From NCBI GenBank assembly GCA_002315595.1, contig DCHG01000062.1, positions 4,076 through 68,075 on the forward strand: a stretch of 64,000 nt of DNA. Direction: 5' to 3'. The translations under genes and the position numbers were made by a program. Below the pieces are notes generated by a model. The model made no database searches and was not told the origin of the DNA. It saw nothing but the letters and a program-made list of their open reading frames with translations. How positions within the stretch are numbered: the first letter of the stretch is position 1; each line of letters starts with the position of its first letter. The stretch is from Clostridiales bacterium UBA1758. Lineage in GTDB: Bacteria > Bacillota > Clostridia > Oscillospirales > UBA1758. Positions 1 to 64,000 of this stretch are shown in pieces.

Positions 1-2
1 AG

Positions 3-782
3 GATACCACAATCAACTCAACAGAGGATCTTTTCAGCGTTTTGACCGCAAGAATGGATCATTTTGCCACCCTCGGCTGCCGTGCCGCCGACCACGGTCT
101 TGACTACGTACCCTATGTCCCCGCGACATCCGATGAGGTCGATCGCATCTTTGCCGACGCTCTCGCAGGAAAACCGATCTCCAAAACCGACGCCGACAAG
201 TATAAGACCGCACTGCTTGTTTTCTTCGCCGCCGAATATCATCGACGCGGATGGGTGATGCAACTGCACTACGGTGCGATACGCAATGCCAACCCCGTAA
301 TGTTCCGTGCCCTCGGACCGGATTCCGGCTTTGATTCGATTTCGACCGACACCTGTATCAACGAACTTGCAAAACTTCTCGGTCAATTGGAAAAGGACGG
401 TCATCTGCCGGGCACGATCATTTACCCCCTCAACGGTGCCGACAATGCCGCCGTTGCGGCACTCTGCGGTTGTTTCCCGGAAACGGGGAAACGTACCCGC
501 GTCCAACTCGGCAGTGCATGGTGGTTTTGCGACACGCGTTCTGGTATGGAGACTCAACTGACTTCCCTTGCGGAACTGAACGCCCTCGGAAACTTCGTCG
601 GAATGCTCACGGATTCCCGCAGTTTTCTCTCCTATACCCGCCACGAGTATTTCCGACGCATTCTCTGTGGTCTGATCGGGCGCTGGGTGGAAAACGGCGA
701 ACTTCCGAATGACATTCCGCTTCTCGGCGGATTGATTCGTGACATTTCCTGCAACAACGCCGAACGCTTTTTTGGATTTTAA
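3..782 (+). CDS. uxaC: Glucuronate (uronate) isomerase, C-terminal part; the 5' end lies outside the window
   Basis: ORF 42..782 remains open back to base 3. The translation (HYGAIRNANPVMF, LGSAWWFCD, MLTDSRSFLSYTRHEYFRRILC) matches the conserved C-terminal half of UxaC as I remember it. Confidence 0.85.
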   Translation, partial: DTTINSTEDLFSVLTARMDHFATLGCRAADHGLDYVPYVPATSDEVDRIFADALAGKPISKTDADKYKTALLVFFAAEYHRRGWVMQLHYGAIRNANPVMFRALGPDSGFDSISTDTCINELAKLLGQLEKDGHLPGTIIYPLNGADNAAVAALCGCFPETGKRTRVQLGSAWWFCDTRSGMETQLTSLAELNALGNFVGMLTDSRSFLSYTRHEYFRRILCGLIGRWVENGELPNDIPLLGGLIRDISCNNAERFFGF

Positions 783-859
783 TTGGGAAGATAAAGTTTC
801 GCGGCAAAGTTTTCGTTGTCTTCACTCGCGTTATCCGCTTCATTGTTTATCAATAAGAT

Positions 860-892
860 AAAGGGGACTGAATAATTATCAGTCCCCTTTTT
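860..892. terminator. Bidirectional stem-loop between convergent uxaC and a lipoprotein gene
   Basis: aaaggggactga / tcagtccccttt is a perfect 12-bp inverted repeat with a 7-nt loop. It is flanked by A-runs on one side and T-runs on the other. Confidence 0.65.
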
Positions 893-914
893 CATGTTCA
901 AATTAATCGAATTT

Positions 915-2288
915 TCAGTTGTTTCCGAGATCTTCGGGAATCAGTCCGAGGGCGTCGAGATTCATCACATAAAGATCATTTTGTGCGTCATAGGAAAGTC
1001 CGCTTTCAAGGAAGATCAGTTTCTTGCCGTTCTCGGAAAATGCAACATCGAGCAAACTCGTCTGTCTTGTGTCATCAAGGGAATACTTTTTCACGGTTTC
1101 GACCGTATCCATATTCCACAATTCAAAATAAGACGCATCGCCGATCGTATAAGAAACCGCAACGATTCCGAGATATTCGGAATAATCCACGCAATTGATG
1201 ATCGCTTCTTCGCCGAAGGTAGTCGACGCAACGCGTGAATACTCACGGTTAGCGGGATTGAACAATCCGAAGCCCGTTCCATAGGACTCGGTGAAGAACC
1301 AGCGTCCGTCCTTCAACGGGACATAGGTGACTTCGAACAATTCATCGTATCGTGCGGTATTGTCGGTCGAAATATTGATGATCGCACTGTATTCCATCAG
1401 TTCGGACGAGAACACCAAATAGCCGATCTGTGTATTATTCAGCCATGTGACGAGATTCGGACAATAGGTATCGGAGCCGTCCGTCTCACTGCCGTATGTC
1501 GCGGGGATTTTATTGACCGCGCCATTGATGGAATTATTGCCCACATTGCCGAGGAATAAGCCGTAATTGCTCTCTGCGGGTTTTTCCGCCGTCTGTACCA
1601 CGGGCTTTTCCTGCTTCATGATGACCTCGGAATCCTCATCGCCGATGATGACATCCTCAATAAGGTCGTTTTCATCGGTTGTGGTTTCGATCTGCATCGG
1701 AAAGACCTTTTCCAAATCGACGGGAATGGTGTAGGCTATCTTCGTTCCGTCCGGGGAAACCGAGCAGGAGGAAAACCCCGCCGGAAGCGTCATTTCCGCC
1801 TCAATACTACTGCCGTCGGATGAAAGAATAAAGCATTTTCCTCGCAGTGTCAGCCAGATATTCCCGTTTTCAAGGACTCCGCCGCCCCCGGAAACATTCG
1901 CTTCATCGGCGGTCTCCTTTGCGGCGGTCTTCGTCGTGACACCCTGTGCGGCGTCATAGATCCACGCCGAGAAATCAAAGGAAACATCGTTATTGTTGCG
2001 ATACCCCATCAGCAAAACGCGTTCGGAATCAAGAGTGATCACATCAGTCACAACAACGCCATCCGTTGAGGTCAACCCTTTTGCGATCTGCGCCGCTTCG
2101 ATATACGGATGTTCGATGATCAACTGATCGTCCGCGATCGCGGAATCATCACGGTGGTCGCTTTCAATGACCGCAATATTGCCCTGATCGCTTTTACCGG
2201 AGTCTATTTGAGTTTTTTTCTTGCCGCATCCCGCAATGCCGATCACGCATGACATTGCAAGGATAAGTGCCAGTACACGCTTCCTCAT
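915..2288 (-). CDS. Secreted lipoprotein of unknown function, possibly with a beta-propeller (PD40/TolB-like) repeat
   Basis: The N-terminus MRKRVLALILAMSCVIGIAGC has a lipobox cysteine. The motif SPDGTKIAY resembles a PD40 repeat. I recognise no enzyme motif. Confidence 0.6.
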   Translation of the reverse strand: MRKRVLALILAMSCVIGIAGCGKKKTQIDSGKSDQGNIAVIESDHRDDSAIADDQLIIEHPYIEAAQIAKGLTSTDGVVVTDVITLDSERVLLMGYRNNNDVSFDFSAWIYDAAQGVTTKTAAKETADEANVSGGGGVLENGNIWLTLRGKCFILSSDGSSIEAEMTLPAGFSSCSVSPDGTKIAYTIPVDLEKVFPMQIETTTDENDLIEDVIIGDEDSEVIMKQEKPVVQTAEKPAESNYGLFLGNVGNNSINGAVNKIPATYGSETDGSDTYCPNLVTWLNNTQIGYLVFSSELMEYSAIINISTDNTARYDELFEVTYVPLKDGRWFFTESYGTGFGLFNPANREYSRVASTTFGEEAIINCVDYSEYLGIVAVSYTIGDASYFELWNMDTVETVKKYSLDDTRQTSLLDVAFSENGKKLIFLESGLSYDAQNDLYVMNLDALGLIPEDLGNN

Positions 2289-2309
2289 TTTATCACCTTA
2301 ATTTGCCGT

Positions 2310-3566
2310 TTAGTCGATCAGGCTGTTCATCACAAGACCTGTGATCAGTTTCGGATAGAAATAAGTGGATTTTTGTGGCATTTTTTCACCTGCCGCGGAA
2401 ACATCCTTGATTTGTCGCACACGCGTCGCATTGAGCAAAAACGCGCACTGAAATCCGCCGTCAAGGACGGATTGCAACGCCTCTACCGCAGAACGGGTAT
2501 AGGTCAGATTTTTCTGTTGTGCCATGTTTTCTTTATCAATGCCGAAATAAGGCTCAAGGATCAATTGATGCAACAGACAAACATCGAGGGATCGATATGC
2601 TTCGCTCGCATCCGGCATTGCCTCGGCGAGATCCGCAAGGTCACGAAGCGTCATAATCGCGGCACGGTCTTTTGAAAGGAACGCGACCGAATTTTCACAT
2701 TTTTCAAGTTCCGTAGCGACGGAATTCAACGAAATCTCGGTAATTTTGAAACGCTTTTCGGCTTTTTTTAGGAATTTATCGGCATCGAAATCCGCAATGT
2801 CGCGTACCAGTCGATGCGTTGGAAAAATGACCAATCCGTCGGAGTCCATATCGACAAGCATCATCATCACGTAATCCGCGCCCTGAACGTTTTTCCCGCT
2901 TTCACGCAGATAATTGCGGAAATTGATCGAAGTCTCATATCGGTGATGACCATCGGCGATATAGAGTTTTTTGTCGGCAAACCCCGCCGTGATCGACGCA
3001 AGAACGCCCTCGTCCTCGATCTTCCAAAGACGGTGGCGAACATTTTTGTCATCAACAAAGTCCTTTTCCGGCGCGGCGGTACGGGTGCGTTCGACAATGG
3101 GCGAGATCTTTTTTTCTTCGTCGGCGTAAAGGGAGTAGATCTGACTGAAATTCGCCATTGTCGCGTTCATCAGATCAAATCTGTCCTGCTTTGCTTTCGA
3201 CAAAGTTTCTTCATGCGGCAAAATATTGCCCTTGGAAAATTCCTCCGTTTTCACGCGAGCGATGATTCCCGCAAACGCATACTGCTTGCCCGCAACCTCA
3301 AAAGACTCCTCGTAAACATACATTCCGGGCTTTTCATCACAGGCAAGAATCCCGTTTTCGCGCCATTCGGTAAGAAGTTTTCCCGCTTCATCATAGCGGT
3401 TTTCGCCTTTCGGAAGTTCCAGACGGATCACATTATGTTCATCGCGTTCAATCAGTGCGGCGCGTTCATCGTCGGAAATAATATCGTAGGGGGGACAACA
3501 GAGTTTCTCGGGCATACCCGCTTTTTCGGTAAAGCGAAGCGCACGAAATGGGAGGACAGTAACCAT
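2310..3566 (-). CDS. DUF1015 family protein
   Basis: N-terminus MVTVLPFRALRF...PPYDIISDDER, and ADGHHRYETS later, are typical DUF1015 motifs. I chose the ATG at 3566 (AAGGTGA 8 nt upstream) over the GTG at 3578. Confidence 0.8.
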   Translation of the reverse strand: MVTVLPFRALRFTEKAGMPEKLCCPPYDIISDDERAALIERDEHNVIRLELPKGENRYDEAGKLLTEWRENGILACDEKPGMYVYEESFEVAGKQYAFAGIIARVKTEEFSKGNILPHEETLSKAKQDRFDLMNATMANFSQIYSLYADEEKKISPIVERTRTAAPEKDFVDDKNVRHRLWKIEDEGVLASITAGFADKKLYIADGHHRYETSINFRNYLRESGKNVQGADYVMMMLVDMDSDGLVIFPTHRLVRDIADFDADKFLKKAEKRFKITEISLNSVATELEKCENSVAFLSKDRAAIMTLRDLADLAEAMPDASEAYRSLDVCLLHQLILEPYFGIDKENMAQQKNLTYTRSAVEALQSVLDGGFQCAFLLNATRVRQIKDVSAAGEKMPQKSTYFYPKLITGLVMNSLID

Positions 3567-3651
3567 TTTTAATTTCACCTTTTCACATAAACTCCGATAG
3601 TTTGAAAGTTATCGGGCATAATAAGTACAAATTCAGGAAAGGAGGATTTTT

Positions 3652-3822
3652 ATGAAATCCTATCTCAAAGGGATGGCAGCGGGACTGCTTGTCGGTGCAT
3701 CTGCGGCGGCGATCATCACCCCCACCGTCATGAAAAAGACGAAAAAGAAGGGCGGGATCGCCAAAGCGGCAAAAGCACTCGGCACGATCATCGAAAACGC
3801 CGCCGACGAATTGATCGGTTGA
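3652..3822 (+). CDS. Small (56 aa) hydrophobic/amphipathic protein, absent from the ORF track because it is under 60 aa
   Basis: ATG at 3652 is preceded by aggaaaggagga at a suitable distance. Translation is MKSYLKGMAAGLLVGASAAAIITPTVMKKTKKKGGIAKAAKALGTIIENAADELIG. A hairpin follows. Confidence 0.55.
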   Translation: MKSYLKGMAAGLLVGASAAAIITPTVMKKTKKKGGIAKAAKALGTIIENAADELIG

Positions 3823-3829
3823 ACATGAT

Positions 3830-3851
3830 CCGGTCGGGGAAGCCTGACCGG
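3830..3851. terminator. Short hairpin between the convergent small ORF and the PurL-like gene
   Basis: ccggtc...gaccgg is a 6-bp stem followed by tttactt. The stem is weak. Confidence 0.35.
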
Positions 3852-3852
3852 T

Positions 3853-6800
3853 TTACTTAAAATAATTGACGCCGGACTCAAAAAGCGGTTGGAATTTATT
3901 GCCGTAGATGTTTTTTGCAACATCGGCAGAATATCGTTCGCAGTGACCGAGTTTGCCCAAAATTCTTCCGTCACGGCTGATGATTCCCTCAATGGCGCGC
4001 ATAGAGCCGCCCGGGTTAAAGCGAACGTCCATCGTCGGCTCACCGACAAGGTCGACGAACTGTGTTGCGACCTGCCCGTTTTCTTCCAACTGATTAAGCG
4101 TGTACTCCGGCGCAACAAACCTGCCCACGCCGAACGACATCGGCACATTGTAGGTATAACCCGGAACACATAGGTTCAGCCACGGCGATTTTTGCGAAAT
4201 AATGCGTGTCATCGCATAGCAGGATTGATGCCTTCCGATGGCGTTTTGTATCAGCACCGGTGCGGTCTGGGCAACCTCGCTGATTTTTCCGTTCGGAAGC
4301 AGACCTAGACGGATCAGCGTATGAAAGCCACTACCGATGCCGAGCATCAGCCCATCCTGCGTTTCAAGCAGTTTTTCAATGCTTTCCGAAACACGCGGGG
4401 ATCGGAAAAAAGCCGCCGCAAACGCGGTCGCCACATTCGTTTCATCGCCGCCCGGCAAAATCATCATCTGCGCTTTCCCCATTTCATCGGCAAAGCGTGC
4501 TGCGTATTGCTCAAACGACTCGCTACTCAGATCGGAAATGACAAAGATCTTTGCTTCACCACCGGCGCGTTCAACGGCATTCGCCGTTTCTTCCTCGTCG
4601 GTCATACCCGGAAATGCGGGGATCAATGCAAGCGGACGGGCAAGATTGCCCACGGCCTTCGCCGCCGTCGTCAGAGAATAGTCGATCCTTCTGACTCTCG
4701 CGGTCGATCCCGCACGCGTCGGATAGACGAATTCCAACGGCTTTTCCCATTTTTCGCAAAGCATATTCAGCGTCACCGCGCCCTGCAAAGAGATCTCGCC
4801 GCTGACATTCGTGTGACCGATCAGTTTTCCGCCCTGCACAAATCCCGTACATTCACATAGGATGGAGCCGATCTGCGGCTCAAACAACGCATTCGGATCA
4901 TTGCCGGTGTATTTGAAGCAAACATTGTTTCCGACGCTCATTTTGATAATGGCTTCGGCGGCGCCGCCTCGACCGATCGCCCATGCTGAAAGAACTTTTC
5001 CTTTTGTGCAGATTTCCAGATATTTTTGCCACGCCGTTTTCAGCGCGTCATAGTCGATCTCACCGTCGTTTTCAACGGCTCCGAACAGATAAACGGGATT
5101 GCCCGCACCTTTAAATTCGGATGAAATGACATTTTCGCATTCTCCGTTTGCCGTGGCAAAACAGACCACCGTCGGCGGGATCGACGGATCGTCGTCCGTG
5201 ACGAATTTCGCATCGAGAATTCCCGCGCCCAGTTCCGTCGTAGCGTTCATTACACCGAGTGCGGATGAAAAGACGCGGTCTTCGTGCGTATCGCTATCGG
5301 AAAAAAGTCCCTGAACGGCGACAACCTTTTCGCCGCCACAACCCGCGGCAACAAGTTTTGCCACCGATTCCACGACCGACGCTTCCGCGCCGAAATAGGC
5401 ATCGACTTCGGATAATTTCGGCTCAAACCCAAAACTCATCACCGAGACGCATTTGGACTTTTCACCGAGTTTTGTCGCCATAACCTGCGCTGGCGTCAAT
5501 TGATTGACGCCACCGAACGGATGAAGCAGACTCACGCCGCCCGCAGTTGCATCAAAATATTCACCTAATCCGCGTTGCGAACAGAAATCATAACTTTCCG
5601 CCATTTTGATCAGTCGCCGCTCCGCGGGAAGGTCGGTGTTTTCAGGCGTGCAACGCCCCATTTTCGGAACAGAGAAGGATATTGTTTCGTTATTTAATTT
5701 GAAACATTCCGTAATATCGAATTCCTGTTGACCGATCTTGACAAAAATCGCATTTGTTTTTCCGATTTTCGCAATTTTCCGGACCGTTAATCCGTTTTCG
5801 GAAGCAAGTCCGCAAAATTCGTTTTCACGCTCGACACTGACTAAAATCGCAACACCGCATTGGCATTTTGATAAATCGTAATCGCGGTCGAAAGCCGAAA
5901 AAAAAGCATCAAAATCAACCGAAGCGCCAATGTTTTTGTCCGAAACTTCAAAAAGAAAGCCCAAAACCCCGCCATCAAAACATTTCAGCGTTCCGCCCGT
6001 TTTTTTCATCATTCGGCGCAGTCGACATTTCTCATCCGGCGTAATCGCGGTCAAATACACCGTATCGCCCGGTTTCGGGCAATTCTCATCCATTTTCGCA
6101 CCGCAAATTCCGATCGTTGCGGAAAATTCGGGGCGCAATTCACCGTAGCCGTTATGATAAAATTCCTGCACAAGACCGGTCGAAATTCCGATATTTGTGG
6201 CAGAATTTGCCGCTTTTTCAGCATTTCGAAATGAATTCGGCTCGCCTGCGCAACTGATACGCATTGCGCGGAAATCATTTGCACCGCTTGCGATCGCCGC
6301 CGCAGATGCCGCGGCAATCCCGTCCCCATCGGATGAGAAAACAGTTTGCATCGTAAGCCACGGCGCGTTCTCATTTCCGCCCGTCGTTTTCAGGCAAAAT
6401 CGTTTCATTTTATCCGTTTCGGTATGCAGACCGAAATTCGAAATCGTCAGGATTTCATCCACCGAAAATGGATCCTTTGTACGGTCATCGGCGAAATCGC
6501 CGTAAGCCGTCTTTCTGAGTTCCAAGTAGCGGTTGAACGCCTTTTTGACACGATCATCGGCGATCTCGACGCCGCCGATCGGAGCCGTCTGTACCCTGCT
6601 TTTGCGACGAATTTTTGCAATCAGTGCGATCAAATCCCGTTCCGTAACGCTTGGCGTGTTGCCCGTATTACCGGTAAAAAGGCTTTCGATCCTTGCAAAT
6701 TCCGTATCGGCAATCATCCCGAAAAAGAGATATACCTTTGCAATTCGGATCCTCACCCTTTCGCCGGTCATCATTTCAACGCATTTTTCAAATTTTGATG

Positions 6801-7086
6801 AACGACGGATATTATCCACATCATCTTCGCCGTCAATCAACACTCTTTCGGCATTGAGTTTCGACAGATCCGCATACAGTTGATCACATTGCGGCTCGGA
6901 TAAAATCGTCGTTTTCACCGCATCCATTGTCGTGGTAGAAATACTGTGCAGTTCAAAGCGGTCGGCGATCAGTATTTTTTCAAGGTTTTCAAGATCAAAC
7001 GAGCAACGAATGCTTTCGGCAAGCCATTCGGCTTCAATATCACATTCCGCTTTACGGACGGAATACAGATATTCTTTTGCACCCAT
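3853..7086 (-). CDS. Phosphoribosylformylglycinamidine synthase (large PurL)-like protein with a degenerate glutaminase site
   Basis: 1077 aa from the ATG at 7086 (GGGAGG 7 nt upstream). The C-terminal class-I amidotransferase-like segment reads LPGGDE..LGIGSGFH..NPGGS..LGHCER, where PurL/PurQ has GICNGFQ..NPNGS..PHPER. Confidence 0.75.
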   Translation of the reverse strand: MGAKEYLYSVRKAECDIEAEWLAESIRCSFDLENLEKILIADRFELHSISTTTMDAVKTTILSEPQCDQLYADLSKLNAERVLIDGEDDVDNIRRSSKFEKCVEMMTGERVRIRIAKVYLFFGMIADTEFARIESLFTGNTGNTPSVTERDLIALIAKIRRKSRVQTAPIGGVEIADDRVKKAFNRYLELRKTAYGDFADDRTKDPFSVDEILTISNFGLHTETDKMKRFCLKTTGGNENAPWLTMQTVFSSDGDGIAAASAAAIASGANDFRAMRISCAGEPNSFRNAEKAANSATNIGISTGLVQEFYHNGYGELRPEFSATIGICGAKMDENCPKPGDTVYLTAITPDEKCRLRRMMKKTGGTLKCFDGGVLGFLFEVSDKNIGASVDFDAFFSAFDRDYDLSKCQCGVAILVSVERENEFCGLASENGLTVRKIAKIGKTNAIFVKIGQQEFDITECFKLNNETISFSVPKMGRCTPENTDLPAERRLIKMAESYDFCSQRGLGEYFDATAGGVSLLHPFGGVNQLTPAQVMATKLGEKSKCVSVMSFGFEPKLSEVDAYFGAEASVVESVAKLVAAGCGGEKVVAVQGLFSDSDTHEDRVFSSALGVMNATTELGAGILDAKFVTDDDPSIPPTVVCFATANGECENVISSEFKGAGNPVYLFGAVENDGEIDYDALKTAWQKYLEICTKGKVLSAWAIGRGGAAEAIIKMSVGNNVCFKYTGNDPNALFEPQIGSILCECTGFVQGGKLIGHTNVSGEISLQGAVTLNMLCEKWEKPLEFVYPTRAGSTARVRRIDYSLTTAAKAVGNLARPLALIPAFPGMTDEEETANAVERAGGEAKIFVISDLSSESFEQYAARFADEMGKAQMMILPGGDETNVATAFAAAFFRSPRVSESIEKLLETQDGLMLGIGSGFHTLIRLGLLPNGKISEVAQTAPVLIQNAIGRHQSCYAMTRIISQKSPWLNLCVPGYTYNVPMSFGVGRFVAPEYTLNQLEENGQVATQFVDLVGEPTMDVRFNPGGSMRAIEGIISRDGRILGKLGHCERYSADVAKNIYGNKFQPLFESGVNYFK

Positions 7087-7124
7087 AAAAATACCTCCCG
7101 CCATAAGAAATCAACCGCAATCGG

Positions 7125-8633
7125 CTATTTTACCGAATATAGTGAAAACAGTCCCGACGTGCCGTCGGAAGGGAATAATGTATAAAGCCCGTCGGCATAG
7201 GAGATCGTGTATGGCACGAGTCTTCCGTCCGGGCGCAGTAATTTCATTCGGTCAAGAGCGTTTTCTTCCTTCAATCCGTTGATCAGACGAATCGAAAAAC
7301 TGATTCCCGCCGTCGGCGACATTTCCACCGCTTCGGTTAAACGGACGGCATTGTTCATATCGACACACGGAACGGCCTCGCCGAATTTCTTTTCATTTTC
7401 GCCGTAAATATCCGTCGAGTAAAGAGCGCCATCCTTGATATAAAACGATCCCACCGTTCGGGACACATCGACATCTTCGGTCGTTTTTTTGCTCGTATCA
7501 AAGGCACGCAGACCACCATCGGAGTTGGATGAATAATAGAGTTTTCCGCCATAATAGGCAAGTTGACTGACCAATTCTTCCAACACAACCTCGGTTTCGC
7601 CGGTGATCAGATGGACCGCTGAAACGGTTTCCGTCGAATAGACGGAATAATAGACTGCATCCTCATCAAAAGCGAGAGCGTACGCCGAGAAATCGGAAAA
7701 GAACGAATACTGATTTGAATCCGCCGTCGGCATTTGATCCTGATATGCGGGGCTGACCACCGACCAATTGCCGTCCAGACTCTGCGCACGTGTGCTATCG
7801 CTTTGCATAAAGAAGCGAAGTCCGGGATGTGCAGCATCCGCATCCCACGACGCATCGACATGGTACCACGCACCGTCAAAATTGATCATATTCCAATAGT
7901 GTTGCTCGGAACAAAGCGTCACACAATCGATGCCGAGTTTCCACATCACGAAATTATACAGATAGGCAAAGCCCTCACTCGACGCCTGTCCTGCCGTCAA
8001 AAGCGCATACGAATTGAGTACCTGATCCTCGACGGAATCGGTCTGCTCAACATTGACCGCGTGTCCCGTCAGATACGAGTAGACCGCAAGTGCCTTTTCG
8101 ATCATCGAGTAGCCCGGCTGAACGACGACATTGAAGACGCGATAGATCTCGTCATAAAGTGCCTGCTTCATTTCGGGGATGTTTTCGGGCAAATAGTTAT
8201 ACGCAAACGATACCACTTTGCCGTCCGCGGAAAGCGTGACATCCTTCAAATAAAAGAATTGCAATTCGGCACGGTCAAGCAACGCCGCACGGCAGTAGTT
8301 GAAATCATTGACCGATGCGTTGAACGAGGAAATGTCGCAGGTCAGTGCCACGGAATCGACGGCATCGTAAAGTGCCTCAAACATCGCATCGTTGGTCGGT
8401 CGGTAATTGTAGTGCAAAAACGCGTCGCACCAATCGTCCACGGCAAATGGGGCGATCTCGTCACGATAGGCGTGATTGAGTTGTTCAATCTCAAATCTTG
8501 CTCCGCTTTGGGTGGTGATTTTTTCCGACGAAGCGATATAATCATTGATCGTTTTGGCTTTGTGGCATGCGGTGGTGGATAATATCATCGTCGCCGCAAG
8601 CGTCAAAGCCGCTATTTTTCGAAAATTGCGCAT
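7125..8633 (-). CDS. Lipoprotein with a transglutaminase-like core domain and a repeat-rich C-terminal region
   Basis: Signal/lipobox is MRNFRKIAALTLAATMILSTTAC. The segment GQASSEGFAYLYN...EQHYWNMINFDGAWYHVDASWD resembles the Cys-His-Asp transglutaminase-like core, with Ser at the Cys position. Confidence 0.7.
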   Translation of the reverse strand: MRNFRKIAALTLAATMILSTTACHKAKTINDYIASSEKITTQSGARFEIEQLNHAYRDEIAPFAVDDWCDAFLHYNYRPTNDAMFEALYDAVDSVALTCDISSFNASVNDFNYCRAALLDRAELQFFYLKDVTLSADGKVVSFAYNYLPENIPEMKQALYDEIYRVFNVVVQPGYSMIEKALAVYSYLTGHAVNVEQTDSVEDQVLNSYALLTAGQASSEGFAYLYNFVMWKLGIDCVTLCSEQHYWNMINFDGAWYHVDASWDADAAHPGLRFFMQSDSTRAQSLDGNWSVVSPAYQDQMPTADSNQYSFFSDFSAYALAFDEDAVYYSVYSTETVSAVHLITGETEVVLEELVSQLAYYGGKLYYSSNSDGGLRAFDTSKKTTEDVDVSRTVGSFYIKDGALYSTDIYGENEKKFGEAVPCVDMNNAVRLTEAVEMSPTAGISFSIRLINGLKEENALDRMKLLRPDGRLVPYTISYADGLYTLFPSDGTSGLFSLYSVK

Positions 8634-8930
8634 GAAAAACTCCTTTTGTTCTCTATATCCAGACGGAAATCCGTTTTCACCGAAGCAAATCGGTCAATTC
8701 TCCGTTCACAGTGTAAGCATTTTGAGGATAATTATGTAAATCATTTTAACATAAGCATAAAAAAAAGTCAAATTTCAATGCAATAATGCTTATTCTCACC
8801 GCAGAAGATATCGGATTTTTAACAAAACGGTTTTTTCAGCATAAATTTACAGTTTTCTGTGCAATCTTCCATTGAAAGTAATCAAGAGATGTGTTATCCT
8901 ATCTCTATCATATCATTTGGAGGGATAACT

Positions 8931-9872
8931 TTGTCCATTCTCGGTGCGTTGACCGGCGTATTCACGATCTTTGTGCTGATCGCCGTTGGATTTTACATCA
9001 CAAAGCGCGGATTTCTTGACAATAAAACAGTCGACCGTTTAACCACACTTACCGTTCGCTTCTCGATTCCGTTTTTGCTCTTCAAAAACGCGATCAACAA
9101 TTTCTCCCGTGAATTTGTGGCGGAGCAGGGACTTCTGCTTTTGATCCCGATCCTGCCCGTCGTACTGTCGTTTATTTTTGCCAAACTTCTCGCCAAACTG
9201 ATCAAAACCGATGAAAAGCGCAGTGGCGTTTTTGTCGTCACCTTTACGCTTGCAAATGTCACATTCATCGGACTGCCCGTCGTTTTGTCAATTTTCGGCG
9301 ACATCGGCGCAGTTTACGATTCCGTCTATCTGCTTTGGAACACCCTGCTATTCTGGAGTTTCGGTTGTGCCGGGATCGCAAAATCCGGCGGCCAAACGAT
9401 GAAATTCGGTTGGGGCGCGATCAAGCGCGTCTTTTCTCCCCCGCTGATCGGATTTCTTTCGGGATTCACGCTTTCTATGCTTGGCATCAAACTCCCCGAT
9501 TTCATTATGAACCCGATCAACTACCTTGGCAATTTGACCACGCCGTTATCGATGCTTTTGACGGGTGCCGTCATTTCCGGCATGGGCAAAAAGGCCTTCC
9601 ATCTGCCGAAGGAAGGCTGGCTGACACTTCTCGGTCGTTTCATCATCGCGCCGGGGCTGACGCTTGCCACCTGCCTGATTCTCGGCGCAAACGAAATGAT
9701 GACCTGCATTCTCACGGTCGTTTCCGCAATGCCATCGATGACACAATGTATGATTATGTCGAAATATTACAATGCGGATTATGAATTTGCCGCACAAATG
9801 CTCACCGTTACGACGATTTGTTCGATGATCATCATCCCCGTCATCGTCACTGTGCTTACTTTGATCTATTAG
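8931..9872 (+). CDS. AEC (auxin efflux carrier) family transporter
   Basis: Polytopic membrane protein with a typical AEC N-terminus (ILGALTGVFTIFVLIAVGF). TTG at 8931 follows GGAGGG with 6-nt spacing; the track's GTG at 8859 lacks a ribosome-binding site. Confidence 0.8.
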   Translation: MSILGALTGVFTIFVLIAVGFYITKRGFLDNKTVDRLTTLTVRFSIPFLLFKNAINNFSREFVAEQGLLLLIPILPVVLSFIFAKLLAKLIKTDEKRSGVFVVTFTLANVTFIGLPVVLSIFGDIGAVYDSVYLLWNTLLFWSFGCAGIAKSGGQTMKFGWGAIKRVFSPPLIGFLSGFTLSMLGIKLPDFIMNPINYLGNLTTPLSMLLTGAVISGMGKKAFHLPKEGWLTLLGRFIIAPGLTLATCLILGANEMMTCILTVVSAMPSMTQCMIMSKYYNADYEFAAQMLTVTTICSMIIIPVIVTVLTLIY

Positions 9873-9882
9873 TTGTCATGCT

Positions 9883-9904
9883 CCGGGGCGGGCGACCGCC
9901 CCGG
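9883..9904 (+). terminator. GC-rich hairpin after the AEC transporter gene
   Basis: ccggggcg...cgccccgg is an 8-bp GC stem. There is no clear T-tract, so this may be an attenuator or stabiliser rather than a full terminator. Confidence 0.4.
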
Positions 9905-10004
9905 TATTGAAAGAGGCTTGCCGTTCGTGGGTGGATCATCCGCGGTGCCTCGATACATCATATGCCCGTCGCACGTCGGCGGTTCAACGAAGTGGAGGAT
10001 ATTT

Positions 10005-10652
10005 ATGATCAAAATCTCACCCTCGGCACTCTCCGCCGATTTTTCTCGTCTCGCGGACAGCCTTTCCGGAATTGAAAAAGCGGGCGCCGACCTTCTTCAT
10101 GTCGATGTCATGGACGGCGTTTTCGTCCCGAATATTTCCTTTGGTTTCCCCGTCATCAAAGCGATGCGTGCGTCAACCAAACTTCCGCTCGACGTGCATT
10201 TGATGATCGTCCGCCCAGACCTCTACATCGACCGTTTTGCCGATGCAGGCGCGGCGTACATCACTATTCACGCCGAATCCGACGATGATACCGCCTCCAC
10301 CCTGCGTGCCATCCGTGCCCGGGGCGTCAAAGCAGGGCTTTCCGTCCGTCCGAACACGCCGATTTCCGAAATTACACCGTATCTCGACCTTGTCGATATG
10401 ATCCTCATCATGACGGTGGAGCCTGGCTTCGGCGGTCAGAAACTGATCCCCGAAACGCTTGAAAAAGTGCGTCAGACTCGTGCCCTCATCGGTGACCGTC
10501 CGATCGAACTTGAAGTCGACGGTGGCGTGACCACCGACAACGCGGGCGTATTGATCGGTAACGGTGCAAATGTCATCGTCGCCGGTTCCGCCGTTTTCGG
10601 CGCACCCGATCCTGCCGTGGCGATTGCGGGAATCCGAAAGTGGGAACGGTAA
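10005..10652 (+). CDS. rpe: Ribulose-phosphate 3-epimerase
   Basis: MIKISPSALSADFSRL...HVDVMDGVFVPNISFG...MTVEPGFGGQ are classic Rpe motifs. ATG at 10005 is preceded by GGAGGA. Confidence 0.9.
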   Translation: MIKISPSALSADFSRLADSLSGIEKAGADLLHVDVMDGVFVPNISFGFPVIKAMRASTKLPLDVHLMIVRPDLYIDRFADAGAAYITIHAESDDDTASTLRAIRARGVKAGLSVRPNTPISEITPYLDLVDMILIMTVEPGFGGQKLIPETLEKVRQTRALIGDRPIELEVDGGVTTDNAGVLIGNGANVIVAGSAVFGAPDPAVAIAGIRKWER

Positions 10653-10686
10653 TTTTCTAATTTTTCCCGATTTTTAAAAATAATAC

Positions 10687-10715
10687 TTGCAATTTAGAAA
10701 AGCTTGTGGTATTAT
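10687..10715 (+). promoter_or_regulatory. Sigma-A type promoter for tRNA-Arg
   Basis: TTGCAA (10687-10692), 17-nt spacer, TATTAT (10710-10715), about 30 nt upstream of the tRNA. Confidence 0.5.
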
Positions 10716-10744
10716 ATATGAGCGTTCTGAAAAAGGAACGTTGT

Positions 10745-10821
10745 GCGCTCGTAGCTCAGCTGGATAGAGTGACTGGCTACGAACCAGTAGGTCGGGGGTT
10801 CGAGTCCCTCCGGGCGCGCCA
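10745..10821 (+). tRNA. tRNA-Arg (anticodon ACG) with encoded CCA
   Basis: Acceptor stem GCGCTCG/CGGGCGC. D-arm is TAGCTCAGCTGGATAGAG. The anticodon loop CT-ACG-AA is flanked by the ACTGG/CCAGT stem. T-arm is GGGGGTTCGAGTCCCTC. The 3' end reads G-CCA. Confidence 0.9.
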
Positions 10822-10826
10822 AAAAA

Positions 10827-10857
10827 ATCCCGTGGACGAAGTCCACGGGATTTTTTA
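10827..10857 (+). terminator. Rho-independent terminator after tRNA-Arg
   Basis: atcccgtggac-gaa-gtccacgggat is a perfect 11-bp stem followed by tttttt. Confidence 0.85.
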
Positions 10858-10956
10858 CTTATCACCACTTCGCTCTAAACTAAATCCGTCCACGGTATTT
10901 TGGAAAAAGTAATAGTTTTCTTTAAAACCATAGGTTGTTAAAAAAAGCGGTGCAAT

Positions 10957-11337
10957 TCATTGTGTGCAAAGCATTGCGATCTTTCCCCCGCAGACACGGA
11001 TCATCAGTTTTCTTCCCGATGTGAAGGTAAATCGGATCGCCTCGACCGGCGACTCCATCCGTGTCGGAAACAGAAGGATCTCTCGGATCGCTCCGTTGCC
11101 GTCTATCCTTGTCCGTACGGCTTGTTGTGGCAAATTCGCCCATTCCGCCGTCAATGTGAACTGCTCCGGTGAAAGATGCAAATATCTGTCGCCGATTTGA
11201 ATATAGACCTCCCGCCTTTTTTCCGTAACCAAACAGTGCTTTTCATTGGTTTCCGTGCCACCCGAAACAAATATGCCGTTCACCTTTTTCCCCATTATCG
11301 TAACAAATCTTGCTTCCGTTTCCGATACCATAGTCAT
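10957..11337 (-). CDS. Hypothetical protein (126 aa), no recognisable family
   Basis: ORF 10957..11370. The ATG at 11337 is preceded by GGAGGTG with 6-nt spacing. I recognise no motifs. Confidence 0.55.
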   Translation of the reverse strand: MTMVSETEARFVTIMGKKVNGIFVSGGTETNEKHCLVTEKRREVYIQIGDRYLHLSPEQFTLTAEWANLPQQAVRTRIDGNGAIREILLFPTRMESPVEAIRFTFTSGRKLMIRVCGGKIAMLCTQ

Positions 11338-11441
11338 TTTTTCACCTCCGTTGTGCAAATATCGTATCATGTAACCTGTACTATAAATCGTATAGTATGT
11401 AATTTCTTTGGTGAATTTGAAAAAAACTTTTCCGCAAATGG

Positions 11442-11470
11442 TTGCAAATCATTATTTGAAATGGTAAAAT
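11442..11470 (+). promoter_or_regulatory. Sigma-A type promoter upstream of the oxidoreductase gene
   Basis: TTGCAA, 17-nt spacer, TAAAAT, with TGg immediately upstream (extended -10). Confidence 0.45.
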
Positions 11471-11515
11471 TGAACAAAACAGCAACGCTGTATTATGAAA
11501 AAGGTGGTAATTACA

Positions 11516-12658
11516 ATGCCGAAAACCTCTCTTGATGATTACAAAACCAAACATGTCGGCAGTGCCGAAGAAATTGATCGTACCCGTAAACTGAAAGTCG
11601 GTATCATCGGCTGCGGTTGGATCGCCGGAGCCCACATGGAAGCTTATCTTCAATGCAATGACATCGAAATCGTCGCCGGTGCGGATCTTGTTCCGGGCAA
11701 GGCGGAAGCCTTCTTTCAGCAGTACGGACTGGAAAACGTCCGTTGCTATCCGAATGATGAGGCGATGCTTGAAGCCGAAGAACTCGACGCCGTCAGCGTC
11801 TGCACCTATAACCGTCAGCACGCCCCCTGCACCATACACGCGCTGAACAAGGGCGTAAGCGTTCTGCTTGAAAAGCCGATGTGCGTCACCCTTGAGGAGG
11901 CTGTTGAAATCTGCCGCGCCGAAAAGAAGAGTGGTAAGGTCCTTTCTATCGGCTTCCAGCCGCGTTTCGACGCCAATATGCAAATGATCAAAAAAATCGT
12001 CGAATCCGGCGAACTCGGCAAGATCTACTACATTCAGACCGGCGGCGGACGCCGTCGCGGAATTCCGACACCATTCGGCACGACATTTATTCAGGAAGAC
12101 ACCGCCGGACTCGGCGCACTCGGCGACATCGGTTGCTATTCGCTCGATATGGTCCTCAACGCCATCGGTTATCCGAAGCCGTTGACCGTCACCGGCTACA
12201 AGAGCGCTTACTTCGGCAAAGATCCTTCCTATGAACATCACGATGTTTTCGGTGTCGATGACTTTGCCGCGGGCTTTATCCGCCTTGAAGGCGACATCAT
12301 TCTCGACTTCCGTATTGCGTGGGCGATGAACCTCAATACGCCCGGCGACACCATCATTATGGGCACCAAAGGATCGCTTCGCATTCCGTCCACCGACTGC
12401 TGGAACGGCTCGACCGGCGGGCCGATGACGATCTATCACGAGGTTGCGGGCGCGCAACTCGACACCATTGTCCCGCTGATCGAAGACAATACGGATCTGT
12501 TCTATCAAAAGATCCGTTCCTTCCTCGACGCCGTCCGAACCGGCGAAAAAGCCCCGGTTCCTGCATCGCAAATCCTTTACAATCAAGCCATTTTGGACGG
12601 CATTTCTCGCAGTGCCGAACTCGGTCACGAGATCGAAATCGAAATTCCGGAAATCTGA
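11516..12658 (+). CDS. Gfo/Idh/MocA family NAD(P)-dependent oxidoreductase
   Basis: KVGIIGCGWIAGAHMEAY is a Rossmann motif, and EKPM is characteristic of the family. ATG at 11516 is preceded by AAGGTGG. Confidence 0.85.
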   Translation: MPKTSLDDYKTKHVGSAEEIDRTRKLKVGIIGCGWIAGAHMEAYLQCNDIEIVAGADLVPGKAEAFFQQYGLENVRCYPNDEAMLEAEELDAVSVCTYNRQHAPCTIHALNKGVSVLLEKPMCVTLEEAVEICRAEKKSGKVLSIGFQPRFDANMQMIKKIVESGELGKIYYIQTGGGRRRGIPTPFGTTFIQEDTAGLGALGDIGCYSLDMVLNAIGYPKPLTVTGYKSAYFGKDPSYEHHDVFGVDDFAAGFIRLEGDIILDFRIAWAMNLNTPGDTIIMGTKGSLRIPSTDCWNGSTGGPMTIYHEVAGAQLDTIVPLIEDNTDLFYQKIRSFLDAVRTGEKAPVPASQILYNQAILDGISRSAELGHEIEIEIPEI

Positions 12659-12671
12659 TCGGATCTATTTT

Positions 12672-12704
12672 AATGCCCATCTTCGAGCGAAGATGGGCAT
12701 TTTC
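12672..12704 (+). terminator. Rho-independent terminator
   Basis: aatgcccatcttcg-ag-cgaagatgggcatt is a 14-bp stem followed by a T-rich run. Confidence 0.75.
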
Positions 12705-12724
12705 ACCACAGGAGGTGTTTTATT

Positions 12725-13582
12725 ATGCAATTTCTGGGTACTGCCGCCGCTCAACTCACCCCATGCCCATTCTGTGCCTGCGACAACTGCAAAAAACTTC
12801 GCAGTCTTGGCATCAAAAAGCGCAGAAGTTGTTTTTACATCGACCGATCGACAATGATCGACTTCGGACCTGATGCTCTTGCCGCGGCACAGGATTTTAA
12901 CACCGATCTGACAAACTTAAAACGCGTCTTTATAACACATTCTCATGCCGATCATTTCAGCATCACCAATCTTCTTTCGATCGGAATGTCCGCGACCAAG
13001 CCGGAAACGCCAATTGATGTTTATCTGTCGAAGGAAGCCTTTGACTGGACGGTTTCGTCGATGATTTATCACGATCCGTTCGCACAGATGACGGTCAAGG
13101 AAGCCGGCATGAGTGTCAACGGCTTTTACGAATTTCGCCCGGTCAAGGCGGGCGATGTCATCGAAGTCGACGGTATGCGCGTTCTCGCCCTTCCTACGCA
13201 CCATTCGGGAAATACGCCGCAGGAAACCGCGCTCAATTACTTTTTCACCTTCTCCGACGGCAAAAAGTTTCTTTACGCTTCCGATACTGGGATGTATGAC
13301 GACGCCGATTTTTCCCTGCTGAAAGGCGTTTGTTTTGACCAGATCGTCATGGAAAACACCTTTGGAAGCAATATCAAGCCGGAAGCAACACATCATCTTG
13401 ACAACGAGCATTTTCTTGAACAACTCGGCAATTTTGCCGTTCACGGTCTTATCGATGGCCACACGCAAATCTATATCACCCATGTCAATCCATCCCATTC
13501 GATGACGCCGGACGATATGCAGGCGTATTTTGATCAATCGCCCTATCATGTCACCGTCGCCTATGACGGCATGGAAATTTGA
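12725..13582 (+). CDS. MBL-fold metallo-hydrolase (PhnP-like)
   Basis: Contains the ITHSHADHF metal-binding motif. An N-terminal Cys cluster (CPFCACDNC) is also present. Confidence 0.8.
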   Translation: MQFLGTAAAQLTPCPFCACDNCKKLRSLGIKKRRSCFYIDRSTMIDFGPDALAAAQDFNTDLTNLKRVFITHSHADHFSITNLLSIGMSATKPETPIDVYLSKEAFDWTVSSMIYHDPFAQMTVKEAGMSVNGFYEFRPVKAGDVIEVDGMRVLALPTHHSGNTPQETALNYFFTFSDGKKFLYASDTGMYDDADFSLLKGVCFDQIVMENTFGSNIKPEATHHLDNEHFLEQLGNFAVHGLIDGHTQIYITHVNPSHSMTPDDMQAYFDQSPYHVTVAYDGMEI

Positions 13583-13597
13583 GTTAATTTAAATCAA

Positions 13598-13636
13598 AAC
13601 GGTATTGCGGATCACCCGCAATACCGTCTTTTTTTA
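13598..13636 (+). terminator. Rho-independent terminator
   Basis: acggtattgcgg-atcac-ccgcaataccgt is a stem followed by cttttttt. Confidence 0.8.
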
Positions 13637-13640
13637 CTGA

Positions 13641-13675
13641 AAAAACAACGGTTATCCGCATTTCGACGGATAACC
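13641..13675 (-). terminator. Rho-independent terminator for the yabR-like gene (minus strand)
   Basis: ggttatccg...cggataacc stem. On the minus strand it is followed by ttgtttttt. Confidence 0.7.
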
Positions 13676-13682
13676 ATTCGGT

Positions 13683-14090
13683 TTATCTCTTTCTTCTGCG
13701 GTCGCCGTTATATTTGTCACCGCGCTGGCGAATATCGGACATTCTGCTTTCGCTTTCCTGCATGAACGCCTTGATCTTATCCTCAAATGAGGACGGTGCC
13801 GTGGCTTGCGGTTTCGGTGTGAAACGAGCCTCGCTCTGTCGCGGTGCGGCGTTTTTTGCCGTGGCTCGTTTAATGGAAAGATTGATGCGGTTGTTTTCGT
13901 CAATTTTAGTGACAACCGCTTCGACTTCCTGACCTTCCGAAAGAAAATCGTGAATGTCGCTGACATATGTATTTGCGACTTCGGAAATATGTACCATTCC
14001 CGACTTTCCCTCCGGCAACGAAACAAACGCGCCGAATTTTGTGATACCCGTTACTTTTCCTTTGACTACCTGCCCAACATTGAGCTCCAT
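13683..14090 (-). CDS. yabR: S1 RNA-binding domain protein (YabR-like)
   Basis: VGQVVKGKVTGITKFGAFVSLPEGKSGMVHISEVA is a canonical S1 domain. The gene lies downstream of divIC, as in Bacillus. Confidence 0.85.
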   Translation of the reverse strand: MELNVGQVVKGKVTGITKFGAFVSLPEGKSGMVHISEVANTYVSDIHDFLSEGQEVEAVVTKIDENNRINLSIKRATAKNAAPRQSEARFTPKPQATAPSSFEDKIKAFMQESESRMSDIRQRGDKYNGDRRRKR

Positions 14091-14126
14091 ACCAGATTTT
14101 CTCCCTTCGGTGTCCCTGACACCATC

Positions 14127-14426
14127 CTAACGCTTTGATGTATCTATAAACACCCGTTCCCCCGGCATTGCAAGACCAAGTTCACTGCGGGCAACACGGA
14201 TGATATATTCTTCGTCCATTTCTTCGTCGATGAGACTTTGATACTCGCCGTTGGAGATCTCAAGTTCATCGCGGATCTGTTGTAATTGTTCCAATTCCTC
14301 TCTGCGTTCACCGATTTGGAGTCGCAAAGATACGAGCAAAAACGAAAAATACAGCACAAAAACAACGACTATGACACGAGCAGCGATGCTTCCGCGTCTT
14401 TTTTTCGCCGTATTTCCCTTTTTCAT
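14127..14426 (-). CDS. divIC: Septum formation initiator (DivIC/FtsB family)
   Basis: Single N-terminal transmembrane helix followed by a coiled coil (RREELEQLQQIRDELEISNGEYQ) and IIRVARSELGLAMPGE. Confidence 0.8.
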   Translation of the reverse strand: MKKGNTAKKRRGSIAARVIVVVFVLYFSFLLVSLRLQIGERREELEQLQQIRDELEISNGEYQSLIDEEMDEEYIIRVARSELGLAMPGERVFIDTSKR

Positions 14427-14430
14427 TGTT

Positions 14431-14775
14431 TCATTTCCTTTCCGATTTACGGGATCGACACAGTATGCTTCTCCGTGTCATTCGATCGACCGAAGCCGAA
14501 ACCCGCCGTCCCGCGGTAAAACCGACCGTCGCAAACCCGATTACCGTCCCGACGATCATATATCCGCGCAATAATCCATCGCCCGCACACCACACCGTCA
14601 CCAGCATCGCCGCAAGCAAAACAGTACAAATCACCACCGAGATCCCGTTCACTGCCCATGCAATGCCGAGAATTCTGGCGGCGGCGCACAATCCGACAAA
14701 TAGGATCGCGCCCACACAACCGATCGTTACGCAAATGAAAAAATCAAGCAATTGATCTGCAAGATAGATTTCCAT
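14431..14775 (-). CDS. yabQ: Spore cortex biosynthesis protein YabQ-like membrane protein
   Basis: Small polytopic membrane protein immediately after yabP. Its ATG at 14775 overlaps the yabP stop (TGATG). Confidence 0.65.
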   Translation of the reverse strand: MEIYLADQLLDFFICVTIGCVGAILFVGLCAAARILGIAWAVNGISVVICTVLLAAMLVTVWCAGDGLLRGYMIVGTVIGFATVGFTAGRRVSASVDRMTRRSILCRSRKSERK

Positions 14776-15038
14776 CAAGCGAACAACTTCTTCCAAAATC
14801 CGCCGTCACGCAATGCGGTATAGCAAACGCCATCCAGTCGGCCGGAGACCACCAATTCACCCGATTCGATCATCAGGCTTTCGATGTGAAGTCCGTTGCC
14901 GGAAATTTCCATTCCGCCGGCATCGGTTTCGAGAATGATTACATTCTCATCATAGTTTTTTACGGAAAGCACGCCCGAAACCGAGATTTTTTCGCGTTTT
15001 TCCGCAAAAAACGAATGTTTGACAGATTTTTTGTCCAT
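14775..15038 (-). CDS. yabP: Sporulation protein YabP
   Basis: ISVSGVLSVKNYDENVIILETDAGGMEISGNGLHIESL matches the YabP family pattern. Confidence 0.85.
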   Translation of the reverse strand: MDKKSVKHSFFAEKREKISVSGVLSVKNYDENVIILETDAGGMEISGNGLHIESLMIESGELVVSGRLDGVCYTALRDGGFWKKLFA

Positions 15039-15084
15039 CCCGCCACCTCCGTTGATACAGTGTATTCGAAGATCGCGGAAAAAA

Positions 15085-15324
15085 TCACACCTGACGATAC
15101 ATCAGCGGAGCATCCGCCTTCGTCGCGTGTTCGTTCAGATCAAGCACCTCGACCTTGACCGGCTTTCCGCCAAATTCAATTTCGATGATGTCGCCGACCT
15201 TCACCTGATAAGACGCTTTGACAATGCGGTCGTTGACAACGATGCGATCGTTGTCACAGGCTTCATTGGCGACGGTACGGCGTTTGATGATACGCGAAAC
15301 CTTTAAAAATTTATCGACTCTCAT
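15085..15324 (-). CDS. yabO: S4-domain RNA-binding protein (YabO-like)
   Basis: MRVDKFLKVSRIIKRRTVANEA is an S4 domain signature. The gene sits between HU and yabP. Confidence 0.85.
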   Translation of the reverse strand: MRVDKFLKVSRIIKRRTVANEACDNDRIVVNDRIVKASYQVKVGDIIEIEFGGKPVKVEVLDLNEHATKADAPLMYRQV

Positions 15325-15340
15325 TTTGTTTCCTTGGGAG

Positions 15341-15372
15341 AACGCAGAAGCGGGAGTCCCCGCTTCTGCGTT
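15341..15372. terminator. Perfect 14-bp hairpin between the HU and yabO genes
   Basis: aacgcagaagcggg-agtc-cccgcttctgcgtt. The T-run (gtttt) follows only on the plus strand, so its role on the minus-strand transcript (partial terminator, processing or stability element) is unclear. Confidence 0.4.
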
Positions 15373-15390
15373 GTTTTACAAAGGATTTTC

Positions 15391-15663
15391 TTACTTGATG
15401 GCGTCCTTGAAGCCCTTGCCGGCCTTGAAAACCGGGGCCTTGGAAGCAGGGATTGTGATGGTGGCGTTGGTGGAAGGGTTACGGCCGGTTCTTTCCGGAC
15501 GATTCTTCACCTCAAAGGTGCCGAAGCCGACGAGAGCGACCTTGTCATCCTTGGAAAGCGCTTCGGTGATGCTATCGATGGCGGCATTGAGTGCCAGTTC
15601 GGAATTCTTCTTGGAGAATCCGGTCTTTTCGGCGATGGCTGCGATGAGTTCGGTTTTGTTCAT
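15391..15663 (-). CDS. hup: DNA-binding protein HU
   Basis: MNKTELIAAIAEKTG...GFGTFEVKNRPERTGRNPSTN. ATG at 15663 is preceded by AAGGAGG. Confidence 0.92.
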   Translation of the reverse strand: MNKTELIAAIAEKTGFSKKNSELALNAAIDSITEALSKDDKVALVGFGTFEVKNRPERTGRNPSTNATITIPASKAPVFKAGKGFKDAIK

Positions 15664-15696
15664 TTTAATGAACCTCCTTGTTTTTTTCATCCAAAT

Positions 15697-16473
15697 TTAT
15701 ATGGACTGTTTTGCTCGATTCCAAAGTTCATTCAGTTCTTCCGGGGTTTTATCGTTCAGATTTCCGCCCGAAAGTTCCTCAACGATCCGAAATCGATTTG
15801 TAAATTTATCACAGGCAGAGGAAAGGGATTCCTCGCACTGGACATCAAAAAACTTAGCAGCGCGTACAACTGCAAACAACAAATCGCCGAATTCTTCACC
15901 GACACTTTCGGGAGAAGCCGTGCGAACTTCGTTGAGTTCGCGTTCCACCGCATCAAGCGCGGCATCGGCGTCCTGCCAATGAAAGCCCGCCTTGGAAGCC
16001 TTCGCGCCGATCTTTTCAGCACGGATCAGCGAAGGAAGTGTTTTTGCGACGGAGTCCATCGCGTCCGTAGTCGTTTTTTGTGACTTTTCGAGGCGTTTCA
16101 TTTCTTCCCACTTGACTAACACCTCATCGGCAGTGGAAAGTTTATCCGTCCCGAAAACATGGGGATGACGGAAAATGTATTTTTTGCATACACCGTCCGC
16201 AACATCGTCTAATGTAAAACCGCCCTGTTCGGTTTCCATTTCGGTATGAAACACAACCTGCGAAAGGACATCGCCGAGTTCTTCGAGCAAAGACTCTTTG
16301 TCGCCGTTGTCAATGGCTTCCACGGCTTCATAAGTTTCCTCAATAAAATTGCGGCGAATGCTTTCATGCGTTTGCTCACGATCCCACGGACAACCCTTGG
16401 GACCACGCAATGCACGGACGAGTGCGACCAGGTCATAAACGCCGTATTTTTCTTTACTTTCAAAATTTATCAT
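15697..16473 (-). CDS. mazG: Nucleoside triphosphate pyrophosphohydrolase MazG
   Basis: LRGPKGCPWDREQTHESIRRNFIEETYEAVEAI and a second EEFGDLLF repeat indicate a tandem MazG domain. Confidence 0.9.
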   Translation of the reverse strand: MINFESKEKYGVYDLVALVRALRGPKGCPWDREQTHESIRRNFIEETYEAVEAIDNGDKESLLEELGDVLSQVVFHTEMETEQGGFTLDDVADGVCKKYIFRHPHVFGTDKLSTADEVLVKWEEMKRLEKSQKTTTDAMDSVAKTLPSLIRAEKIGAKASKAGFHWQDADAALDAVERELNEVRTASPESVGEEFGDLLFAVVRAAKFFDVQCEESLSSACDKFTNRFRIVEELSGGNLNDKTPEELNELWNRAKQSI

Positions 16474-16517
16474 ATTTTCGGCCTTTCTGCAAGTGTTTTT
16501 TCAATAAAAAATGTTTT

Positions 16518-18119
16518 TTATTTTGAAACCTTCAAATATTTGCCGATTTTTTCGCCTTTTGGAATAAATGTGAGGTCATCCTGATACACCGCGCCGAAAA
16601 TATAGACGCCGATCGCATAGACAACCACGCCCACGCCGATCGCGACAACCGTCGAAATTGCGTTGCCGACGAAGCGGGATGCAATGCCGTAAACCGCCCA
16701 AGCGGAGGCTCCCATCAGTGCGGATGCGATAAACGGCTTGACGAAAATTCGTCCGGCATGGATCTCCGCACCCGACGAGCGTGCGATCATAATCAAGTTC
16801 ATCATCGATATCGTCACATAGCAGAAAAACGTTCCGACCGGCGCACCGTATATATTGATCGTCGGACGGCTGATCAGCGTGTAGTTGACGACGATTTTTA
16901 CTACGCCGCCCATAAACATCGAAAGCAGGGTGAATTTTTGCTTTCCGACGGACTGCAATATCGAATTCGTCAGGAATACAAGGCATACAAACGGCACCGC
17001 ACAGGAAAGAAGTGCCAACGATTCACCCGCGAGTTTGACGACTTCTTCGCCCTCAGACGCATAGACCAAGCGAATGATCGGCTCGGCAAGCACACCCAGA
17101 CCGAATGCCATCGGCAGTGCGAGAAGCGAACAGATACGAAGCGAGGATTCTACCGTACGGGTGATGAGTTCGTTTTCACGCTTGACATGAGCCGCGGCAA
17201 TGGCGGGAATGACGCTGATGGAAAGGCTGACGACGATCGCGGGCGGTAGATTAAAGAAATACAGCCCGTAGCAGTAAGTGCCGTAAAGCCATTTGGTCTC
17301 TTTCAAGGTGTAACCGATCCTTTGCAGGACATTCATCAAAATCGCGTTATCAACGAGATTTGTCACCGAAAGGACGGAAGACGACAGTGTGATCGGTATC
17401 GCAATGACCAACAGACGCTTAAAAACCTCCTCGGCAGGACTCGGCGTATCGGTCGCGTGTTCACCTAGGCGCCCCATCATTTTTTTCTTTGTAGCAAAGA
17501 AATAGACCGCGGCAAGAAGATTACCCATCGTGACACCTGCGATCGCGCCTGCCGCGACATAGATCATATCATAGCCGCGGGATTTAAGATAAAGCGAAAA
17601 TGCCACACCGAAAATCAGTTTGCCCGACGCCTCAATGATCTGTGAGATAGCGGTCGGCACCATATTCGACATTCCCTGATAATAACCGCGAAAAATCGAG
17701 ATCAACGCGACAAAGAACAGTGTCGGCGCAATGGCAAGTACCGCGATGGCGGCGTCCGGGTTGCCGATGAGATTGGCAAACAGTTTATGCCCGAAGATCA
17801 GGGCAAACATTCCGATTGCGCCGATGGTCAGAAATGTTGCGGCGGCAATGCGGACAATGCGCTTTATTTCGGCATTACGCCCCATAACATTTGCTTCGGA
17901 TACCATCTTCGACACGGCGACGGGAAGTCCCGCAGTCGAAAGGACATACGCAAACGAGAAAATATTGTATGCGTTATTGAAGATCGCATTGCCCTCGGCA
18001 CCGAGAATCTTTCCCACGGGGATCTTGAACAGTGCGCCGATGACCTTTACGATGATTCCCGCCGCGGTCAAAATCGCCGCCCCGACGAGAAAATTCTGTT
18101 TTTTCTTTGTTTCAGCCAT
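16518..18119 (-). CDS. MOP-superfamily polysaccharide/lipid II flippase (SpoVB/YabM-like)
   Basis: About 14-TM protein with an N-terminus (KKQNFLVGAAILTAAGIIVKVIGALFKIPV) typical of the SpoVB/MurJ-like family. It sits upstream of mazG, as yabM does in Bacillus. Confidence 0.8.
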   Translation of the reverse strand: MAETKKKQNFLVGAAILTAAGIIVKVIGALFKIPVGKILGAEGNAIFNNAYNIFSFAYVLSTAGLPVAVSKMVSEANVMGRNAEIKRIVRIAAATFLTIGAIGMFALIFGHKLFANLIGNPDAAIAVLAIAPTLFFVALISIFRGYYQGMSNMVPTAISQIIEASGKLIFGVAFSLYLKSRGYDMIYVAAGAIAGVTMGNLLAAVYFFATKKKMMGRLGEHATDTPSPAEEVFKRLLVIAIPITLSSSVLSVTNLVDNAILMNVLQRIGYTLKETKWLYGTYCYGLYFFNLPPAIVVSLSISVIPAIAAAHVKRENELITRTVESSLRICSLLALPMAFGLGVLAEPIIRLVYASEGEEVVKLAGESLALLSCAVPFVCLVFLTNSILQSVGKQKFTLLSMFMGGVVKIVVNYTLISRPTINIYGAPVGTFFCYVTISMMNLIMIARSSGAEIHAGRIFVKPFIASALMGASAWAVYGIASRFVGNAISTVVAIGVGVVVYAIGVYIFGAVYQDDLTFIPKGEKIGKYLKVSK

Positions 18120-18123
18120 TAAT

Positions 18124-19431
18124 TCACAACCTTGTGTTTTTTCCGGGGAACAGTTCGTCGAGTACATTTGCCAGATCGTAATTCAACCGTTCCATATCAA
18201 TTGTCAGGTATTCGCCGTTTTCGTAGAGGATCTTGCCGCGTACCATCGTCATACAGACATCACTGCCGCGTGCGGCATAGACGAGATTTGAGATCACATC
18301 ATGGCAGGGCATAAGATGCGGTCGATCGAAGTCAACAACGGCGAGATCCGCGTCAAAGCCTTCCCGTATCACGCCGCATTCATCGCTTCTGCCCTGAGCC
18401 ACAGCGCCGCCGACCGTCGCCATTTTCAAGGCGTCCTCGGCGGAGATGGCGTTTTCCATTCCCGCACGGATATGGGAAAGGAGAACGGCGGACTTCATTT
18501 CCTCAAAGAGGTCAAGATTATTGTTCGACGCGGTACCGTCCGTTCCGAGTGCGACGGTCACACCCATGCGGAGTGCGGCGGCGGAATCGAAAACTCCCGA
18601 ACCGAGTTTGAGATTGCTGATCGGGTTGTGTGCAACAGCGCCACCGGATTTTTTGATCCATACGAGGTCCTCCGGCTCCGCCCACACGGAATGTGCGGCA
18701 AGCACCGGCACATCGAATACACCGTATTCGGCAAATGCCTGCGCCGGCGTTTTCCCGCGGCGTTCAATGCCCTCGCGATGTTCCTTTTCCGTTTCGGAAA
18801 GATGCAGGTGCATAATCGCGTGATGATCGCGTGAAAGTTTCACCATATATTCCCATGTATCAGGATTTGAGGTGTATTCGGCGTGGATCGAAGAGTCAAC
18901 ACGAATTCTTCCGTTATCAAAACCGTGCCAATCGCGGAAAAGTTCGACATATTCGATTGCGTCATTGTTTTTCGTCGGATCGAAATGATCGGAAAATTCC
19001 GTCGTCCCGCGTGAAATATTCAGTTTGATACCCGCATCCCGTGCCGCTTCGGAAATACCGACCGCACCTGCGTACATATCCGAAAAAGCGGTTGTACCGC
19101 AGGCGATGCCCTCTGCCATTCCCAAAAGTGCGCCGACCTTTTTCATCGGTGGCGTCATTTTTGCCTCGATCGGGAAAATATTGTCAAACAGCCATGATTG
19201 CAAATTCGTCGTGTCGGAAACTCCGCGCAAAAGCGTCATTGAAAGATGCGTATGTGCATTGACAAGCCCCGGCAAAACGACCTTTCCTTTTCCGTTGATC
19301 ACGCGGTCAAAACACCCCTCCGGGCGGGTATCGCCGACATAGGCGATCTTTGTACCGTTCACCGCAAGAAATGCGTTTTTCAGTAATTTTTCCCCGGTAT
19401 AAACGATTGCATTTTCAAAAAGTATCTTCAT
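18124..19431 (-). CDS. mtaD: 5-methylthioadenosine/S-adenosylhomocysteine deaminase (amidohydrolase)
   Basis: VLPGLVNAHTHLSMTLLRG...GTTAFSDMY...LGTDG match MtaD family motifs. Confidence 0.85.
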   Translation of the reverse strand: MKILFENAIVYTGEKLLKNAFLAVNGTKIAYVGDTRPEGCFDRVINGKGKVVLPGLVNAHTHLSMTLLRGVSDTTNLQSWLFDNIFPIEAKMTPPMKKVGALLGMAEGIACGTTAFSDMYAGAVGISEAARDAGIKLNISRGTTEFSDHFDPTKNNDAIEYVELFRDWHGFDNGRIRVDSSIHAEYTSNPDTWEYMVKLSRDHHAIMHLHLSETEKEHREGIERRGKTPAQAFAEYGVFDVPVLAAHSVWAEPEDLVWIKKSGGAVAHNPISNLKLGSGVFDSAAALRMGVTVALGTDGTASNNNLDLFEEMKSAVLLSHIRAGMENAISAEDALKMATVGGAVAQGRSDECGVIREGFDADLAVVDFDRPHLMPCHDVISNLVYAARGSDVCMTMVRGKILYENGEYLTIDMERLNYDLANVLDELFPGKNTRL

Positions 19432-20249
19432 ATCATCACCAGGCAGGTGAGAACAAGCGCAGAGAAATCTTCTTTCGCGTTCTCTGCGGCTTCCAGCACC
19501 TCTTCCTCCGAAAGATTTTCACCGGTCATTCCTGCGGCGAGATTGGACACGAGCGAAAAGCCCAAGACCTCCATTTTCGCCTGCGAAGCCGCAACGACTT
19601 CGGGCACGGTGGACATTCCGACGGCATCTGCGCCGAGATAGCGCGCCGCACGGATCTCCGCCGGGGTTTCATATTGAGGACCGGCAAAATACATATACAC
19701 ACCACGGTGCAGATCAACGCCGACGGTCGAAGCGGCGGCATAGGCGACATCGATCAATCTCGGTGTGTACGCACCAACCATATTCGGAAAACGCTCGCCG
19801 AAGCGTTCATCGTTTTCACCGGTCAGGGGCGAATTCGGCACGAGTTTGATATGATCCTCGATGCACATAATATCGCCGCGTGAATAGTTCAAATTCACGC
19901 CACCCGCGGCATTGGTGATGAGCAGTGTTTCCGCCCCAAGCATCTTTGCAACGCGAACAGGAGCCGCCGCATCAAGCATGGAATAGCCCTCGTAGCAATG
20001 AAATCTACCGTCCGCGATCATCACGCGTCTGCCTTCAAGTTCGCCGAAGACAAATCTTCCGCGATGTGCGGGCGCGGTGCATACGGGAAAATTCGGAATA
20101 TCCGCATAGTCAACGCAGATCGGATTTTCCACCTTTTCGGATAAGAAGCCAAGTCCGCTTCCGAGAATCAGTAGAATTTCGGGCGCAAAACCGCCGATTT
20201 TCGAACGAATTACAGCAGTTGCATTGCTGATTCTATCATATTCTTTCAT
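19428..20249 (-). CDS. Purine nucleoside phosphorylase (PunA/MTAP family)
   Basis: LILGSGLG...PAHRGRFVFGELEGRRVMIADGRFHCYEGY...GADAVGMSTVPEV. I chose the ATG at 20249 (MKEYDRI). Its stop overlaps the mtaD start (ATGA). Confidence 0.85.
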   Translation of the reverse strand: MKEYDRISNATAVIRSKIGGFAPEILLILGSGLGFLSEKVENPICVDYADIPNFPVCTAPAHRGRFVFGELEGRRVMIADGRFHCYEGYSMLDAAAPVRVAKMLGAETLLITNAAGGVNLNYSRGDIMCIEDHIKLVPNSPLTGENDERFGERFPNMVGAYTPRLIDVAYAAASTVGVDLHRGVYMYFAGPQYETPAEIRAARYLGADAVGMSTVPEVVAASQAKMEVLGFSLVSNLAAGMTGENLSEEEVLEAAENAKEDFSALVLTCLVMI

Positions 20250-20265
20250 ATTCGTGTCCTTATTA

Positions 20266-20646
20266 TCAAAATTTATGTCCGCATACAGGACATTCCGTCG
20301 TACCGTAGGACAGTTGTTTTTTACAGATCGGGCAAACGATCTTCGTCTTGGCTTTTTCCTCACGGGAGCGTGCATCAATAAGTTTCTTTTTCAGCGTATC
20401 AAGTTCGGCGAAAACGCCGTCGATCGCGCCGGTATCGGCTTCTCCCGTGCTATGTGCCGTATAAACAAGTCGGCCGAGTCGTGCATAGACCTCATTCATG
20501 CGGTTTTCGATCTCGAATATCTCAACCTTTGCCTTGGCGGAGTCAACCGCCGTTTCAATCTTTTTGCCTGCGCGTCCGGCATAGTCGGTTACGACGCCCG
20601 CGGTCTTCGTCACATAATCAAGAATTTCTTTGGTCTTGTCGTTCAT
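20266..20646 (-). CDS. Coiled-coil protein with a C-terminal zinc ribbon, function unknown
   Basis: The C-terminus CPICKKQLSYGTTECPVCGHKF has two CxxC pairs. The remainder is predicted helical. Confidence 0.65.
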   Translation of the reverse strand: MNDKTKEILDYVTKTAGVVTDYAGRAGKKIETAVDSAKAKVEIFEIENRMNEVYARLGRLVYTAHSTGEADTGAIDGVFAELDTLKKKLIDARSREEKAKTKIVCPICKKQLSYGTTECPVCGHKF

Positions 20647-20671
20647 TGGTAAATCCTCCGTTTCCGATCAG

Positions 20672-22156
20672 TTACTGTATGGAAAGATACATTTCTCTCA
20701 CTTTTTCTTTATCCGTCGTGCATCGTTCGATGTTTTCGATGTATTCAAGCGGATATTTGTGGTTATTCAGGCGCGAAATAAATTTCGTTTCGGGGTGGAC
20801 TAGTTTGGTCACGCCGCCTGCTCCAAACGATATTATGGTCGCAAGTTCTTCCATTATGATGATGTTGTAGGGCGATTCATGTCCCGAAAGGGAAAAACCC
20901 GTGTTTTCCAAGCCCAACGCCGTGTATTTTTGCCGATAGGTGTAATACGGCCGATATCCATTCCGATCAAGAATTCCTTCGGCTTTGAAAAGCATTCTTG
21001 CGACGTCCTTTTCTTCCGGCAACGGCATCGGGACGCCGTCTGCGTGAAAATTCGATCCGCGTTTGATCGCAAGGTTGTGGATCGTGATATTTTCGGGCGC
21101 CAACGCAAGCACATCATTCACCGAACGAAGAAAACTTTTTTCCGTTTCACCGGGAAGTCCCGCGATGAGATCGGCATTGATCGAGTGGAAACCCACCCTT
21201 CTCGCCTCCGCCATCGCACGTGCGAAATCGCCCTCGGTGTACGGTCGCCCAACCGCTTTCAGAATCTGCGGATTGGTCGATTGCGGATTGAGACTGATGC
21301 GATCCGCACCGCATCGGGCAATGGTTTCTATTTTCTCGGGCGTGATCGTGTCAAAGCGTCCCGCTTCGACCGTGTACTCCCAGAGATCGGATAGATCAAA
21401 ACATCCGCTGAGCGTCGTCATCAACGAATCAAGTTGTTCGGCAGTGATCGAAGTCGGCGTTCCACCGCCGAAATACACTGCACGCACGCGAACGCCGGTA
21501 CCCCGGAGGATCTTCGCCGTCCCTTCAATCTCCCGTTTGAGCGCATCCAGATACGGATCGATCAAATGTCCCCACTTGTCAATGGATCCCGCCACAAACG
21601 AGCAATACGCGCAACGCGACGGACAAAACGGAATTCCCACATAAAGGGCAACATCGCGTTTGTCGAGTTTTCGTTCGACCTCGATTCCCGCCCTTGCCGC
21701 GTCGATCATCAGTTTCCGTTTCGTTGCGGTGACATCAAATCTTTTTTTCAATTGTTGCGAGGTCGCGACTTCATCCAAGCCCTCGGCAAGCATTTTTTCG
21801 GCGATCTTTGCCGGACGGATCCCGGTCAATGCACCCCATGGCGGTTGAATTCCCAAATTCTTTTTCACCGCGCGGTATAATGAGATGCGAAGGGCGTAGT
21901 CAACGGCTCGCTTTTGTGCAATTTCATCGCCGTCCGCAGGACGCTCCGTACGCCCCGTCGCCTCGGCATACACGCCGTGATACCACATTTTTGTGGTGGC
22001 GATCACAGTGTGCGGCGCAACGTGCAGGCAGGATTCAGCACGATCCCCGTCGGGCGGAAGTTCATCGACGAATTCGAATTCTTCGCCCGAAATCAACGAC
22101 AGAGCAAGTTGTTCGACGGCATATCTGCGGTCGTGCCCCGTCATGTGCATTTTCAT
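20672..22156 (-). CDS. hemZ: Radical SAM coproporphyrinogen-III-oxidase-like protein (HemZ/HemN family)
   Basis: YVGIPFCPSRCAYCSF is the CxxxCxxC motif. The ATG at 22156 overlaps the upstream stop (ATGA). Confidence 0.8.
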   Translation of the reverse strand: MKMHMTGHDRRYAVEQLALSLISGEEFEFVDELPPDGDRAESCLHVAPHTVIATTKMWYHGVYAEATGRTERPADGDEIAQKRAVDYALRISLYRAVKKNLGIQPPWGALTGIRPAKIAEKMLAEGLDEVATSQQLKKRFDVTATKRKLMIDAARAGIEVERKLDKRDVALYVGIPFCPSRCAYCSFVAGSIDKWGHLIDPYLDALKREIEGTAKILRGTGVRVRAVYFGGGTPTSITAEQLDSLMTTLSGCFDLSDLWEYTVEAGRFDTITPEKIETIARCGADRISLNPQSTNPQILKAVGRPYTEGDFARAMAEARRVGFHSINADLIAGLPGETEKSFLRSVNDVLALAPENITIHNLAIKRGSNFHADGVPMPLPEEKDVARMLFKAEGILDRNGYRPYYTYRQKYTALGLENTGFSLSGHESPYNIIIMEELATIISFGAGGVTKLVHPETKFISRLNNHKYPLEYIENIERCTTDKEKVREMYLSIQ

Positions 22157-22779
22157 AACTGTTTCCCCACGATAAACGGATTGGAAAGGCGTTCTTCGCC
22201 AAGTGTCGTAACGGGACCGTGTCCGGGATAGATCGTCCAATCCCTATCAAGTTCGGCTATTCCCTGCACCGTACGAAGAAGCGTCATCATTTCACCACCG
22301 GGCAGATCGGTGCGTCCAACAGTCCCCGGAAGCAGGGTGTCGCCTGAAAACATCACATCCCGGAAAAAAGCACAGATTGCGCCCACGGTATGCCCCGGCG
22401 TGTGTCGGAATTCAATCTCGCCCCCGGCAAACGGAATTCGATCGCCGTCATCGACGACGATATCTTCCCAAATCGGCAAAGCGGGCTCTACATAAGTACG
22501 AAGCGGGCCCGAAAGCGCGGCGTCGTGTAGATACGGCACTTCAAGTCGACCGACGACGATTTTGGCGCCGGTTTTCTTTGCGACACAGTTGACGGCAAGC
22601 ACATGATCAAAATGAGAATGTGTCAGGATGATGTATCGTGCCTTTGCGCCGGTTTTCATCAATTCCGCAAGAATTCGAAGTGGCTCATCGCCCGGATCAA
22701 CAATCACGGCTTCCGCCCCTTCGGAGAGAATATAGCAGTTTTCGTCGCAGATGCCGACGGTGATTTTTGTAATATTCAT
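22153..22779 (-). CDS. MBL-fold metallo-hydrolase (glyoxalase II-like)
   Basis: ILTHSHFDHV and HTPGHTVG motifs. Confidence 0.85.
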   Translation of the reverse strand: MNITKITVGICDENCYILSEGAEAVIVDPGDEPLRILAELMKTGAKARYIILTHSHFDHVLAVNCVAKKTGAKIVVGRLEVPYLHDAALSGPLRTYVEPALPIWEDIVVDDGDRIPFAGGEIEFRHTPGHTVGAICAFFRDVMFSGDTLLPGTVGRTDLPGGEMMTLLRTVQGIAELDRDWTIYPGHGPVTTLGEERLSNPFIVGKQL

Positions 22780-22789
22780 ACCATTCTCC

Positions 22790-23236
22790 TTATGCCAGTT
22801 CCGTCGAGTCGATGACGAACGTCACCGGTCCGTCGTTTTCGGATGTGACAAGCATATCCGCGCCGAAAACGCCCATGCCGACCGAAAGCCCTGTTTCGGC
22901 GCAGGCGGCACAAAATTTTTCAAACAGTTTCTTTGCTTCCTCCGGGCGTTCGGATGTGTCAAAACTTGGCCGTCTGCCATGGCGGCAATTCGCCGCAACG
23001 GTGAAATTCGGCACAATGACCATACCCTTTCCCGCCTCTGTGCAGGAAAGATTCATCTTTCCCGCATCGTCGCTGAAAATGCGAAGTCCGCAGATCTTCG
23101 CGGAAAGTTTCTGCACATCGCTTTCGCCGTCACCCTTTGCAACGCCGAGTAAAACGAGAAGTCCGCTATCTTCCGCCACTCTTTTTCCGTCGATGTCAAC
23201 CGATGCGGATTTAACCCTTGTGACAACCGCTTTCAT
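22790..23236 (-). CDS. dtd: D-aminoacyl-tRNA deacylase
   Basis: MKAVVTRVKSASV...LLVLLGVAKGD...NDGPVTF match the Dtd family. The gene follows relA as in Bacillus, with a 1-nt overlap (TGATG). Confidence 0.9.
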   Translation of the reverse strand: MKAVVTRVKSASVDIDGKRVAEDSGLLVLLGVAKGDGESDVQKLSAKICGLRIFSDDAGKMNLSCTEAGKGMVIVPNFTVAANCRHGRRPSFDTSERPEEAKKLFEKFCAACAETGLSVGMGVFGADMLVTSENDGPVTFVIDSTELA

Positions 23237-25419
23237 CAGTTCGCACTCCTTCGCACATCAAGCACGCCCGAAACGGCACGCATCTTGTTCATAATGATAT
23301 CCAATTGATCCGCGCCCGCTACCTCAAGCGTCATATTGACAACGGCATAGCCGTCGCCGAGTTCACGCGCACTGACAGCGGAAACGAGGACTTTCATATT
23401 GGTCGTTACATTGACCGTATCGACCAGCAGACCGACGCGGTTTTTTGCGGTGATCTGCAACGACATCTGATATTTTTCGGTGAGCGTTTCCGCCCAGTGT
23501 ACCTTCACCCAGCGTGCGCGTTCTTCCTGCGATTCACTGTCGAGAGTGGCGTTTTTACAGTCGCGTCTGTGAATGGACACACCATAGCCGCGGGTGATAT
23601 AACCCACGATTTCGTCACCCGGGATCGGGGAACAGCAGCGCGCAAATTTGACCAGGCAATCGCCGTCCACGCCTTCGACAATAACGCCGGAGGACGCCTT
23701 GATCTGTTTTTTGGGGATCGCAATGCGCTCAATGACTTCCTGATCGGCCTTTTCGCCTGCCTCCTTGGAAACATGCGTCAATTCTTCACGAATTCGGTTG
23801 AGGACACGCCCCGTGGTGACGCCGCCATAACCAATACCCGCATACATTTCTTCGATGGAACTGAATGAAAGTTTCCGCAATACCTGCGGGCACACATCTT
23901 CACGCAAAAAATCCGTCATCGGGATCTTTGCCCGTTTCAGTTCACGTTCAAACATTTCGCGTCCTTCCGCGATATTTTCGTCCCGACGCTCCTTTTTGAA
24001 CCACTGTTTGATCTTGTTGCGTGCCTGACCGGTCTTTGCCATAGTCAGCCATCCGCGCTTCGGGCCGGTATTGACTCCTCCCGTGATAACCTCGACAATT
24101 TCACCGTTTTGCAGGGAATAGTCCAACGGAACGATGCGTCCGTTGATCTTTGCACCTGTCATACGGTTGCCGACGGCGGAGTGGATCGAATAAGCAAAGT
24201 CGATCGGCGTCGCCCCTGACGGCAGATTGATGACATCACCCTTCGGGGTGAAAACATAGACTTCGTCGCTGAACAGGTCGACTTTCAGGCGGGAAATAAA
24301 GTCCTCCGCCTCGGTATCCTGACCGTTTTCAAGAAGTTGACGGATCCACGCAAGTTCTTCTTCCCCGCCGTTTCCGACAACACCGCTTTTGTATTTCCAA
24401 TGCGCTGCAATACCATATTCGGCAATGCGGTGCATTTCCCTTGTTCGAATTTGTACCTCGAACGGTACGCCTTCACGCCCGATGACCGTCGTGTGAAGCG
24501 ACTGATACATATTCGGCTTCGGGGTGCTGATATAATCCTTAAATCTGCCCGGAATCGGCTTATACATATCGTGAATGAAGCCGAGAACATTATAGCAGTC
24601 CGCCACCGAGTCAACGATAACGCGCATGGCATAGAGGTCATAGACCTCGTCGATCGTTTTGTGCTGAGTGTACATTTTGCGGTAGATACTGTAAATATGC
24701 TTGACTCTGCCGTGGACTTCGGCGGAAATGCCAACCTCCGCAAGACGATCCGCCATACGGGACTGAATTTGGTTGATGAATTCTTCCCGTTCGTCCTTTC
24801 GTATCTGCAATTCCTGCATAATATCCTCATAACCCACCGGGTCGAGAATGCGAAGCGAGATGTCTTCCAGTTCCCATTTGACCTTCTGCATACCGAGTCG
24901 GTGTGCGATCGGCGCATAAACTTCCATGGTTTCAAGGGCTTTATCACGCTGTTTACTGTCGCGCTGGAAGTCGATGGTGCGCATATTGTGCAGTCGGTCG
25001 GCGATCTTGATCAGGATGACACGGATATCCTTGCTCATCGCCATGAGCATTTTGCGCAGGTTTTCGACCTGTTGCTCCGCCTTGCTTGTATAGGGGACAC
25101 GCGTCAACTTGGTGACGCCGTCGACCATTTCGGCGACACTTTGACCGAAATCATCCTTGATCGCATCAAATCCGTATTCGGTATCCTCAATGCAGTCGTG
25201 CAGCAATGCGGCGATGATCGAATCGGCGTCCAAGCCCATATCGACCACGATATGAGCGACCTCAATCGGGTGCGTGATGTAGGGCGATCCGTCAAGTCTT
25301 TTTTGTTTTTCGTGTGCCTTCGTCGCAAGATCCAACGCCTGTTTGATCCTCGTCCGATCGGATTCGGATAGATACGAAAGGCGCGTCATCAATACCGAGG
25401 CGCGTTCCAGTTCAACCAT
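23236..25419 (-). CDS. relA: Bifunctional (p)ppGpp synthetase/hydrolase RelA/SpoT
   Basis: HD domain (HPIEVAHIV..LLHDCIEDT), synthetase motif (YQSLHTTV), and TGS and ACT regions. The likely start is MVELE at 25419; the track start is 25449. Confidence 0.92.
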   Translation of the reverse strand: MVELERASVLMTRLSYLSESDRTRIKQALDLATKAHEKQKRLDGSPYITHPIEVAHIVVDMGLDADSIIAALLHDCIEDTEYGFDAIKDDFGQSVAEMVDGVTKLTRVPYTSKAEQQVENLRKMLMAMSKDIRVILIKIADRLHNMRTIDFQRDSKQRDKALETMEVYAPIAHRLGMQKVKWELEDISLRILDPVGYEDIMQELQIRKDEREEFINQIQSRMADRLAEVGISAEVHGRVKHIYSIYRKMYTQHKTIDEVYDLYAMRVIVDSVADCYNVLGFIHDMYKPIPGRFKDYISTPKPNMYQSLHTTVIGREGVPFEVQIRTREMHRIAEYGIAAHWKYKSGVVGNGGEEELAWIRQLLENGQDTEAEDFISRLKVDLFSDEVYVFTPKGDVINLPSGATPIDFAYSIHSAVGNRMTGAKINGRIVPLDYSLQNGEIVEVITGGVNTGPKRGWLTMAKTGQARNKIKQWFKKERRDENIAEGREMFERELKRAKIPMTDFLREDVCPQVLRKLSFSSIEEMYAGIGYGGVTTGRVLNRIREELTHVSKEAGEKADQEVIERIAIPKKQIKASSGVIVEGVDGDCLVKFARCCSPIPGDEIVGYITRGYGVSIHRRDCKNATLDSESQEERARWVKVHWAETLTEKYQMSLQITAKNRVGLLVDTVNVTTNMKVLVSAVSARELGDGYAVVNMTLEVAGADQLDIIMNKMRAVSGVLDVRRSAN

Positions 25420-25438
25420 TTTACTACCCTCTTTTCGC

Positions 25439-27487
25439 TCACTGTGCAATCCCGTTCAATCTGCGGTAGACCGCGGAATGATTCAGTTCAACACGGTGAT
25501 TGCCCGCCACACGGTAAAAATTGCCGCGTCGCGTCAGAAGCGCAAGTTCCGTAAAGATCGCAAGGCTCGCCGCCGTCTGACCGGCATTCAGTCTGCCCTG
25601 CTGATCGGATATTTGCAAATATGTCAAACGCGGATCGATTTCCACATAATCGTCCGTCGCGCGTGATTTTACCCAATTCCACACCAACGCAAGTTGCTCG
25701 CGTCCCGGTATGATTGCCCCGATCGGTTCACCTCCGTTTTGAAACTTCTTCCACGCGTCAATTTCGTGCCCCGTCTTTTCGCGTTCAGCGCGACACGGAC
25801 GCACATCCTTGACAAGAAGTTGTACCGATGTTTCATCTCGGAAGGTGTTCAGATCAAGCGTCGCCGCAACATCGACTCCCGCCCCGTTTGCAAACGGAAA
25901 CTCCGTGATCGGCTGACCGAACATCACGCAGCCGAGGTCGCGTCCGCCGCAACGAAGGGTGAATTTGATATGGTGACCGTCGCTGATGGACTGAATATTG
26001 ATGATCGTTGCGTTTTCAATGGCAAAGATCGGCTTCGTATTTCCCGTACCGTGCGGTTCGAGAACATACAGACCGTAAACGTTTTCGTAAGTGGCAAGTT
26101 TTGCGTCAATCACCGCGTCAACGTCGATCGACGGGGAAAGATCCCGCCCGCAAAGTTGCTTTTCCACCGCGGCATTGAGGCGATCTCGGAATTCGTCGAT
26201 ACGGTCGGTGCGAAGCGTCAGTCCCGCCGCCAGTTCGTGTCCACCGAAGCGTTCAAGGACATCGGTGCAGGATTCAAGCGCATCAAACAAATTCACACCC
26301 GGCACACTGCGTCCCGAGCCCTTTGCATACTCCCCGTCAACGGATACGAGAATGGTCGGACGGTAAAGCCGTTCGCAGATACGCGATGCGACGATCCCCA
26401 TCACACCGTGGTGCCAGCCTTCGTGCGCAAGCACCGCGACATTCTGCTTGTCGGGGTTATACTGCGTTTCCATCTCCGTCATTGCCTCGGAGTACACAAC
26501 GCCGTCGGTCGCCTGACGCTCACGGTTGTGTTCGTACAATTCCGCGGCACGCCGTTCGGCGACGGCATTGGACTCGGTCAAAAACAATTCGACCGCACCC
26601 ATGGCGTTGCCGAGTCGGCCGAGTGCATTGATGCGGGGGGCGATGACAAATCCGACGGTCTGTGCCGTGACGGGTTTGTTGTCCGCGCCCGCACTGCGAA
26701 GAAGTGCGCGCAAACCGGGGTTTTTCGACACCGCAAGACGGCGAAGTCCGTGAAATACGATCACGCGGTTTTCATCCGTCATCTGCATCACATCGGCAAT
26801 GGTGCCCATCGCCGCAAGATAGAGATACTTTTCAATCATTTCGGCGCGTCTTGCAGGTCCCGCAAGCGCACAGACCAGTTTGAACACCGCACCGACGCCC
26901 GCAAGTTCCGCAAAGGGATATTTCGAGCCTTCGCGGTGCGCGTCTATGACCGCAACGGCATTCGGTAGTTCCCCACGGCACATATGGTGGTCGCATACAA
27001 TGACCTCCATCCCGCAGGAACGTGCAAATTCGGTTTCATCCACGGCGGTGATTCCGCAGTCAACGGTGATGATGAGTTTCGTCCCGTTTTCGGCGAGCAT
27101 CGTCAGTGCCGCGGTATTCAAGCCGTAGCCTTCATTCAGCCGATCGGGAATATAATACCCGACATTTGCGCCCTCATTTTGCAAAAAATCGACCAAAACG
27201 ACCGTCGAAGTGACGCCATCCACATCATAATCGCCGAAAATCGTGATTTTTTCATTGTTTTTGATTGCCAAACGGATCCGTTCGATAGCCTTATCCATGT
27301 CATCGAGTAAAAGCGGATCATACAGCCCGTCCAGTTCGCAACGCAAAAATTCTTTCGCTTTTTCCGCATTTCCGATCCCACGCGCGCAGAGCGCAATGGC
27401 GGAAAGTTCGGAAATCTTCAATTTTTCCGCAAGCGACTTCGCCGCGACCTCATCATAGGTCCCGACGTTCCATTGCTTAAATATCAT
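25439..27487 (-). CDS. recJ: Single-stranded-DNA-specific exonuclease RecJ
   Basis: IFGDYDVDGVTS, VDCGI, CDHH and GGHELAAG are DHH/DHHA1 motifs. Confidence 0.92.
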   Translation of the reverse strand: MIFKQWNVGTYDEVAAKSLAEKLKISELSAIALCARGIGNAEKAKEFLRCELDGLYDPLLLDDMDKAIERIRLAIKNNEKITIFGDYDVDGVTSTVVLVDFLQNEGANVGYYIPDRLNEGYGLNTAALTMLAENGTKLIITVDCGITAVDETEFARSCGMEVIVCDHHMCRGELPNAVAVIDAHREGSKYPFAELAGVGAVFKLVCALAGPARRAEMIEKYLYLAAMGTIADVMQMTDENRVIVFHGLRRLAVSKNPGLRALLRSAGADNKPVTAQTVGFVIAPRINALGRLGNAMGAVELFLTESNAVAERRAAELYEHNRERQATDGVVYSEAMTEMETQYNPDKQNVAVLAHEGWHHGVMGIVASRICERLYRPTILVSVDGEYAKGSGRSVPGVNLFDALESCTDVLERFGGHELAAGLTLRTDRIDEFRDRLNAAVEKQLCGRDLSPSIDVDAVIDAKLATYENVYGLYVLEPHGTGNTKPIFAIENATIINIQSISDGHHIKFTLRCGGRDLGCVMFGQPITEFPFANGAGVDVAATLDLNTFRDETSVQLLVKDVRPCRAEREKTGHEIDAWKKFQNGGEPIGAIIPGREQLALVWNWVKSRATDDYVEIDPRLTYLQISDQQGRLNAGQTAASLAIFTELALLTRRGNFYRVAGNHRVELNHSAVYRRLNGIAQ

Positions 27488-27663
27488 GATTTAACTCCGT
27501 AATTTTTAATAATTTATTATAACTCATTTTCCGCAAAGTCGCAATAACGAATTACAGATTATATAATAAAAGCGAAAAAAATACCTTTTCGCCAAAGGAA
27601 AAACCGCCAAAGTCGACTCATTTTGTCCCTTCTGACGATTTTTACGCGGAAACGGATTTTTTC

Positions 27664-27692
27664 TTTACAATTTCGCCGAAATATTGTATAAT
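27664..27692 (+). promoter_or_regulatory. Sigma-A type promoter for the symporter-ior-paaK operon
   Basis: TTTACA, 17-nt spacer, TATAAT, about 95 nt upstream of the ATG at 27790. Confidence 0.5.
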
Positions 27693-27789
27693 CATACAAA
27701 TGTCTTTTTTGGCATTTATCGGAACGGCGTTCGTTTCGAGTGTAGTATGGTATTCCGCATAGCAAATTTTAGAAGGATGGTAGTTTCAA

Positions 27790-29280
27790 ATGACTCAAAT
27801 CACGGCAATCTGCGCACTATTACTGTTCATTGTCAGTATGCTTGCGATCGGAATCGCAAGTTCCCGTCGGACGAAAAATTTATCCGGATTTCTTCTCGGC
27901 AGCAGGAGTATCGGGCCCTGGTTATCGGCTTTCGCCTACGGGACCTCGTATTTTTCTGCTGTTATTTTTATTGGTTACGCCGGAAAGACCGGTTGGCAGG
28001 TCGGAATCGGCGGAATTTGGATTGGCATCGGCAATGCGATCCTCGGCAGTCTTCTTGCATGGAAACTTTTGGCGATCAGAACCCGCAAAATGACGCGCCG
28101 GTTGAATTCAGCCACCATGCCGGATTTCTTCGGTTCTCGCTATGACAGTACACTGCTGAAAAAACTCAGTGCGCTCATCATTTTCATCTTTCTCGTCCCA
28201 TACTCCGCGTCGGTCTATATGGGGCTCGGCTATCTTTTCAGTGCGATCTTCCCCGGCATCTCGTACACATGGTTTATGCTGATCATCGCGGTACTGACCG
28301 CGGTCTATCTCGTCCTCGGTGGCTACCTCGCAAGCGTCATGACCTCCTTTGTGCAGGGACTGATTATGATCGTCGGCGTGGTGCTTCTCGTCGGATGTAT
28401 TCTTTCCTCCCCGTCCGTCGGCGGACTTTCGGCAGGTCTGGAACGCCTTTCGTCGCTTGACGGCGGAAGTGACCTTGTCAATCTTTTCGGCGGATCAAAT
28501 TGGAAGACACTGATGTGGATGGTTATGCTGACCAGTTTCGGCACTTGGGGACTTCCGCAGATGATCCAAAAATTCTACACCATCAAAGACGAGCGTTCGA
28601 TCAAATCCGCGACCGTAATCTCCTCTGCGTTTGCCGCCCTCATCGGCATCGGTGCGTACTTTGTCGGCTCATTCGGCCGTTTGATCCTCAATAACGAACT
28701 TCCCGCAGAAGGCTACGACAAGGTCGTGCCGGATATGCTGGTCAAAGCACTCGGCGGTGGACTTTTCACGAATATTGTCCTTTCGCTGATTCTGTTGCTG
28801 ATCCTTTCCGCGTCGATGTCCACGCTGTCCTCGGTTGTTTTGACATCCGCATCGGCGGTCACCGTCGATCTGATGAACAAGGGCAAAAGCGTCACCGCAA
28901 TGCGCATTATGTGCATCATTTTCGTGACGCTCTCCTTCTTGTTCTCGGTGTTCAAGGTCAGTTTCATCATCAGCCTGATGTCGTTCTCTTGGGGCGTCGT
29001 TTCCGGCTCCTTCATCGGTCCGTACATCTGGGGGCTTTATTCCAAAAAAACGACGCGTGCCGGCGCCCTTGCGGGCGTGATCTCCGGGCCGGTCGTGGTG
29101 CTTGTCATCACACTGATCTATACTTTCCGTTCGGGCTTTGCTTCCGCACAAGCCGCATCCCCGATGGCGGGTTTCATTGCGATGGCGGTTTCGATCGCAA
29201 TCGTTCCGATCGTCAGTTCTTTCACCGAAAAACTTCCGAATTCCACCGTTTCCGCCGCATTTGACGCGGAAATTGAATAA
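27790..29280 (+). CDS. Sodium:solute symporter family transporter
   Basis: About 13-TM protein with SSF-type motifs (GSRSIGPWLSAFAYGTSYFSAVIFIGYAG). Confidence 0.85.
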   Translation: MTQITAICALLLFIVSMLAIGIASSRRTKNLSGFLLGSRSIGPWLSAFAYGTSYFSAVIFIGYAGKTGWQVGIGGIWIGIGNAILGSLLAWKLLAIRTRKMTRRLNSATMPDFFGSRYDSTLLKKLSALIIFIFLVPYSASVYMGLGYLFSAIFPGISYTWFMLIIAVLTAVYLVLGGYLASVMTSFVQGLIMIVGVVLLVGCILSSPSVGGLSAGLERLSSLDGGSDLVNLFGGSNWKTLMWMVMLTSFGTWGLPQMIQKFYTIKDERSIKSATVISSAFAALIGIGAYFVGSFGRLILNNELPAEGYDKVVPDMLVKALGGGLFTNIVLSLILLLILSASMSTLSSVVLTSASAVTVDLMNKGKSVTAMRIMCIIFVTLSFLFSVFKVSFIISLMSFSWGVVSGSFIGPYIWGLYSKKTTRAGALAGVISGPVVVLVITLIYTFRSGFASAQAASPMAGFIAMAVSIAIVPIVSSFTEKLPNSTVSAAFDAEIE

Positions 29281-29311
29281 AGAATAAACTAAAAAATCAG
29301 AGGGTGATTTT

Positions 29312-31042
29312 ATGGAGAAACAGATTCTTCTGGGTAACGCCGCTGTTGCCCGCGGTTTGTACGAAGCCGGATGCCGTGTCGTGTCCAGTTATCCCGGAAC
29401 GCCGTCCACGGAAATTTCCGAGGTCGTCGCCGAATATCCCGAAGTCTATGCCGAATGGGCTCCGAACGAAAAGGTTGCAGTCGAAACCGCACTCGGTGCC
29501 GCAGTCGGTGGCGCACGCGCCTTTTCCGCAATGAAACACGTCGGTCTGAATGTGGCAGCCGACCCGGTATTTATTACCTCTTACACCGGCATTTCCGCAG
29601 GACTTGTCATCGGCGTTGCCGACGATCCGGGAATGCACTCCTCGCAAAACGAGCAGGATAGTCGTCATTATGCGCGCGCCGCAAAGATCCCGATGCTCGA
29701 ACCTTCGGACTCGCAGGAATGCAAGGACTTTGCGAAACTTGCCTTTGACCTTTCCGAAAAGTATGACACCTCCGTATTTCTTCGTCTTTCCACCCGCGTT
29801 TCCCATTCGCAGAGTGTTGTCACCATCGAGCCGCGTGTGGAACACGAGATCGTCGAATATCAAAAAAACGCCCCGAAATATGTTATGATGCCAGGCTATG
29901 CCAAGGCGCGTCACATCGTCGTCGAAAAGCGACTCGAAGAACTGACCGAACTTGCCGGAAATATCGGTATCAATAAGATTATTCCGGGCTCCAACCGCCT
30001 CGGCGTCATTGCCGCTGGTATTTCCTATCAGTACGCACGGGAAGCCTTCGGTGACGAGGCAAGTTACCTCAAACTCGGTATGGTTTGGCCGATCAATCCC
30101 GAACTCGTCAAAAAATTCGCCGCATCTGTCGACCGTGTTGTTGTCGTCGAAGAAGGCGAAGCCTTTATCGAGGGCATTGTCCGCGCACTTGGCATTGAGG
30201 TCACGGGCAAGGACGTCCTGCCGTACTGCGGCGAATACAACCCGATCATGCTCCGTGAACTGATTGCGGGCGAAAAGGCGGATGCGGATGCTCCCACCGC
30301 CGCACCGGCGCGTCCTCCGTTGATGTGCCCCGGTTGCCCGCACCGCGGAATTTTCTACACACTGTCGAAAATGAAACTCACGGTTTCCGGCGACATCGGA
30401 TGCTATACGCTCGGTGCCACACCTCCGCTTCAGGCGATCGATACCACCTATTGCATGGGTGCGTCGATTTCGAGCCTGCACGGCATGATCAAGGCGCGTG
30501 GCAACGATTTTGCCAAAAAAGCCGTCGCCGTCATCGGTGACTCGACCTTTATGCACTCCGGCATGACGGGACTTCTGAACATTGTCTACAATAACACCCC
30601 TGCCACTGTCATCATCCTCGACAACAGCATCACCGGCATGACGGGACATCAGGAAAACCCGGCGACCGGCAAAAATCTCAAAGGCGAGCCTGCCCCGATC
30701 CTCGATCTCGAAACACTGGTCAAAGCACTCGGCGTCAAACGCGTCCGCGTCTGCGATCCGTTCGACCTCAAAGGAAGCGAAGCGGTCATCCGTGAGGAAC
30801 TGAACGCCGAAGAACCGAGCGTCGTCATCGCAAGACGCCCCTGCGCACTGCTCAAATCCTTCCAACGCGGTCCGGCGTTTGAGATCAGTGACAAATGCGT
30901 CGGCTGTAAACTCTGTATGCGTTGCGGTTGCCCCGCCATTTCGTTTGTTAACGGTAAGGCAAAAATCGACGCATCTCTCTGCGTCGGCTGCGGACTTTGC
31001 GCAAAACTTTGTCCGACCGGCAATATCGTGGAGGCGAAGTAA
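29312..31042 (+). CDS. iorA: Indolepyruvate:ferredoxin oxidoreductase, alpha subunit
   Basis: MEKQILLGNAAVARGLYEAGCRVVSSYPGTPSTEI. The C-terminus carries two ferredoxin-type clusters (CVGCKLCMRCGCP, CVGCGLCAKLCP). Confidence 0.9.
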   Translation: MEKQILLGNAAVARGLYEAGCRVVSSYPGTPSTEISEVVAEYPEVYAEWAPNEKVAVETALGAAVGGARAFSAMKHVGLNVAADPVFITSYTGISAGLVIGVADDPGMHSSQNEQDSRHYARAAKIPMLEPSDSQECKDFAKLAFDLSEKYDTSVFLRLSTRVSHSQSVVTIEPRVEHEIVEYQKNAPKYVMMPGYAKARHIVVEKRLEELTELAGNIGINKIIPGSNRLGVIAAGISYQYAREAFGDEASYLKLGMVWPINPELVKKFAASVDRVVVVEEGEAFIEGIVRALGIEVTGKDVLPYCGEYNPIMLRELIAGEKADADAPTAAPARPPLMCPGCPHRGIFYTLSKMKLTVSGDIGCYTLGATPPLQAIDTTYCMGASISSLHGMIKARGNDFAKKAVAVIGDSTFMHSGMTGLLNIVYNNTPATVIILDNSITGMTGHQENPATGKNLKGEPAPILDLETLVKALGVKRVRVCDPFDLKGSEAVIREELNAEEPSVVIARRPCALLKSFQRGPAFEISDKCVGCKLCMRCGCPAISFVNGKAKIDASLCVGCGLCAKLCPTGNIVEAK

Positions 31043-31043
31043 G

Positions 31044-31643
31044 ATGAAAAACGAAAAGGTTACAAATATTCTCATCGTCGGTGTCGGCGGTCAGGGTTCC
31101 CTGCTCGCCAGCCGAATTATCGGCGCACTGTACATAAATCGCAATATTGAGGTTAAAATAAGTGAAGTCCACGGAATGTCGCAGCGCGGCGGCAGTGTTG
31201 TCACCCACGTCCGCGCAGGTGACGGCGTTGCTTCGCCGATTGTCGCCCCCGGTGAAGCCGACATTCTCATTTCCTTTGAGGAACTGGAATCCCTCCGTTG
31301 GGCGCACTATCTCCGCAAAGGCGGTTCCGCCGCCGTTTCGACGCAGACCATTCCGCCCGCATCCGTTCTTTCCGGTGCCGTTGCGTACCCGGAAGGAATC
31401 GTCGATGAACTGAAAACCCGTGGAATTCGTCTTGCCGCCTTTGATGCGCTTGCCGCCGCCGTTTCCGCCGGTACCGCAAAGGCCGCAAATGTGGCACTTC
31501 TCGGTGCGGCGTCCGTGTTTTTTGACTTTACCGAGGAAGAATGGCTGAAAGCCCTCTCCGAATGTGTCAAGCCGAAATTCCTTGAACTCAACATCGCCGC
31601 CTTCAAGGCCGGTGAAGCCGCGGCGAAGGAGGCCGTCAAGTAA
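31044..31643 (+). CDS. iorB: Indolepyruvate:ferredoxin oxidoreductase, beta subunit
   Basis: [20 protein letters not shown]...[12 protein letters not shown]. The ATG lies 1 nt after the iorA stop, with GGAGG upstream. Confidence 0.88.
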
Positions 31644-31644
31644 T

Positions 31645-32943
31645 ATGTGGAACGAAAAATGCGAGGCAATGTCCCGCGATGAAATGACAACTCTTCAAGG
31701 GGAGCGTCTCGTAAAAACCGTCCGCAGAGTTTACGACAACACGCCCGCTTATCGTGCGAAGATGGACGAGATCGGCGTCAAGCCCGAGGATATTCGTTCC
31801 CGCGAAGACCTCGTCAAACTTCCTTTCACCGTCAAAACCGACCTGCGCGACAATTACCCGTTCGGGATGTTCGCCTGCCCGCGTACCGACATCGTGCGTA
31901 TACATGCGTCCTCCGGCACCACGGGCAAGCAGACGGTCGTCGGCTATACGCGCAGCGACCTTGAAAACTGGAGCGAAGTCGTTGCGCGTGCCTACACCGC
32001 GGCAGGTGCAACGAAGGATTCCGTCATCCATATTTCCTATGGTTACGGCTTGTTCACCGGCGGTCTCGGCGCACATTACGGCTCCGAACGCGTCGGGGCA
32101 ACCACCGTCCCCGTGTCCGTCGGCAACACCAAGCGTCAGATCCAGTCGCTGATCGACTTCGGCGCGACTATGATCTGCTGTACGCCATCGTACGCCATCC
32201 ACCTTGCCGAAACCATTGACGAAATGGGCATCGACAAATCCCTGCTCAAACTCCGTAGCGGTTGTTTCGGTGCCGAACCGTGGACGGAAGAAATGCGTAA
32301 GCAGATCGAAGCGGGCTTAAATCTTTCCGCCTTCGATATCTACGGCCTGTCCGAGATCATGGGTCCCGGTGTGGCATTTGAATGTCCCGCAAAAAAAGGT
32401 CTGCACATCAACGAAGACCATTTTATCCCCGAAATTCTCGATCCCGATACGGGGCTTCCCGTCCCCGACGGCGACGAAGGCGAATTGACCTTCACCTGTA
32501 TCACAAAAGAGGCTCTACCGCTGATCCGTTATCGCACGCACGACATCGCCCGCCTTATTCCCGGTAAATGCGAATGTGGGCGCACGCTGATTCGAATGAG
32601 TAAGCCCGTCGGACGTACGGACGATATGCTCATCATCCGCGGTGTCAATGTCTTCCCGTCCCAGGTCGAAAGCGTGCTTCTCGGCATCAACGGCGCGGCA
32701 GGCGCACATTTCCAACTTGTCGTTGACCGTCAGGGAAGCCTTGATACGCTTGAAATCCGTGTCGAGATGAGTCCCGAATTCTTCTCCGATGAAGTCCGCG
32801 AAATTGCCGCACTCGAACGCCGTATCCGCCGTGAGGTGGAAAGCGTCCTCGGTATCGCGGCACAAATTCGTCTTGTCGAACCGAAAAGTCTTGAACGCAC
32901 GGACGGCAAAGCAAAACGCGTTGTCGACCTGCGCAAACTGTAA
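31645..32943 (+). CDS. paaK: Phenylacetate-CoA ligase family protein
   Basis: [22 protein letters not shown]...[12 protein letters not shown]...[12 protein letters not shown] match PaaK-type adenylating enzyme motifs. Confidence 0.88.
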
Positions 32944-32970
32944 TCGGGTTTTCGAGGAAAGGAAGTCAAT

Positions 32971-33390
32971 ATGTATATCACACAAATCTCCGTCTTTATC
33001 GAAAACAAGCCCGGCCGTCTGTGTGAAGTGACTGAACTGCTGAGCAATCACCATATCGACCTGCGCGCGATGTGTTTGGCGGACACCGCCGATTTCGGGA
33101 TTCTTCGTATTATCGTCAACGATCCCGATACCGTCGTGGAAATCCTGCGAAACGCCGGTCTGACTGTTCGTTTGACAAAAGTCTTGGGCGTCGCCCTTCC
33201 CGATCATCCGGGTGCGTTGTCATCCGTTCTCACCGTTCTGCGTGATTCTGGAATTGCCGTCGAATACGCCTACGCCTTCATCGCCCGTGTCGAAAGCCGC
33301 GCAAGCGTCATTTTGAAAGTCGGATCCATCGAAGCCGCCGCTTCGGCGTTGGAGCAGGCAAATGTCACGCTTCTCGGCACAATCGAATGA
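32971..33390 (+). CDS. ACT domain protein
   Basis: Two ACT-like repeats (ISVFIENKPGRL..., VLGVALPDHPGAL...). This is the usual partner of iorAB-paaK clusters. Confidence 0.8.
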   Translation: MYITQISVFIENKPGRLCEVTELLSNHHIDLRAMCLADTADFGILRIIVNDPDTVVEILRNAGLTVRLTKVLGVALPDHPGALSSVLTVLRDSGIAVEYAYAFIARVESRASVILKVGSIEAAASALEQANVTLLGTIE

Positions 33391-33398
33391 TTTTTGTC

Positions 33399-33427
33399 TT
33401 GAAAAACGCGGAAAAAGAGTCTATTAT
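33399..33427 (+). promoter_or_regulatory. Sigma-A type promoter upstream of the CofE-like gene
   Basis: TTGAAA, 17-nt spacer, TATTAT. Confidence 0.45.
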
Positions 33428-33481
33428 ATAACTTGTCTGAATTTGATCAAGTGCCCGTTTCGGGACGAATAGGAGTTTACG

Positions 33482-34174
33482 ATGGATACTTATCAGGCCA
33501 ATCCCGAAAAAAAACTGAATATTACCGTCAACGGCATCGAATGGATGCGAATCCCCGTCCGTACCCATGTCATCGGCGAAAATGACAATATCTGCGAGGT
33601 CGCGGCAAAATATCCCGCCCCGCTGATGCAGGACGGCGACCTTCTTTTCATTTCCGAAAAATGTGTCGCCTGCACGCAAAAGCGCGCCATTCCGATGAAA
33701 GACATCAAGCCACGCAAACTTGCGGTATTTCTTTCGCACTATGTTTACAAATCCCCTTACGGCATCGGTCTCGGCATCCCGGAAACCATGGAAATGGCTC
33801 TTCGGGAATGCGGTGTGCCGCGTATTCTTTTCGCTGCAGCGATCAGCGTAATCGGCAAAATTCTCGGCAAACGCGGTTGGTTCTATGATGTTGCGGGTTA
33901 CCGTGCAAAAAGCATCGACGGTCCGACCAAAAACACCATTCCGCCGTACAACGAATATGTCGTTCTCGGTCCGATCAACCCCGACAAGATCGCGGGCGAA
34001 ATTTCCGCAAAGATCGGTCACCCGGTCGCCATCGTCGACGCAAATGACTTCAATGTCGATATTCTCGGTGCGTCTCAGGGCGTTGACCGCGCCTTTGTTG
34101 CCGCCGCGATCAAGGATAACCCCCTCGGTCAGAGCCATCAGCAGACTCCGATGGGCATTTTGAGAAAAGCATGA
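33482..34174 (+). CDS. CofE-like (F420-0:gamma-glutamyl ligase family) protein
   Basis: RIPVRTHVI..GDLLFISEKCVACTQKR and the C-terminal DNPLGQSHQQTPMGI resemble the CofE fold family. This assignment is from memory only. Confidence 0.55.
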   Translation: MDTYQANPEKKLNITVNGIEWMRIPVRTHVIGENDNICEVAAKYPAPLMQDGDLLFISEKCVACTQKRAIPMKDIKPRKLAVFLSHYVYKSPYGIGLGIPETMEMALRECGVPRILFAAAISVIGKILGKRGWFYDVAGYRAKSIDGPTKNTIPPYNEYVVLGPINPDKIAGEISAKIGHPVAIVDANDFNVDILGASQGVDRAFVAAAIKDNPLGQSHQQTPMGILRKA

Positions 34175-35403
34175 CAAAAGATTTCACCAAACTTGCCGCG
34201 GCCGCAGAAACCGCGGCTTCCGCGCGTTTTGCGGAAATTGACCGCATTGCGGAAGAAAACACGCTCCGCGTACTGGACGCCTTCCGCCGCAATCGCGTTT
34301 CCGATTCACTGTTTTCCGGCACGACCGGCTATGGCTATGACGACGCCGGTCGTGACACGCTCGACAGGATTTTTGCCGAACTTTTCGGTGCGGAAGACGC
34401 CCTCGTCCGCACGGGATTCGTCAACGGAACGCACGCGATCACCTGCTCTTTATTTGCCGCTGCCGTCCCGGGAAAGGACATTCTTTCACTGACGGGACTT
34501 CCGTATGATACCCTTCGTACGGTCATCGGTATTGCGGGCGACGCGCCCGGCTCATTGAAAGAATACGGTGTCGGATTTCGTTCCATTCCACTCGGTGAAG
34601 GTGAGCAATACTACCGTTCCATCACCGAAGCCGTTTCCAAGGGTGGACTTTGTTGTGCCGCAATCCAGCGTTCCCGCGGCTATGAAACCCGTCGTGCGCT
34701 ATCCGTCGGAGAGATCGAAAAAATGATCGCCGCCGTCCGTATGGCGAACAAGGATCTTCCGATCATCATTGACAACTGCTACGGCGAATTCACCGAAACC
34801 CGCGAGCCGACTCATGTCGGTGCAACACTGATTGCAGGCTCGTTGATCAAAAATCCCGGTGGCGGACTTGCCCCGACGGGCGGTTATATCGCGGGGGATG
34901 CGAAATTCGTTGAACGAGCCGCGGCTCGTCTGACCTGCCCCGGAATCGGCCGTGAATGCGGAAGTACCAACGGCATGAACCGCGCACTGTATCAAGGACT
35001 TTTTCTTGCACCGCATACCACGGCACAGGCGATCAAGACCTCTGTTTTCGCCGCTTATATCTGCGATATGCTCGGTTTCGATGTTTTCCCGAAACCGGAC
35101 GATCCCAGATGCGATATTATTCAGACAATTCAATTTCATGATCCCGATAAACTTCTCGCTTTCTGTCGCGGAATTCAGTCCGCCTCCCCGGTGGATGCAC
35201 ACCTCACGCCGGAGCCGTGGGAAATGCCCGGTTACGATTGCCCCGTGGTCATGGCGGCGGGGACTTTTATTCAAGGTTCTTCGATCGAACTTTCCGCCGA
35301 CGCACCGATGCGTGAGCCGTACACCGTGTATATTCAGGGCGGTCTGACCTATGAATCGGGCAAGGCGGGCATTCTCAACGCACTGAAAGCGATGGATGAA
35401 TGA
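34171..35403 (+). CDS. Methionine gamma-lyase-like / aluminium-resistance family PLP protein (YnbB-like)
   Basis: RVLDAFRRNRVSDSLFSGTTGYGYDDAGRDTLDRIFAELFGAEDALVR is the characteristic N-terminus of this family. The start overlaps the upstream stop. Confidence 0.8.
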   Translation: MTKDFTKLAAAAETAASARFAEIDRIAEENTLRVLDAFRRNRVSDSLFSGTTGYGYDDAGRDTLDRIFAELFGAEDALVRTGFVNGTHAITCSLFAAAVPGKDILSLTGLPYDTLRTVIGIAGDAPGSLKEYGVGFRSIPLGEGEQYYRSITEAVSKGGLCCAAIQRSRGYETRRALSVGEIEKMIAAVRMANKDLPIIIDNCYGEFTETREPTHVGATLIAGSLIKNPGGGLAPTGGYIAGDAKFVERAAARLTCPGIGRECGSTNGMNRALYQGLFLAPHTTAQAIKTSVFAAYICDMLGFDVFPKPDDPRCDIIQTIQFHDPDKLLAFCRGIQSASPVDAHLTPEPWEMPGYDCPVVMAAGTFIQGSSIELSADAPMREPYTVYIQGGLTYESGKAGILNALKAMDE

Positions 35404-35966
35404 TGACTCTTTACATCAACGCCTGCGTGCGTCCCAAATCCAGAACGAACCGTCTTGCTCACGCACTGCTTGACCGCTTGGGCGATTTTGATGAAATCAG
35501 ACTCGACGGTCTTCGGTTGGAACCGATGACGGCGGAGCGTCTTGCGCTCCGTACCGAACTGATGACAAAGGGCGATTTTTCCGATCCAATCTTCGATCAG
35601 GCGAAAAAGTTCGCTTCCGCGGAACATATCGTTATCGCCGCCCCTTTTTGGGATCTTTCCTTTCCCGCAGAATTGAAAACCTATATCGAAAACATTTTTG
35701 TTGTCGGTCTGACCTCGGTTTATGACGAAAACGGCGTACCGCACGGTCTTTGTAAGGCAAAAAAACTATGGTATGTCACGACTGCGGGCGGGTATTTTGA
35801 TCCGCGTTTCGGGTACGATTACATTAAAGAACTCGTCGGACATTATTTCGGGATTTCGGATACCGAACTGATCTATGCCGAATGTCTTGACCTTATCGGA
35901 AAAGACGCAGAATTCATTTTGTCCGAAACAATCAAAAACAAAATTGATGACAAATCGTTTTTTTGA
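35400..35966 (+). CDS. Flavodoxin-like-fold NAD(P)H-dependent oxidoreductase
   Basis: HIVIAAPFWDLSFPAELKTYIENI matches the Flavodoxin_2/azoreductase-like family. The start overlaps the upstream stop. Confidence 0.7.
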   Translation: MMTLYINACVRPKSRTNRLAHALLDRLGDFDEIRLDGLRLEPMTAERLALRTELMTKGDFSDPIFDQAKKFASAEHIVIAAPFWDLSFPAELKTYIENIFVVGLTSVYDENGVPHGLCKAKKLWYVTTAGGYFDPRFGYDYIKELVGHYFGISDTELIYAECLDLIGKDAEFILSETIKNKIDDKSFF

Positions 35967-35995
35967 TTGACAAATCGCGATATTTTCAGTATAAT
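35967..35995 (+). promoter_or_regulatory. Consensus sigma-A promoter for the valS leader
   Basis: TTGACA (35967-35972), 17-nt spacer, TATAAT (35990-35995). Both hexamers are perfect consensus. Confidence 0.75.
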
Positions 35996-36001
35996 TGTGG
36001 A

Positions 36002-36226
36002 ACAAAAGCTATGACGAAGACAACGCCGTCGCAGAACACTTTTCAGAGAGTCGGGGATGCTGTGAGCCCGGCAGGTGAAGACGGAACGGTCACTTCCGAG
36101 CCCATCGGGGATAACCCGATGCGTCCGCGCACGTTAAGCGCATACGAGAGGGCTCTTTTTTAGAGTCAACTTGGGTGGTACCACGGTATTTTTTCGCCGT
36201 CCCAAATTCGGGACGGCGTTTTTTTA
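36002..36226 (+). promoter_or_regulatory. T-box riboswitch leader, valine specifier (GUC)
   Basis: AGAGAG and GCTGTGAG stem I elements are present. GTC at 36089-36091 is followed by A in a specifier-loop context. The T-box sequence aacttgggtggtaccacgg lies at 36168-36186. The terminator cgccgtccc...gggacggcg plus T7 lies at 36195-36225. Confidence 0.88.
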
Positions 36227-36247
36227 TTATAATTTAGGAGTGTTACT

Positions 36248-38881
36248 ATGAACGAAGAACTGGCAAAGGTGTATGATCCGAAAGCCGTTGAAGACCGCAT
36301 TTATCAAATGTGGATCGATGGAAACCGGTTTCATGCCGACGTCGACAAAACGAAAAAGCCTTTCAGCATTGTTATGCCGCCCCCGAATGTCACGGGACAG
36401 TTGCATCTCGGTCACGCATTTGACTGCACCCTACAGGATATTCTTGTCCGCACCAAAAGAATGCAGGGCTATTCCGCCCTTTGGCTCCCCGGCACCGACC
36501 ACGCTGGAATCGCAACCCAGATCAAACTCGAGGAAAAGATCCGCAAAGAAGAAGGTCTGACGCGTTATGATCTCGGTCGAGAAGAATTCCTTCGCCGTAC
36601 TTGGGAATGGAAGGAAGCCTACGGCAACCGCATTGTGAAACAACAGAAAAAACTCGGCTCCTCCTGCGATTGGGAGCGTTCCCGCTTCACTATGGATGAG
36701 GGATGTTCCAAAGCCGTCCGTGAAGTCTTTGTTTCTCTTTATGAAAAAGGATTGATCTACAAAGGCAAACGAATCACCAACTGGTGTCCGAAATGCCGCA
36801 CCGCACTTTCCGATGCCGAGGTTGAATATTCCGAACAAGCCGGTCATTTTTGGCATATTCGCTATCCGATCGTCGGATCGGACGAATATCTGATCATTGC
36901 CACCACCCGCCCCGAAACCCTTTTGGGCGACTCTGCGCTCGCCGTTCACCCCGATGATGAACGTTACACCGCATTTGTCGGCAAAAAGGTCATCCTGCCC
37001 CTTGTCGGTCGTGAAATTCCGATCGTCGCCGATGAATACGTCGAAAAGGACTTCGGTACCGGCGTCGTAAAGATCACCCCATGCCATGATCCGAACGACT
37101 TTGAGGTCGGTCTTCGCCATAATCTCGAACAAATTCTTGTCCTCGACAACGACGCAAAGATTAACTCGAACGGCGGAAAATACGAAGGTCTTGACCGCTA
37201 CGAGGCACGCAAACAGATCGTCGCAGATCTCGATGCCGGCGGCTACCTCGTCAAGGTCGAGGATCACGCCCACAATGTCGGTGCCTGCTACCGTTGCGGT
37301 ACGACCGTAGAGCCGATGGCGAGCGATCAATGGTTTGTTAAAATGGCACCTCTCGCCAAAGAAGCACTCCGTGCCGAACGCGAAGGCGAGGTCAACTTTG
37401 TCCCTGATCGTTTCTCCAAAATTTACGAAAACTGGATGGAAAATGTTCACGACTGGTGCATTTCCCGTCAACTTTGGTGGGGACATCAAATTCCCGCATG
37501 GTACTGCGACGAATGTGGTCACACCACCGTTTCCCGTGAAGATGCAACGGAATGTGAACATTGCCACAGCAAAAAAATCCATCGTGAGGAGGATGTTCTC
37601 GACACTTGGTTCTCCTCCGCACTCTGGCCGTTCTCCACGCTCGGTTGGCCGGAAAAAACGCCCGAACTCGACTATTTCTATCCGACGAGCGTTCTGGTCA
37701 CAGGTTACGATATTATTTTCTTCTGGGTTTCCCGTATGGTCTTCTCCGGGCTTGCCCATACCGGTAAATCGCCGTTCAACACCGTTTTGATCCACGGTCT
37801 AATCCGTGACTCACAGGGCAGAAAAATGTCGAAGTCCCTCGGTAACGGCATTGATCCGCTTGAAGTCGTCGATAACTATGGTGCGGACGCCCTCCGCTTT
37901 ACCATTGCCACAGGCAATTCCCCCGGAAACGACGCCCGCTTCTATATGGAGCGTGTCGAAGCAAACCGCAACTTTTGCAACAAAATTTGGAACGCTTCGC
38001 GCTTTGTCCGCATGAATCTCACCGTCGAGGATTCCAAACTTCCCGCCGTCGATCAACTTCGTTTGGAGGATAAATGGATTCTCACTAAACTCAACGGACT
38101 GATCAACGAAATGACCGACAATATCGAGCGTTTTGAACTCGGCGTCGCCGCTTCCAAAATCTACGACTTCTTCTGGGATGATTTCTGCGACTGGTATATT
38201 GAACTCGTCAAGCCGCGTCTGAACGGCGGCCAAGATTCGGAAAACGCACAACGCGTGCTTTGTCATGTACTTTCTACCGCGCTTGCGCTCCTGCACCCGT
38301 TCATGCCGTTCATCACCGAAGAGATTTGGCAGCATCTGCCACATACCGGCGAGGCTCTCATCGTCGCAAAATGGCCGGAATTCAATGCCGAATACGATTT
38401 CCCGAAGGAACGCGAAGGATGTGAAGCAGTCATCGACATCATTCGTTCCATCCGCAATCGTCGCAGTGAAATGAATGTCCCGCCGTCCCGTAAAGCGCAT
38501 GTTTACATCGTCACAGAATATGCCGATGTGTTCCGTTCCGCCATTGCCCCGATCTCCAAACTCGCCAGTGCAGGTGAAGTAATGGTCGTTTCCGAAGCAC
38601 CCGAAGGTGCTTCCGGCATGGTTTCTGCCGTCACCGGCGGTGCGACCGCCTATATGCCGATGGCTGATCTGATCGACTTTGAAGCAGAACGCGCCCGTTT
38701 GAATAAAGAACTCGAAAAGGCCGAGGGCGAACTTGCCCGCGTCCGCGGGAAACTCTCCAACGAGTCCTTTATCTCCCGTGCCCCTGCCCAAGTCGTTGAT
38801 GCGGAACGCGCCCGTGAAGCGCAGGCCATCGCTCTGATTGCAAATCTCCGCGCCAGCCTTGACGCATTGGCAAATGCCTGA
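36248..38881 (+). CDS. valS: Valine-tRNA ligase
   Basis: [12 protein letters not shown] (HIGH motif), KMSKSLGN (KMSKS motif), and a C-terminal coiled coil. Confidence 0.95.
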
Positions 38882-40158
38882 TGACACGCTTTGATTATCC
38901 CGGCGCAGTCGAATACATTCATTCGATCCGACGCTTTGACCACGAGCCGACGCTTGATCGCATGACCGAACTTTTGCGACGTCTTGGAAATCCCGAAAAA
39001 AAATACAAAATCGTCCACGTTGCGGGGACAAACGGAAAGGGCAGTACCTGCGCTATGACCGCCTCGATCCTCCGCAACGCGGGTTACCGCACCGGGCTTT
39101 ATATCTCGCCGTATTTGGTGGAATTCAACGAAAGAATTCAGCCGGATTGCAGACCTTGTGACAAAGATCTCCTTGCCGACGCCGCAGGCGAGGTCTTTGA
39201 TGCCGCAGGAGATCTGCCCGTAACACAGTTTGAATTCATTACTGCAACGGGGCTGGTTTGCTTTGCCCGCACGGGTTGTGAATTCGTGGTACTTGAAACC
39301 GGCATCGGCGGACGCTTTGATGCGACAAGTGCCGTATCGGCGCCGGAGATCTGTGCGTTGACCTCGATCTCGCTCGATCACACAAAACTCCTCGGCTCAA
39401 CGATCACTGCGATCGCACTCGAAAAATGCGGCATCTTCCGCCCCGGTTCCGATGTCGTCGTCTGTCCCGGTCAATCGGAAGAAGCGATGGCGGTCATTCA
39501 ACGCGAATGTTTGCGTGTCGCCGCCGAACTTGTTGCGCCGCCATACGCAATGTATTCCTGCTCTGAACCGTCGTTGAAAGGCGAAAAACTATCCTATCGC
39601 GGGTTGCAGATCCATATTCCACTGATTGGAAAGCATCAGGTGCAAAATGCACTGACCGCAATTGAAATCGCATTTGCATTGAAAAAGCGTGGATTTTCAA
39701 TTACTAATAGAGATATTATTGCAGGAATATACAAATCGGAATTTCAAGGTCGATTTGAAATTTTATCAAATCATCCGCTTTTCATCATTGACGGTGCACA
39801 CAATCCCGATGGGGCACGTGTTCTTTCGGAAGCGATTACCACCGTGCTTTCGGGACGAAAACTCATCGCGATCCTCGGTGTGACCTCGGATAAGGACACC
39901 GCATCCGTTGTGGCGCAGATTGCACCGCACTGTCACACGGTCATTGCCACCTCCGCCAACAACCCCCGTGCGCTTGCGCCGGAAGTCACCGCAACTCTTG
40001 CCGCACCGTATTGCGATAATGTCGAAGTCGCCTTTGACTGCGACGCCGCCCTTACGCGTGCGTGGGAACTGGCAGGTGCCGAAGATGTCATTCTTGCCTG
40101 TGGCTCACTCTTTATCGCAGGAGAAATTAAAGGCATTTTCCTTCGTTCGACAAAATAA
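38881..40158 (+). CDS. folC: Bifunctional folylpolyglutamate synthase/dihydrofolate synthase
   Basis: VHVAGTNGKGST is a P-loop. The gene follows valS with a 1-nt overlap, as in Bacillus. Confidence 0.9.
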   Translation: MTRFDYPGAVEYIHSIRRFDHEPTLDRMTELLRRLGNPEKKYKIVHVAGTNGKGSTCAMTASILRNAGYRTGLYISPYLVEFNERIQPDCRPCDKDLLADAAGEVFDAAGDLPVTQFEFITATGLVCFARTGCEFVVLETGIGGRFDATSAVSAPEICALTSISLDHTKLLGSTITAIALEKCGIFRPGSDVVVCPGQSEEAMAVIQRECLRVAAELVAPPYAMYSCSEPSLKGEKLSYRGLQIHIPLIGKHQVQNALTAIEIAFALKKRGFSITNRDIIAGIYKSEFQGRFEILSNHPLFIIDGAHNPDGARVLSEAITTVLSGRKLIAILGVTSDKDTASVVAQIAPHCHTVIATSANNPRALAPEVTATLAAPYCDNVEVAFDCDAALTRAWELAGAEDVILACGSLFIAGEIKGIFLRSTK

Positions 40159-40177
40159 AATACTAAAAAATGGTAAA

Positions 40178-40212
40178 ATCCCCGTATGCAACGCATACGG
40201 GGATCATTTTTT
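40178..40212 (+). terminator. Rho-independent terminator after folC
   Basis: ccccgtatgc-aac-gcatacgggg is a stem followed by atcatttttt. Confidence 0.8.
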
Positions 40213-40228
40213 ACAAGGAGGTCTTATT

Positions 40229-40531
40229 TTGACAAACGGAACATATCGTTTCGCCCTGATGGGTGAACTCGACCACCACGGTGCACACAACATTCTGCGT
40301 GCAGTTTCCGCCGCCATCGAACAAAATACGCCGCACTATCTGATACTCGACTTCGGCGGCGTCAGTTTTCTCGACAGTTCGGCAATCGCAGTCATCGTCA
40401 ACGCCTATCGGCAAATGACGCAGATTGGCGGAAATCTTCGTGTCGAAAAAATGAGCGATCAGGGCAGGCGCGTCATCCACGCCGCCGGTTTGGATCGACT
40501 GATCAAATTTCAAACGGAGGAAAAAATATGA
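40229..40531 (+). CDS. spoIIAA: Anti-sigma-F factor antagonist
   Basis: STAS domain (LILDFGGVSFLDSSAIAVIVNAYRQ). The TTG start at 40229 lies 6 nt after AAGGAGG. The longer track ORF from 39908 overlaps folC. Confidence 0.85.
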   Translation: MTNGTYRFALMGELDHHGAHNILRAVSAAIEQNTPHYLILDFGGVSFLDSSAIAVIVNAYRQMTQIGGNLRVEKMSDQGRRVIHAAGLDRLIKFQTEEKI

Positions 40532-40971
40532 AACCGGACAACGAAATCAGCCTCAAATTCAAGAGTCGTTCGCAAAACGAACAATTTGCGCGTGCCGCCG
40601 TAGCCGCATTCGCCACACAACTTGATCCGACGATCGAAGAACTCGGCGACATCAAAACCATCGTCAGTGAAGCCGTCACCAACGCCGTCGTCCACGCTTA
40701 CCCCGATCGGCTCGGGGAAATTTACATCAAAGCAAAATCCTACGCCGACGCCCGCCTTGTCATTGTTGTCCGCGACCGCGGTTGCGGAATTCCCGACATC
40801 GAACATGCGCGTCAGCCGACCTTCACCACCGGCGGCGACGAACGCTCCGGCATGGGCTTTACGATCATGGAAAGTTTTTCCGATGCACTTTCCGTCCGTT
40901 CTTCTCCCGGTCGCGGAACGACCGTGACGATTTCGAAATACATCTCATCGAGGCGACACGGTGCGTGCTGA
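40528..40971 (+). CDS. spoIIAB: Anti-sigma-F factor (serine protein kinase)
   Basis: HATPase_c motifs EAVTNAVVHAY, DRGCGI and GMGFTIM. Confidence 0.9.
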   Translation: MKPDNEISLKFKSRSQNEQFARAAVAAFATQLDPTIEELGDIKTIVSEAVTNAVVHAYPDRLGEIYIKAKSYADARLVIVVRDRGCGIPDIEHARQPTFTTGGDERSGMGFTIMESFSDALSVRSSPGRGTTVTISKYISSRRHGAC

Positions 40972-41659
40972 TCTTTTGTCCGCCGCAAAGCAAGGTGACG
41001 AGTCCGCCTGCACACAGATCATCAGCGAAAACACAGGTCTTGTGTGGAGCATTGCGCGGCGTTTTTTCGGGCGCGGAACGGATCCCGACGATCTGTTTCA
41101 ACTCGGTTGTATCGGGCTGATCAAGGCGGTTCGTGGCTTTGATGAGGGCTACGGAACACAGTTTTCGACCTATGCCGTACCAAAGATTTTGGGCGAAATT
41201 CGCAGATTTTTGCGTGACGACGGCAATGTGAAAGTCAGTCGCACATTGCGTGAACGCGCCGCAAAGGCGACAATGATAGCGGACAAACTATCCCTCACTC
41301 TCGGTCGTCCGTCAACGATTTCGGAGATCGCCGAGCAAATGGATCTCACCCCCGAAGAAGTTTCGGAAGCGATCTGTGCCGCCGAGCCCGTTGCGTCGCT
41401 GGACGGACGCACCGACGATGATTCGGCGGCAATGGAGGATTTTTTAGGCGACGGCGGAATGGAAGACGCACTCATCGACCGAGTGTCCGTGAACGACGCT
41501 CTGCAAAAACTCCCCGACCGCGAAAAGGAAGTCATCGGACTGCGCTATTTTCGCGGGCTGACGCAGGTCAACTGCGCAAAAATCCTCAATGTGTCGCAGG
41601 TGCAAATCTCCCGCATCGAAAAACGTGCTTTGGCGCATTTGCGGGAACAATTTTATTAA
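40961..41659 (+). CDS. sigF: Sporulation sigma factor F
   Basis: Sigma-70 regions 2-4 (DLFQLGCIGLIKAVRGFD, YAVPKILGEIRRFLRD, TQVNCAKILNVSQVQISRIEKRAL). GTG start. Third gene of the spoIIA operon. Confidence 0.9.
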   Translation: MRADLLSAAKQGDESACTQIISENTGLVWSIARRFFGRGTDPDDLFQLGCIGLIKAVRGFDEGYGTQFSTYAVPKILGEIRRFLRDDGNVKVSRTLRERAAKATMIADKLSLTLGRPSTISEIAEQMDLTPEEVSEAICAAEPVASLDGRTDDDSAAMEDFLGDGGMEDALIDRVSVNDALQKLPDREKEVIGLRYFRGLTQVNCAKILNVSQVQISRIEKRALAHLREQFY

Positions 41660-41678
41660 TTTGCACCTTTTCGATCCG

Positions 41679-43148
41679 TTATGCGTTTTTGCCGAACACG
41701 CAAAAATCAACCACACCGATAGAAATTCCGTCCGCCCATTCAAGGATTCGTAGACGAACATATCGGGCAACCTTTGCCGGGAAGGAACGGTACGCGATAT
41801 TTTCTTCGATGTTATTGTCGCTTTGATCAAGAAGAATCTCCCAAGGACCGTCGATCGAATCGGCACATTCAATGACATATTTTGTCGGTGCCGGGACGAT
41901 TCCTGCGTCGTAATCAAGACCGACATCCCGCCAAATTACACGAGACGCCCCGCAACAACGGCTTCCTTGCAGATCGACCGTATAAGTCGGCATTTTATCA
42001 TCAGGTGCCGGTTGCCACCATGTCAGCATACTTTCATCGACGGCGTAAAGCGGGTTGCGTCCGTCGATAAAACTCGTCGCACGCAATGCTTTTCGGTTTC
42101 GGTAAAACAGCGGTGCAAGCCCGGTCGCGGTATTGCCGCGTTTTGCCTGTTCGGTTGCGGGCGCAAATCGAGGGGTGTCCGTGATCTCGGGGCAGAACAA
42201 AAGTCCGTTTTCGTCCATAAAGACCTGATCCATCCCGATTCTGCGCTCATAACAATGCTCATAGCAGACCGTTGTGGTATAAAATGTCCAAATCGTATCA
42301 TTCGGACCATCAACGACGCAACCATGTCCCGCACCAGAAACCAAACCTCTGTCATGCCGCGTCAGCGGATTGTTCGGCTGATATTGAAAGCCGGAAAGCG
42401 GGCTTTCGTCCGAATAATAGACGCCCTGCGCATATGCGCTAAATTCCGTACCGCAGCCGGAATAGATCAGATAATAACGACCGTTGCGTTTATACATCCA
42501 CTGACCTTCAATCCAGCCGAGTGAGTCGTCCTGATTGTGTTCACCGAAACATTCCCACCGGTGTTCAGGGTTGAATGCGTTGATTTCGATCGGATCGGTG
42601 GTGAAACGTCGCGGATCGTCCGGCGAAAGACGCACGCCGACAGTGCCGATGGTTGTGCCGACACCGTTCGGGCATTTGACATCACTGCACCAGTAAAGGT
42701 ACAATTCGCCGTCATCATCGCAGAACAGTGCCGGATCGGCAACCACAAGTGTCTTGCCATCCGGCGAAATAAATTCACCGAGCAACTCATACGGACCTTC
42801 CGGACGATCAGCGATGTAAAGCGGGCGATTTAATCCGCAAAGGAGAATTTTCCCCTTCCAAACACAGATCGCAGGACTGTAAAACACATCATGCAAAGTG
42901 CTACCGTCCGTCAGTTTGATATCAATATGTGTCCAATGAACAAAATCTTCCGTGACATAGGCAATCTCATAACTCGGAAAAAGATACCACTTACCCTCAT
43001 AATAAAGCACGCTCGGATCGGAAATCGAACGATAATCCGCAACGGGGATCCCGGTAAATCTCATTCCATTGGGGTAATCCACGCCACGCGGGCAATTTGG
43101 CATGGAGATCGGATTGCAATATGTATCAAATGAATGAATGTCCATCAT
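41679..43148 (-). CDS. Glycoside hydrolase family 43 protein with a C-terminal discoidin (F5/8 type C)-like domain; no signal peptide
   Basis: DPSVLYYEGKWYLFPS and repeated five-bladed-propeller-type segments. The C-terminal 130 aa ends in a galactose-binding-like pattern (ARYVRLRILEW). Confidence 0.75.
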   Translation of the reverse strand: MMDIHSFDTYCNPISMPNCPRGVDYPNGMRFTGIPVADYRSISDPSVLYYEGKWYLFPSYEIAYVTEDFVHWTHIDIKLTDGSTLHDVFYSPAICVWKGKILLCGLNRPLYIADRPEGPYELLGEFISPDGKTLVVADPALFCDDDGELYLYWCSDVKCPNGVGTTIGTVGVRLSPDDPRRFTTDPIEINAFNPEHRWECFGEHNQDDSLGWIEGQWMYKRNGRYYLIYSGCGTEFSAYAQGVYYSDESPLSGFQYQPNNPLTRHDRGLVSGAGHGCVVDGPNDTIWTFYTTTVCYEHCYERRIGMDQVFMDENGLLFCPEITDTPRFAPATEQAKRGNTATGLAPLFYRNRKALRATSFIDGRNPLYAVDESMLTWWQPAPDDKMPTYTVDLQGSRCCGASRVIWRDVGLDYDAGIVPAPTKYVIECADSIDGPWEILLDQSDNNIEENIAYRSFPAKVARYVRLRILEWADGISIGVVDFCVFGKNA

Positions 43149-43609
43149 ATCCTCCTGTTTTTTGTTTTCAAATCAGTATGTGTCAATTCCGTGATTTTGA
43201 TATGCGCATATCCGAATAAAACGGCGACCGCCACAAGGCTCCAATGGCGAAGCAGGGCTCCGCAAAGCAGGAATATGGCCGTCGGGATGACCGACAAAAC
43301 CATACCTTCGCGATAAGATTTCTTTTTTCCGTATCTTATCCATTCCAGATAATAAACAAAAAGTGCCACTGTATTGAAAAGAAAATAGACCTCTAATTCC
43401 GCCGCACTCGAAAATCCGAATTTCCACACAAAAACAGGCAGAAGCATCAAGCATATGCAACCGATCCTGCCGATCCATTCACAGATCGTCAGGTGTTTCG
43501 GCAACGTTACGGCCCCTGCGTTACGATTTTTCAACGAATAAACAAGATTTGGTATCAAAATCAGAAAAACGATCGCCGCATTAAAAAAGTTGATCCATCC
43601 GAATTTCAT
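43145..43609 (-). CDS. Small polytopic membrane protein, function unknown
   Basis: 4-5 predicted transmembrane segments. ATG at 43609 is preceded by GAGGG. The stop overlaps the GH43 start (ATGA). The track ORF extends to 43768. Confidence 0.5.
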   Translation of the reverse strand: MKFGWINFFNAAIVFLILIPNLVYSLKNRNAGAVTLPKHLTICEWIGRIGCICLMLLPVFVWKFGFSSAAELEVYFLFNTVALFVYYLEWIRYGKKKSYREGMVLSVIPTAIFLLCGALLRHWSLVAVAVLFGYAHIKITELTHTDLKTKNRRI

Positions 43610-43822
43610 CCGTTTGCCCTCGCTTGTCTGAAATATGTATGGTTCGCTCGTCAATAATTCTCTTGCTATACTCATTTTGCTCGATATTTCACGAAAACCA
43701 GCATTCGTTATTATTTTTTCGTTGTGTCGGATTGTTTTTTTCTTGCTTTCTATTTCAACATTACGCAAAGCGGATAATGTTTAGGTTCATGTGTTTCCAA
43801 GGAAATCAATCGATTGATAAAA

Positions 43823-45274
43823 TTACTTTTGGGAATGATAAAACACGGTTCGAATTTTAGAAAATACCTCTTTCACCAACCTGTCCTTTGCCAAAACCGC
43901 GCATACGAAATACACACTGCCTCCAATCAAAATTTGTAAAAATGTTGTTGACAATTTTGACGGAAGCGTCCTTGTAGCAAAAGCAATAACAAAGTACATA
44001 ATAACCGCTTGTACAGCATAATAAAGAGCCGTCCGTAGAATCCCCTCAAATTTAATCTGTTTTGTCATATAAACATATTGAATAACTGCACAAACACAAC
44101 TAGTTAAAATCGTCGCAAACGCCGCACCCATAAATCCATATTTCGGGATCAATACCGCATTTACCAATATGTTTAATATCATTGCACTAAACTGAGACAA
44201 CATCAGAATTTTGACTTGATTTGTAGCAGTAAAATATTGACTTCCGGAAACCCCCATCAAAGTATTTGTCAATAAAATCGGTGCCATAACCTTTATCGCT
44301 TGCACCGTTGGAATGAATTCATTTCCCAAATACCACGGAATGAATTTTTCTGAAATTGCAATCATTCCAAGCATCGCAGGAAAAGAAATAAATAACAAAC
44401 ACCTCGCAGATTTATTTAACAAACTCTGTATTTGTTCTTTATTCTCTCTTTTAAATTCATTTGCAATCCTAGGCATTATCGCATTATTAATCGCCAGAAT
44501 AAATGCCAACGGTATCGTGAGTATTTTTTCCGAGTAATCATAAAACGCAACTGCTTGAGAATTATCCGTCATCAATTCTATCATTATTTTATCACATTGC
44601 GTGTAAATAATCGTGCCTACCGAAGGGAGAAATAGCAATGCTGAATTGATTAAGTCCGTTTTAACATTGCTGAAATCCAAATGTGGCTTACGAACATATC
44701 TCTTAATTTGCGTAAATGAGATCGCATTTGCTAATGCTATCGATATCCCTTGAATAAATAAATATTTATCGATATCATTACTATCTTTAACAAATAGGAA
44801 AATGCTAACCACCGCGATTATTTTAGTCAGCATATTTTTCAATAATGCCCACTTCATATCCTCAACACCCACAAAAAGCCATGTCGGATCTATGAAATAG
44901 CCTATCATATAGGAATAATATATCAAAAACAGACTTCGATATTTTCCGATAGACATTGTAACTGCAAAGTATACAACCGAGCCGAAAATTGCAATTACCA
45001 CTCTTGACGACATTATTTGCCAAAAAACATTTGATATTGCATCCGGATCGTCCCGAACATACGCAATTTGTCTATTCCCATAGTTATAAATACCAAGTAT
45101 TACAATAGAGCAAATTAATGTTGTTGCCGAATTTACATAACCGTATATTCCTGTTCCAATCGGTCCCAATATGCGTGACAAGTAAGGCGCAGTAAAAAGC
45201 GGAATAAGCATCGAAACCATTTGGTATATCAAATTATATATATAGTTTTTGGTAATCTTTCCCATTTTGTTCAT
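43823..45274 (-). CDS. wzx: Oligosaccharide-unit flippase (Wzx, MOP superfamily)
   Basis: 12-14 TM protein with N-terminus NYIYNLIYQMVSMLIPLFTAPYLSRILGPIGTGIYGY, typical of polysaccharide flippases. Confidence 0.8.
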   Translation of the reverse strand: MNKMGKITKNYIYNLIYQMVSMLIPLFTAPYLSRILGPIGTGIYGYVNSATTLICSIVILGIYNYGNRQIAYVRDDPDAISNVFWQIMSSRVVIAIFGSVVYFAVTMSIGKYRSLFLIYYSYMIGYFIDPTWLFVGVEDMKWALLKNMLTKIIAVVSIFLFVKDSNDIDKYLFIQGISIALANAISFTQIKRYVRKPHLDFSNVKTDLINSALLFLPSVGTIIYTQCDKIMIELMTDNSQAVAFYDYSEKILTIPLAFILAINNAIMPRIANEFKRENKEQIQSLLNKSARCLLFISFPAMLGMIAISEKFIPWYLGNEFIPTVQAIKVMAPILLTNTLMGVSGSQYFTATNQVKILMLSQFSAMILNILVNAVLIPKYGFMGAAFATILTSCVCAVIQYVYMTKQIKFEGILRTALYYAVQAVIMYFVIAFATRTLPSKLSTTFLQILIGGSVYFVCAVLAKDRLVKEVFSKIRTVFYHSQK

Positions 45275-46248
45275 TTGTTTTTTTGTTTTTCATATTTTTT
45301 CTTTATCTTAAAATAACTGAGGGTTTTTTTTATTGAAATTCGATCTCGGTTTTGCATATACACCCTATAATAATATGCCAGTTTGTTTTTCTTGCCATAT
45401 TTTTTTACCAAATCGGAAGTTATTTCTCCATCGAATGACTTAATAACATCCGGATAGATCAAAAAACGGTCGAAAGAATCAACCCAAAGTTTCATCGGTC
45501 TGCAAAAAAAGTGAATATACAAATATTCCTCTTGGAACAAATCACTGCTTGCATTAATATAATAGCGAGATAGTTTTCCTTTTTCCCACAGAAATAAATT
45601 AAACTTATTTTTCCAGGCCTCGCATTTCTCTTTTCCCTGCAAGAAAAAACCGGCTTCGTATTTCTCCAGTCCGGCGTAAACAGTATCGGTAAATGAACGA
45701 AATTGGTATTTTTCATATATTTTTCGAATCAATTGAACATCTGTACAACAAATTTCGTCTGTTATAAAATCGTCATTGTACGATTCATCCTCTATTGCTA
45801 ATCTATACCGTAAATTAACTTCGGGATTATTTCTGTAAATCGTCGCATGACCCTGATTTCCGATTTTTTCATATTTCTGCAACATTTCACTTGTGTAGAA
45901 CCGTCTGATATTCCCCCACAATAAATCAATGTCGCAGTATCCCCAAAAATCAAAATCTTTTAGATACTCATGAAAAATATCACCGTACGCCACTTTATAG
46001 TCACACAATTTATAGGGTGTTTTTAGATTTATATGAAAATCGTACTTCCTCTGAATAAAGGACTGCATTTCTTTAAAAGACAGGTAAACAACTTTCACAT
46101 TTTCCGGGTACTCGTAGCAAGTATCATCATCAATAAACAAAATCCAATTAATTGTCGGGTTGTATTTGCATGAGTTTAACCACATTTGAAAATATGATGG
46201 TAAATGACCGAAATACAGAACAACAAAGCAAATACTGATTTCATTCAT
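45271..46248 (-). CDS. DUF6625-like protein (putative glycosyltransferase seen in capsule loci)
   Basis: VVLYFGHLPSYFQMWLNSCKYNPTINWILFIDD and FWGYCDIDLLWGNIRRF match what I remember of this family. The biochemical activity is not established. Confidence 0.5.
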   Translation of the reverse strand: MNEISICFVVLYFGHLPSYFQMWLNSCKYNPTINWILFIDDDTCYEYPENVKVVYLSFKEMQSFIQRKYDFHINLKTPYKLCDYKVAYGDIFHEYLKDFDFWGYCDIDLLWGNIRRFYTSEMLQKYEKIGNQGHATIYRNNPEVNLRYRLAIEDESYNDDFITDEICCTDVQLIRKIYEKYQFRSFTDTVYAGLEKYEAGFFLQGKEKCEAWKNKFNLFLWEKGKLSRYYINASSDLFQEEYLYIHFFCRPMKLWVDSFDRFLIYPDVIKSFDGEITSDLVKKYGKKNKLAYYYRVYMQNRDRISIKKTLSYFKIKKKYEKQKNK

Positions 46249-46250
46249 AA

Positions 46251-47510
46251 TTATTTCCCGCCCATTATTTCTTCAATCAACTGATTTTCATCACATTCTA
46301 AATAATGTTTCAAATATGTTTGTCCATATTTCCCACTGATTTCTACTTGAATTGTATTATTGGACCATTCAACATCATTTAGCACTTGTACCTTTGAAAT
46401 TACACTCTTTAACCAACAAAATCTAATTGTCATACATAAACGCTGTGCGAATGGCAACTCTGATTCTAACCAATGAAACACCCTGTTCGGCGTTGTCTGT
46501 TTAATGATATCAAAAAAGCATCTATCCACATAAGGTCTATTTGGTTTCATTCCATGACATATCGAGGAACTATGGACTCCGATTGGAAAGGATAATATCG
46601 GCATAGGAAAGAATGTCATAGGCGAATCATTATCCAATGCAATAACCCTGCATATCTCATTGTCGGCATTAAAATCCACAAAATAATTATTTTGTTTATG
46701 ATCTCTTTGAAAACAAATTGCATCAAAATAATTCAACCGATTCAACTCTTTTTGGAAAATCGGAGAAATGTGCTGTTTTTCCTCCAAAGACATATCTGTG
46801 GGACATATGCCATTGCACTCCTTTGTGACAATCCCAACCCTCTCAATGCCGTCATAGCATAATACCGCAAACCAGCAATTTGGAAACATATCATCTAATT
46901 CGAACAAATCTGCCAGTTTTTTTGTAGCGACGCTCATCATCGGGCGAAATATCTGATAGTGCCCTTGTTTGATAAAATTATTCAATTTAAATGAATATAT
47001 CTCGTTTCTGATGAATAAAACAAATTCAGTGCCAAAGTTTTCAAGAAATTCAACAACTTTTTCTTTCCCCTTTGAATAATCCTGAAACAGTCCCGGAAAT
47101 CCCACTTTCCCGAGATCCCATCCGCTATATCTTTTTCTTGTCGTTTCATAATGACTCTCAACATACGCATTCATCTTTTTAAGTTTTCTGATATTCTTCA
47201 GATTACTTAACTCGTTCTTAATTTGCAACTCTATTTCCTCTTTTTTTTCAAAGGAGTTAATATTTTCAAAATAATCTGTTATTACATCCTCAATATATAT
47301 TTGAAATTTACTATGAATTCGACATTCTTTAAAGTAAATGGTTGTTTCATCAACTACTGCGCGAATAATATTGTTTGAAGATGAAAAATAGGTGACATCT
47401 TCTCTCTTGCATTTATACACCGGAAGATCATCTTTGTCAATTTCCACTCGTTTTGATCCACTTCCGTATGTAACTTTTCGAATCAAATCAACTATTCGTT
47501 GCTTTATCAT
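46251..47510 (-). CDS. Hypothetical 419-aa protein with a PI3K/PI4K-like (atypical kinase) catalytic-loop pattern
   Basis: Clean ORF packed tightly between glycan genes. Residues 257-300 read NRLNYFDAICFQRDHKQNNYFVDFNADNEICRVIALDNDSPMTF. See the finding for details. Confidence 0.6.
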   Translation of the reverse strand: MIKQRIVDLIRKVTYGSGSKRVEIDKDDLPVYKCKREDVTYFSSSNNIIRAVVDETTIYFKECRIHSKFQIYIEDVITDYFENINSFEKKEEIELQIKNELSNLKNIRKLKKMNAYVESHYETTRKRYSGWDLGKVGFPGLFQDYSKGKEKVVEFLENFGTEFVLFIRNEIYSFKLNNFIKQGHYQIFRPMMSVATKKLADLFELDDMFPNCWFAVLCYDGIERVGIVTKECNGICPTDMSLEEKQHISPIFQKELNRLNYFDAICFQRDHKQNNYFVDFNADNEICRVIALDNDSPMTFFPMPILSFPIGVHSSSICHGMKPNRPYVDRCFFDIIKQTTPNRVFHWLESELPFAQRLCMTIRFCWLKSVISKVQVLNDVEWSNNTIQVEISGKYGQTYLKHYLECDENQLIEEIMGGK

Positions 47511-47532
47511 TGTCTAACAAAACCTCGTTATA

Positions 47533-48336
47533 TTACTTGATAACGCCTTGTCCTTTGATTATTCTGCGTATAATACGTTCAATATGTAAAATTTTCATTA
47601 CTGCTATTGTATGCTGTAATATAGTTACTCTTCTAAGATATTTTTTTATCCATAATTTATCTACACCATTTCTTAATGCGATTGCTTCGTGTTCTTTTAA
47701 TGTCACGGTTTTAAAATGCTTTGAACTCTCTCCGCCTTCACGAAATCCACTTAATATTTCGTCTACATAATAGAATTTCGCACCGGCAAAATACATTCTT
47801 GACAAAAGTTCATAATCCATTGCGCATCTATAGTCTAAAGAAAACATCCCATACTTTTCATATGCCTTTGACGAAACAAAGACAGACGGATGATTAAGAA
47901 GAAATGTGTATTCCATTTTAGACAGATCCGTATCCGGCTTTTTTATATATCCATCGGATAATATGTTGCGGAATTTAATCGTTTTTCCAAAAACAACATC
48001 AATATCAGTCTGGTTTTCAAAAATACGGCTGATGGTTTTCACGGCCCCGGGATATAGCACATCATCCGAATTGATTATTCCAATAACATCGCCTGTTGAC
48101 ATCAGTATTCCTTTATTAAATGCATCGCTGATTCCCTTATCGGGTTCGGAAACATATCGTGTAACAACTCCCGGATATTGCTTAATTATGTCCAATGTTG
48201 AATCGGTTGACCCTCCATCAATTATAACATACTCTAAATCAGGGGAATTTTCGGCTTTCACACTCTCTATCGTTTCTCGCAAAGTCTTTTCACTGTTATA
48301 AGTTACCGTTATTATCGACACCCGTAAATTCTTCAT
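47533..48336 (-). CDS. Glycosyltransferase family 2
   Basis: VSIITVTYNSEKTL...VIIDGGSTDSTLDII...EPDKGISDAFNKG. ATG at 48336 is preceded by AAGGAAAG. Confidence 0.85.
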   Translation of the reverse strand: MKNLRVSIITVTYNSEKTLRETIESVKAENSPDLEYVIIDGGSTDSTLDIIKQYPGVVTRYVSEPDKGISDAFNKGILMSTGDVIGIINSDDVLYPGAVKTISRIFENQTDIDVVFGKTIKFRNILSDGYIKKPDTDLSKMEYTFLLNHPSVFVSSKAYEKYGMFSLDYRCAMDYELLSRMYFAGAKFYYVDEILSGFREGGESSKHFKTVTLKEHEAIALRNGVDKLWIKKYLRRVTILQHTIAVMKILHIERIIRRIIKGQGVIK

Positions 48337-48355
48337 TACATCTTTCCTTCTGTGG

Positions 48356-49594
48356 TCAATCGATTGTTGCAATTCCTTGTTGACTGATAACTTTGGAGTC
48401 ATTCCCACTTACAATATAAACGACAACAAACAAGAAAAATCCCATGTTGAAATAATGCCCATATCTTAATAATCTCAACAGGAAATAACTAATACACATC
48501 AATTGAGTAATCTTGTTCGTTTTCAAATTGTCCGTTGTCCGATTTTTATAGATAAAATACACCATACCGGCAACGCCCAATATTCCCGTTTCAGATACAA
48601 TTCGCAAAAATAAAGAGTTTGCATCTTCCTGGTTTAATTGTAATTGAACAGAAGATATTTCAAATATTCCACTATATTTTTTATATGCGATCAAATGCGA
48701 TCCAAGACCGCCCCCCATTCCAAACGTCGATTTAAAGTTTTTTAAAGCCACTTTATAATTTATGAATAAGGTTTGGGTGCTTAAATTAGAGTAATCCTCA
48801 GTTTCTTCAAAAAGGAATAATCGAACTGTATCGTCCACTCTCATTTTGAAAATATCAACATAATTATATGCAACAATAAATAGTGCAATAAATAAAAGTA
48901 TAATGGATATTTGTTTAATTCCGTACTTATATTCCGATAGAATTAATATCAAAACAAACGCAATACCCACAAATCCCGATGATGAAAAAGTACAAATCAC
49001 TCCCATAAGAATAATAATCGCTTCAAAAGGATTAGAAATCATTATTTCGGATTCTTTATTATTGCCAATAAAATAGTAGATTGAAAAAAAGACTGCCGGC
49101 ATCAAAACCAGCGCGCATGCTGATGGCTCGGTGAAAATACCACTTGATCGGTAAAAATCAGTAGATCCTGCCTGGGATGGTACAAGCCATCTCATATCAT
49201 AAATAAAAGATACATTCATTTTGCGTGCAACTTGCTGTAACAATACAAATGCAGCAAGAACGCAAGAATAATCGGTATAAGTCTTTAGCACCGACAGATA
49301 ATTACCTTCGTCAATGATCGATGCATAAAAAATTAAATTCCCGAAAATTCCCAATATTTGCTTTAAAAGCAGAACCATTTCGTTGTTTTTTAAAATAACG
49401 CCAAGTATTCCGTGGATGAAAAAAACTGCAAAAAACAGTAAATATTTATTTGTTATTCTTATTGCTTTATAATTACACAAAAGAATAGAGAATTCGAGAA
49501 TCAAAATAACCTCAGGTGAAAAGACTCCCCCGAGAAAAATCAATAAAATCGCTATTTTTTGTTGCAACTTGGATAATGAAATTCTCATCGTCAT
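48356..49594 (-). CDS. wzy: Wzy-type polymerase / O-antigen-ligase-like membrane protein
   Basis: About 10-12 TM segments with a large loop late in the protein. It sits in a Wzx-containing locus. There is no strong sequence motif, as is typical for Wzy. Confidence 0.65.
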   Translation of the reverse strand: MTMRISLSKLQQKIAILLIFLGGVFSPEVILILEFSILLCNYKAIRITNKYLLFFAVFFIHGILGVILKNNEMVLLLKQILGIFGNLIFYASIIDEGNYLSVLKTYTDYSCVLAAFVLLQQVARKMNVSFIYDMRWLVPSQAGSTDFYRSSGIFTEPSACALVLMPAVFFSIYYFIGNNKESEIMISNPFEAIIILMGVICTFSSSGFVGIAFVLILILSEYKYGIKQISIILLFIALFIVAYNYVDIFKMRVDDTVRLFLFEETEDYSNLSTQTLFINYKVALKNFKSTFGMGGGLGSHLIAYKKYSGIFEISSVQLQLNQEDANSLFLRIVSETGILGVAGMVYFIYKNRTTDNLKTNKITQLMCISYFLLRLLRYGHYFNMGFFLFVVVYIVSGNDSKVISQQGIATID

Positions 49595-50778
49595 CCTCTT
49601 ATTTTTTCGTACAAATCTAAGTATTCCTTCACCATTCTGTTTTTCGAAAATTTCTGCGCATACGTCACAATATTTTCGGAATCAAGTTTAGAAACTTCTT
49701 TAAAGACGGTGCATACCGACGCCAAATCGTGAGACGGAATAATTCTACCCACTTCTTCGGAAATCAATTCCGGCAACGCAGTACTGTCATACACAATTGC
49801 CGGTGTCCCGCATGCCATTGCTTCCACTGTCGGAAGGCCAAACGTTTCCTCAACGCTGGTATTGAGAAATACATCCGCCGTTGAATAAAGCCCTGCGAGA
49901 TCATTTAGATTATCTATCCGTTCTACACTCAATATCTTCTTGGAAAGATGCTTTCTTTCCTTATTCCTTATTCCAACCAATACAACCCGACATTCATCAG
50001 GCAGTATTTCAGCCAATCTAATGAAATCATTCAATCCTTTTCTTTCGCTCCATGTACTTGCAACGCCAAGGATCATATATTTATCTTCAATATTATGTTG
50101 TTGTCTAAATCGGCTCTGTGTCGGCTTAAAATTCTGTAAATCAATGCCGTTGTAGATCGTTTTGCACGGAACTTTTTTCAAAAACGATTGCTTCACCTGA
50201 TTTTCAAGCCATTTTGATACACAAACCAAATGCAAATTGTCGACGGATGTAAATAATTCTTTTTTTCTTTGGTAATTCCATGATGAATTATCGAATATGA
50301 TACTCTTTGGATACGTTTTTTTCTGTGGACAATCATGGCAACCGTATTTCCATCTATCGCATCCAACCATATCATAATGGCAACAGTGTCCGGTAAATGC
50401 CCAACAATCGTGCAACGTCCAAACGATCGGTTTTCCGCTTTTTTTTAAATATTCAAATAAAATATCAACATTAATATAGTATCCGTGAAGATTATGCAAA
50501 TGAATAATATCCGGATCGTACAACTCGATTTGTCGAATCAATTTCCGCGTTGCCTCTTTTGAGAAAAAACCGGCCCTATCCGTTAATCTGGTACAAATAC
50601 CATCAATATAGACTCCCGAGGCATTTCCAATCTTATAATGGGAAATATCTTTATCAATCGTGTTGCGCGCAAAGGCAACCATCCCTTCATTTCCTTGATA
50701 TGAAAGAGATCTGCATAAATCTGTTGCAATACGCCCGGTACTCAAGTTACCAAAAATATTGATATGTAATATCCTCAA
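49591..50778 (-). CDS. Glycosyltransferase family 4
   Basis: The EX7E motif is present (VEETFGLPTVEAMACGTP). The N-terminus RILHINI is typical. TTG at 50778 is preceded by GAAGGG; the track starts at TTG 50799. Confidence 0.8.
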   Translation of the reverse strand: MRILHINIFGNLSTGRIATDLCRSLSYQGNEGMVAFARNTIDKDISHYKIGNASGVYIDGICTRLTDRAGFFSKEATRKLIRQIELYDPDIIHLHNLHGYYINVDILFEYLKKSGKPIVWTLHDCWAFTGHCCHYDMVGCDRWKYGCHDCPQKKTYPKSIIFDNSSWNYQRKKELFTSVDNLHLVCVSKWLENQVKQSFLKKVPCKTIYNGIDLQNFKPTQSRFRQQHNIEDKYMILGVASTWSERKGLNDFIRLAEILPDECRVVLVGIRNKERKHLSKKILSVERIDNLNDLAGLYSTADVFLNTSVEETFGLPTVEAMACGTPAIVYDSTALPELISEEVGRIIPSHDLASVCTVFKEVSKLDSENIVTYAQKFSKNRMVKEYLDLYEKIRG

Positions 50779-50843
50779 AAGAAACCCTTCTTTATTCAAA
50801 ACTCAATCCCGAAAAAACACTTTTCAAATTGATAATTTCCCAC

Positions 50844-51422
50844 TCATTTTTCCAGTTTCCTTATCACTCTCGCGGGGTTTCCGACGATCACGGAGCGATC
50901 CTCGTACTGTCCGGCGACGACGGCTCCGGCTCCGACAATGCAGCCCTCGCCCAGTACAGTTCCCTTCAAAATGATCGAATTGCACCCGATAAAGCAGTTT
51001 TTTCCGATTTTGATCTCCCTTGCGGGGATCAGATCGCTATTACCGCCCGTCGGATCGCACAACAATTCCACCCTTGTTTCCGCATCAAGCGGATGAAAAT
51101 CATTATCGAGAATTTTCACATTTCCCCCGATCGATGTATTATCGCCGATCTCGATCTTTTTTCTGGCATAGATCGTCGCCCCGGAAATTCCGACATGATC
51201 TCCGATGACGATCTCGGCACCGGGCGCACGGGTGACAATAATCGTGCGGCTATATAGCCCCACCAAATTCGACAAAAACGAACTTTTGATCGTTACGCCT
51301 TCACCGATCGAAAGATTTGCGCCTTTTTTATTATAAATCAGCGGCAAGCCCTTCAAAAGAAGTCTCTTTCCGTATTTGATTTTTTGAACTTTCAGCGCAA
51401 TTTTAAACCAGTTGCAATTCAT
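50844..51422 (-). CDS. Hexapeptide-repeat O-acetyltransferase (WcaF/maltose acetyltransferase-like)
   Basis: Left-handed beta-helix repeats (IGDHVGISGATIYA, IGDNTSIGGNVKIL, IGKNCFIGCNSII, VGAGAVV). ATGA overlap with the upstream gene. Confidence 0.8.
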   Translation of the reverse strand: MNCNWFKIALKVQKIKYGKRLLLKGLPLIYNKKGANLSIGEGVTIKSSFLSNLVGLYSRTIIVTRAPGAEIVIGDHVGISGATIYARKKIEIGDNTSIGGNVKILDNDFHPLDAETRVELLCDPTGGNSDLIPAREIKIGKNCFIGCNSIILKGTVLGEGCIVGAGAVVAGQYEDRSVIVGNPARVIRKLEK

Positions 51423-52645
51423 AATTTCGAAATTTCATCCTTATATTTGGAAATACTGCATTCCTTGGACAGATTTTTTTCGACATAATCTCTGCTGTTG
51501 ATTTGAGTCGGTTTATTCTCAATAGCATGACGAAGCATTGCTTCAATTGCGGGATAGTCCCCCGGATCACACACTTCACCGCAACCGATTTCTTCGATCA
51601 AAGTCCTGATCTCGGTCCCCTGCTCCAACACGCCGAGGATCGGTTTATTGATTGCCGCAATCCCGTAAAACTTGCTTGGACAACTCACGCCCTTGATGCC
51701 CTTTGCATTGACGCACCAATGAATGTCGCCGGAATTCAACGAAGCGTTCAGATCCGCCTTATCCTGATACGGGATAAAGACGACATTGGCAAGATCTTTG
51801 TCTTCCTTGTTTTTTTTCAGCGTTTCCAATTTCGCACCTGCTCCGACAAAGGCAAAGACGACATCCGTTCGATCACGAAATGTTTCGATAACTTTCATAA
51901 TGTTTTCAAGGTCATAATACAGTCCGATATTGCCGGAATACATCACAACATATTTTCCCGCAAGACCGTATTTTTCTTTGAATTGAAGCACCTCCGGCGC
52001 GTCCTGCGACAAAGGGTAGATCATTTTTTCGTCGATCCAGTTATTGATCATCACGGTTTTCGGGCATTTTTTGCCGACAAAACGGTTTTTGACCGTTTCA
52101 ACAAGATCCCGTCCGACGGTGATGATCAGATCGGATCTGCCGCAAGAGAAAATATCGAGTTTTTTCATCACCCAAACGACGAAACGATTGGATGAGTAAT
52201 TCACGGCACAGATCTGTTCCGGGTTAAAATCCTGAATACAGTACACGAGTTTTGCGCGTTTCATCCATTTACCGATGACGCCCAAAAGCCCACCGAGGAT
52301 CGGCGGCTGAGAAATGGTAAAAACGGCATCCTGACCGCCCGCCTTTTTGCAGGCAGCGATCGCCCGAAAAAAATAGGCAAGAATATTCTTGATCCTGCTG
52401 ATCTTGTTTTCTTTTGAAAACTCCGGAACGCGAACACGGATGATGCGCACACCATTGATCTGCTCAAAATAGTACTTTTTATTCCGATATGCTTCTTCGA
52501 TCGTGCCGGAATAGGACGGTACAGTGCAAATCACGGTGATTTCGAACCGATCGGTCATTCCTTCCGCCAGGTCCTGCAAAATCTGACCGGTCGATGCGAC
52601 ATCGGGGTAATAATAATGGGCGAACATCAAAAGTTTTTTCTTCAT
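51419..52645 (-). CDS. Glycosyltransferase family 4 (WbuB/WcaI-like)
   Basis: MKKKLLMFAHYYYPDVASTGQILQDLAEG is a typical WbuB/WcaI-type N-terminus. ATG at 52645 is the likely start; the in-frame GTG at 52714 and ATG at 52660 are alternatives. Confidence 0.8.
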   Translation of the reverse strand: MKKKLLMFAHYYYPDVASTGQILQDLAEGMTDRFEITVICTVPSYSGTIEEAYRNKKYYFEQINGVRIIRVRVPEFSKENKISRIKNILAYFFRAIAACKKAGGQDAVFTISQPPILGGLLGVIGKWMKRAKLVYCIQDFNPEQICAVNYSSNRFVVWVMKKLDIFSCGRSDLIITVGRDLVETVKNRFVGKKCPKTVMINNWIDEKMIYPLSQDAPEVLQFKEKYGLAGKYVVMYSGNIGLYYDLENIMKVIETFRDRTDVVFAFVGAGAKLETLKKNKEDKDLANVVFIPYQDKADLNASLNSGDIHWCVNAKGIKGVSCPSKFYGIAAINKPILGVLEQGTEIRTLIEEIGCGEVCDPGDYPAIEAMLRHAIENKPTQINSRDYVEKNLSKECSISKYKDEISKL

Positions 52646-52648
52646 TTT

Positions 52649-52658
52649 CCCCCCCCCC
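52649..52658 (-). repeat. Homopolymeric G10 tract (C10 on the plus strand) 3 nt upstream of the GT4 start codon
   Basis: The plus strand reads ttcattttCCCCCCCCCCat. The coding strand reads ATGGGGGGGGGGAAAATGAAG. Confidence 0.95.
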
Positions 52659-52730
52659 ATTATTCGTGCAAAATTCGTCGGTTTTGATTGCGTTCTTTCG
52701 AATTTACCATACACCGACTTCTATTATAAT

Positions 52731-52759
52731 ATTTTATCATAATATGATCCGAAATTCAA
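52731..52759 (-). promoter_or_regulatory. Sigma-A type promoter with an extended -10 for the minus-strand glycan operon
   Basis: The minus strand reads TTGAAT (52759-52754), 17-nt spacer ending in TGa, TAAAAT (52736-52731). Confidence 0.5.
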
Positions 52760-52798
52760 TCACTACGGGGGTGATTTACGCGTTTTGCCTTTCTTTCG

Positions 52799-52827
52799 TT
52801 GAATAATTTCGCCAAATATGATATACT
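52799..52827 (+). promoter_or_regulatory. Sigma-A type promoter with an extended -10 for fkp
   Basis: TTGAAT, 17-nt spacer ending in TGa, TATACT. It is divergent from the minus-strand promoter, about 40 bp away. Confidence 0.5.
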
Positions 52828-52890
52828 AAATTAAAAGCAGATGTTATTTCGGATTGATCCCATTCGTTTTGCAAAAGGCGTGAGTAAAAT

Positions 52891-55863
52891 ATGACAAAAT
52901 CCATCACCGCATTAACCTCATTGTTCCTACAAACCTCGCTTCAGGATTCCGAGGCTGATTACCGACGTTCCGTCACAAATGCTGGCTTTCCGCACTGGGA
53001 CGCCGTTGTCATCACCGCCTCCAATCGGTTGCAGGCAGAGGGCTATATGCTCCAAATCGAATCACGCAGAAGCCGTCTTCCGCAGAATACGGCTTTTCTC
53101 GTCATTCCCGATGAAGGCGACAAACGCGTCGGCTCCGCCGGATCAACGCTTTCCGTCATTCGGGAACTGAAATCGCGTTTCGGCGACCTTTCCGATAAAA
53201 GATTTCTTGTGATTCACGCAGGCGGAAACTCATCACGCTGTCCGCAATATTCTGCGCTCGGCAAACTTTTTGCGCCTCTTCCCACGATGCTCGGCGACAA
53301 GCCTGCCACACTGTTCGATATGTTTCTTGTCACGATGGCGTCCGTTCCCGGCAGGATGAAAAACGGAATGTTGCTGCTTTCGGGCGATGTCACACTGCTT
53401 TTTAATCCTCTAATGTGCGATTTCGGTGATGCCTCCGCCGCCGTCATTTCGTTTACGGAAGATGTCGAAACCGGCAAGGATCACGGCGTATATGTGAAAA
53501 ACCCCGTCACGGGTAATGTGAAAAGTTTTCTGCACAAGCAACCCGTTGAGGTGTTGCGCGATCGCGGAGCCGTCGACCGTCGCAATCTCTGTTCCATCGA
53601 CACGGGTGCCATTTGGCTCTGTCCCGAAATTCTCGACCGTCTTTTCTCACTTGTCGACACCGACGTAAAATATCATTCCGTCGTCAACGACACCGTCCGT
53701 CTGTCGCTTTATTCCGACATCGCCTATTGCCTTGCCGAGGATAGCACGCTTGCGCGGTTTCAAAACGAAACGCCCGAGGGCAGTTTCTGCCCCGAATTGA
53801 CTGCGGTACGCGAAAAGTTATGGAACGTCATCGGCTCGTATAATATGAAACTGATGAACCTTGCACCGGCGAAATTCGTTCATTTCGGATCCATTCCCGA
53901 AATTCTCGATCTTGTCAACACCGGCGTGGAAGAATACACTTTCATCGGTTGGGAAAAACAAATTGGTTCTTCTCTCGGAAACGCTTCAAATCCGGCATAC
54001 AATTCTGTGCTGAACGACGGTGCCATCATCGGCGACGGCAGTTTTTTGGAGGTTTCCTATGTCCGTTCCGGCGCAGTGATCGGCAAAAATTCGTATGTTT
54101 CGTTTGTTGATCTTCATCGTGGCGATCGGATCCCGGACAATGTTCTCGTTCACGGTTTGCGACACTCTAACGGGAAATTCACCTGCCGGATCATGAACGT
54201 CACAGATAATCCAAAGAGTAATTATCTCTTTGGTATTCAACTATCTGTAATCGGAAATAAACTAGGTGCAAAACTTTCCGAAACGCTTTGGGACGCAATG
54301 CTCTATCCCGAATGTGACAGTATCGACGAGGCAGTTCAGGCGAGTTTGAACCTCTACGATCTCGTTGTGAACGACTCCGGCGATCTGGATCAATGGCAAA
54401 GCGCGACAAAAAAATCGCTTTGTTCCGGTTTCAATGATGCCGATCCGAAAGCGATCATCGATTGGAACCAGCGCATGGAAGAACTCGTTCAAATGGATGA
54501 ATTCGCAAATGCCATTCGATCGGGAATTCCCGCAAGCACGATCAAACCATCCTCTGCAAAACTTTCAGAAATTCAAAAAAAGTGGGTTGCGGATCAGTTT
54601 AAGGATCTTGATCCGACTGATCTTTCGGATTTTTCCTATGCGATCCGCCTTCACTATTATCTTGGTACTGTGTTCGGCGAAGAGGAGTTTACCGCGTCCT
54701 GCTATCAACTGATCGCCCAAACAGTGCTTCATTCGACACTTGCCGGTCTGAACTACCGCGACCAATTGAAGATCGCATCCGACGAAGTCGTCGTCCGTCT
54801 TCCGCTTCGCGTCAACTGGGGCGGCGGTTGGACGGACACCTGTCCCCATTGTTTGGAACACGGCGGCATCGTTTTGAATGCCGCGATCGCGATCGACGGC
54901 AAATATCCCGTTGAAGTTCGGCTCGTCAAAATCCCGGAACACAAAATTGTATTTGACAGCCGTGATATGGATGTCCACGGCGAATTCACCGATATTGCAC
55001 CGTTGCAGGAAACCGGGAACCCCTTTGATCCGTTTTCATTGCAAAAAGCCTGCCTGCTCGCCTGCGGAATTATCCCGAAGACAGGCGGCAACCTCGACGC
55101 TATCCTGACACGCCTCGGCGGAGGCTTTGTCATGCACTCCGAGGTCAAAAATGTCCCGAAAGGCTCCGGTCTCGGTACATCTTCCATTCTTTCGGCTGCC
55201 GCGGTCAAGGCGATGTTGCGCTTTGTGGGCGCGCCATTCACGGAAGAAACGCTTTATTCCACCGTGCTTGCGATGGAACAAATCATGTCCACCGGGGGCG
55301 GATGGCAGGATCAGGTGGGCGGATTGATTCCGGGCATCAAACTCGTTTCGTCCTCACGCGGTATCGACCAGCGGCTGAACGTCGAGCATATCCACCTTTC
55401 CGATGCGACAAAATCGGAATTAAATGAGCGTTTTGCGATTATTTACACCGGTCAGCGTCGTTTGGCGCGAAACCTTTTGCGCGATGTTCTCGGTCGGTAT
55501 ATCGGTAACGAGCCGGACAGTCTGTACGCACATCGTGAGATCCAAAAAATAGCAAATTCCATGCGTCTTGCGCTGGAAAACGGCAATGTGGACGAATTTG
55601 CGAGACTTTTGGATCAACACTGGTCATTGTCCAAAAAAATAGACTCCGGCAGTAGCAATTCGCTGATCGAACAGATCTTCATCGCAATTGACGATTTGAT
55701 CGACGCAAGAATGTGTTGCGGTGCCGGTGGAGGCGGTTTTTTGCAAGTCGTGCTGAAAAAGGGCGTGACCAAAGGCGATGTGCATCATCGCTTGAAGGAT
55801 GTGTTCCTCGATTTCGCCGTTGATGTTTGGGAAAGCGCGATCGTGTACGAGATCAATGCGTAA
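52891..55863 (+). CDS. fkp: Bifunctional L-fucokinase / L-fucose-1-phosphate guanylyltransferase
   Basis: 990 aa. The N-terminal half resembles the fucokinase-family nucleotidyltransferase region (VVITASNRLQAEGY, GSAGSTL). The C-terminal half is a GHMP kinase (PKGSGLGTSSILSAAAV, CGAGGGGF). Length and architecture match Bacteroides Fkp as I remember it. Confidence 0.85.
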   Translation: MTKSITALTSLFLQTSLQDSEADYRRSVTNAGFPHWDAVVITASNRLQAEGYMLQIESRRSRLPQNTAFLVIPDEGDKRVGSAGSTLSVIRELKSRFGDLSDKRFLVIHAGGNSSRCPQYSALGKLFAPLPTMLGDKPATLFDMFLVTMASVPGRMKNGMLLLSGDVTLLFNPLMCDFGDASAAVISFTEDVETGKDHGVYVKNPVTGNVKSFLHKQPVEVLRDRGAVDRRNLCSIDTGAIWLCPEILDRLFSLVDTDVKYHSVVNDTVRLSLYSDIAYCLAEDSTLARFQNETPEGSFCPELTAVREKLWNVIGSYNMKLMNLAPAKFVHFGSIPEILDLVNTGVEEYTFIGWEKQIGSSLGNASNPAYNSVLNDGAIIGDGSFLEVSYVRSGAVIGKNSYVSFVDLHRGDRIPDNVLVHGLRHSNGKFTCRIMNVTDNPKSNYLFGIQLSVIGNKLGAKLSETLWDAMLYPECDSIDEAVQASLNLYDLVVNDSGDLDQWQSATKKSLCSGFNDADPKAIIDWNQRMEELVQMDEFANAIRSGIPASTIKPSSAKLSEIQKKWVADQFKDLDPTDLSDFSYAIRLHYYLGTVFGEEEFTASCYQLIAQTVLHSTLAGLNYRDQLKIASDEVVVRLPLRVNWGGGWTDTCPHCLEHGGIVLNAAIAIDGKYPVEVRLVKIPEHKIVFDSRDMDVHGEFTDIAPLQETGNPFDPFSLQKACLLACGIIPKTGGNLDAILTRLGGGFVMHSEVKNVPKGSGLGTSSILSAAAVKAMLRFVGAPFTEETLYSTVLAMEQIMSTGGGWQDQVGGLIPGIKLVSSSRGIDQRLNVEHIHLSDATKSELNERFAIIYTGQRRLARNLLRDVLGRYIGNEPDSLYAHREIQKIANSMRLALENGNVDEFARLLDQHWSLSKKIDSGSSNSLIEQIFIAIDDLIDARMCCGAGGGGFLQVVLKKGVTKGDVHHRLKDVFLDFAVDVWESAIVYEINA

Positions 55864-55900
55864 TTCAAGGGGGAACGCATTGCTTTGTTCATAAAATGAT

Positions 55901-55932
55901 GGGGCAGGTTCAATGAGCCTGCCCCGTTTTTT
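55901..55932 (+). terminator. Rho-independent terminator after fkp
   Basis: ggggcagg...cctgcccc stem followed by gtttttt. Confidence 0.75.
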
Positions 55933-56006
55933 CGGATATTTTCACTCTGCTCCGCACGACGGAAATAGGAATCGTCCACAGATGGAATATGGAAAATTTC
56001 GGCACA

Positions 56007-56888
56007 TCAATCACAATTTCCTTCGGCTCTGTTTTCTTCTTTGGAAACGATTTCACGAACTTCATCCAAAGATTTCCAATCGGCGGTATGTTTTTTCATT
56101 ACTATTTTGTGTCGAATTCTAACAACAAATTTAGGGAAACAGGAACGAATATGATAAAGTTTTCCCAGTGATTCTTTTGTCGTTTCGTATTTTTTCTTTG
56201 AGATTAGGTTATATTTATATAAAATCTTATTGTCTTCCAAGGCTACCAAAACTCCATTATTGGTTCCTATTCCATCACAGTCAAAAATCGACACGATTTG
56301 ACTAATTGATTGATATTGTACCCCCCCGGAAAATGCTTTTACGAAGAAACCAAAATCAGCGGCCAACCCTTCTTGTAACGAAAAAGGGTTGTTTTTTAGA
56401 TATTTGCTTCGAGTAATAACGGATTGGTGGCAAAACTCCATTTCTCCCAAAAATGACAATTTACTCGGATCCTTAGACCTGTAAACCCGATACTTATTTT
56501 GATACTTAAAAACCACATCGCCGTATATTATATCCGCGTTATTTTTATCTGCTCTCTCAAATACAAGCATCGAATATTCATCAAAAAAAATATCACCTGC
56601 ATTCAAATAAAGACACCATTCGCCGGTTGCAAGAGCCGCGCCTTTATTCATTGCGTCGTATATTCCCTTGTCCGATTCACTGTAAAAACGGATCAGTAAT
56701 CCCAATTTCTCCGCTTTCTCAATATATTCTTTCATTGCTTCTGCCGTTCCGTCCGTTGACGCCCCGTCAACTATCACCATTTCAATCGTACTCATATCAA
56801 TTTTCTGATACATAACGGATTCAACAGTTTTCAATAAATCTTTTTTCGCGTTTTTGCATATCGTGATGATCGAATATTCAGGCTTCAT
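56007..56888 (-). CDS. Glycosyltransferase family 2
   Basis: YSIITICKNAKKDL...VIVDGASTDGTAEAM...ESDKGIYDAMNKG. It is a paralogue of the GT2 at 47533..48336. ATG at 56888 is preceded by GGGAGGG. Confidence 0.85.
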   Translation of the reverse strand: MKPEYSIITICKNAKKDLLKTVESVMYQKIDMSTIEMVIVDGASTDGTAEAMKEYIEKAEKLGLLIRFYSESDKGIYDAMNKGAALATGEWCLYLNAGDIFFDEYSMLVFERADKNNADIIYGDVVFKYQNKYRVYRSKDPSKLSFLGEMEFCHQSVITRSKYLKNNPFSLQEGLAADFGFFVKAFSGGVQYQSISQIVSIFDCDGIGTNNGVLVALEDNKILYKYNLISKKKYETTKESLGKLYHIRSCFPKFVVRIRHKIVMKKHTADWKSLDEVREIVSKEENRAEGNCD

Positions 56889-56898
56889 AGCATTCCCT
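56832..56898. repeat. Direct repeat copy A (ribosome-binding site plus first ~15 codons of the GT2 gene)
   Basis: Near-identical to 58005..58070. The shared core is ttttcgcgtttttgcatatcgtgatgatcgaatattcaggcttcatagcattccct. Confidence 0.9.
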
Positions 56899-56918
56899 CC
56901 CAGCATAAAGTGATCCTC

Positions 56919-58031
56919 TCACCAATAACATCCATTTTCAACCTGTTTATAATTTTGGGGCGGAGTTTCGATTGGGCGAATCCAATTTTCATTGATAAAC
57001 TTCTTATATAAAAGATCGGAAGTGAGCAGAAATTCTCCATAAACTCCAAAAAAAGCCGGCAACCGTCCGCAAGGTTCAATTGCTATTTTACCCATTTTCT
57101 TGATCTCACACCCCAAAGGAAATCCGTATGCTCCTGCTCCAATAAGTGCAATATCAAAATCTATTTTCCGAATATCATCGATCATTTTCCTCAACACCTG
57201 AAAAAAATTGGTAAATCCTTCCGGTCGTTCGCCCACCTGAGTTGTATAAGTCTTGTATGTAATCAACTCAAAATCCGGCAACTCACATTCAGGCGAATAT
57301 GCCCATTCCGATTTGCGTTCATATTGTAATCTAATTGAATCCGTAAATGAATTTGCAACCAACACTTTTTTCCCTTTTAATGCACCAATCCATGTATCCC
57401 GAATCGGTTTATCACAATACGGCCCAAATTCAAAATATTGCTTTTTTCTATCATCAACCATTTTAACATGGCGAAGAAAATGACCATATGAAAACAACTG
57501 ATATTTAAACGGCGGAAAACTAACTGGCATATAATCGCATTCGGAATAACAAGAAATTAACAGTTCGGAAAACTCATCTACCGCTTGATCGATTTCTTTA
57601 TAGTCATCAGAAAAAAAGCCCGAAGTTTGATATAACCACTCAATCCAGCAAGTTTTGTACCTTTTTGTCACCTTGGCTCGTTTTTTACAATATGAATTTA
57701 CAATTGCCGCTTCAGTATTTCCCATCCTCCCCAGGAAAGTTGGTGTGCCATCCAATATCCTGTTTTTAATTTCATCAGTTTCTAAAATATCAATAGTTTT
57801 ATAACCTAAACCTTTTAATATTTGAAAATATGTCGTATCGCAATCGTGCTTTATCAGTGTTAGAAATGCACGAACTATATTGATTATAAAATAATCAATA
57901 CTATCTCTAATCGTAAATTTATACACTATATTTTCCTCTTTTGAAACAAGAATTTCACTTACTTTTTTATCTTTTACTCTTTTGAATGCACATCCATAAT
58001 TTTCCAATAAATCATTTTCGCGTTTTTGCAT
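56919..58031 (-). CDS. Hypothetical protein, possibly a GT-D-fold (DUF1792-like) glycosyltransferase
   Basis: 370-aa ORF. FLGRMGNTEAAIV and DIALIGAGAYGFPLGCEIKKMGKIAIEPCG loosely resemble GT-D family motifs. The ATG at 58031 has no ribosome-binding site; the GTG at 57926 is preceded by AAGAGGAAA. Confidence 0.5.
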   Translation of the reverse strand: MQKRENDLLENYGCAFKRVKDKKVSEILVSKEENIVYKFTIRDSIDYFIINIVRAFLTLIKHDCDTTYFQILKGLGYKTIDILETDEIKNRILDGTPTFLGRMGNTEAAIVNSYCKKRAKVTKRYKTCWIEWLYQTSGFFSDDYKEIDQAVDEFSELLISCYSECDYMPVSFPPFKYQLFSYGHFLRHVKMVDDRKKQYFEFGPYCDKPIRDTWIGALKGKKVLVANSFTDSIRLQYERKSEWAYSPECELPDFELITYKTYTTQVGERPEGFTNFFQVLRKMIDDIRKIDFDIALIGAGAYGFPLGCEIKKMGKIAIEPCGRLPAFFGVYGEFLLTSDLLYKKFINENWIRPIETPPQNYKQVENGCYW

Positions 58032-58070
58032 ATCGTGATGATCGAATATTCAGGCTTCATAGCATTCCCT
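58005..58070. repeat. Direct repeat copy B, in front of the 370-aa orphan gene
   Basis: Same core as copy A, with one substitution plus a 1-nt deletion in the A-run. This leaves a 28-codon remnant ORF (58060..57974, MKPEYSIITICKNAKMIYWKIMDVHSKE). Confidence 0.9.
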
Positions 58071-58145
58071 TCCGCTACATTTCATTGCATTTTTATCAAA
58101 ATATCATCAATTCACGTAATTGAAAAATAGTCTATACCGAGTCAT

Positions 58146-59270
58146 TCACAGGATCTTTTCCGTGATATTCAATACGGTCTCTATAATTTGATCCATATCA
58201 TAGTACTTATATTCGGCTAGTCGTCCGCAAAACAGAACATTTTGTTCTTTTAATGCTAATTCTCTGTATTTTTTTAATAAAATCTCGTTCTTTTCATCGT
58301 TTATTGGATAATACGGTTCAACTCCGGGTACCCATTCAGTACTATATTCCTTGGTGATGACAGTCTTTGGTATCTCGTTTCCGTTTTCATCCTTGCCGAA
58401 TTGAAACCACTTATGTTCAATCATTCTGGTCCACGGAGTATCCGCATCAGTATAATTAATAACGGCGTTTCCTTGGTAATTCGAACAATTAATTATTTCA
58501 TTTTCAAATCTAACCGATCTATATTCCAGATGACCATATTGATAATCGAAAAAGGCATCAATCGGACCGGAATAAATAATGTTCTCGGCTACAAATTCAT
58601 ATTCGGCTTTATTTTTTAAATAATCGACACCTAATTCTACATCCGCACCATCGAGCATCTTTTTTACCATTTCCGTATATCCACCATTTGGAATTCCCTG
58701 ATATTTAGCATTAAAATAATTATTGTCATAGGTAAATCGGACAGGTATGCGGTCGATAATGAATGTCGGTAATTGCGTGCACTCTCTCCCCCATTGCTTC
58801 TGCGTATATCCCTTAATCAGTTTTTCATAAATATCCGTTCCGACTAGCGAAATGGCCTGTTCTTCAAGATTTTTCGGAACGCGAATTCCTGACAATTTTC
58901 TCTGTTTTTCAATGAAACTTTTCGCTTCATCGGGCGATACAATCCCCCACATTGAATTAAATGTATACATATTAAACGGAAGCGAATATAATTCCCCCTT
59001 ATAATTGGCAATTGGGGAATTCACAAAATGATTAAAACTCGCAAACCGATTGACATAGTTCCATACTTTTATATTATTCGTATGAAAAATGTGTGCGCCA
59101 TATTTATGCACATCAATTTGGTCAATTCTTTCGGTGTAAATATTACCTCCAATATGTGACCTTTTATCGAGAACTAACACAGTTTTCCCTTTTTCTATCG
59201 CTCTTTGTGCAAATACAGAGCCACTTAATCCCGCGCCAACTATGAGAAAATCATATTTTTTCTTTTTCAT
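58146..59270 (-). CDS. glf: UDP-galactopyranose mutase
   Basis: YDFLIVGAGLSGSVFA...LVLDKRSHIGGNIYT...HKYGAHIFHTN...GRLAEYKYYDMDQ are classic Glf motifs. ATG at 59270. Confidence 0.92.
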   Translation of the reverse strand: MKKKKYDFLIVGAGLSGSVFAQRAIEKGKTVLVLDKRSHIGGNIYTERIDQIDVHKYGAHIFHTNNIKVWNYVNRFASFNHFVNSPIANYKGELYSLPFNMYTFNSMWGIVSPDEAKSFIEKQRKLSGIRVPKNLEEQAISLVGTDIYEKLIKGYTQKQWGRECTQLPTFIIDRIPVRFTYDNNYFNAKYQGIPNGGYTEMVKKMLDGADVELGVDYLKNKAEYEFVAENIIYSGPIDAFFDYQYGHLEYRSVRFENEIINCSNYQGNAVINYTDADTPWTRMIEHKWFQFGKDENGNEIPKTVITKEYSTEWVPGVEPYYPINDEKNEILLKKYRELALKEQNVLFCGRLAEYKYYDMDQIIETVLNITEKIL

Positions 59271-59287
59271 ATTTCCAGCCCCAGCAT

Positions 59288-60301
59288 TTAATCGCAACGA
59301 TTTGTATACCACGGAACAAGTTTCAACAACCAAAATGCTAAATACCGAGTTCTTCTCATACTTTTAATAAGAATTCCGGAATTTCCAAAATCTTTTCCTT
59401 CAATCACTGTATATATTTCCGGACTGATTTCTTTCATTTCCGTGTCAAATTTTCGAAGTTTTTGCAAAGTGGCTTTGTTAATTCCACAACGATAGAGATA
59501 TCGAAACGCCGTTCTTCCGGTAATTCCGCAGACTCTTAATAGGTAACTTTTGTTCGGAGTATTTTTTGAAATTAAGTGATAATTCTCCGAAATCATTAAT
59601 GAAATCTTCAAAAGATCATCAATATGCTTTTTTATAGATTCAGTCGATACCGATTGCCCGTCCCGCCCAATACGATAATTGTACATATTGATATGATAAT
59701 AGCGAATCGTTGTTGCTACCAAGAATGGTAAGTAAAAATAGACTGTATCCGTATACAATAAATGCTCCGGCAACTCAACACCCGATTTTAAGAGAACTTC
59801 TGTCCTATATGTTATATTCTGATGGCCATAATGTGAAGAAGGTACATTAATCGCTATATTTTGCAAATCCGAAATATCGAACGTCTCGATTTTTTTCATA
59901 TCTATATTATTTTCGCAAAAAGATCGCATATCTGATATTATCACATCTGCATTTTCATTCTCCAACTGTTTCAAAAAGGCTCCCAATGCACCTTTTTCCA
60001 ACATATCATCTCCGTCAAGCGTTTTGAAATATATACCGGTTGCATGATTGATTACATAATTTTGAACCGACCCGTATCCACCATTTTCTTTATGAACAGG
60101 GAAAATTGAATTTGGGTATTTCATTGCATATTCTTTTGCGATTGAGAGTGTTTCGTCTGTTCCACCATCGTCCACCACGAATATTTCCAATTTATCCATA
60201 ATTTCAGGTACAATTAATGAATCCAATGTATCTTTTATTGTATTTTGGGCATTAAATGCCGCAATTGATATCGTTAGAACTTTGTTCATTTTAACTTTCA
60301 T
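59288..60301 (-). CDS. Glycosyltransferase family 2 (candidate galactofuranosyltransferase, by position next to glf)
   Basis: LTISIAAFNAQNTIKDTLDSL...FVVDDGGTDETLSIAKEY. ATGA overlap with the upstream gene. Confidence 0.8.
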   Translation of the reverse strand: MKVKMNKVLTISIAAFNAQNTIKDTLDSLIVPEIMDKLEIFVVDDGGTDETLSIAKEYAMKYPNSIFPVHKENGGYGSVQNYVINHATGIYFKTLDGDDMLEKGALGAFLKQLENENADVIISDMRSFCENNIDMKKIETFDISDLQNIAINVPSSHYGHQNITYRTEVLLKSGVELPEHLLYTDTVYFYLPFLVATTIRYYHINMYNYRIGRDGQSVSTESIKKHIDDLLKISLMISENYHLISKNTPNKSYLLRVCGITGRTAFRYLYRCGINKATLQKLRKFDTEMKEISPEIYTVIEGKDFGNSGILIKSMRRTRYLAFWLLKLVPWYTNRCD

Positions 60302-61377
60302 TCCTTATCGATCAACTTTTGATAAAGCATCTTTCGTTTCTTTGCGTTTTGAATCGTCCGAAGTGTATCCGGCTTTCTTTCACGGTGAACAAGGTCACCG
60401 CAATACCCGATCAGCACGGCAATACGGGATTTCTTTTCAGCCGTTGCCTTCGCTTTCAAACTATTCCACGCCGAGATGAACAGACTATTTTTAATCCCGC
60501 CCTCGTTTGCCGCGCCGATATATTTAATCTGCGCGCAACGTGCCCAGTAATCCTTTTTCCCGAAATTACCCGATGCAAGAACATCCTCCATTATTTCGGA
60601 GACAATGTGCTCATCATCCGTCCCGTAGCAGTCGCGATACGGCATCGAAAGATATTCCACGCAAACGAGTGATACAACACGGGCAAATTTCCACAATCCA
60701 AGCGTTTTCAGTTCCGTCTCCCACCGGCTCACATCCACTTGATCAGCAAACACCGCCCAATCGCAAAGATGCCGAAGACCAAAGCCCTCAAGCGCAAAAT
60801 GCTTCGCCATATGGCTGAGCATGATCACGCAGTGATGATACGCCGACGGCATCATCATACCGTCGACCTCCTCCGCCTGCTCAATCACATTTTCAAAAAC
60901 GCTCTCAACTTTATCGTTGTTTCCCGAAATCCTTCGATGAACCTCAATCGTGATACCCGTTTCATCTGCGAATGCCGCGTGCATCACGCCATCGTCCTTT
61001 TTCATGGCATAGCCGTGATCCGTCATCACCTTCATTGTCCGGGGGAAATCCGCGTCGCACACATAAATGTCCACATCCCCTGCCATTCGTCGCATCGGCT
61101 CCGGATAGTACCGTGCAGACGTGCAACCCTTCAAGATCACATATGGGATCTGCGCCGATTTCATCATCTCGTGGATTTTCCGATGTTGGTCGAAAACAAG
61201 CAGATTTTTGCGGATAATCCTGAAAAACAGTTCGTCCTTGACATTCGGAAGCATCGCATATACGGCTTGTTGCGCCGCTTCCTCAAACAATTCCGGCGAA
61301 GTTTCAAAGGCTTCGATCGGAGCAGAAAAAAGAACATTCGCCAATATTTTCAGCAGGAGTATCTGTGTTTCGTTCAT
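60298..61377 (-). CDS. Uncharacterised nucleotidyltransferase family protein (NTP_transf_5-like)
   Basis: ILKGCTSARYYPEPMRRMAGDVDIYV resembles the nucleotidyltransferase-fold G..D.D signature of this family. ATG at 61377 lies 6 nt after GGAGG. Confidence 0.55.
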   Translation of the reverse strand: MNETQILLLKILANVLFSAPIEAFETSPELFEEAAQQAVYAMLPNVKDELFFRIIRKNLLVFDQHRKIHEMMKSAQIPYVILKGCTSARYYPEPMRRMAGDVDIYVCDADFPRTMKVMTDHGYAMKKDDGVMHAAFADETGITIEVHRRISGNNDKVESVFENVIEQAEEVDGMMMPSAYHHCVIMLSHMAKHFALEGFGLRHLCDWAVFADQVDVSRWETELKTLGLWKFARVVSLVCVEYLSMPYRDCYGTDDEHIVSEIMEDVLASGNFGKKDYWARCAQIKYIGAANEGGIKNSLFISAWNSLKAKATAEKKSRIAVLIGYCGDLVHRERKPDTLRTIQNAKKRKMLYQKLIDKE

Positions 61378-61409
61378 AACCATCCTCCGAATATTGTGAC
61401 AAATGTTCT

Positions 61410-61450
61410 AAAAAAGTCAAAATCCCACCGAATTTCGGAGATTTTTGACC
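61410..61450 (-). terminator. Probable rho-independent terminator after galE (minus strand)
   Basis: The minus strand reads GTCAAAAATCTCCGAAATTCGGTGGGATTTTGAC followed by TTTTTT. The stem is imperfect. Confidence 0.55.
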
Positions 61451-61484
61451 AATATTATTCTATCAGCAGACTAAATTCGCGGTA

Positions 61485-62492
61485 TTACTTGCACCATTCG
61501 CTCCGTTGCCATCTCCACGAGTCACGGCACATATCTTCAAGTGAATGTTCAGCCCGCCAACCGAGGATCTTTTCCGCCTTTTCGGTGCTTGCAAAACTCA
61601 CCGCAATGTCACCGGCGCGTCGTCCCACCACGCGGTACGGGATCTTCACACCATTGGCGGTTTCAAACGCGTGAATTAAATCAAACACGCTATATCCAAC
61701 GCCGGTGCCGAGGTTGAATATCTCGCATCCTTTGTTGTTTTTCGAGTAGTTCAATGCCGCCAAATGTCCCTTTGCCAAATCAACGACATGAATATAATCA
61801 CGCACACCCGTGCCATCCGGCGTAGGATAATCGTCGCCGAAAACGCTGAGATTCTGACGAACGCCCGCCGCAACCTGCGTAATGTACGGCATTAGATTGT
61901 TCGGGATACCATTCGGTTTCTCGCCGATCATGCCGGATTCATGCGCACCGATCGGGTTAAAGTAGCGAAGCAGCACAACGCTCAACTTCTTGTCCGCTTT
62001 TGCGGCGTCCGCAAATATCTGTTCGTTCATATATTTTGTCCAACCGTAGGGGTTGGTGCAGCCGTTGCTTTTTTCTTCTTCGGTGGATGGAATCGTATCC
62101 GACATCGCATAGACCGTTGCCGAGGAACTGAACACAATTCTCTTGCAATGGAATTCTTCCATCACTTCAAGCAGAGCAAGCGTCGTTTCGAGATTATTAC
62201 GGTAATACATGATCGGCTTTTCGACCGACTCACCGACCGCCTTATATCCCGCAAAGTGAATGACGGCTTCGATGGAATTTTCGCCGAAAATCCTTCTCAA
62301 TTCATTCTTGTCGGTGACATCGGCTTCGTAGAATTTCGCCTTCTTCCCGGTGATCTTTTCAATGCGATCAACAACGGAAATATCACTGTTGTACAAATTG
62401 TCAACAATCACCGTATCCATACCCGCGTTCAAAAGTTCGACCGCAGTATGTGACCCGATAAAGCCGGTTGCTCCCGTAAGTAAAATGCTCAT
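61485..62492 (-). CDS. galE: UDP-glucose 4-epimerase
   Basis: MSILLTGATGFIGSH...YGWTKYMNEQ (YxxxK)...NLGTGVGYSV. ATG at 62492 is preceded by GGAG. Confidence 0.92.
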   Translation of the reverse strand: MSILLTGATGFIGSHTAVELLNAGMDTVIVDNLYNSDISVVDRIEKITGKKAKFYEADVTDKNELRRIFGENSIEAVIHFAGYKAVGESVEKPIMYYRNNLETTLALLEVMEEFHCKRIVFSSSATVYAMSDTIPSTEEEKSNGCTNPYGWTKYMNEQIFADAAKADKKLSVVLLRYFNPIGAHESGMIGEKPNGIPNNLMPYITQVAAGVRQNLSVFGDDYPTPDGTGVRDYIHVVDLAKGHLAALNYSKNNKGCEIFNLGTGVGYSVFDLIHAFETANGVKIPYRVVGRRAGDIAVSFASTEKAEKILGWRAEHSLEDMCRDSWRWQRSEWCK

Positions 62493-62692
62493 TTCAATCT
62501 CCGAATAAATAAAAATGATGAACGACGCCGTCATGTCGCCGACGCAAATTTGTCGGTTTTTTCAATAAATAACCATGTAATTTCATATATTATACGTTTT
62601 ATTGACCGGAAAGTCAAGAAAATGCAGAAGGATTGAGTTAATCACCTATCGTGAGAAATAATTATGAATTGGAAAGTCTGCAAAAACCAAAT

Positions 62693-63763
62693 TTATCTGA
62701 TTGTGTTTTTTGTTGTTTTTTCTTTTGTAAACAATAATCTATTATGAATTTTCCTTACTGTTTCAATAATTCCATAATTTTTTAAATATGAAATTACTAG
62801 GAAACTGTGCAGAACTAGTCCTGAATATATTTTTGTTGGATGATATCTACCCATCCAATACTCATAGTTTTGCTCTATTGGAAATTCTTTCTTACTTTTT
62901 TCAAATATTCTGTTGTATTTTTTTTGCAACTTCTTCACAGTTTTTGAATCATTTAATTCGATTTTGCATTTTTCTTGATGTTTAATAATCACACGCAACA
63001 ACCATTTTTTAGCCTCAAGCGATGCTTCCATCTCACCTTCATTGCTTAAATAATTTAATGCGTCTTCCGCACCGTCAACCTCATCCAATTTTTTTTTGGT
63101 ATATTTCCCACGCGTAATGCTACTCGAACTTAAATAGTAAAAATAACCATCATAGTCAACTTTTAAAATTCTTTTTGCTGAATGAATTAATTGGGGTGTT
63201 ATAAATAAATCCTCATTCAATCTCCCTACTGGAAATCGAAGACATCTATACAGTTCTTTGTTAATTAATTTGCCCCACGCCGGCATATAAATTTTACCGC
63301 AGTCATTTTTAAAAATTCTAATACACGCGTTGCTACGAGATTCGATATACATACCGCGGTTTTGGACAACATGATTTGTAGTATCATCAGTTACAATATG
63401 ATCACATATAATCAAATCAGATGAATAACTGATCCCAGTTGTATATAAAGTTTCTAAATACCGAATATGAATCCAGTCATCGCTATCAATGAAAGTTACC
63501 CATCCGCTGTCGCTGCACGCAAAGGCATAATCGATTCCGTTGTTTCGTGCCGCAGAAAGACCGGCATTGGGCTGATGGATCACGCGGACACGCTCATCCT
63601 GCAAAAGGTACGCGTCACAAATTTCACTGCACCCGTCCGCCGAGCCGTCATCGACGAGGATAAGTTCAAAATCAGTATAGGTTTGTGAAAGAATGCTGTC
63701 CACGCAACGACGAAGATATGGCTCAACTTTGTAAACGGGGACGATAACGGAAATTGTGGGCAT
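62693..63763 (-). CDS. Glycosyltransferase family 2
   Basis: ISVIVPVYKVEPYLRRCVDSILSQTYTDFELILVDDGSADGCSEICD. The ATG lies directly after the upstream stop. Confidence 0.88.
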   Translation of the reverse strand: MPTISVIVPVYKVEPYLRRCVDSILSQTYTDFELILVDDGSADGCSEICDAYLLQDERVRVIHQPNAGLSAARNNGIDYAFACSDSGWVTFIDSDDWIHIRYLETLYTTGISYSSDLIICDHIVTDDTTNHVVQNRGMYIESRSNACIRIFKNDCGKIYMPAWGKLINKELYRCLRFPVGRLNEDLFITPQLIHSAKRILKVDYDGYFYYLSSSSITRGKYTKKKLDEVDGAEDALNYLSNEGEMEASLEAKKWLLRVIIKHQEKCKIELNDSKTVKKLQKKYNRIFEKSKKEFPIEQNYEYWMGRYHPTKIYSGLVLHSFLVISYLKNYGIIETVRKIHNRLLFTKEKTTKNTIR

Positions 63764-64000
63764 TCAAATCACCCTCCACTCCTTTGGTATCAGCGCGTCC
63801 AGTGTAAGTTCATTGTGTCTTTTATCGCAAAACCATTTTGAAGTGACTATCACTTCTTTGTTTTTTGACGCAGTCGAAAGATAAGCCGCCCACCAACTGA
63901 ATGTGGAATTTGGTATTATAAAATGTTTACAGTGTTTCATCAATTCAAGGTCTTCATACATCGATTCACTATTTTCTTTGTCAATATAAACACAATGTTT
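63764..64000 (-). CDS. Glycosyltransferase family 11 (alpha-1,2-fucosyltransferase), C-terminal 78 aa; the rest lies outside the window
   Basis: HFIIPNSTFSWWAAYL is the hallmark C-terminal GT11 motif. The ORF stays open to base 64000. Confidence 0.8.
   Translation of the reverse strand, partial: KHCVYIDKENSESMYEDLELMKHCKHFIIPNSTFSWWAAYLSTASKNKEVIVTSKWFCDKRHNELTLDALIPKEWRVI

Follow-up and report, generated by a model that had tools for sequence, protein, structure and literature searches.

The window analysed here, a 64-kb stretch of DNA from an uncultured gut Clostridia bacterium, ends in a region of surface-glycan genes comprising 17 complete open reading frames (ORFs) and the 3′ end of an eighteenth; an earlier note had counted 17 packed glycan genes. 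Before 43 kb the mean GC content is 0.513 (sd 0.031, 43 one-kb windows); one-kb windows at 44–51, 56–60 and 62–64 kb fall to 0.32–0.39 (z = −3.9 to −6.2), giving three low-GC blocks with genes of host-like GC in between. The per-gene distribution is bimodal: the genes for Wzx, the DUF6625 protein, a 419-aa protein, GT2a, Wzy, GT4a, GT2b, a GT-D-like protein, Glf, GT2c, GT2d and GT11 have 32–38% GC, and those for the acetyltransferase, the WcaI-family GT4, Fkp, an NTP_transf_5 protein and GalE 45–51%. The locus is therefore a mosaic, as had been proposed from hand counts that proved exact on recounting (16/60 GC at 44401, 40/60 at 30301). The compositional drop past the GH43 gene is likewise real, but its onset lies at ∼43.6–43.8 kb, in the interval that separates wzx from a small membrane-protein gene, and not at 43145. 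The 154-aa protein encoded at 43145–43609 (minus strand, GC 43%) has four hydrophobic transmembrane-like segments and no match in Pfam or NCBIfam; its ORF and the 5′ end of the GH43 gene overlap, the gene call on a sister contig is also 154 aa, and it can be counted with the glycan region only tentatively.

A single plus-strand gene stands between two series of minus-strand genes spaced −4 to 200 bp apart. The first series, module A, runs from 52645 to 43823 and opens with a WcaI-family GT4 (51419–52645; NF007640, full-length match at 159 bits, below cut-off), for which start analysis favours the ATG at 52645, preceded by a G-rich ribosome-binding site. It is followed by a hexapeptide-repeat O-acetyltransferase of WbbJ/WcaF type (50844–51422; PF00132, 46 bits; NF007240 WbbJ, 76 bits, below cut-off), GT4a (49591–50778; PF00534, 71 bits; PF13439, 51 bits), a putative polytopic Wzy polymerase with at least seven hydrophobic segments (48356–49588; Wzy_C, 29 bits against a cut-off of 31.7) and GT2a (47533–48336; PF00535, 91 bits), whose best named relative is WcaE (TIGR04009, 86 bits, below cut-off). 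The run ends with the 419-aa protein (46251–47510), a DUF6625 protein (45271–46248; PF20330, 287 bits), for which we found no matching solved structure and no literature, and a Wzx flippase of the MOP family (43823–45274; PF01943, 97 bits). The 419-aa protein has no sequence match in Pfam, NCBIfam or the PDB and belongs to an unnamed family of 870 representatives, one member of which is fused to a GT4. Its AF2 model (pLDDT 95.3) has PI4KII as best Foldseek match (probability 1.0, E = 5e-5), giving a predicted fold of the protein-kinase-like type that most resembles PI4K type II; within the family D263, D270 and D293 are invariant and H271, N275, N294 and D295 nearly so. We propose that it may be a glycan or lipid-linked-intermediate kinase. 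It is one of three genes previously left without a function, and now has a predicted fold.

The plus-strand gene, of host-like GC, encodes an Fkp-like fucokinase/fucose-1-phosphate guanylyltransferase (52891–55863; PF07959, 228 bits, plus a GHMP kinase domain; NF009948, 387 bits, below the cut-off of 721). The protein aligns with both domains of Bacteroides fragilis Fkp (5YYS), at 170 bits for the kinase domain and only 26 bits for the pyrophosphorylase domain.

Within the window the second minus-strand run, module B, begins with the C-terminal 78 of 283 residues of a GT11 fucosyltransferase (63767–64000; PF01531, 46.8 bits), which by themselves exceed the family cut-off of 23.9. Downstream lie GT2d (62693–63763; PF00535, 118 bits), the UDP-glucose 4-epimerase GalE (61485–62492; TIGR01179, 434 bits, cut-off 262), the NTP_transf_5 protein (60298–61377; PF14907, 126 bits), GT2c (59288–60301; PF00535, 82 bits) and the UDP-galactopyranose mutase Glf (58146–59270; TIGR00031, 404 bits, cut-off 304; PF03275, 260 bits). 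The PDB relatives of GT2c are generic GT2 enzymes and not GlfT2; it is a candidate galactofuranosyltransferase solely because it adjoins glf. The NTP_transf_5 gene was absent from the earlier gene list, and its family recurs beside fkp in relatives. The last two genes encode a 370-aa protein with a weakly GT-D-like C-terminus (56919–58031; PF22882, 21 bits, cut-off 27), which matches no solved structure, and the WcaE-like GT2b (56007–56906; PF00535, 82 bits; wcaE, 110 bits, below cut-off). A 72-bp duplication on the same strand marks this end as a recombination scar: one copy (56828–56898) holds the ribosome-binding site and first codons of GT2b, and the other (58000–58070, 95.8% identical on alignment) has a 1-bp deletion, and the resulting frameshift gives the GT-D-like ORF its start.

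The earlier family calls for Wzx, four GT2 and two GT4 enzymes, the DUF6625 protein, the hexapeptide acetyltransferase, Glf and GalE passed family tests, and both domains of Fkp were recovered by Pfam search and by alignment with 5YYS; for Wzy and the GT-D-like protein the matches are present but fall below cut-off. The predicted capacities hold at the level of family assignment: supply of UDP-Galf (Glf), UDP-Gal (GalE) and GDP-Fuc (the Fkp-like protein), fucose transfer by GT11 and acetyl transfer.

The locus continues past 64 kb, as had been anticipated. The same strain is represented by a metagenome contig, L001, which is 99.98% identical to window positions 52693–64000 (11.3 kb) and reaches 4.1 kb further; outside the window it carries the rest of the GT11 gene, wzt, an IVP gene, wzm and a GT4 remnant. 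The full-length GT11 scores 97.9 bits, has both hallmark motifs (HIRRGDY and NSTFSWWAAYL) and shares at most 39% identity with any GT11 met in the metagenome scan. Its gene starts 3 bp past the wzt stop codon, and the gap to GT2d is 0 bp. The two transporter proteins were recognized as ABC2_membrane (Wzm) and ABC_tran (Wzt, 421 aa). Alone, this Wzt matches Wzt_C weakly (E = 0.016); its family profile aligns with full-length Aquifex Wzt (8DKU, 7K2T), including the carbohydrate-binding domain (CBD), at E = 7e-87. Module B can be followed outwards as far as the truncated GT4, which has in-frame stops and lies at the end of the contig. Homologues of wzm–wzt occur in 77–80 of 80 genome loci and homologues of GT2d (42–45% identity) in 51 of the 80 wzt loci; the IVP gene, inserted between wzm and wzt, is missing from all 80, and none of them has a homologue of Glf, GT11, Fkp or Wzx. 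The GC content of wzt drops from 50% to 30% over residues ∼255–285, the junction between the nucleotide-binding domain (NBD) and the CBD, and across 72 homologues mean identity to the L001 protein is 77% in the NBD and 19% in the CBD. Because the GC fall coincides with the domain junction, the CBD and GT11 look like one swapped cassette.

We therefore favour, with a probability of roughly 0.68, a composite, horizontally remodelled glycan region of two separate minus-strand modules split by the plus-strand, host-like fkp. The bacterium is capable of sporulation and, from the occurrence of its closest Fkp and Wzt homologues, probably a member of Oscillospirales. The opposite orientation of fkp divides the region into two transcription units, and because wzm–wzt stand at the head of the unit with GT11, GalE and Glf, the fucose and Galf genes there belong to an ABC-transporter pathway; most likely, fucose and Galf are built into a glycan exported by the ABC transporter. 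Across fkp from these genes, the O-acetyltransferase forms part of the other, Wzx/Wzy unit. If expressed, as we infer, module B (from beyond 68 kb to 56007, in the order GT4 remnant, Wzm, inserted IVP, Wzt with its C-terminal CBD, GT11, GT2, GalE, NTP_transf_5, GT2, Glf, GT-D-like, GT2) would complete a chain of predicted Galf and Fuc content in the cytoplasm for export by Wzm/Wzt. Module A, in the order WcaI-family GT4, O-acetyltransferase, GT4, Wzy-like protein, GT2, PI4K-like protein, DUF6625 protein and Wzx, would assemble a lipid-carried repeat unit, O-acetylated and perhaps also phosphorylated, to be flipped and polymerized, probably as a polymer of its own. Fkp would provide GDP-fucose by salvage to GT11 in module B, the only user backed by a family test, and possibly to the WcaI-like GT4, which is divergently transcribed from fkp. 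In evolution, a scaffold of host-like GC (wzm, the ATPase domain of wzt, galE, NTP_transf_5, fkp, the WcaI-like GT4 and the acetyltransferase) would have been kept while low-GC, specificity-determining cassettes were swapped between its genes.

The earlier note had seen instead a single Wzx/Wzy line making one fucosylated, Galf-containing, O-acetylated capsule or exopolysaccharide, a reading that would leave the ABC transporter unrelated. All the genes do lie inside 21 kb, those for Wzx and a Wzy-like protein among them, and the central fkp could serve the whole region; however, the opposite-strand fkp breaks co-transcription, GT11 follows wzt after only those 3 bp with GT2d directly behind it, the low-GC boundary inside wzt ties the binding domain to GT11, and module A keeps synteny from one end to the other with a self-contained capsule locus lacking both glf and GT11. 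We consider a single assembly line very improbable.

That capsule locus, L091 of the metagenomes, follows the Gram-positive cps-type (CpsA–E) paradigm and resembles module A in gene order at both ends, where five proteins match: the GT4 located after the priming transferase in L091 (62% identity), the acetyltransferase (77%), the kinase-like protein (54%), the DUF6625 protein (64%) and Wzx (70%). The DUF6625 gene adjoins the kinase-like gene and wzx there and in L094 (53% identity). The middle genes differ, L091 having another set of Wzy, GT4 and GT2 in this variable, low-GC centre, and L091 opens with Wzz (CpsC), CpsD and Bac_transf (CpsE), none of which has a homologue in the 64-kb window. 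Module A thus appears to be a truncated capsule-type locus, and the missing Wzz, CpsD and CpsE genes mean that it could be a remnant. The note's observation that no initiating phosphoglycosyltransferase or chain-length regulator is present held for the whole 64-kb window; extending the contig, its suggested check, yielded wzm–wzt and the complete GT11 but no priming transferase. With no priming glycosyltransferase for either module in the visible 68 kb (window plus L001 extension), the independent function of each module is putative. Priming enzymes of the WecA and TagO type are often encoded elsewhere in the genome, as for O-antigen and teichoic-acid loci, and this, together with 17 of 17 window ORFs that are intact, tightly spaced and full length against family models, speaks against partial decay, in which one or both modules would be recombination remnants and no fucosylated or Galf glycan would be made. 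The GT4 remnant with its in-frame stops, the incomplete priming and regulatory set of module A, the IVP insertion and the frameshifted duplication scar would all fit such decay, to which we assign only a slight chance.

The adjacency of the modules is equally compatible with cooperation on one polymer. By analogy with the Lactococcus CWPS and Enterococcus EPA, module B might make an ABC-exported backbone and module A a Wzx-flipped, Wzy-polymerized side chain joined to it outside the membrane. Adjoining ABC and Wzx/Wzy modules with conserved and hypervariable parts are the documented architecture of rhamnose-containing cell-wall polysaccharides (cwps, epa; PMC9574508, PMC7188991), and module A lacks the priming transferase, Wzz and CpsD that its syntenic counterpart has. 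The region differs from those systems in having no rhamnose-synthesis (rhamnan) genes, no Und-P-sugar initiator of GacI/GacJ or WpsA/B type and no additional polytopic GT-C-like attachment protein, its large membrane proteins being Wzx and Wzy only, and in the oppositely oriented gene that parts the modules. A dual-chain polymer is an unlikely alternative to the two separate modules that we prefer.

Under that preferred reading the closest parallel to module B is the D-galactan I operon of Klebsiella pneumoniae O1/O2 (wzm-wzt-wbbM-glf-wbbN-wbbO), likewise led by wzm–wzt and containing glf and several glycosyltransferases. The Wzt of Klebsiella O2a is not known to carry a binding domain. Module B differs in that its Wzt has one, in the GT11 gene after wzt, with GDP-fucose that would come through Fkp salvage, in the absence of identified WbbM, WbbN or WbbO homologues, and in its Gram-positive-type host, which has no lipid A–core acceptor. 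In ABC-dependent O-antigen loci, synthesis of the chain is completed in the cytoplasm before Wzm/Wzt export, as we propose for module B; a Wzt with a carbohydrate-binding domain recognizes a modified chain terminus (PMC9445017), and terminal residues can stop polymerization (PMC10629545). GT11 enzymes with the HxRRGD and C-terminal motifs are also found in E. coli surface-polysaccharide loci, which are Wzx/Wzy-dependent and make GDP-fucose de novo, in contrast to the GT11 described here, directly after wzt in an ABC-transporter operon. The O86, O127 and O128 antigens, for example, have GT11 loci and mimic blood-group H or B; for the present region membership of the GT11 family is the sole basis for suggesting H-antigen mimicry. 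Module A recalls E. coli colanic acid synthesis, its first GT4 being of the WcaI family over its full length with the acetyltransferase (cf. WcaF) next to it, and WcaE being the best named relative of GT2a and, in module B, of GT2b. In colanic acid, fucose is added at the wcaI and wcaE steps (PMC12075129). The scores are all far below equivalog cut-offs and WcaJ is missing, so the likeness points to possible fucose use in module A and is not a sign of membership.

As a variable surface-sugar region this stretch is genuine but fairly ordinary, and it belongs to known kinds of surface-glycan loci. The note had added that such biology is not well described for spore-forming Clostridia. Like B. 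fragilis Fkp, on which the fucosylation of capsules and glycoproteins depends, the window protein has the two-domain bifunctional architecture and adjoins surface-glycan genes, but it is distant in sequence, below the NCBIfam equivalog cut-off and from a clostridial host, and belongs instead to a large clostridial group: homologues that are 56–71% identical abound in MAGs of Ruminococcaceae, Acutalibacteraceae and Eubacteriales, mostly at glycan loci. Since Fkp homologues are this common in Clostridia and a GT11 enzyme from Bacillus cereus is already in use (PMC12075129), that claim was overstated. Some FKPs also accept D-arabinose (PMC12732313).

The operon layout of the glycan region contradicts the earlier note, which had read it as a single Wzx/Wzy locus for a fucosylated, galactofuranose (Galf)-containing and O-acetylated polymer: the GT11, glf and galE genes lie under a wzm–wzt pair, and fkp is on the opposite strand. 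The best-supported reading of the gene order is that two modules share a common precursor supply. Module A, a minus-strand run from 52645 to 43823, would follow the Wzx/Wzy route to an O-acetylated product, and module B, a minus-strand run headed by wzm–wzt and ending at 56007, would lead to ABC export of a product containing Galf and fucose. Separating them is the plus-strand fkp gene (52891–55863), which is convergent with the glycosyltransferase gene GT2b and divergent from a WcaI-family GT4.

Seventeen ORFs of the region are complete and one is partial. Family searches upheld the earlier assignments of Wzx (PF01943, 97 bits), a DUF6625 protein, four GT2 and two GT4 enzymes, a hexapeptide acetyltransferase, Glf (TIGR00031 equivalog, 404 bits against a cut-off of 304; PF03275, 260 bits) and GalE (TIGR01179 equivalog, 434 bits against a cut-off of 262), and identified an NTP_transf_5 gene (126 bits) missing from the earlier gene list. 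The putative Wzy scored 29 bits against Wzy_C, under the cut-off of 31.7; it has at least seven hydrophobic segments and occupies the polymerase slot of a syntenic metagenome capsule locus, L091. The GT-D-like protein likewise scored 21 bits, under its cut-off of 27. Sequence searches of solved structures returned no match for the GT-D-like, DUF6625, NTP_transf_5 and 419-aa proteins of the region. GT2c and GT2d matched only generic GT2 enzymes and not GlfT2 in these structures, so no galactofuranosyltransferase can be named. Sugars and linkages are predicted for the region from family membership. Neither promoter-like sites (70 against 60 in shuffled sequence) nor terminator-like sites (23 against 18) were in excess over shuffled sequence.

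No complete ORF in the window matched PF01531; the GT11 gene is present as a 78-residue C-terminal fragment at 63767–64000. This fragment scores 46.8 bits and the full 283-aa copy 97.9 bits against PF01531 (cut-off 23.9), confirming the earlier GT11 call. The full-length copy, which contains both family motifs, VAVHIRRGDY (motif I, HxRRGD(Y)) and IIPNSTFSWWAAYL (the NSTFSWW-type C-terminal motif), comes from a JGI metagenome sister contig, L001, found by exact-protein look-up. L001 is 99.98% identical to window positions 52693–64000 and reaches 4,125 bp further, which bears out the expectation that the locus continues past 64 kb. Upstream of GT11 and on its strand, L001 encodes Wzt, a 421-aa ABC ATPase (PF00005, 73 bits) whose stop codon is separated from the GT11 start by 3 bp, and Wzm, an ABC-2 permease (PF01061, 60 bits). 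Between wzm and wzt is a gene for a 129-aa 23S-rRNA-IVP/bAvd-like protein (L001 1734–2242, ∼1.9–2.4 kb past the window end). At the outer end of L001, where the contig stops, only the C-terminal half of a truncated GT4 is visible (L001 1–883), with in-frame stop codons upstream; the end sequence recurs neither in the window nor in any of the loci retrieved.

On the other side, GT2d directly abuts GT11 (0-bp gap). With these gaps of 3 and 0 bp, wzm–wzt heads a single minus-strand run of GT11, GT2d, galE, NTP_transf_5, GT2c, glf, the GT-D-like gene and GT2b. The two transporter genes, both outside the window on L001, share this operon with glycosyltransferases, as in the ABC-transporter-dependent pathway. 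Fucose and Galf genes placed in an ABC-transporter rather than a Wzx/Wzy pathway mean that other mutants and other chemistry should be looked for. The GT11 enzyme itself has no relative above 39% identity in the metagenome scan. Among distant GT11 loci, a wzt-type gene was upstream on the same strand in about 9 of 80 and directly adjacent in none, and a literature search on GT11 enzymes from Clostridia returned only unrelated work.

The organism is known from few assemblies, and close relatives for comparison are scarce. All the proteins tested, including ValRS and SigF, fell into 90%-identity clusters of one or two members, populated by the protein itself or by nearly identical copies on the same contigs (one cluster also includes a 228-aa fragment from a 949-bp contig), and exact SpoIIAB was found only in contigs of the same strain. 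The relatives compared here are more distant ones, reached through Fkp, Wzt and the 419-aa kinase-like protein. A homologue of the last led to L091, a 423-kb gut metagenome scaffold. Here the order is Wzz, CpsD-like ATPase, Bac_transf, GT4, hexapeptide acetyltransferase, GT4, a 422-aa membrane protein, Acyl_transf_3, 419-aa homologue, DUF6625 and Wzx, and in module A it is GT4, acetyltransferase, GT4, Wzy, GT2, 419-aa protein, DUF6625 and Wzx. The first GT4 (62% identity), the acetyltransferase (77%), the 419-aa protein (54%), DUF6625 (64%) and Wzx (70%) all have counterparts in L091; GT4a, Wzy and GT2a in the middle of module A have none. On these identities, the comparison is the usual pattern of conserved ends around an apparently serotype-specific middle.

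As the earlier note had observed, neither a priming transferase nor a chain-length regulator is present: no homologue of the L091 Wzz, CpsD or priming transferase occurs in the 64 kb, where tblastn with its Bac_transf and CpsD proteins gave no match and scans of all frames for WecA- and Bac_transf-type motifs (GPRP, DGxDGL) were empty. Judged against L091, module A is a capsule-type locus minus its head genes. A wall polysaccharide with two chains, like those of Lactococcus or Enterococcus (PMC9574508), would account for the missing priming genes, but its hallmarks (rhamnan genes, GacI/J-type initiator, GT-C attachment enzyme) are absent from the Pfam and NCBIfam hits of the 17 genes and the 4.1-kb extension, and we regard this alternative as unlikely. 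Within the two-module arrangement, module A may also draw on GDP-fucose, since its WcaI-like GT4 followed by an acetyltransferase, taken with the two WcaE-like GT2s of the region, resembles the fucose steps of colanic acid synthesis (PMC12075129), although the WcaI- and WcaE-like scores in the window are all far under the cut-offs.

We next consider module B and its Wzt. The best match in a genome scan was 58–60% identical, and homologues of ∼55–60% identity with an adjacent Wzm were found in 80 loci (L003–L082). The genomes concerned include Oscillospiraceae, Acutalibacteraceae and Lachnospiraceae, and in no locus is there a homologue of Glf, GT11, Fkp or Wzx within 10 kb. A profile built from the family matches full-length Aquifex aeolicus Wzt, in an alignment (positions 54–395, E=7e-87) that extends through the carbohydrate-binding domain (CBD). 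Many homologues carry PF14524 (Wzt_C), and the L001 Wzt itself matches this model at only E=0.016. Its two domains differ sharply in composition: GC is host-like in wzm (50.4%) and in the Wzt ATPase domain (50.3%), whereas that of the Wzt C-terminal domain (32.2%) matches GT11 (34.5%), the GC falling from ∼50% to ∼30% at the ATPase/CBD junction (Wzt residues ∼255–285; L001 3000–3100) and staying low through GT11. Across 72 homologues, mean identity to the L001 Wzt is 77% in the ATPase domain and 19% in the C-terminal domain. The coincidence of the GC break with the domain junction, together with this difference in identity, points to arrival of the CBD together with GT11 and GT2d, with which it appears to have been co-acquired.

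A same-strand gene follows wzt in 71 of the 80 loci. It encodes a polysaccharide pyruvyltransferase in 15 loci, a GT2 in 12, an FrhB-like protein (from a cluster of four related proteins) in three, a GT10 fucosyltransferase in three, LicD in two and a glycerophosphotransferase in two. Conversely, 14 of the 26 pyruvyltransferase-like ORFs in these loci are directly after wzt and 20 are within two genes of it. In a common Gemmiger-type gut locus (L095–L097, 11278–12120) a GT6 gene overlaps the wzt stop codon, a position that parallels that of GT11; GT6 is the family of the blood-group A/B transferases. The position of GT11 is one that pyruvyltransferases and other end-modifying enzymes occupy in related loci. 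With ATPase-domain identity controlled, CBDs were more similar between loci whose downstream genes share a class (permutation p=0.003, for pairs that are not phylogenetically independent). Wzt CBDs are known to bind a chemically modified chain terminus (PMC9445017), and in the Klebsiella O1 antigen a terminal pyruvate added by WbbZ stops polymerization (PMC10629545). Taken with the pattern in the slot after wzt, these precedents suggest that GT11 could supply a terminal fucose cap to the module B polymer. More generally, we put forward as a tentative hypothesis, with a probability of roughly 0.3, that in this Wzt family, widespread among gut Clostridia, the gene after wzt encodes the enzyme for the non-reducing-end cap and is swapped with the CBD as one cassette, and that here α-1,2-fucose added by GT11, as a host-like terminus of H type, would both stop the chain and mark the Galf polymer for ABC export.

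The precursor for such a cap would come from the product of fkp. This protein combines a PF07959 domain (228 bits, residues 100–475) and a PF00288 GHMP kinase domain (residues 741–809) in one chain, and both regions align with Bacteroides fragilis Fkp (5YYS). The two-domain architecture of Fkp is thus present, but the score is below equivalog level, as NF009948 aligns over the full length (residues 65–957) with 387 bits against a cut-off of 721; the protein is, by these scores, Fkp-like and not a proven Fkp equivalog. Some FKPs also take D-arabinose (PMC12732313). A word-index search in which the 8,000 top word-sharing candidates were scored returned at least 1,903 homologues at E≤1e-20, of which the best 120 are 56–71% identical; those named among these 120 are Ruminococcaceae, Acutalibacteraceae, Eubacteriales, Ruminococcus and Eubacterium MAGs. 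On this evidence Fkp is evidently not exotic in Clostridia, and fucosylation fed by fucose salvage, established by experiment in Bacteroides, has a genomic counterpart that is widespread among Clostridia.

In four of five near relatives, fkp is inside or at the edge of a locus for glycans or nucleotide sugars, and the genes present vary from one locus to the next. Its neighbours include gmd, fcl and manC in two relatives, NTP_transf_5 nearby in two and fucU after fkp in two. In the latter, both related Clostridia contigs, the fucose mutarotase gene (RbsD_FucU) directly follows fkp (L087 12991–13428; L088 13007–13462); the fkp of the window is without RbsD_FucU, and the convergent GT2b is next. 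The part of the region that behaves as a retained scaffold thus comprises fkp, NTP_transf_5, galE, wzm and the wzt ATPase domain.

Base composition within the window is mosaic. Mean GC over the first 43 kb is 0.513 (s.d. 0.031, 1-kb windows) and falls to 0.32–0.39 at 44–51, 56–60 and 62–64 kb (z=−3.9 to −6.2 relative to the first 43 kb). The two GC hand counts of the earlier note were exact on recount and the abrupt drop it described is real; its onset, however, is at ∼43.6–43.8 kb, in the interval between a small membrane-protein gene and wzx, and not at 43145. Per-gene GC is bimodal, with 12 genes at 32–38% and five at 45–51%. The latter (acetyltransferase, WcaI-family GT4, Fkp, NTP_transf_5 and GalE) are like the flanking ValRS, FolC, SpoIIAB and SigF genes. 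The variable part of L091 is also GC-poor (26–29% against 38–43% in its flanks), and low GC is therefore a general property of such cassettes and nothing peculiar to the UBA1758 genome. The left flank was verified as ValRS, FolC, SpoIIAA/AB, SigF and a GH43. The GH43 gene, whose product includes an F5/8 type C domain, overlaps at its start with the stop codon of the upstream gene for the small membrane protein of four segments (both within 41679–43609); at its other end, 19 bp separate it from the convergent sigF. The two genes have the orientation of module A and a GC content that is host-like or intermediate.

The 419-aa protein of module A (46251–47510) has few close homologues. Its family, which has no name and includes proteins P0133–P0285, counts 870 representatives at E≤1e-3. 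Members are ∼410 aa long, are without a Pfam model and are found in capsule-type loci beside DUF6625 and Wzx; DUF6625 in turn co-occurs with the kinase-like protein and Wzx, and we found no mention of it in the literature. An AlphaFold model built from an 81-sequence alignment has a pLDDT of 95.3 and a pTM of 0.93. Foldseek ranked type II PI4-kinases top (probability 1.0, E=5e-5 to 2e-3), with TM-scores of only 0.2–0.39, followed by the atypical kinases HipA, CotH, CtkA and Rv3197. In the 81 sequences, D270 and D293 are invariant, and H271, N275, N294 and D295 near-invariant, within the motifs FQRDHKxxNYFV and ALDNDSP, which would correspond to the catalytic loop and metal-binding loop of a kinase, respectively. 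One family member, P0140 (765 aa), is a fusion to a GT4. Given the predicted fold, we propose that the 419-aa protein may be a glycan or lipid-intermediate kinase.

The region is within known pathway types, and what reaches beyond it is the idea, suggested by position and composition, that the Wzt CBD is exchanged together with the enzyme of the next gene, and the uncharacterized kinase-like family of capsule loci. Otherwise it looks like a typical serotype-variable polysaccharide region of one rare metagenomic organism. Gut Oscillospirales are abundant and mostly uncultured, and their surface glycans have hardly been studied; we found a single paper connecting Oscillospiraceae to capsule, fucose and glycosyltransferases.

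Three features of module B resemble traces of recombination, one of them the truncation of the outermost GT4. A 72-bp direct duplication, 95.8% identical between copies at 56828–56898 and 58000–58070, has carried the ribosome-binding site and opening codons of GT2b to the front of the GT-D-like gene. The upstream copy has lost 1 bp, and the resulting frameshift provides the GT-D-like gene with its start codon; the duplication looks like a gene-insertion scar. The IVP-like gene is absent from between wzm and wzt in all 80 homologous loci and is flanked upstream by a heptamer run, (TAGTTGC)n (TAGTTGC/TAGTTGT), and downstream by its inverse, CAACTAGCAACTA, and may be a small mobile insertion.

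Follow-up and report, generated by a model that had tools for sequence, protein, structure and literature searches.

The question raised by this locus is what a protein without a recognisable domain does inside a polysaccharide operon. In the 64,000-nucleotide stretch of Clostridiales bacterium UBA1758 DNA that was analysed (the window), a gene for a 419-aa protein lies among genes for glycan assembly and export:

46251..47510, minus strand: gene for the 419-aa protein with a predicted kinase fold, an ATG-to-stop open reading frame
45271..46248, minus strand: DUF6625 gene, 2 bp downstream of it (Pfam, E 2.7e-85)
43823..45274, minus strand: Wzx-type flippase (Polysacc_synt and MurJ Pfam matches), overlapping the DUF6625 gene by 4 bp
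47533..52714, minus strand: upstream operon genes for a WcaE-like GT2, a Wzy-like polymerase, a WcaC-like GT4, a hexapeptide O-acetyltransferase and a WcaI-family GT4

The gap is 22 bp to the GT2 side upstream and 2 bp to the DUF6625 gene, and all genes are on the same strand, confirming that the gene is embedded in a glycan operon with GT2 and Wzy-like genes upstream and DUF6625 and the Wzx flippase downstream. It occupies a part of the locus that is low in GC and varies with serotype, together with genes for glycosyltransferases, Wzy and Wzx, and the CpsB/C/D regulators are not adjacent to it.

The protein has a computed mass of 49.4 kDa and a computed pI of 6.35. Sequence analysis found neither a transmembrane segment nor a signal peptide, and the protein is predicted to be soluble and cytoplasmic. 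Searches with the single protein returned only a noise match in Pfam (C8, E 0.15) and no matches in NCBIfam or among PDB sequences, in agreement with an earlier sequence-only reading of the window, which had recognised no glycosyltransferase, transporter or sugar-nucleotide enzyme motif. That reading had drawn a parallel between residues 257-300 and the catalytic and activation segments of type II phosphatidylinositol 4-kinase (PI4K). Translation confirmed that bases 46611-46742 encode NRLNYFDAICFQRDHKQNNYFVDFNADNEICRVIALDNDSPMTF at these residues and that the amino acids proposed to be catalytic are indeed D270, H271, N274 and N275, followed by D293, N294 and D295.

The protein had also been called an orphan. 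This label proved wrong, as an exhaustive profile search found ~937 family cluster representatives (the ~900 representatives being counted at 50% clustering), the majority of them from metagenomes of the human gut and the rumen. In a cluster look-up these members were nameless or "hypothetical protein" in their sources, and a large protein collection searched with a 137-sequence alignment supplied no further names. A scan of genome contigs gave one relative only, from a Clostridia MAG, and a Pfam scan of 100 relatives yielded scattered noise only. Conservation was computed over 137-144 homologues with 22-54% identity. Across these sequences D263, D270 and D293 were the only invariant columns among the 419, with H271 (97%), N275 (99%) and N294 (99%) close behind; in the family alignment Y276 (94%), D295 (89%, with N in 9%) and F300 (94%) were also conserved. 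The proposed catalytic positions D270/H271/N275 and D293/N294/D295 are thus kept family-wide, and because invariant and near-invariant columns fall there across divergent homologues, the motif is more than a chance resemblance.

An AlphaFold (AF2) model of the protein had a pLDDT of 96.1 and a pTM of 0.93, and a second, independent AF2 model was of lower confidence (pLDDT 75). For both models the top 6-10 PDB matches found by Foldseek were all PI4KIIalpha/beta (E 9e-5 to 5e-3, probability 0.99-1.0; the entries compared included 4PLA, 4HND/4HNE, 4WTV and 9HHM), at TM-scores of only 0.2-0.4 and identities of 10-14%. The remaining matches were essentially all kinase-fold proteins (UbiB-like, CotH, HipA, CtkA, PI4KIIIbeta and MAPKs), of which HipA, CtkA and CotH matched more weakly (E 0.04-0.5). 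Fam20B and POMK were absent from the significant fold matches, and APH and ChoK from the leading ones. Structure comparison revealed both lobes of a protein-kinase-like (PKL) fold, an N-lobe beta-sheet and a helical C-lobe, and in the model a helix, the catalytic loop, two strands and then D-N-D succeed one another in the canonical kinase order. The two independent models agree on a kinase fold that is closest to type II PI4K, and on this basis the protein is almost certainly a member of the kinase-fold group.

A comparison independent of the models pointed the same way. When a profile of the family was compared with PDB sequences, the best match was PI4KIIbeta (E 0.021), and the catalytic loop was aligned without gaps (family stretch LnllDvicyqkDHrpnNY, then A-[FLY]-D-N-D), reproducing the catalytic-loop parallel to type II PI4K from a sequence profile. 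Similarity to PI4KII at the sequence level was confined to this loop, and neither the N-lobe (residues 28-90) nor the DND/activation region (276-335), each used as a sub-profile, matched a kinase among PDB sequences. A search for full-length PI4KII sequences seeded with the PI4KIIbeta fragment returned only exon fragments of 50-70 aa. Membership of the PI3_PI4_kinase family proper was not borne out, given that PF00454 had no match at E<=10 in the protein or at E<=1 in 100 relatives, that the TM-scores are only 0.2-0.4 and that the CCPCC palmitoylation insertion is missing.

The protein can be divided into the following parts:

47325..47420, minus strand: N-lobe beta-sheet, residues 31-62 (strands 31-34, 39-43, 47-53 and 56-62 by DSSP of the model)
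47328..47330, minus strand: K61 (motif YF[K/R]EC), a basic residue at the end of strand 56-62 and a candidate for binding ATP phosphate
46905..47306, minus strand: family-specific helical insertion, residues 69-202, between N-lobe strands (model)
46821..46877, minus strand: strands 212-219 and 222-230, completing the N-lobe sheet and running into a hinge-like segment (model)
46683..46736, minus strand: catalytic segment L259-Y276, where helix 250-266 ends with invariant D263 and the loop follows
46611..46640, minus strand: putative DFG-equivalent metal-binding segment A291-L-D293-N294-D295-S-P-M-T-F300, directly after strand 286-291
46533..46625, minus strand: activation-segment-like loop, residues 296-326 (hydropathy and conservation)
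46266..46523, minus strand: C-lobe helical bundle, residues 330-415 (model and conservation)

Within the N-lobe, the S44-S45-N46-N47 turn appears to occupy the position of the kinase G-loop, with S or T at residue 45 in 80% of the family and N at residue 46 in 64%. Position 61 is basic in 132 of the 144 members (92%; R 110, K 22) and follows F60, which is 92% conserved. The beta3 basic position is taken by Arg in 76% of the family and by Lys (K61) in the 419-aa protein and its close subfamily; Arg is unusual at this position in canonical kinases. The sequence-only reading had placed the ATP lysine in a possible strand, IYSFKLNNF (171-179), which in the model is part of a long helix and in the alignment has an unconserved K175. 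Being helical and unconserved, K175 was ruled out as the ATP lysine, and K61 in strand 56-62 is the preferable candidate. Helices of the insertion span residues 69-84, 90-100, 104-119, 139-146, 150-176 and 188-202 in the model, and G226 and G234 in the hinge-like region are ~95% conserved.

The catalytic loop, Q268-R-D270-H271-K-Q-N-N275-Y276, comes directly after helix 250-266 and has the form D-x4-N. Downstream of it the model has two short strands (276-280 and 286-291), and D293 stands right after them. Loop 296-326 contains FFPMPILSFPIGV, the protein's most hydrophobic segment, with the hydropathy maximum at 300-318, and also N324-R325-P326, which are 76-85% conserved. Conserved positions in the C-lobe are R363 (99%), W382, E390, T398 and Y399 (96%), which are candidate substrate-binding residues. 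The interpretation with which the analysis began thus stood as to the kinase fold and the conserved catalytic residues, and fell as to the ATP-lysine strand, the orphan label and PF00454 membership; its functional part, a phosphate put on the repeat unit or the lipid carrier, stays a proposal drawn from fold and gene context. It had also named two outcomes in advance as counting against it, a non-kinase fold and unconserved motif residues; neither was observed.

The protein has a catalytic core like that of type II PI4K, with D263 at a helix end, the D270...N275 loop and the D293-D295 segment. The PI4KIIalpha catalytic loop comprises residues 308-315, and its activation loop (344-364) touches the membrane and also lines the pocket for PI (PMC3974213). 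Shared with type II PI4K is an ungapped h-h-D-h-h-x4-D-x4-N-h-h-h segment, in which an Asp precedes the catalytic Asp by seven residues. Further downstream, in both, an h-D-N segment opens the activation loop, and the activation segment is hydrophobic; the N-lobe carries a large insertion that follows beta3. On the model K61 would be equivalent to K152 of PI4KIIalpha and D293 to D346 of PI4KII; because the N-lobe and DND sub-profiles matched nothing, fold and topology are the sole basis of these two equivalences. Loop 296-326 may be analogous to the PI4KIIalpha activation loop. PI4KII carries a palmitoylation insertion with a CCPCC motif and an RK-rich insertion (PMC3974213), whereas the 419-aa protein has neither, and its 13 cysteines are dispersed without a cluster. 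The N-lobe insertion of the family is also a different helical domain of ~130 aa, its DFG-equivalent is D-N-D in contrast to D-N-G in PI4KII, and the gene is bacterial and belongs to a polysaccharide operon. Because of this organism and operon, phosphatidylinositol is an unlikely substrate of the protein.

Homologues were always found in glycan loci, as all 28 dereplicated locus groups were operonic Wzx/Wzy polysaccharide cassettes; in these groups 50/51 immediate neighbours were on the same strand, and the gap had a median of 10 bp. Across the family, the neighbours that recurred most often were the two GT4s and the hexapeptide O-acetyltransferase also seen in this operon. Since no neighbour gene was universal across the 28 groups, context does not pinpoint the substrate. 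The family gene moves among very different cassettes in the manner of a tailoring gene, and because the family occurs exclusively in polysaccharide gene clusters and has a kinase fold, phosphate is probably added to the sugar chain. No downstream enzyme that would act on a phosphorylated glycan was identified. One instance of a GT4-kinase fusion (P0008) was found, on a single 2.8-kb contig, and for this reason it is not strong Rosetta-stone evidence.

Our preferred reading, to which we assign a probability of about one half, is that the protein represents a new PKL family and tailors glycans as a cytoplasmic kinase whose substrate is probably the lipid-linked repeat unit. It is likely to be an active phosphotransferase; fold and gene context suggest a glycan or lipid-linked glycan as its substrate, which we hold to be an even proposition. 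We infer ATP use and the roles of individual residues as follows. ATP-Mg would be bound between the lobes and held by K61 (Arg in most relatives), N275 and D293, and D270 would serve as the catalytic base. The gamma-phosphate would be transferred to a sugar hydroxyl of the undecaprenyl-diphosphate-linked repeat unit at the inner membrane face, before the Wzx flip, and the hydrophobic loop after D-N-D (FFPMPILSFPIGV) may aid engagement of the lipid-linked substrate.

By analogy, the protein would most plausibly work like WbdD, WaaP, WaaY and KdkA, as a cytoplasmic kinase that phosphorylates a sugar of a lipid-linked glycan. WbdD is the terminator of the O9a O-antigen in an ABC-transporter pathway, WaaP and WaaY are LPS core heptose kinases and KdkA is a Kdo kinase. 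These too are encoded in glycan loci and have a eukaryotic-like kinase fold; they are, however, Gram-negative LPS enzymes, whereas the family described here is found in Wzx/Wzy cassettes of gut Clostridia-type bacteria. WbdD is a precedent for a kinase-fold enzyme that phosphorylates a glycan (PMC3482155). No Kdo, WaaY or Pkinase family match was found in the 419-aa protein (Pfam and NCBIfam) or in 100 relatives (Pfam). The xylose kinase Fam20B and POMK are luminal secretory-pathway enzymes, in contrast to the predicted cytoplasmic protein here, and no sequence similarity to either was detected.

A kinase in such an operon might instead act on a precursor, phosphorylating either a free sugar (at the anomeric position, like NahK/AmgK) or an alcohol (like the choline kinase LicA), the product then being activated by a nucleotidyltransferase and placed on the glycan by a separate transferase. 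Many bacterial PKL-fold enzymes are small-molecule kinases, the uncharacterised nucleotidyltransferase NTP_transf_5 is encoded in the window's locus and in five other groups, and in the close subfamily the role of transferase could fall to DUF6625. However, with NTP_transf_5 in only 6/28 groups no nucleotidyltransferase is consistently linked to the family, the best structural matches are lipid-headgroup kinases and not APH or ChoK, and neither the protein nor 100 relatives gave Pfam matches to APH or choline kinase (PF01636/PF01633) or to fructosamine kinase, so that we consider a precursor kinase unlikely. It is also established that kinase-fold enzymes can carry out other chemistry (SelO, SidJ). 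Here the protein might catalyse AMPylation or transfer a nucleotidyl group in the manner of SelO, or it might use a nucleotide-activated donor to place a phospho-substituent on the glycan. The predominance of Arg over Lys at beta3 hints at atypical nucleotide handling and D295 creates a D-N-D motif in place of the single Asp of DFG, but phosphotransfer canonically relies on D-x4-N with a downstream Asp, and here this arrangement aligns with that of a genuine kinase, PI4KII; other chemistry is without positive support, and we regard it as quite improbable.

Another reading is an atypical protein Ser/Thr (or Tyr) kinase of the HipA/CtkA kind, regulating the capsule assembly machinery or a glycosyltransferase. 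HipA, CtkA and CotH are bacterial kinase-fold proteins of the same structural neighbourhood, with a D-x-H-x-K-N-like or D-x4-N catalytic loop. Those protein kinases belong to toxin-antitoxin or spore-coat contexts, whereas the gene studied here is part of a glycan operon, in a variable low-GC biosynthetic cassette and not beside CpsB/C/D, and, as a tailoring gene would, it turns up in cassettes of very different make-up. Neither a HipB-like partner nor a substrate partner was found, and Pfam matches to HipA_C, CotH and Pkinase were absent from the protein and 100 relatives; a regulatory protein kinase therefore seems distinctly improbable. An inert pseudokinase or scaffold, or a chance motif in a non-kinase fold, would account for the lack of Pfam and NCBIfam matches and for the low TM-scores. 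Against this, the three Asp residues predicted to be catalytic form the sole invariant columns in 137-144 divergent sequences, which is rare in pseudokinases, the pLDDT-96 model retrieves kinases almost exclusively and an independent sequence profile matches PI4KIIbeta, leaving such an explanation barely credible.

Phosphate substituents alter the charge and antigenicity of capsules and their recognition by phages and the immune system. To our knowledge, Gram-positive-type bacteria have no described glycan kinase dedicated to their Wzx/Wzy capsule pathways. No earlier description emerged from literature searches on PI4K-like capsule kinases, on atypical bacterial kinases or on DUF6625, and the novelty of such a family in capsule loci of this type, as first proposed, holds within the libraries and literature searched. 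A bolder version, that the protein is the founding member of a bacterial family of type II PI4K-like kinases, active at the membrane interface and phosphorylating polyprenyl-diphosphate-linked capsule repeat units in gut Clostridia, is doubtful and put forward tentatively. If true, it would establish a new class of glycan-tailoring enzyme for Wzx/Wzy pathways and possibly, for the type II PI 4-kinases of eukaryotes, a relative among prokaryotes. With a kinase fold assigned and the catalytic residues intact, what was a "hypothetical protein" becomes an enzyme open to direct testing. The assignment would also improve the prediction of capsule chemistry from sequence and offers a bacterial comparator for the atypical catalytic core of type II PI4K.

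The adjacent DUF6625 gene was considered as a partner. Compared with the PDB as a single sequence and as a profile, DUF6625 matched nothing, and it was found in no paper searched. Obligate pairing with DUF6625 as a family-wide rule was rejected, as the gene is present in only 7/28 locus groups and missing from L013-L016. Within the close subfamily (at least 35% identity; L001-L011), DUF6625 is a constant partner, and its identity tracks that of the 419-aa protein.

The kinase-like gene is a 419-codon ORF with an ATG start at window positions 46251-47510 (-), and translation mapped to the window placed residues 257-300, NRLNYFDAICFQRDHKQNNYFVDFNADNEICRVIALDNDSPMTF, at bases 46611-46742, where a type II PI 4-kinase (PI4KII)-like catalytic loop had been read. 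The protein (49.4 kDa, pI 6.35) has neither a transmembrane segment nor a signal peptide (maximum 19-residue hydropathy 1.19). A Pfam scan gave no family, the sole match being noise (C8, E 0.15), and no NCBIfam model or PDB sequence matched, bearing out the description of a glycan-operon protein that carries this motif outside any recognised family. The full-length protein was not found in a 15-billion-protein collection; a 228-aa fragment (P0011) on a 949-bp JGI metagenome contig is 100% identical to its C-terminal half.

The label "orphan", however, did not survive. Among 5.8 billion clusters, a word-indexed search picked up only seven relatives (35-54% identity), all without a name or Pfam domain. 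Exhaustive HMMER with an alignment of these relatives as query went much further: at E<=1e-3 it retrieved 937 cluster representatives, and at E<=1e-30 still 229, almost all ~400 aa long. No Pfam family was found in the members sampled (0/10, then none in 100), their sole source name is 'hypothetical protein', and the literature searched held nothing on a PI4K-like capsule kinase or on DUF6625, the family of a neighbouring gene product. The protein belongs to a sizeable, hitherto unannotated family, which a fold assignment makes directly testable.

AlphaFold2 models were built from an 8-sequence alignment (pLDDT 75, pTM 0.73) and a 137-sequence alignment (pLDDT 96.1, pTM 0.93). Foldseek searches of the PDB gave PI4KII alpha and beta as the best matches to both (top 10 for the first model, top 6 for the second; E 9e-5 to 5e-3, probability 0.99-1.0). 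Ranked below were Ron13, MSMEG_1954/Rv3197 (UbiB-like), PI4KIIIbeta, CotH, HipA, COQ8A, CtkA, PI3K and MAP kinases, all of kinase fold, and no competing non-kinase fold appeared among the PDB matches to either model. The kinase-fold assignment is solid. TM-scores were low (0.2-0.4) and 4hne_B matched with an rmsd of 4.9 A over 240 columns; the models indicate that the kinase core is shared with PI4KII but the overall architecture is not. Independently of structure, scanning every PDB sequence by hmmsearch with the family's profile gave PI4KIIbeta as top match (E 0.021), with a gapless alignment to profile segment LnllDvicyqkDHrpnNYnvv, reproducing the catalytic-loop correspondence that the sequence-only reading had proposed. 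In PI4KIIalpha residues 130-136 make up the G-loop, 308-315 the catalytic loop and 344-364 the activation loop, and K152A is inactive (PMC3974213). The order of secondary structure in the second model is canonical for kinases:

Residues 31-62: four N-terminal strands
Residues 69-202: long helical insertion
Residues 212-230: two further strands, then a hinge-like Gly-containing segment
Residues 250-266: helix ending with D263, then the D270-x4-N275 loop
Residues 276-280 and 286-291: strands, then D293-N-D
Thereafter: a loop of ~30 residues and a helical C-lobe

Conservation was assessed in alignments of 137-144 members (22-54% identity to the target, mean column identity 26%). Only D263, D270 and D293 show no variation at all. 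Of the other catalytic-loop and metal-site positions named in the sequence-only reading, N275 and N294 are retained at 99%, H271 at 97% and D295 at 89% (Asn in 9%), the reverse of the poor conservation at D270/H271/N274-275 and D293/N294/D295 that would have told against that reading. High values were also found for R363 (99%), Y399 (96%), Y276 (94%) and F300 (94%). The strand IYSFKLNNF (171-179), earlier proposed to supply the ATP lysine, instead lies within helix 150-176 of the model, and K175 was rejected on this helical setting and its variable column (R38/K31/N16... of 144). K61 is the stronger candidate. It closes strand 56-62 within the motif YF[K/R]EC, whose F60 is conserved in 92% of members; 92% likewise have a basic residue at position 61, although in the 144-member alignment this is Arg in 110 relatives and Lys in just 22.

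Type II PI4K is structurally closest, and the PI4K-like assignment stands for fold and catalytic loop. It does not extend to membership of PF00454 or type II PI4K proper, since the HMM match, the CCPCC palmitoylation insertion and the RK-rich insertion are absent and the N-lobe insertion differs. In its presumed working the target most resembles the bacterial glycan kinases WbdD, WaaP and KdkA, and likewise eukaryotic Fam20B and POMK, although by sequence it belongs to none of them. The most fitting classification is a new family of the protein-kinase-like (PKL) superfamily, in a setting that is new as well: capsule cassettes of the Wzx/Wzy kind in gut Clostridia-type bacteria.

The gene sits among closely spaced genes of a minus-strand glycan operon, listed in operon order:

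51419-52714 (-): WcaI-family GT4
50844-51422 (-): hexapeptide O-acetyltransferase
49591-50799 (-): WcaC-like GT4
48356-49594 (-): Wzy-like polymerase
47533-48408 (-): WcaE-like GT2, immediately before the target
45271-46248 (-): DUF6625 gene, 2 bp downstream of the target and overlapping wzx by 4 bp
43823-45274 (-): Wzx flippase

The GT2 ORF as listed has a GTG start and a 53-bp overlap with the end of the Wzy-like gene; since residue 31 is the first of the GT2 domain, translation probably begins instead at the internal Met of MKNLRVSIITV. Directly downstream of wzx lies a 207-aa ORF without family match (43145-43768, -), and after it, at the locus edge, a GH43 glycoside hydrolase that also has a discoidin (F5/8 type C) domain (41679-43148, -). 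More GT2 genes, a UDP-galactopyranose mutase, an epimerase and an NTP_transf_5 protein are close by. A 370-aa protein (56919-58031, -; sub-threshold GT-D-fold-like match, E 2e-4; no NCBIfam) is a candidate unusual (galactofuranosyl?) transferase from its placement between GT2 and the mutase. Mid-locus on the opposite strand, a 990-aa Fkp-type bifunctional fucokinase/fucose-1-phosphate guanylyltransferase (GDP-fucose pyrophosphorylase; 52891-55863, +; PRK13412, E 1e-115) implies GDP-L-fucose salvage and a fucose-containing polymer. The wzx-to-GT4 cassette has a GC content of 32-38% against 50-53% for the backbone, typical of an exchangeable, serotype-specific region. Low-GC glycan genes form two blocks (43800-50800 and 56000-60300, both 32-38%) separated by backbone-like acetyltransferase, WcaI-like GT4 and Fkp genes (45-51%), a pattern that suggests a mosaic, horizontally exchanged serotype region.

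The comparison covered 50 loci: the window itself, 16 found via protein identity, one from a Clostridia MAG, and 32 from metagenomes, chiefly of human gut and rumen. When their kinase-like proteins were grouped at 70% identity, 28 groups were left. Every locus long enough for judgement carries a polysaccharide cassette (GT4/GT2, Wzy, Wzx, acyl/acetyltransferases), with CpsB, Wzz, a CpsD-like ATPase, a priming transferase and LytR additionally at two (L001, L013). Immediate neighbours lie on the same strand in 50/51 cases, with a median gap of 10 bp.

Recurrence of neighbours among the 28 locus groups (first count by single-linkage clustering; second by strict BLAST against the window protein)
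WcaI-family GT4: 18/28; 14/28
WbbJ/WcaF-like hexapeptide acetyltransferase: 17/28; 9/28
WcaC-like GT4: 11/28; 11/28
WecB/FnlC-type 2-epimerase: 10/28 (single-linkage)
FnlA: 8/28 (single-linkage)
DUF6625: 7/28; 7/28
FnlB/WbcJ-type reductase: 6/28 (single-linkage)
NTP_transf_5 (PF14907, 'uncharacterised nucleotidyltransferase'): 6/28 (strict BLAST), including the window (60298-61383, -), L014 (13912-15102), L034, L038/L042, L044 and L046

No neighbour is universal among the 28 groups, so the target gene has the behaviour of a tailoring module that moves between cassettes, whose loose theme is 6-deoxy-L-hexose (L-Fuc or L-FucNAc-type) chemistry with O-acetylation. NTP_transf_5 could be a second tailoring function. 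DUF6625 is always present in the close subfamily (relatives >=35% identical to the target), where the two proteins co-diverge (DUF6625/target identities of 66/54, 64/54, 54/39, 53/41 and 53/35%); most distant loci lack it, with one (L018) having it at 46% identity. The DUF6625 protein contains a DxD-like CDIDLLWGN motif, and searches found no PDB or literature link for the family.

What would be phosphorylated is the point of biological interest. The fold, the invariant active site, the soluble character and the operonic placement in glycan cassettes are observed; ATP as donor, the residue roles and the acceptor are inferred. The best-supported model, to which we give a probability of about one half, is a cytoplasmic, catalytically competent PKL-fold phosphotransferase acting on the undecaprenyl-diphosphate (Und-PP)-linked repeat unit before flipping. 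ATP-Mg would be held by K61, N275 and D293, with D270 as catalytic base, and phosphate would pass to a hydroxyl on one of the repeat unit's sugars, on the inner side of the membrane and ahead of Wzx. The activation loop of PI4KIIalpha reaches into the membrane and forms a wall of the lipid-headgroup pocket (PMC3974213); the target's most hydrophobic stretch, FFPMPILSFPIGV (residues 300-312), occupies the analogous position, and a lipid-linked acceptor is therefore favoured. Candidates for binding sugar or diphosphate are the conserved residues R363, R325, Y399, W382, E390 and D329.

Alternatively, the enzyme may phosphorylate a free sugar or alcohol as a precursor kinase supplying a nucleotidyltransferase, a minor though real possibility. 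Arg predominates at position 61, which is unusual by the standard of canonical kinases and would be compatible with an atypical way of handling the nucleotide; non-kinase chemistry on a kinase fold appears unlikely, and a role as a regulatory protein kinase is more doubtful still. That three predicted active-site Asp residues are the sole invariants among 419 positions is, from the alignments, far beyond chance, and a pseudokinase or chance resemblance is very improbable. The preferred reading remains phosphorylation of the Und-PP-linked repeat unit.

Some further arrangements were observed. An unannotated gene pair (373 aa and ~333 aa; no Pfam) is conserved just upstream of the kinase-like gene in two distant loci, L014 (7870-9989) and L015 (6664-8791), the 333-aa member not being DUF6625 by HMM. 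The 765-aa protein P0008 (L017, 395-2692) joins a GT4 glycosyltransferase with a complete kinase-like domain; as a single 2.8-kb contig carries it, either a genuine fusion or the loss of a stop codon could explain it. Far from the glycan locus, the window also carries a second MurJ/Wzx-type flippase gene (549 aa; 16518-18167, -), adjoining an amidohydrolase and a radical SAM gene.

Follow-up and report, generated by a model that had tools for sequence, protein, structure and literature searches.

A length-variable G10 tract at the Shine-Dalgarno position of a surface-polysaccharide operon in an uncultured gut Clostridia bacterium: a possible weak modulator of translation

Phase variation by simple sequence repeats has been documented mostly in pathogens, and the genes for surface glycans are the class classically tied to contingency tracts. 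Variation of the promoter spacer is exemplified by porA, opc and fetA of Neisseria, and invertible promoters are known from Bacteroides. In Moraxella catarrhalis uspA1, a poly-G tract in the leader reportedly gives high expression at G10 and low expression at G9; this tract is said to lie far upstream of the start codon and to act on the mRNA level, not as a Shine-Dalgarno sequence (SD). In Campylobacter jejuni, Neisseria and Haemophilus, genes for capsule, LOS and glycosylation carry poly-G/C contingency tracts (PMC11868660; PMC6321876), and C-terminal and intragenic poly-G switching is reported for Helicobacter canadensis and Neisseria gonorrhoeae (PMC2823697, PMC5320596). In the 5'UTR of Mycobacterium tuberculosis espR, a G7 tract is variable among isolates, and a one-base insertion in it acts post-transcriptionally on translation (PMC11898584). 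In the papers searched, no direct precedent was found for a homopolymer tract embedded in an SD or ribosome-binding site.

Here we describe a G10 tract in a stretch of 64 kb (the window, meaning the whole stretch of DNA that was analysed). The features of the locus are the following.

43823..50799, minus strand: rest of the operon (GT4, Wzy-like polymerase, GT2, 419-aa protein, DUF6625, Wzx flippase)
50844..51422, minus strand: hexapeptide-repeat sugar O-acetyltransferase (ORF list, Pfam, NCBIfam)
51419..52645, minus strand: GT4 glycosyltransferase, WcaI-family-like, 408 aa, first operon gene (Pfam and NCBIfam)
52643..52645, minus strand: true start ATG of the WcaI-like GT4 (MKKKLLMFAHYYY...; homologue N-termini and gene callers)
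52649..52658, minus strand: run of ten G (plus strand: C10), spanning −13 to −4 when counted from the A of ATG 52645
52658..52660, minus strand: upstream in-frame ATG abutting the tract, read from the sequence and probably unused
52712..52714, minus strand: GTG opening the mechanical ORF 51419..52714 (ORF list), not a plausible start
52731..52759, minus strand: sigma-70-like promoter candidate, TTGAAT-17-TAAAAT with upstream TG (consensus scan, 9/12 matches)
52891..55863, plus strand: divergent Fkp-like fucokinase / fucose-1-phosphate guanylyltransferase, 990 aa (Pfam and NCBIfam)

With the contingency loci of C. jejuni, Neisseria and Haemophilus this locus shares a long G homopolymer (9-10) at a surface-glycan locus and length differences of one unit, and related Clostridia loci carry a G9-ON, G8/G10-OFF signature. 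In those systems, however, the tract lies in the 5' part of an ORF or between −35 and −10, whereas here it constitutes the SD, and they belong to Gram-negative pathogens, whereas the present host is an uncultured commensal Firmicute. The espR tract is likewise in an untranslated leader, but the tract described here overlaps the SD and its predicted folding shows no dependence on length. It resembles the uspA1 tract in being a poly-G run in a transcribed leader downstream of a promoter, with G9 and G10 variants (uspA1 expression reportedly being graded and not ON/OFF), and differs from it in lying at the SD of the start codon.

The gene content proposed for the operon by the first-pass annotation was confirmed by Pfam: GT4, acetyltransferase, GT4, Wzy_C (a match below the Pfam threshold), GT2, an orphan, DUF6625 and a Wzx-type flippase. 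The orphan, the 419-aa protein, has no Pfam family match, and the region 43823..50799 forms a low-GC island (33-42% GC). The first GT4 scored 29.4 bits against Pfam Glycos_transf_1 (cut-off 26.4). Against the NCBIfam WcaI family (NF007640) it aligned over the full length (4-407 of 411) with 159.7 bits and did not reach the curated cut-off of 276; judged by these scores, it counts as a WcaI-related enzyme of the GT4 fold and not as a demonstrated family member. The ATG of the acetyltransferase, a protein with no record in the protein look-up, overlaps the GT4 stop codon by 4 nt, an arrangement which permits translational coupling; according to the ORF coordinates, this second gene is the only one of the eight so positioned. 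The divergent Fkp-like protein matched Pfam Fucose_pyrophosphorylase and GHMP kinase, and NCBIfam PRK13412 with 387 bits, below the cut-off of 721.

On the minus strand, the order is ...CACGAATA, ATG (52660-52658), G's to 52649, AAA, ATG (52645-52643) and AAG AAA AAA CTT, the G of the upstream ATG being counted within the G10 run (52658-52649). The run had been noted as conspicuous, and indeed no other G/C homopolymer in the 64 kb exceeds 7, the next longest being one C7 and one C6. C-run counts for lengths 4 to 7 are 98, 22, 1 and 1; G/C runs decay about 5-fold per base and end at 7. Extrapolation of this empirical decay, which is steeper than that of the shuffles, gives an expectation of about 0.01 for a G10. 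In dinucleotide-preserving shuffles of the window, G10/C10 appeared in 8 of 100 (mean 0.10 per window), and from composition alone the tract is only moderately unlikely. With ten G's, the tract has the length of simple-sequence contingency tracts (about 8 or more) and stands above the genomic background. The G-rich strand throughout the window is the minus strand.

It had been proposed that gain or loss of a G would frameshift translation started at ATG 52660 or GTG 52714. Both codons are in frame with ATG 52645 (15 nt and 69 nt upstream, respectively), as the sequence and the ORF list confirm. However, the evidence on the start itself points elsewhere. First, all 70 homologue N-termini inspected begin at the equivalent of ATG 52645 (M-x0-3-KKKLLIFAHYY), 0-3 residues, in a few slightly more, before the KKKLL motif, and gene callers picked the same ATG in three assemblies. 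Secondly, no SD-like sequence is found in the bases preceding ATG 52660 (GCACGAATA); the sole SD-like element near this codon is the tract itself, which is positioned downstream of it. An MGGGK-extended protein is not on record in the protein look-up, and ATG 52660 is probably not used as a start. Between GTG 52714 and the predicted transcription start there are about 10 nt, and the homologues have no such extension. Since the homologues inspected all start at the equivalent of ATG 52645 and ATG 52660 has no SD before it, the tract belongs to the untranslated 5' leader, and a change in its length therefore shifts no reading frame that is really translated. The tract thus lies outside the translated frame, and the proposed frameshift switch is not supported.

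The placement of the tract where the SD of ATG 52645 should be was, in contrast, supported by the SD positions of homologues and neighbouring genes. In about 78 homologous loci, GGAGG, GAGAGGA or GAGGGGAG occurs 6-12 nt upstream of the ATG, with G-rich SDs such as AGAGGGGAGAT in some homologues, and the neighbouring genes of the locus have ordinary SDs at −12 to −7. None of these about 78 loci carries poly-G at the SD position, and so far only the present locus has its tract embedded in the SD. In position and in the presumed pairing with the CCUCC core of the anti-SD, the tract is like the ordinary GT4 SDs; unlike them, it is a pure homopolymer with one G·U wobble in the core, alternative registers and length instability. 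A T-box leader is found upstream of valS, and Acutalibacteraceae or Clostridia MAGs encode the best Fkp relatives (66-69%). The T-box leader, the ordinary SDs and the Clostridia best matches indicate a Firmicute host, in which SD-led initiation is to be expected. A Bacteroidota host, which was considered on account of Fkp and would make an SD role implausible, was excluded on the same three grounds.

The influence of tract length on SD strength was estimated with a crude model of pairing and spacing, using a generic Firmicute anti-SD that may not be the host's own 16S 3' end. With this anti-SD, the tract is G-rich, complementary and within the usual 5-10 nt upstream of the start; in its best register it would form 8 pairs worth −8.7 kcal/mol, with an aligned spacing of 4-5. 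The predicted pairing energy is −4.6, −6.2 and −7.7 kcal/mol for G6, G7 and G8, −8.2 for G9, −8.7 for G10 and −8.7 for G11 or longer. The A3 spacer holds the tract's 3' edge at 3 nt from the AUG. The suggestion that tract length alters ribosome loading may thus stand in a weak form: in the model, G9 and G10 differ by only about 0.5 kcal/mol and a plateau is reached from G10 upward, and the predicted folding is insensitive to length.

As regards transcription, the −10 of the candidate promoter lies at 52736-52731, so that the 5' leader would measure about 70-80 nt. Downstream of this −10, the tract follows at a distance of about 73 nt, in agreement with the distance of about 70 nt given by the first-pass annotation, the promoter being a pattern match only. 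No promoter-like site spanning the tract was found in the promoter scan, and the tract lies neither between a −35 and a −10 nor in a defined activator site. A promoter-spacer mechanism was dropped on account of this distance and of the lack of a spanning site in the scan. No Rfam family matched the intergenic region, even at E-values up to 1. Complementarity is found between the 5' end of the tract and the coding sequence, as follows.

52656..52664, minus strand: AAUAAUGGG, 5' arm of a predicted 9-bp stem, including the first three G's of the tract
52612..52620, minus strand: CCCAUUAUU, 3' arm of the predicted stem, codons 9-12, conserved AHYY motif

The complementarity can be read from the sequence, the stem is seen in the ViennaRNA MFE structures for G6-G9, and the AHYY motif is invariant in homologues. 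For leaders with G6-G13, the MFE stayed between −39 and −41 kcal/mol, and in these predicted folds the start region was neither released nor sequestered as tract length changed. A length-dependent leader structure, for which G6-G13 were folded from two candidate transcription starts, was accordingly rejected as a switch.

Tract length was then compared between near-identical assemblies. The window, SRR1221442 and SRR5323875 have G10, and a contig of JGI 3300001598, from elephant faeces, has G9. Apart from the tract indel, 2 SNPs are all that distinguishes the JGI contig from the window in 21.2 kb, and in 15.5 kb the SRR1221442 and SRR5323875 contigs show no difference from the window. The tract is thus present in all four assemblies, by which an artefact of a single assembly is ruled out, and G9 against G10 in near-identical assemblies is the pattern of a slippage-prone contingency tract. 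The four assemblies probably come from one study or population and are then not independent strains. At long G runs, Illumina reads and de Bruijn assemblers are prone to indel errors, so the G9 could be an error. Illumina and Velvet data from elephants of the Hagenbeck Zoo (PMC4160196) are the likely common source of the assemblies, and SRR1221442 is plausibly part of SRP040073. The locus is rare: an identical GT4 protein is encoded on only 3 contigs besides the window, the next relatives being at 72% identity. The exact flank pattern gave 0 matches in genome and metagenome contig collections, though it matches locally, and the plasmid collection contained no match to the locus.

Glycan loci of related gut Clostridia carry many sense-strand poly-G tracts, and long sense-strand G runs in them are in clear excess and conserved. 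In 1.2 Mb of such loci, the lengths of G/C runs peak at 9 and show no steady decay. One acyltransferase gene has an intragenic poly-G site at which G9 leaves an intact protein of 345 aa and G8 or G10 a truncated one, and GT2 and GT4 genes also have tracts at their 3' ends. These tracts within acyltransferase genes and at GT2/GT4 3' ends resemble the switching of H. canadensis and N. gonorrhoeae, a type not applicable to the window tract, which is upstream of the ORF. In two of the loci (L102 and L155), G12 and G8 are directly followed by TAGAAT. In a group of GT4 homologues with 70% identity (P0005), two contigs from different runs have G12 and G11 in a leader poly-G tract and are otherwise identical over 6,228 nt. 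The window leader has no homology with the poly-G-bearing leader of L170/P0005 beyond the G run.

Taken together, the above results are best accommodated if the G10 is a hypermutable SD of the first gene of a horizontally acquired operon, acting as a weak rheostat that is buffered near G10, a reading which in our judgement has about an even chance of being right. The host is an uncultured Clostridia bacterium (Oscillospirales/Acutalibacteraceae-like) from elephant faeces, which would have acquired a Wzx/Wzy-type polysaccharide operon headed by the WcaI-like GT4 with G10 as its SD. Replication slippage on the long G homopolymer may then produce G9 and G10 in an otherwise near-clonal population. 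The anti-SD could use only about 8 of the G's, and the A3 spacer would pin the 3' edge; with this edge pinned and about 8 G's usable, one-step changes around G10 should be buffered. Translation of the GT4, and through coupling that of the acetyltransferase, would respond weakly and in a graded way, with a plateau at G10 or longer, and would be appreciably lost only upon contraction to about G6 or fewer. For the tract, fine-tuning of expression or no effect at all is more likely than ON/OFF switching of the operon.

If one-step changes are nearly without effect, a case for selected mutability is difficult to make, and the tract may have arisen as a neutral accident. In such a case a G-rich SD (GAGGGGAG in homologues) would have lengthened by slippage into a homopolymer without losing its function as an SD, and G9 would be an Illumina or Velvet homopolymer error or a neutral polymorphism. 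G-rich homologue SDs such as AGAGGGGAGAT could plausibly have been the precursors, lengths of G8 and more are predicted by the model to work almost equally well, 8% of composition-matched shuffles contain a G10/C10, G runs fit the mutational skew of the G-rich minus strand, and only one of four probably non-independent assemblies deviates. Nevertheless, the real G/C runs in the window, with their 5-fold decay, stop at 7, the tract falls within the SD stretch of about 10 nt of the first gene of a surface-glycan operon, and related loci show both excess and conservation of long sense-strand G runs. Moreover, only three differences occur in 21 kb and the tract indel is among them, and a parallel tract indel is the sole difference in 6.2 kb of another lineage. 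A neutral origin seems rather unlikely to us, although it deserves weight.

A genuine phase-variation switch, in which a change of a single G turns the GT4 and possibly the operon ON or OFF or strongly alters expression, is quite unlikely. It might work through the leader structure, through mRNA stability or through initiation at AUG 52660. Read from that codon, the sequence would give with G10 an in-frame fusion (MGGGK-MKKK), with G9 a 5-codon uORF whose TGA overlaps the main ATG, and with G8 or G11 an occluding out-of-frame ORF overlapping the main start. These consequences for the frame are real in the sequence and the length polymorphism exists, but AUG 52660 is without an SD, the tract being downstream of it, and homologues never have such an N-terminal extension. 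The one-base indel in the espR G tract that alters translation (PMC11898584) offers a precedent, and in the predicted 9-bp stem codons 9-12 pair with the tract's 5' end; however, the predicted folding energy and the pairing of the start region barely vary from G6 to G13, and SD pairing shifts by 0.5 kcal/mol or less per step near G10. The acyltransferase signature of the related loci and their peak of run lengths at 9 are also in favour of switching, whereas the geometry for translational coupling is limited to one downstream gene. Very improbable is an action on transcription, either with AATAAT (52664-52659) as a −10 and initiation or reiterative transcription inside the G run, or on the divergent fkp promoter: AATAAT directly adjoins the tract, TAGAAT follows the tracts of L102 and L155, and the predicted espR transcription start is inside its G tract (PMC11898584), but the promoter scan gave no site at AATAAT, no acceptable −35 occurs 16-18 nt upstream, the tract is not in a −35/−10 spacer, and the nearest promoter-like −35 of the plus strand (52703) is 45 nt or more away with the tract upstream. 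As the candidate promoter is a consensus match, transcription starting inside or beside the tract would change this picture.

If the tract is neutral, the locus is a caution for annotation, since a mechanical ORF running upstream through the tract invites a false reading as a frameshift switch. If it is a hypermutable homopolymer SD, it would be an unusual, graded means of tuning translation. A further reading, which we consider decidedly unlikely, is that the G10 is a selected mutable ribosome-binding site which tunes a fucose-related glycan operon stepwise and is one case of a wider contingency use of poly-G in surface-polysaccharide loci of gut Clostridia. Such use, with tracts in leaders, within acyltransferase genes and at glycosyltransferase 3' ends, would be a so far undescribed employment of sense-strand poly-G switches in commensal gut Clostridia. 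Were the tracts real contingency elements, slippage would serve these uncultured commensals to vary their surface glycans, as a mechanism beside the invertible promoters known in Bacteroides, and the resulting glycan diversity would bear on phage resistance, immune recognition and the persistence of strains in the gut.

The first-pass annotation had described a run of ten G, an in-frame ATG at 52660, a GTG at 52714 and a promoter-like site about 70 nt upstream, and inspection of the sequence together with a pattern match bore out this observation and its coordinates. The minus strand reads CACGAATA-ATG-GGGGGGGGG-AAA-ATG-AAG-AAA-AAA-CTT. The ten G (52658-52649) include the G of the ATG at 52660, and both upstream codons share a frame with the ATG at 52645. 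The tract is located in a 245-nt intergenic region between divergent genes, in which no Rfam family was detected. Family searches (Pfam/NCBIfam) confirmed the operon composition that had been listed earlier. The features concerned are:

52891-55863, plus strand, right of the tract: Fkp-like fucokinase / fucose-1-phosphate guanylyltransferase, 990 aa
ends 52731, minus strand, 73 nt upstream of the tract: sigma-70-like candidate promoter TTGAAT-17-TAAAAT with TG (pattern match only)
51419-52645, minus strand: WcaI-like GT4, operon gene 1, scoring below the curated NCBIfam WcaI cut-off
minus strand: hexapeptide acetyltransferase, operon gene 2, start overlapping the GT4 stop by 4 nt
minus strand: operon genes 3-8, namely a second GT4, Wzy-like polymerase, GT2, an orphan 419-aa protein without family hit, DUF6625 and Wzx flippase

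No other G/C homopolymer in the 64-kb window exceeds 7. C-runs of 4, 5, 6 and 7 occur 98, 22, 1 and 1 times, followed by the lone run of 10, a decay far steeper than shuffling implies. From composition alone the tract is only moderately unlikely, as a G10 or C10 appeared in 8 of 100 dinucleotide-preserving shuffles. The second-longest run, a C7 on the plus strand (56321-56327; G7 on the sense strand) inside a GT2 gene (56007-56906), is unchanged in three other assemblies and could be used as an internal control homopolymer.

The eight-gene operon is a low-GC island (33-42%, vs about 52% in the housekeeping part of the window). Two such islands were observed, at 43800-52000 and 56000-60000, so that glycan genes flank fkp (about 50% GC); the latter encodes GT2, a GT-D-like protein, UDP-galactopyranose mutase, GT2, NTP_transf_5, an epimerase and GT2. 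This pattern suggests mosaic, horizontally acquired polysaccharide loci. The host is fixed as a Firmicute by a T-box leader (101 bits, 36002-36207), in itself ordinary, upstream of the valyl-tRNA synthetase gene valS (36248-38881). The closest Fkp relatives (66-69% identity) come from metagenome-assembled genomes of Acutalibacteraceae and other Clostridia, and neighbouring genes carry ordinary GGAG/GAGG Shine-Dalgarno (SD) sites at −12 to −7. A Bacteroidota host, an idea that arose from Fkp, was rejected on these three grounds; Bacteroidota would not rely on SD sites. WcaI is a putative fucosyltransferase of colanic acid, and fucose-containing surface glycans are known for Bacteroides. From the divergent pairing of Fkp with the WcaI-like GT4 we infer what may be a fucose-containing surface polymer in a gut Clostridia bacterium.

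It had been proposed that slippage in the tract would frameshift translation started at 52660 or 52714. The N-termini of the 70 GT4 homologues printed read M-x(0-3)-KKKLLIFAHYY, which corresponds to the ATG at 52645, and gene callers picked this codon in three assemblies. No protein beginning MGGGK, as expected from the ATG at 52660, was on record in a protein look-up, and the sequence before that ATG holds nothing SD-like. The GTG at 52714 is separated by about 10 nt from where transcription is predicted to start. Since starts equivalent to 52645 are found and the two upstream codons are unsupported, the tract belongs to the untranslated leader; no likely translated frame is affected, and the frameshift route falls away.

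The suggestion that the tract occupies the SD position of the ATG at 52645 held up. In about 78 homologous gut-metagenome loci an ordinary SD (GGAGG, GAGAGGA, GAGGGGAG) lies 6-12 nt upstream of the equivalent ATG, and in none of them is a homopolymer found there. Spanning −13 to −4, the tract is therefore itself the SD. The effect of its length was modelled by gapless pairing to ACCUCCUUU with the Salis spacing penalty.

Best model energy of SD pairing by tract length
G6: −4.6 kcal/mol
G7: −6.2 kcal/mol
G8: −7.7 kcal/mol
G9: −8.2 kcal/mol
G10: −8.7 kcal/mol
G11 and longer: −8.7 kcal/mol

It can be seen that the plateau is first reached at G10. Because the AAA spacer holds the tract's 3' edge in place, any extra G is added at the far end only; by our own calculation with the Salis exponent, the step from G9 to G10 amounts to about 1.25-fold. 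The leader, folded from two candidate transcription starts, gave minimum free energies of −39 to −41 kcal/mol for G6-G13, and pairing of the start region did not depend on tract length over this range. A perfect 9-bp complementarity exists between AAUAAUGGG (52656-52664, the 5' edge of the tract) and CCCAUUAUU (52612-52620, the conserved AHYY codons); it was not seen in homologues. The stem is predicted in the G6-G9 structures; from G10 upward other pairings take its place. It would put the SD and the start codon inside a loop, and this loop is all that tract length would alter.

The most likely reading, at roughly even chances, is that the tract is a functional but degenerate and intrinsically hypermutable SD. 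One-step changes would be buffered, leaving at most a weak rheostat that acts on the GT4 and perhaps also, by way of the 4-nt stop/start overlap, on the acetyltransferase. The predicted effect of length on expression is small, and the switch as first proposed is not supported.

A comparison of tract length between assemblies did reveal variation. The identical GT4 protein was found on three other contigs only: an elephant-faeces contig (JGI, 3300001598|EMG_10000828) has G9, and the Logan assemblies of SRR1221442 and SRR5323875 have G10, as does the window, in otherwise near-identical sequence. Across 21.2 kb, the single G and two SNPs (57759 and 57729), which fall 30 nt from each other within the GT-D-like gene (56919-58031), are all that separates the JGI contig from the window; the two Logan contigs equal the window over 15.5 kb. 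The JGI sample (IMG 3300001598) is faeces of a six-year-old Asian elephant, sequenced on Illumina HiSeq and assembled with Velvet (PMC4160196). A search with the exact flank pattern gave 0 matches in the metagenome_contigs collection, though the JGI contig carries the pattern; this collection evidently differs in content from the one that yielded the contig. Within a near-clonal population the tract thus appears to be among the very few sites that vary, which is the behaviour expected of a slippage-prone run. It is real, correctly placed, probably mutable and in an unusual position.

The assemblies are probably non-independent, and G9 vs G10 may reflect homopolymer error in reads or assembly. 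That the tract is a neutral accident, with G9 an error or a neutral polymorphism, is the strongest alternative, though we consider it unlikely. A true switch that works via the abutting AUG or via leader effects is more doubtful still: G9 would create a five-codon upstream ORF whose UGA overlaps the main AUG, and G8 or G11 an out-of-frame ORF overlapping the start, but the AUG at 52660 lacks an SD. A transcriptional role is very improbable.

With the simple-sequence contingency loci known from Campylobacter, Neisseria and Haemophilus, the tract shares its nature as a long G run in a glycan locus and its length variation by one unit. Unlike the classical loci, the tract lies neither inside an ORF nor in a promoter spacer, and position tests place it outside both classes. 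It resembles the poly-G of the Moraxella uspA1 leader, where G10 is reportedly high and G9 low. In the literature searched, no description was found of a homopolymer being itself an SD. The nearest mechanistic precedent is the G tract in the 5'UTR of M. tuberculosis espR, where a +1 indel refolds the leader and raises translation (PMC11898584).

In 160 related loci (L005-L164, 1.2 Mb), 22 G/C runs of at least 8 were found, 20 of them in GT4-centred human-gut loci; in all 22 it is the sense strand of the matched gene that carries the G. Runs of 6 to 12 numbered 24, 11, 7, 10, 3, 1 and 1, so that length 9 forms a second mode. Selection favouring mutable tracts could account for the sense-strand excess, as could leading-strand G skew or the two together; a G-rich leading strand may explain part of the bias. 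In 11 human-gut metagenome contigs a poly-G site is found inside an Acyl_transf_3 (O-acyltransferase) gene that follows the GT4 homologue two genes downstream: with G9 (6 contigs) the ORF of about 345 aa stays intact, and G8 (4) and G10 (1) give truncated products. The run is retained while its flanks have diverged at many positions, which, at sequence level, is a classical ON/OFF contingency-locus signature. The runs in these and other loci, including the P0005 group (L170-L172, with 70%-identical GT4 homologues), are:

Acyl_transf_3: L105 5028-5036, G9; L151 5028-5037, G10; L132 5027-5034, G8; further contigs L099, L100, L112, L117, L128, L129, L144, L163
other sites: L088 5659-5669, G11; L099 3722-3731, G10; L104 3758-3766, G9; L164 5254-5262, G9; L150 4044-4052, G9
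intergenic, about 1.8 kb upstream of the GT4 homologue: L102 701-712, G12; L155 912-919, G8
P0005: L170 212-223, G12; L171 212-222, G11; L172 1-11, contig beginning inside the run

Some of the runs at other sites lie near the 3' ends of GT2/GT4 genes, where C-terminal switching could occur, and a further run leaves a second Acyl_transf_3 gene divided between two frames, apparently in the OFF state. The L102 and L155 runs share the context TTTTCTA-Gn-TAGAATAG, then CAAAACCCCTTGCG, and precede TAGAAT; they may be promoter or leader tracts. In the P0005 group, contigs from two SRA runs match over 6,228 nt save one G (G12 vs G11). This tract directly follows an ATG in a gene-free leader of about 890 nt, and a strong TTGACA-17-TATAGT promoter (L170 68-96) lies about 115 nt upstream of it. 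This long leader may contain a regulatory RNA; it has no homology to the window leader beyond the G run.

The related loci raise the prior that poly-G runs there are mutable and sometimes selected; a regulatory effect of an SD-embedded run would lie outside that evidence. Poly-G tracts in the glycan loci of commensal gut Clostridia are a more interesting lead than the single tract.
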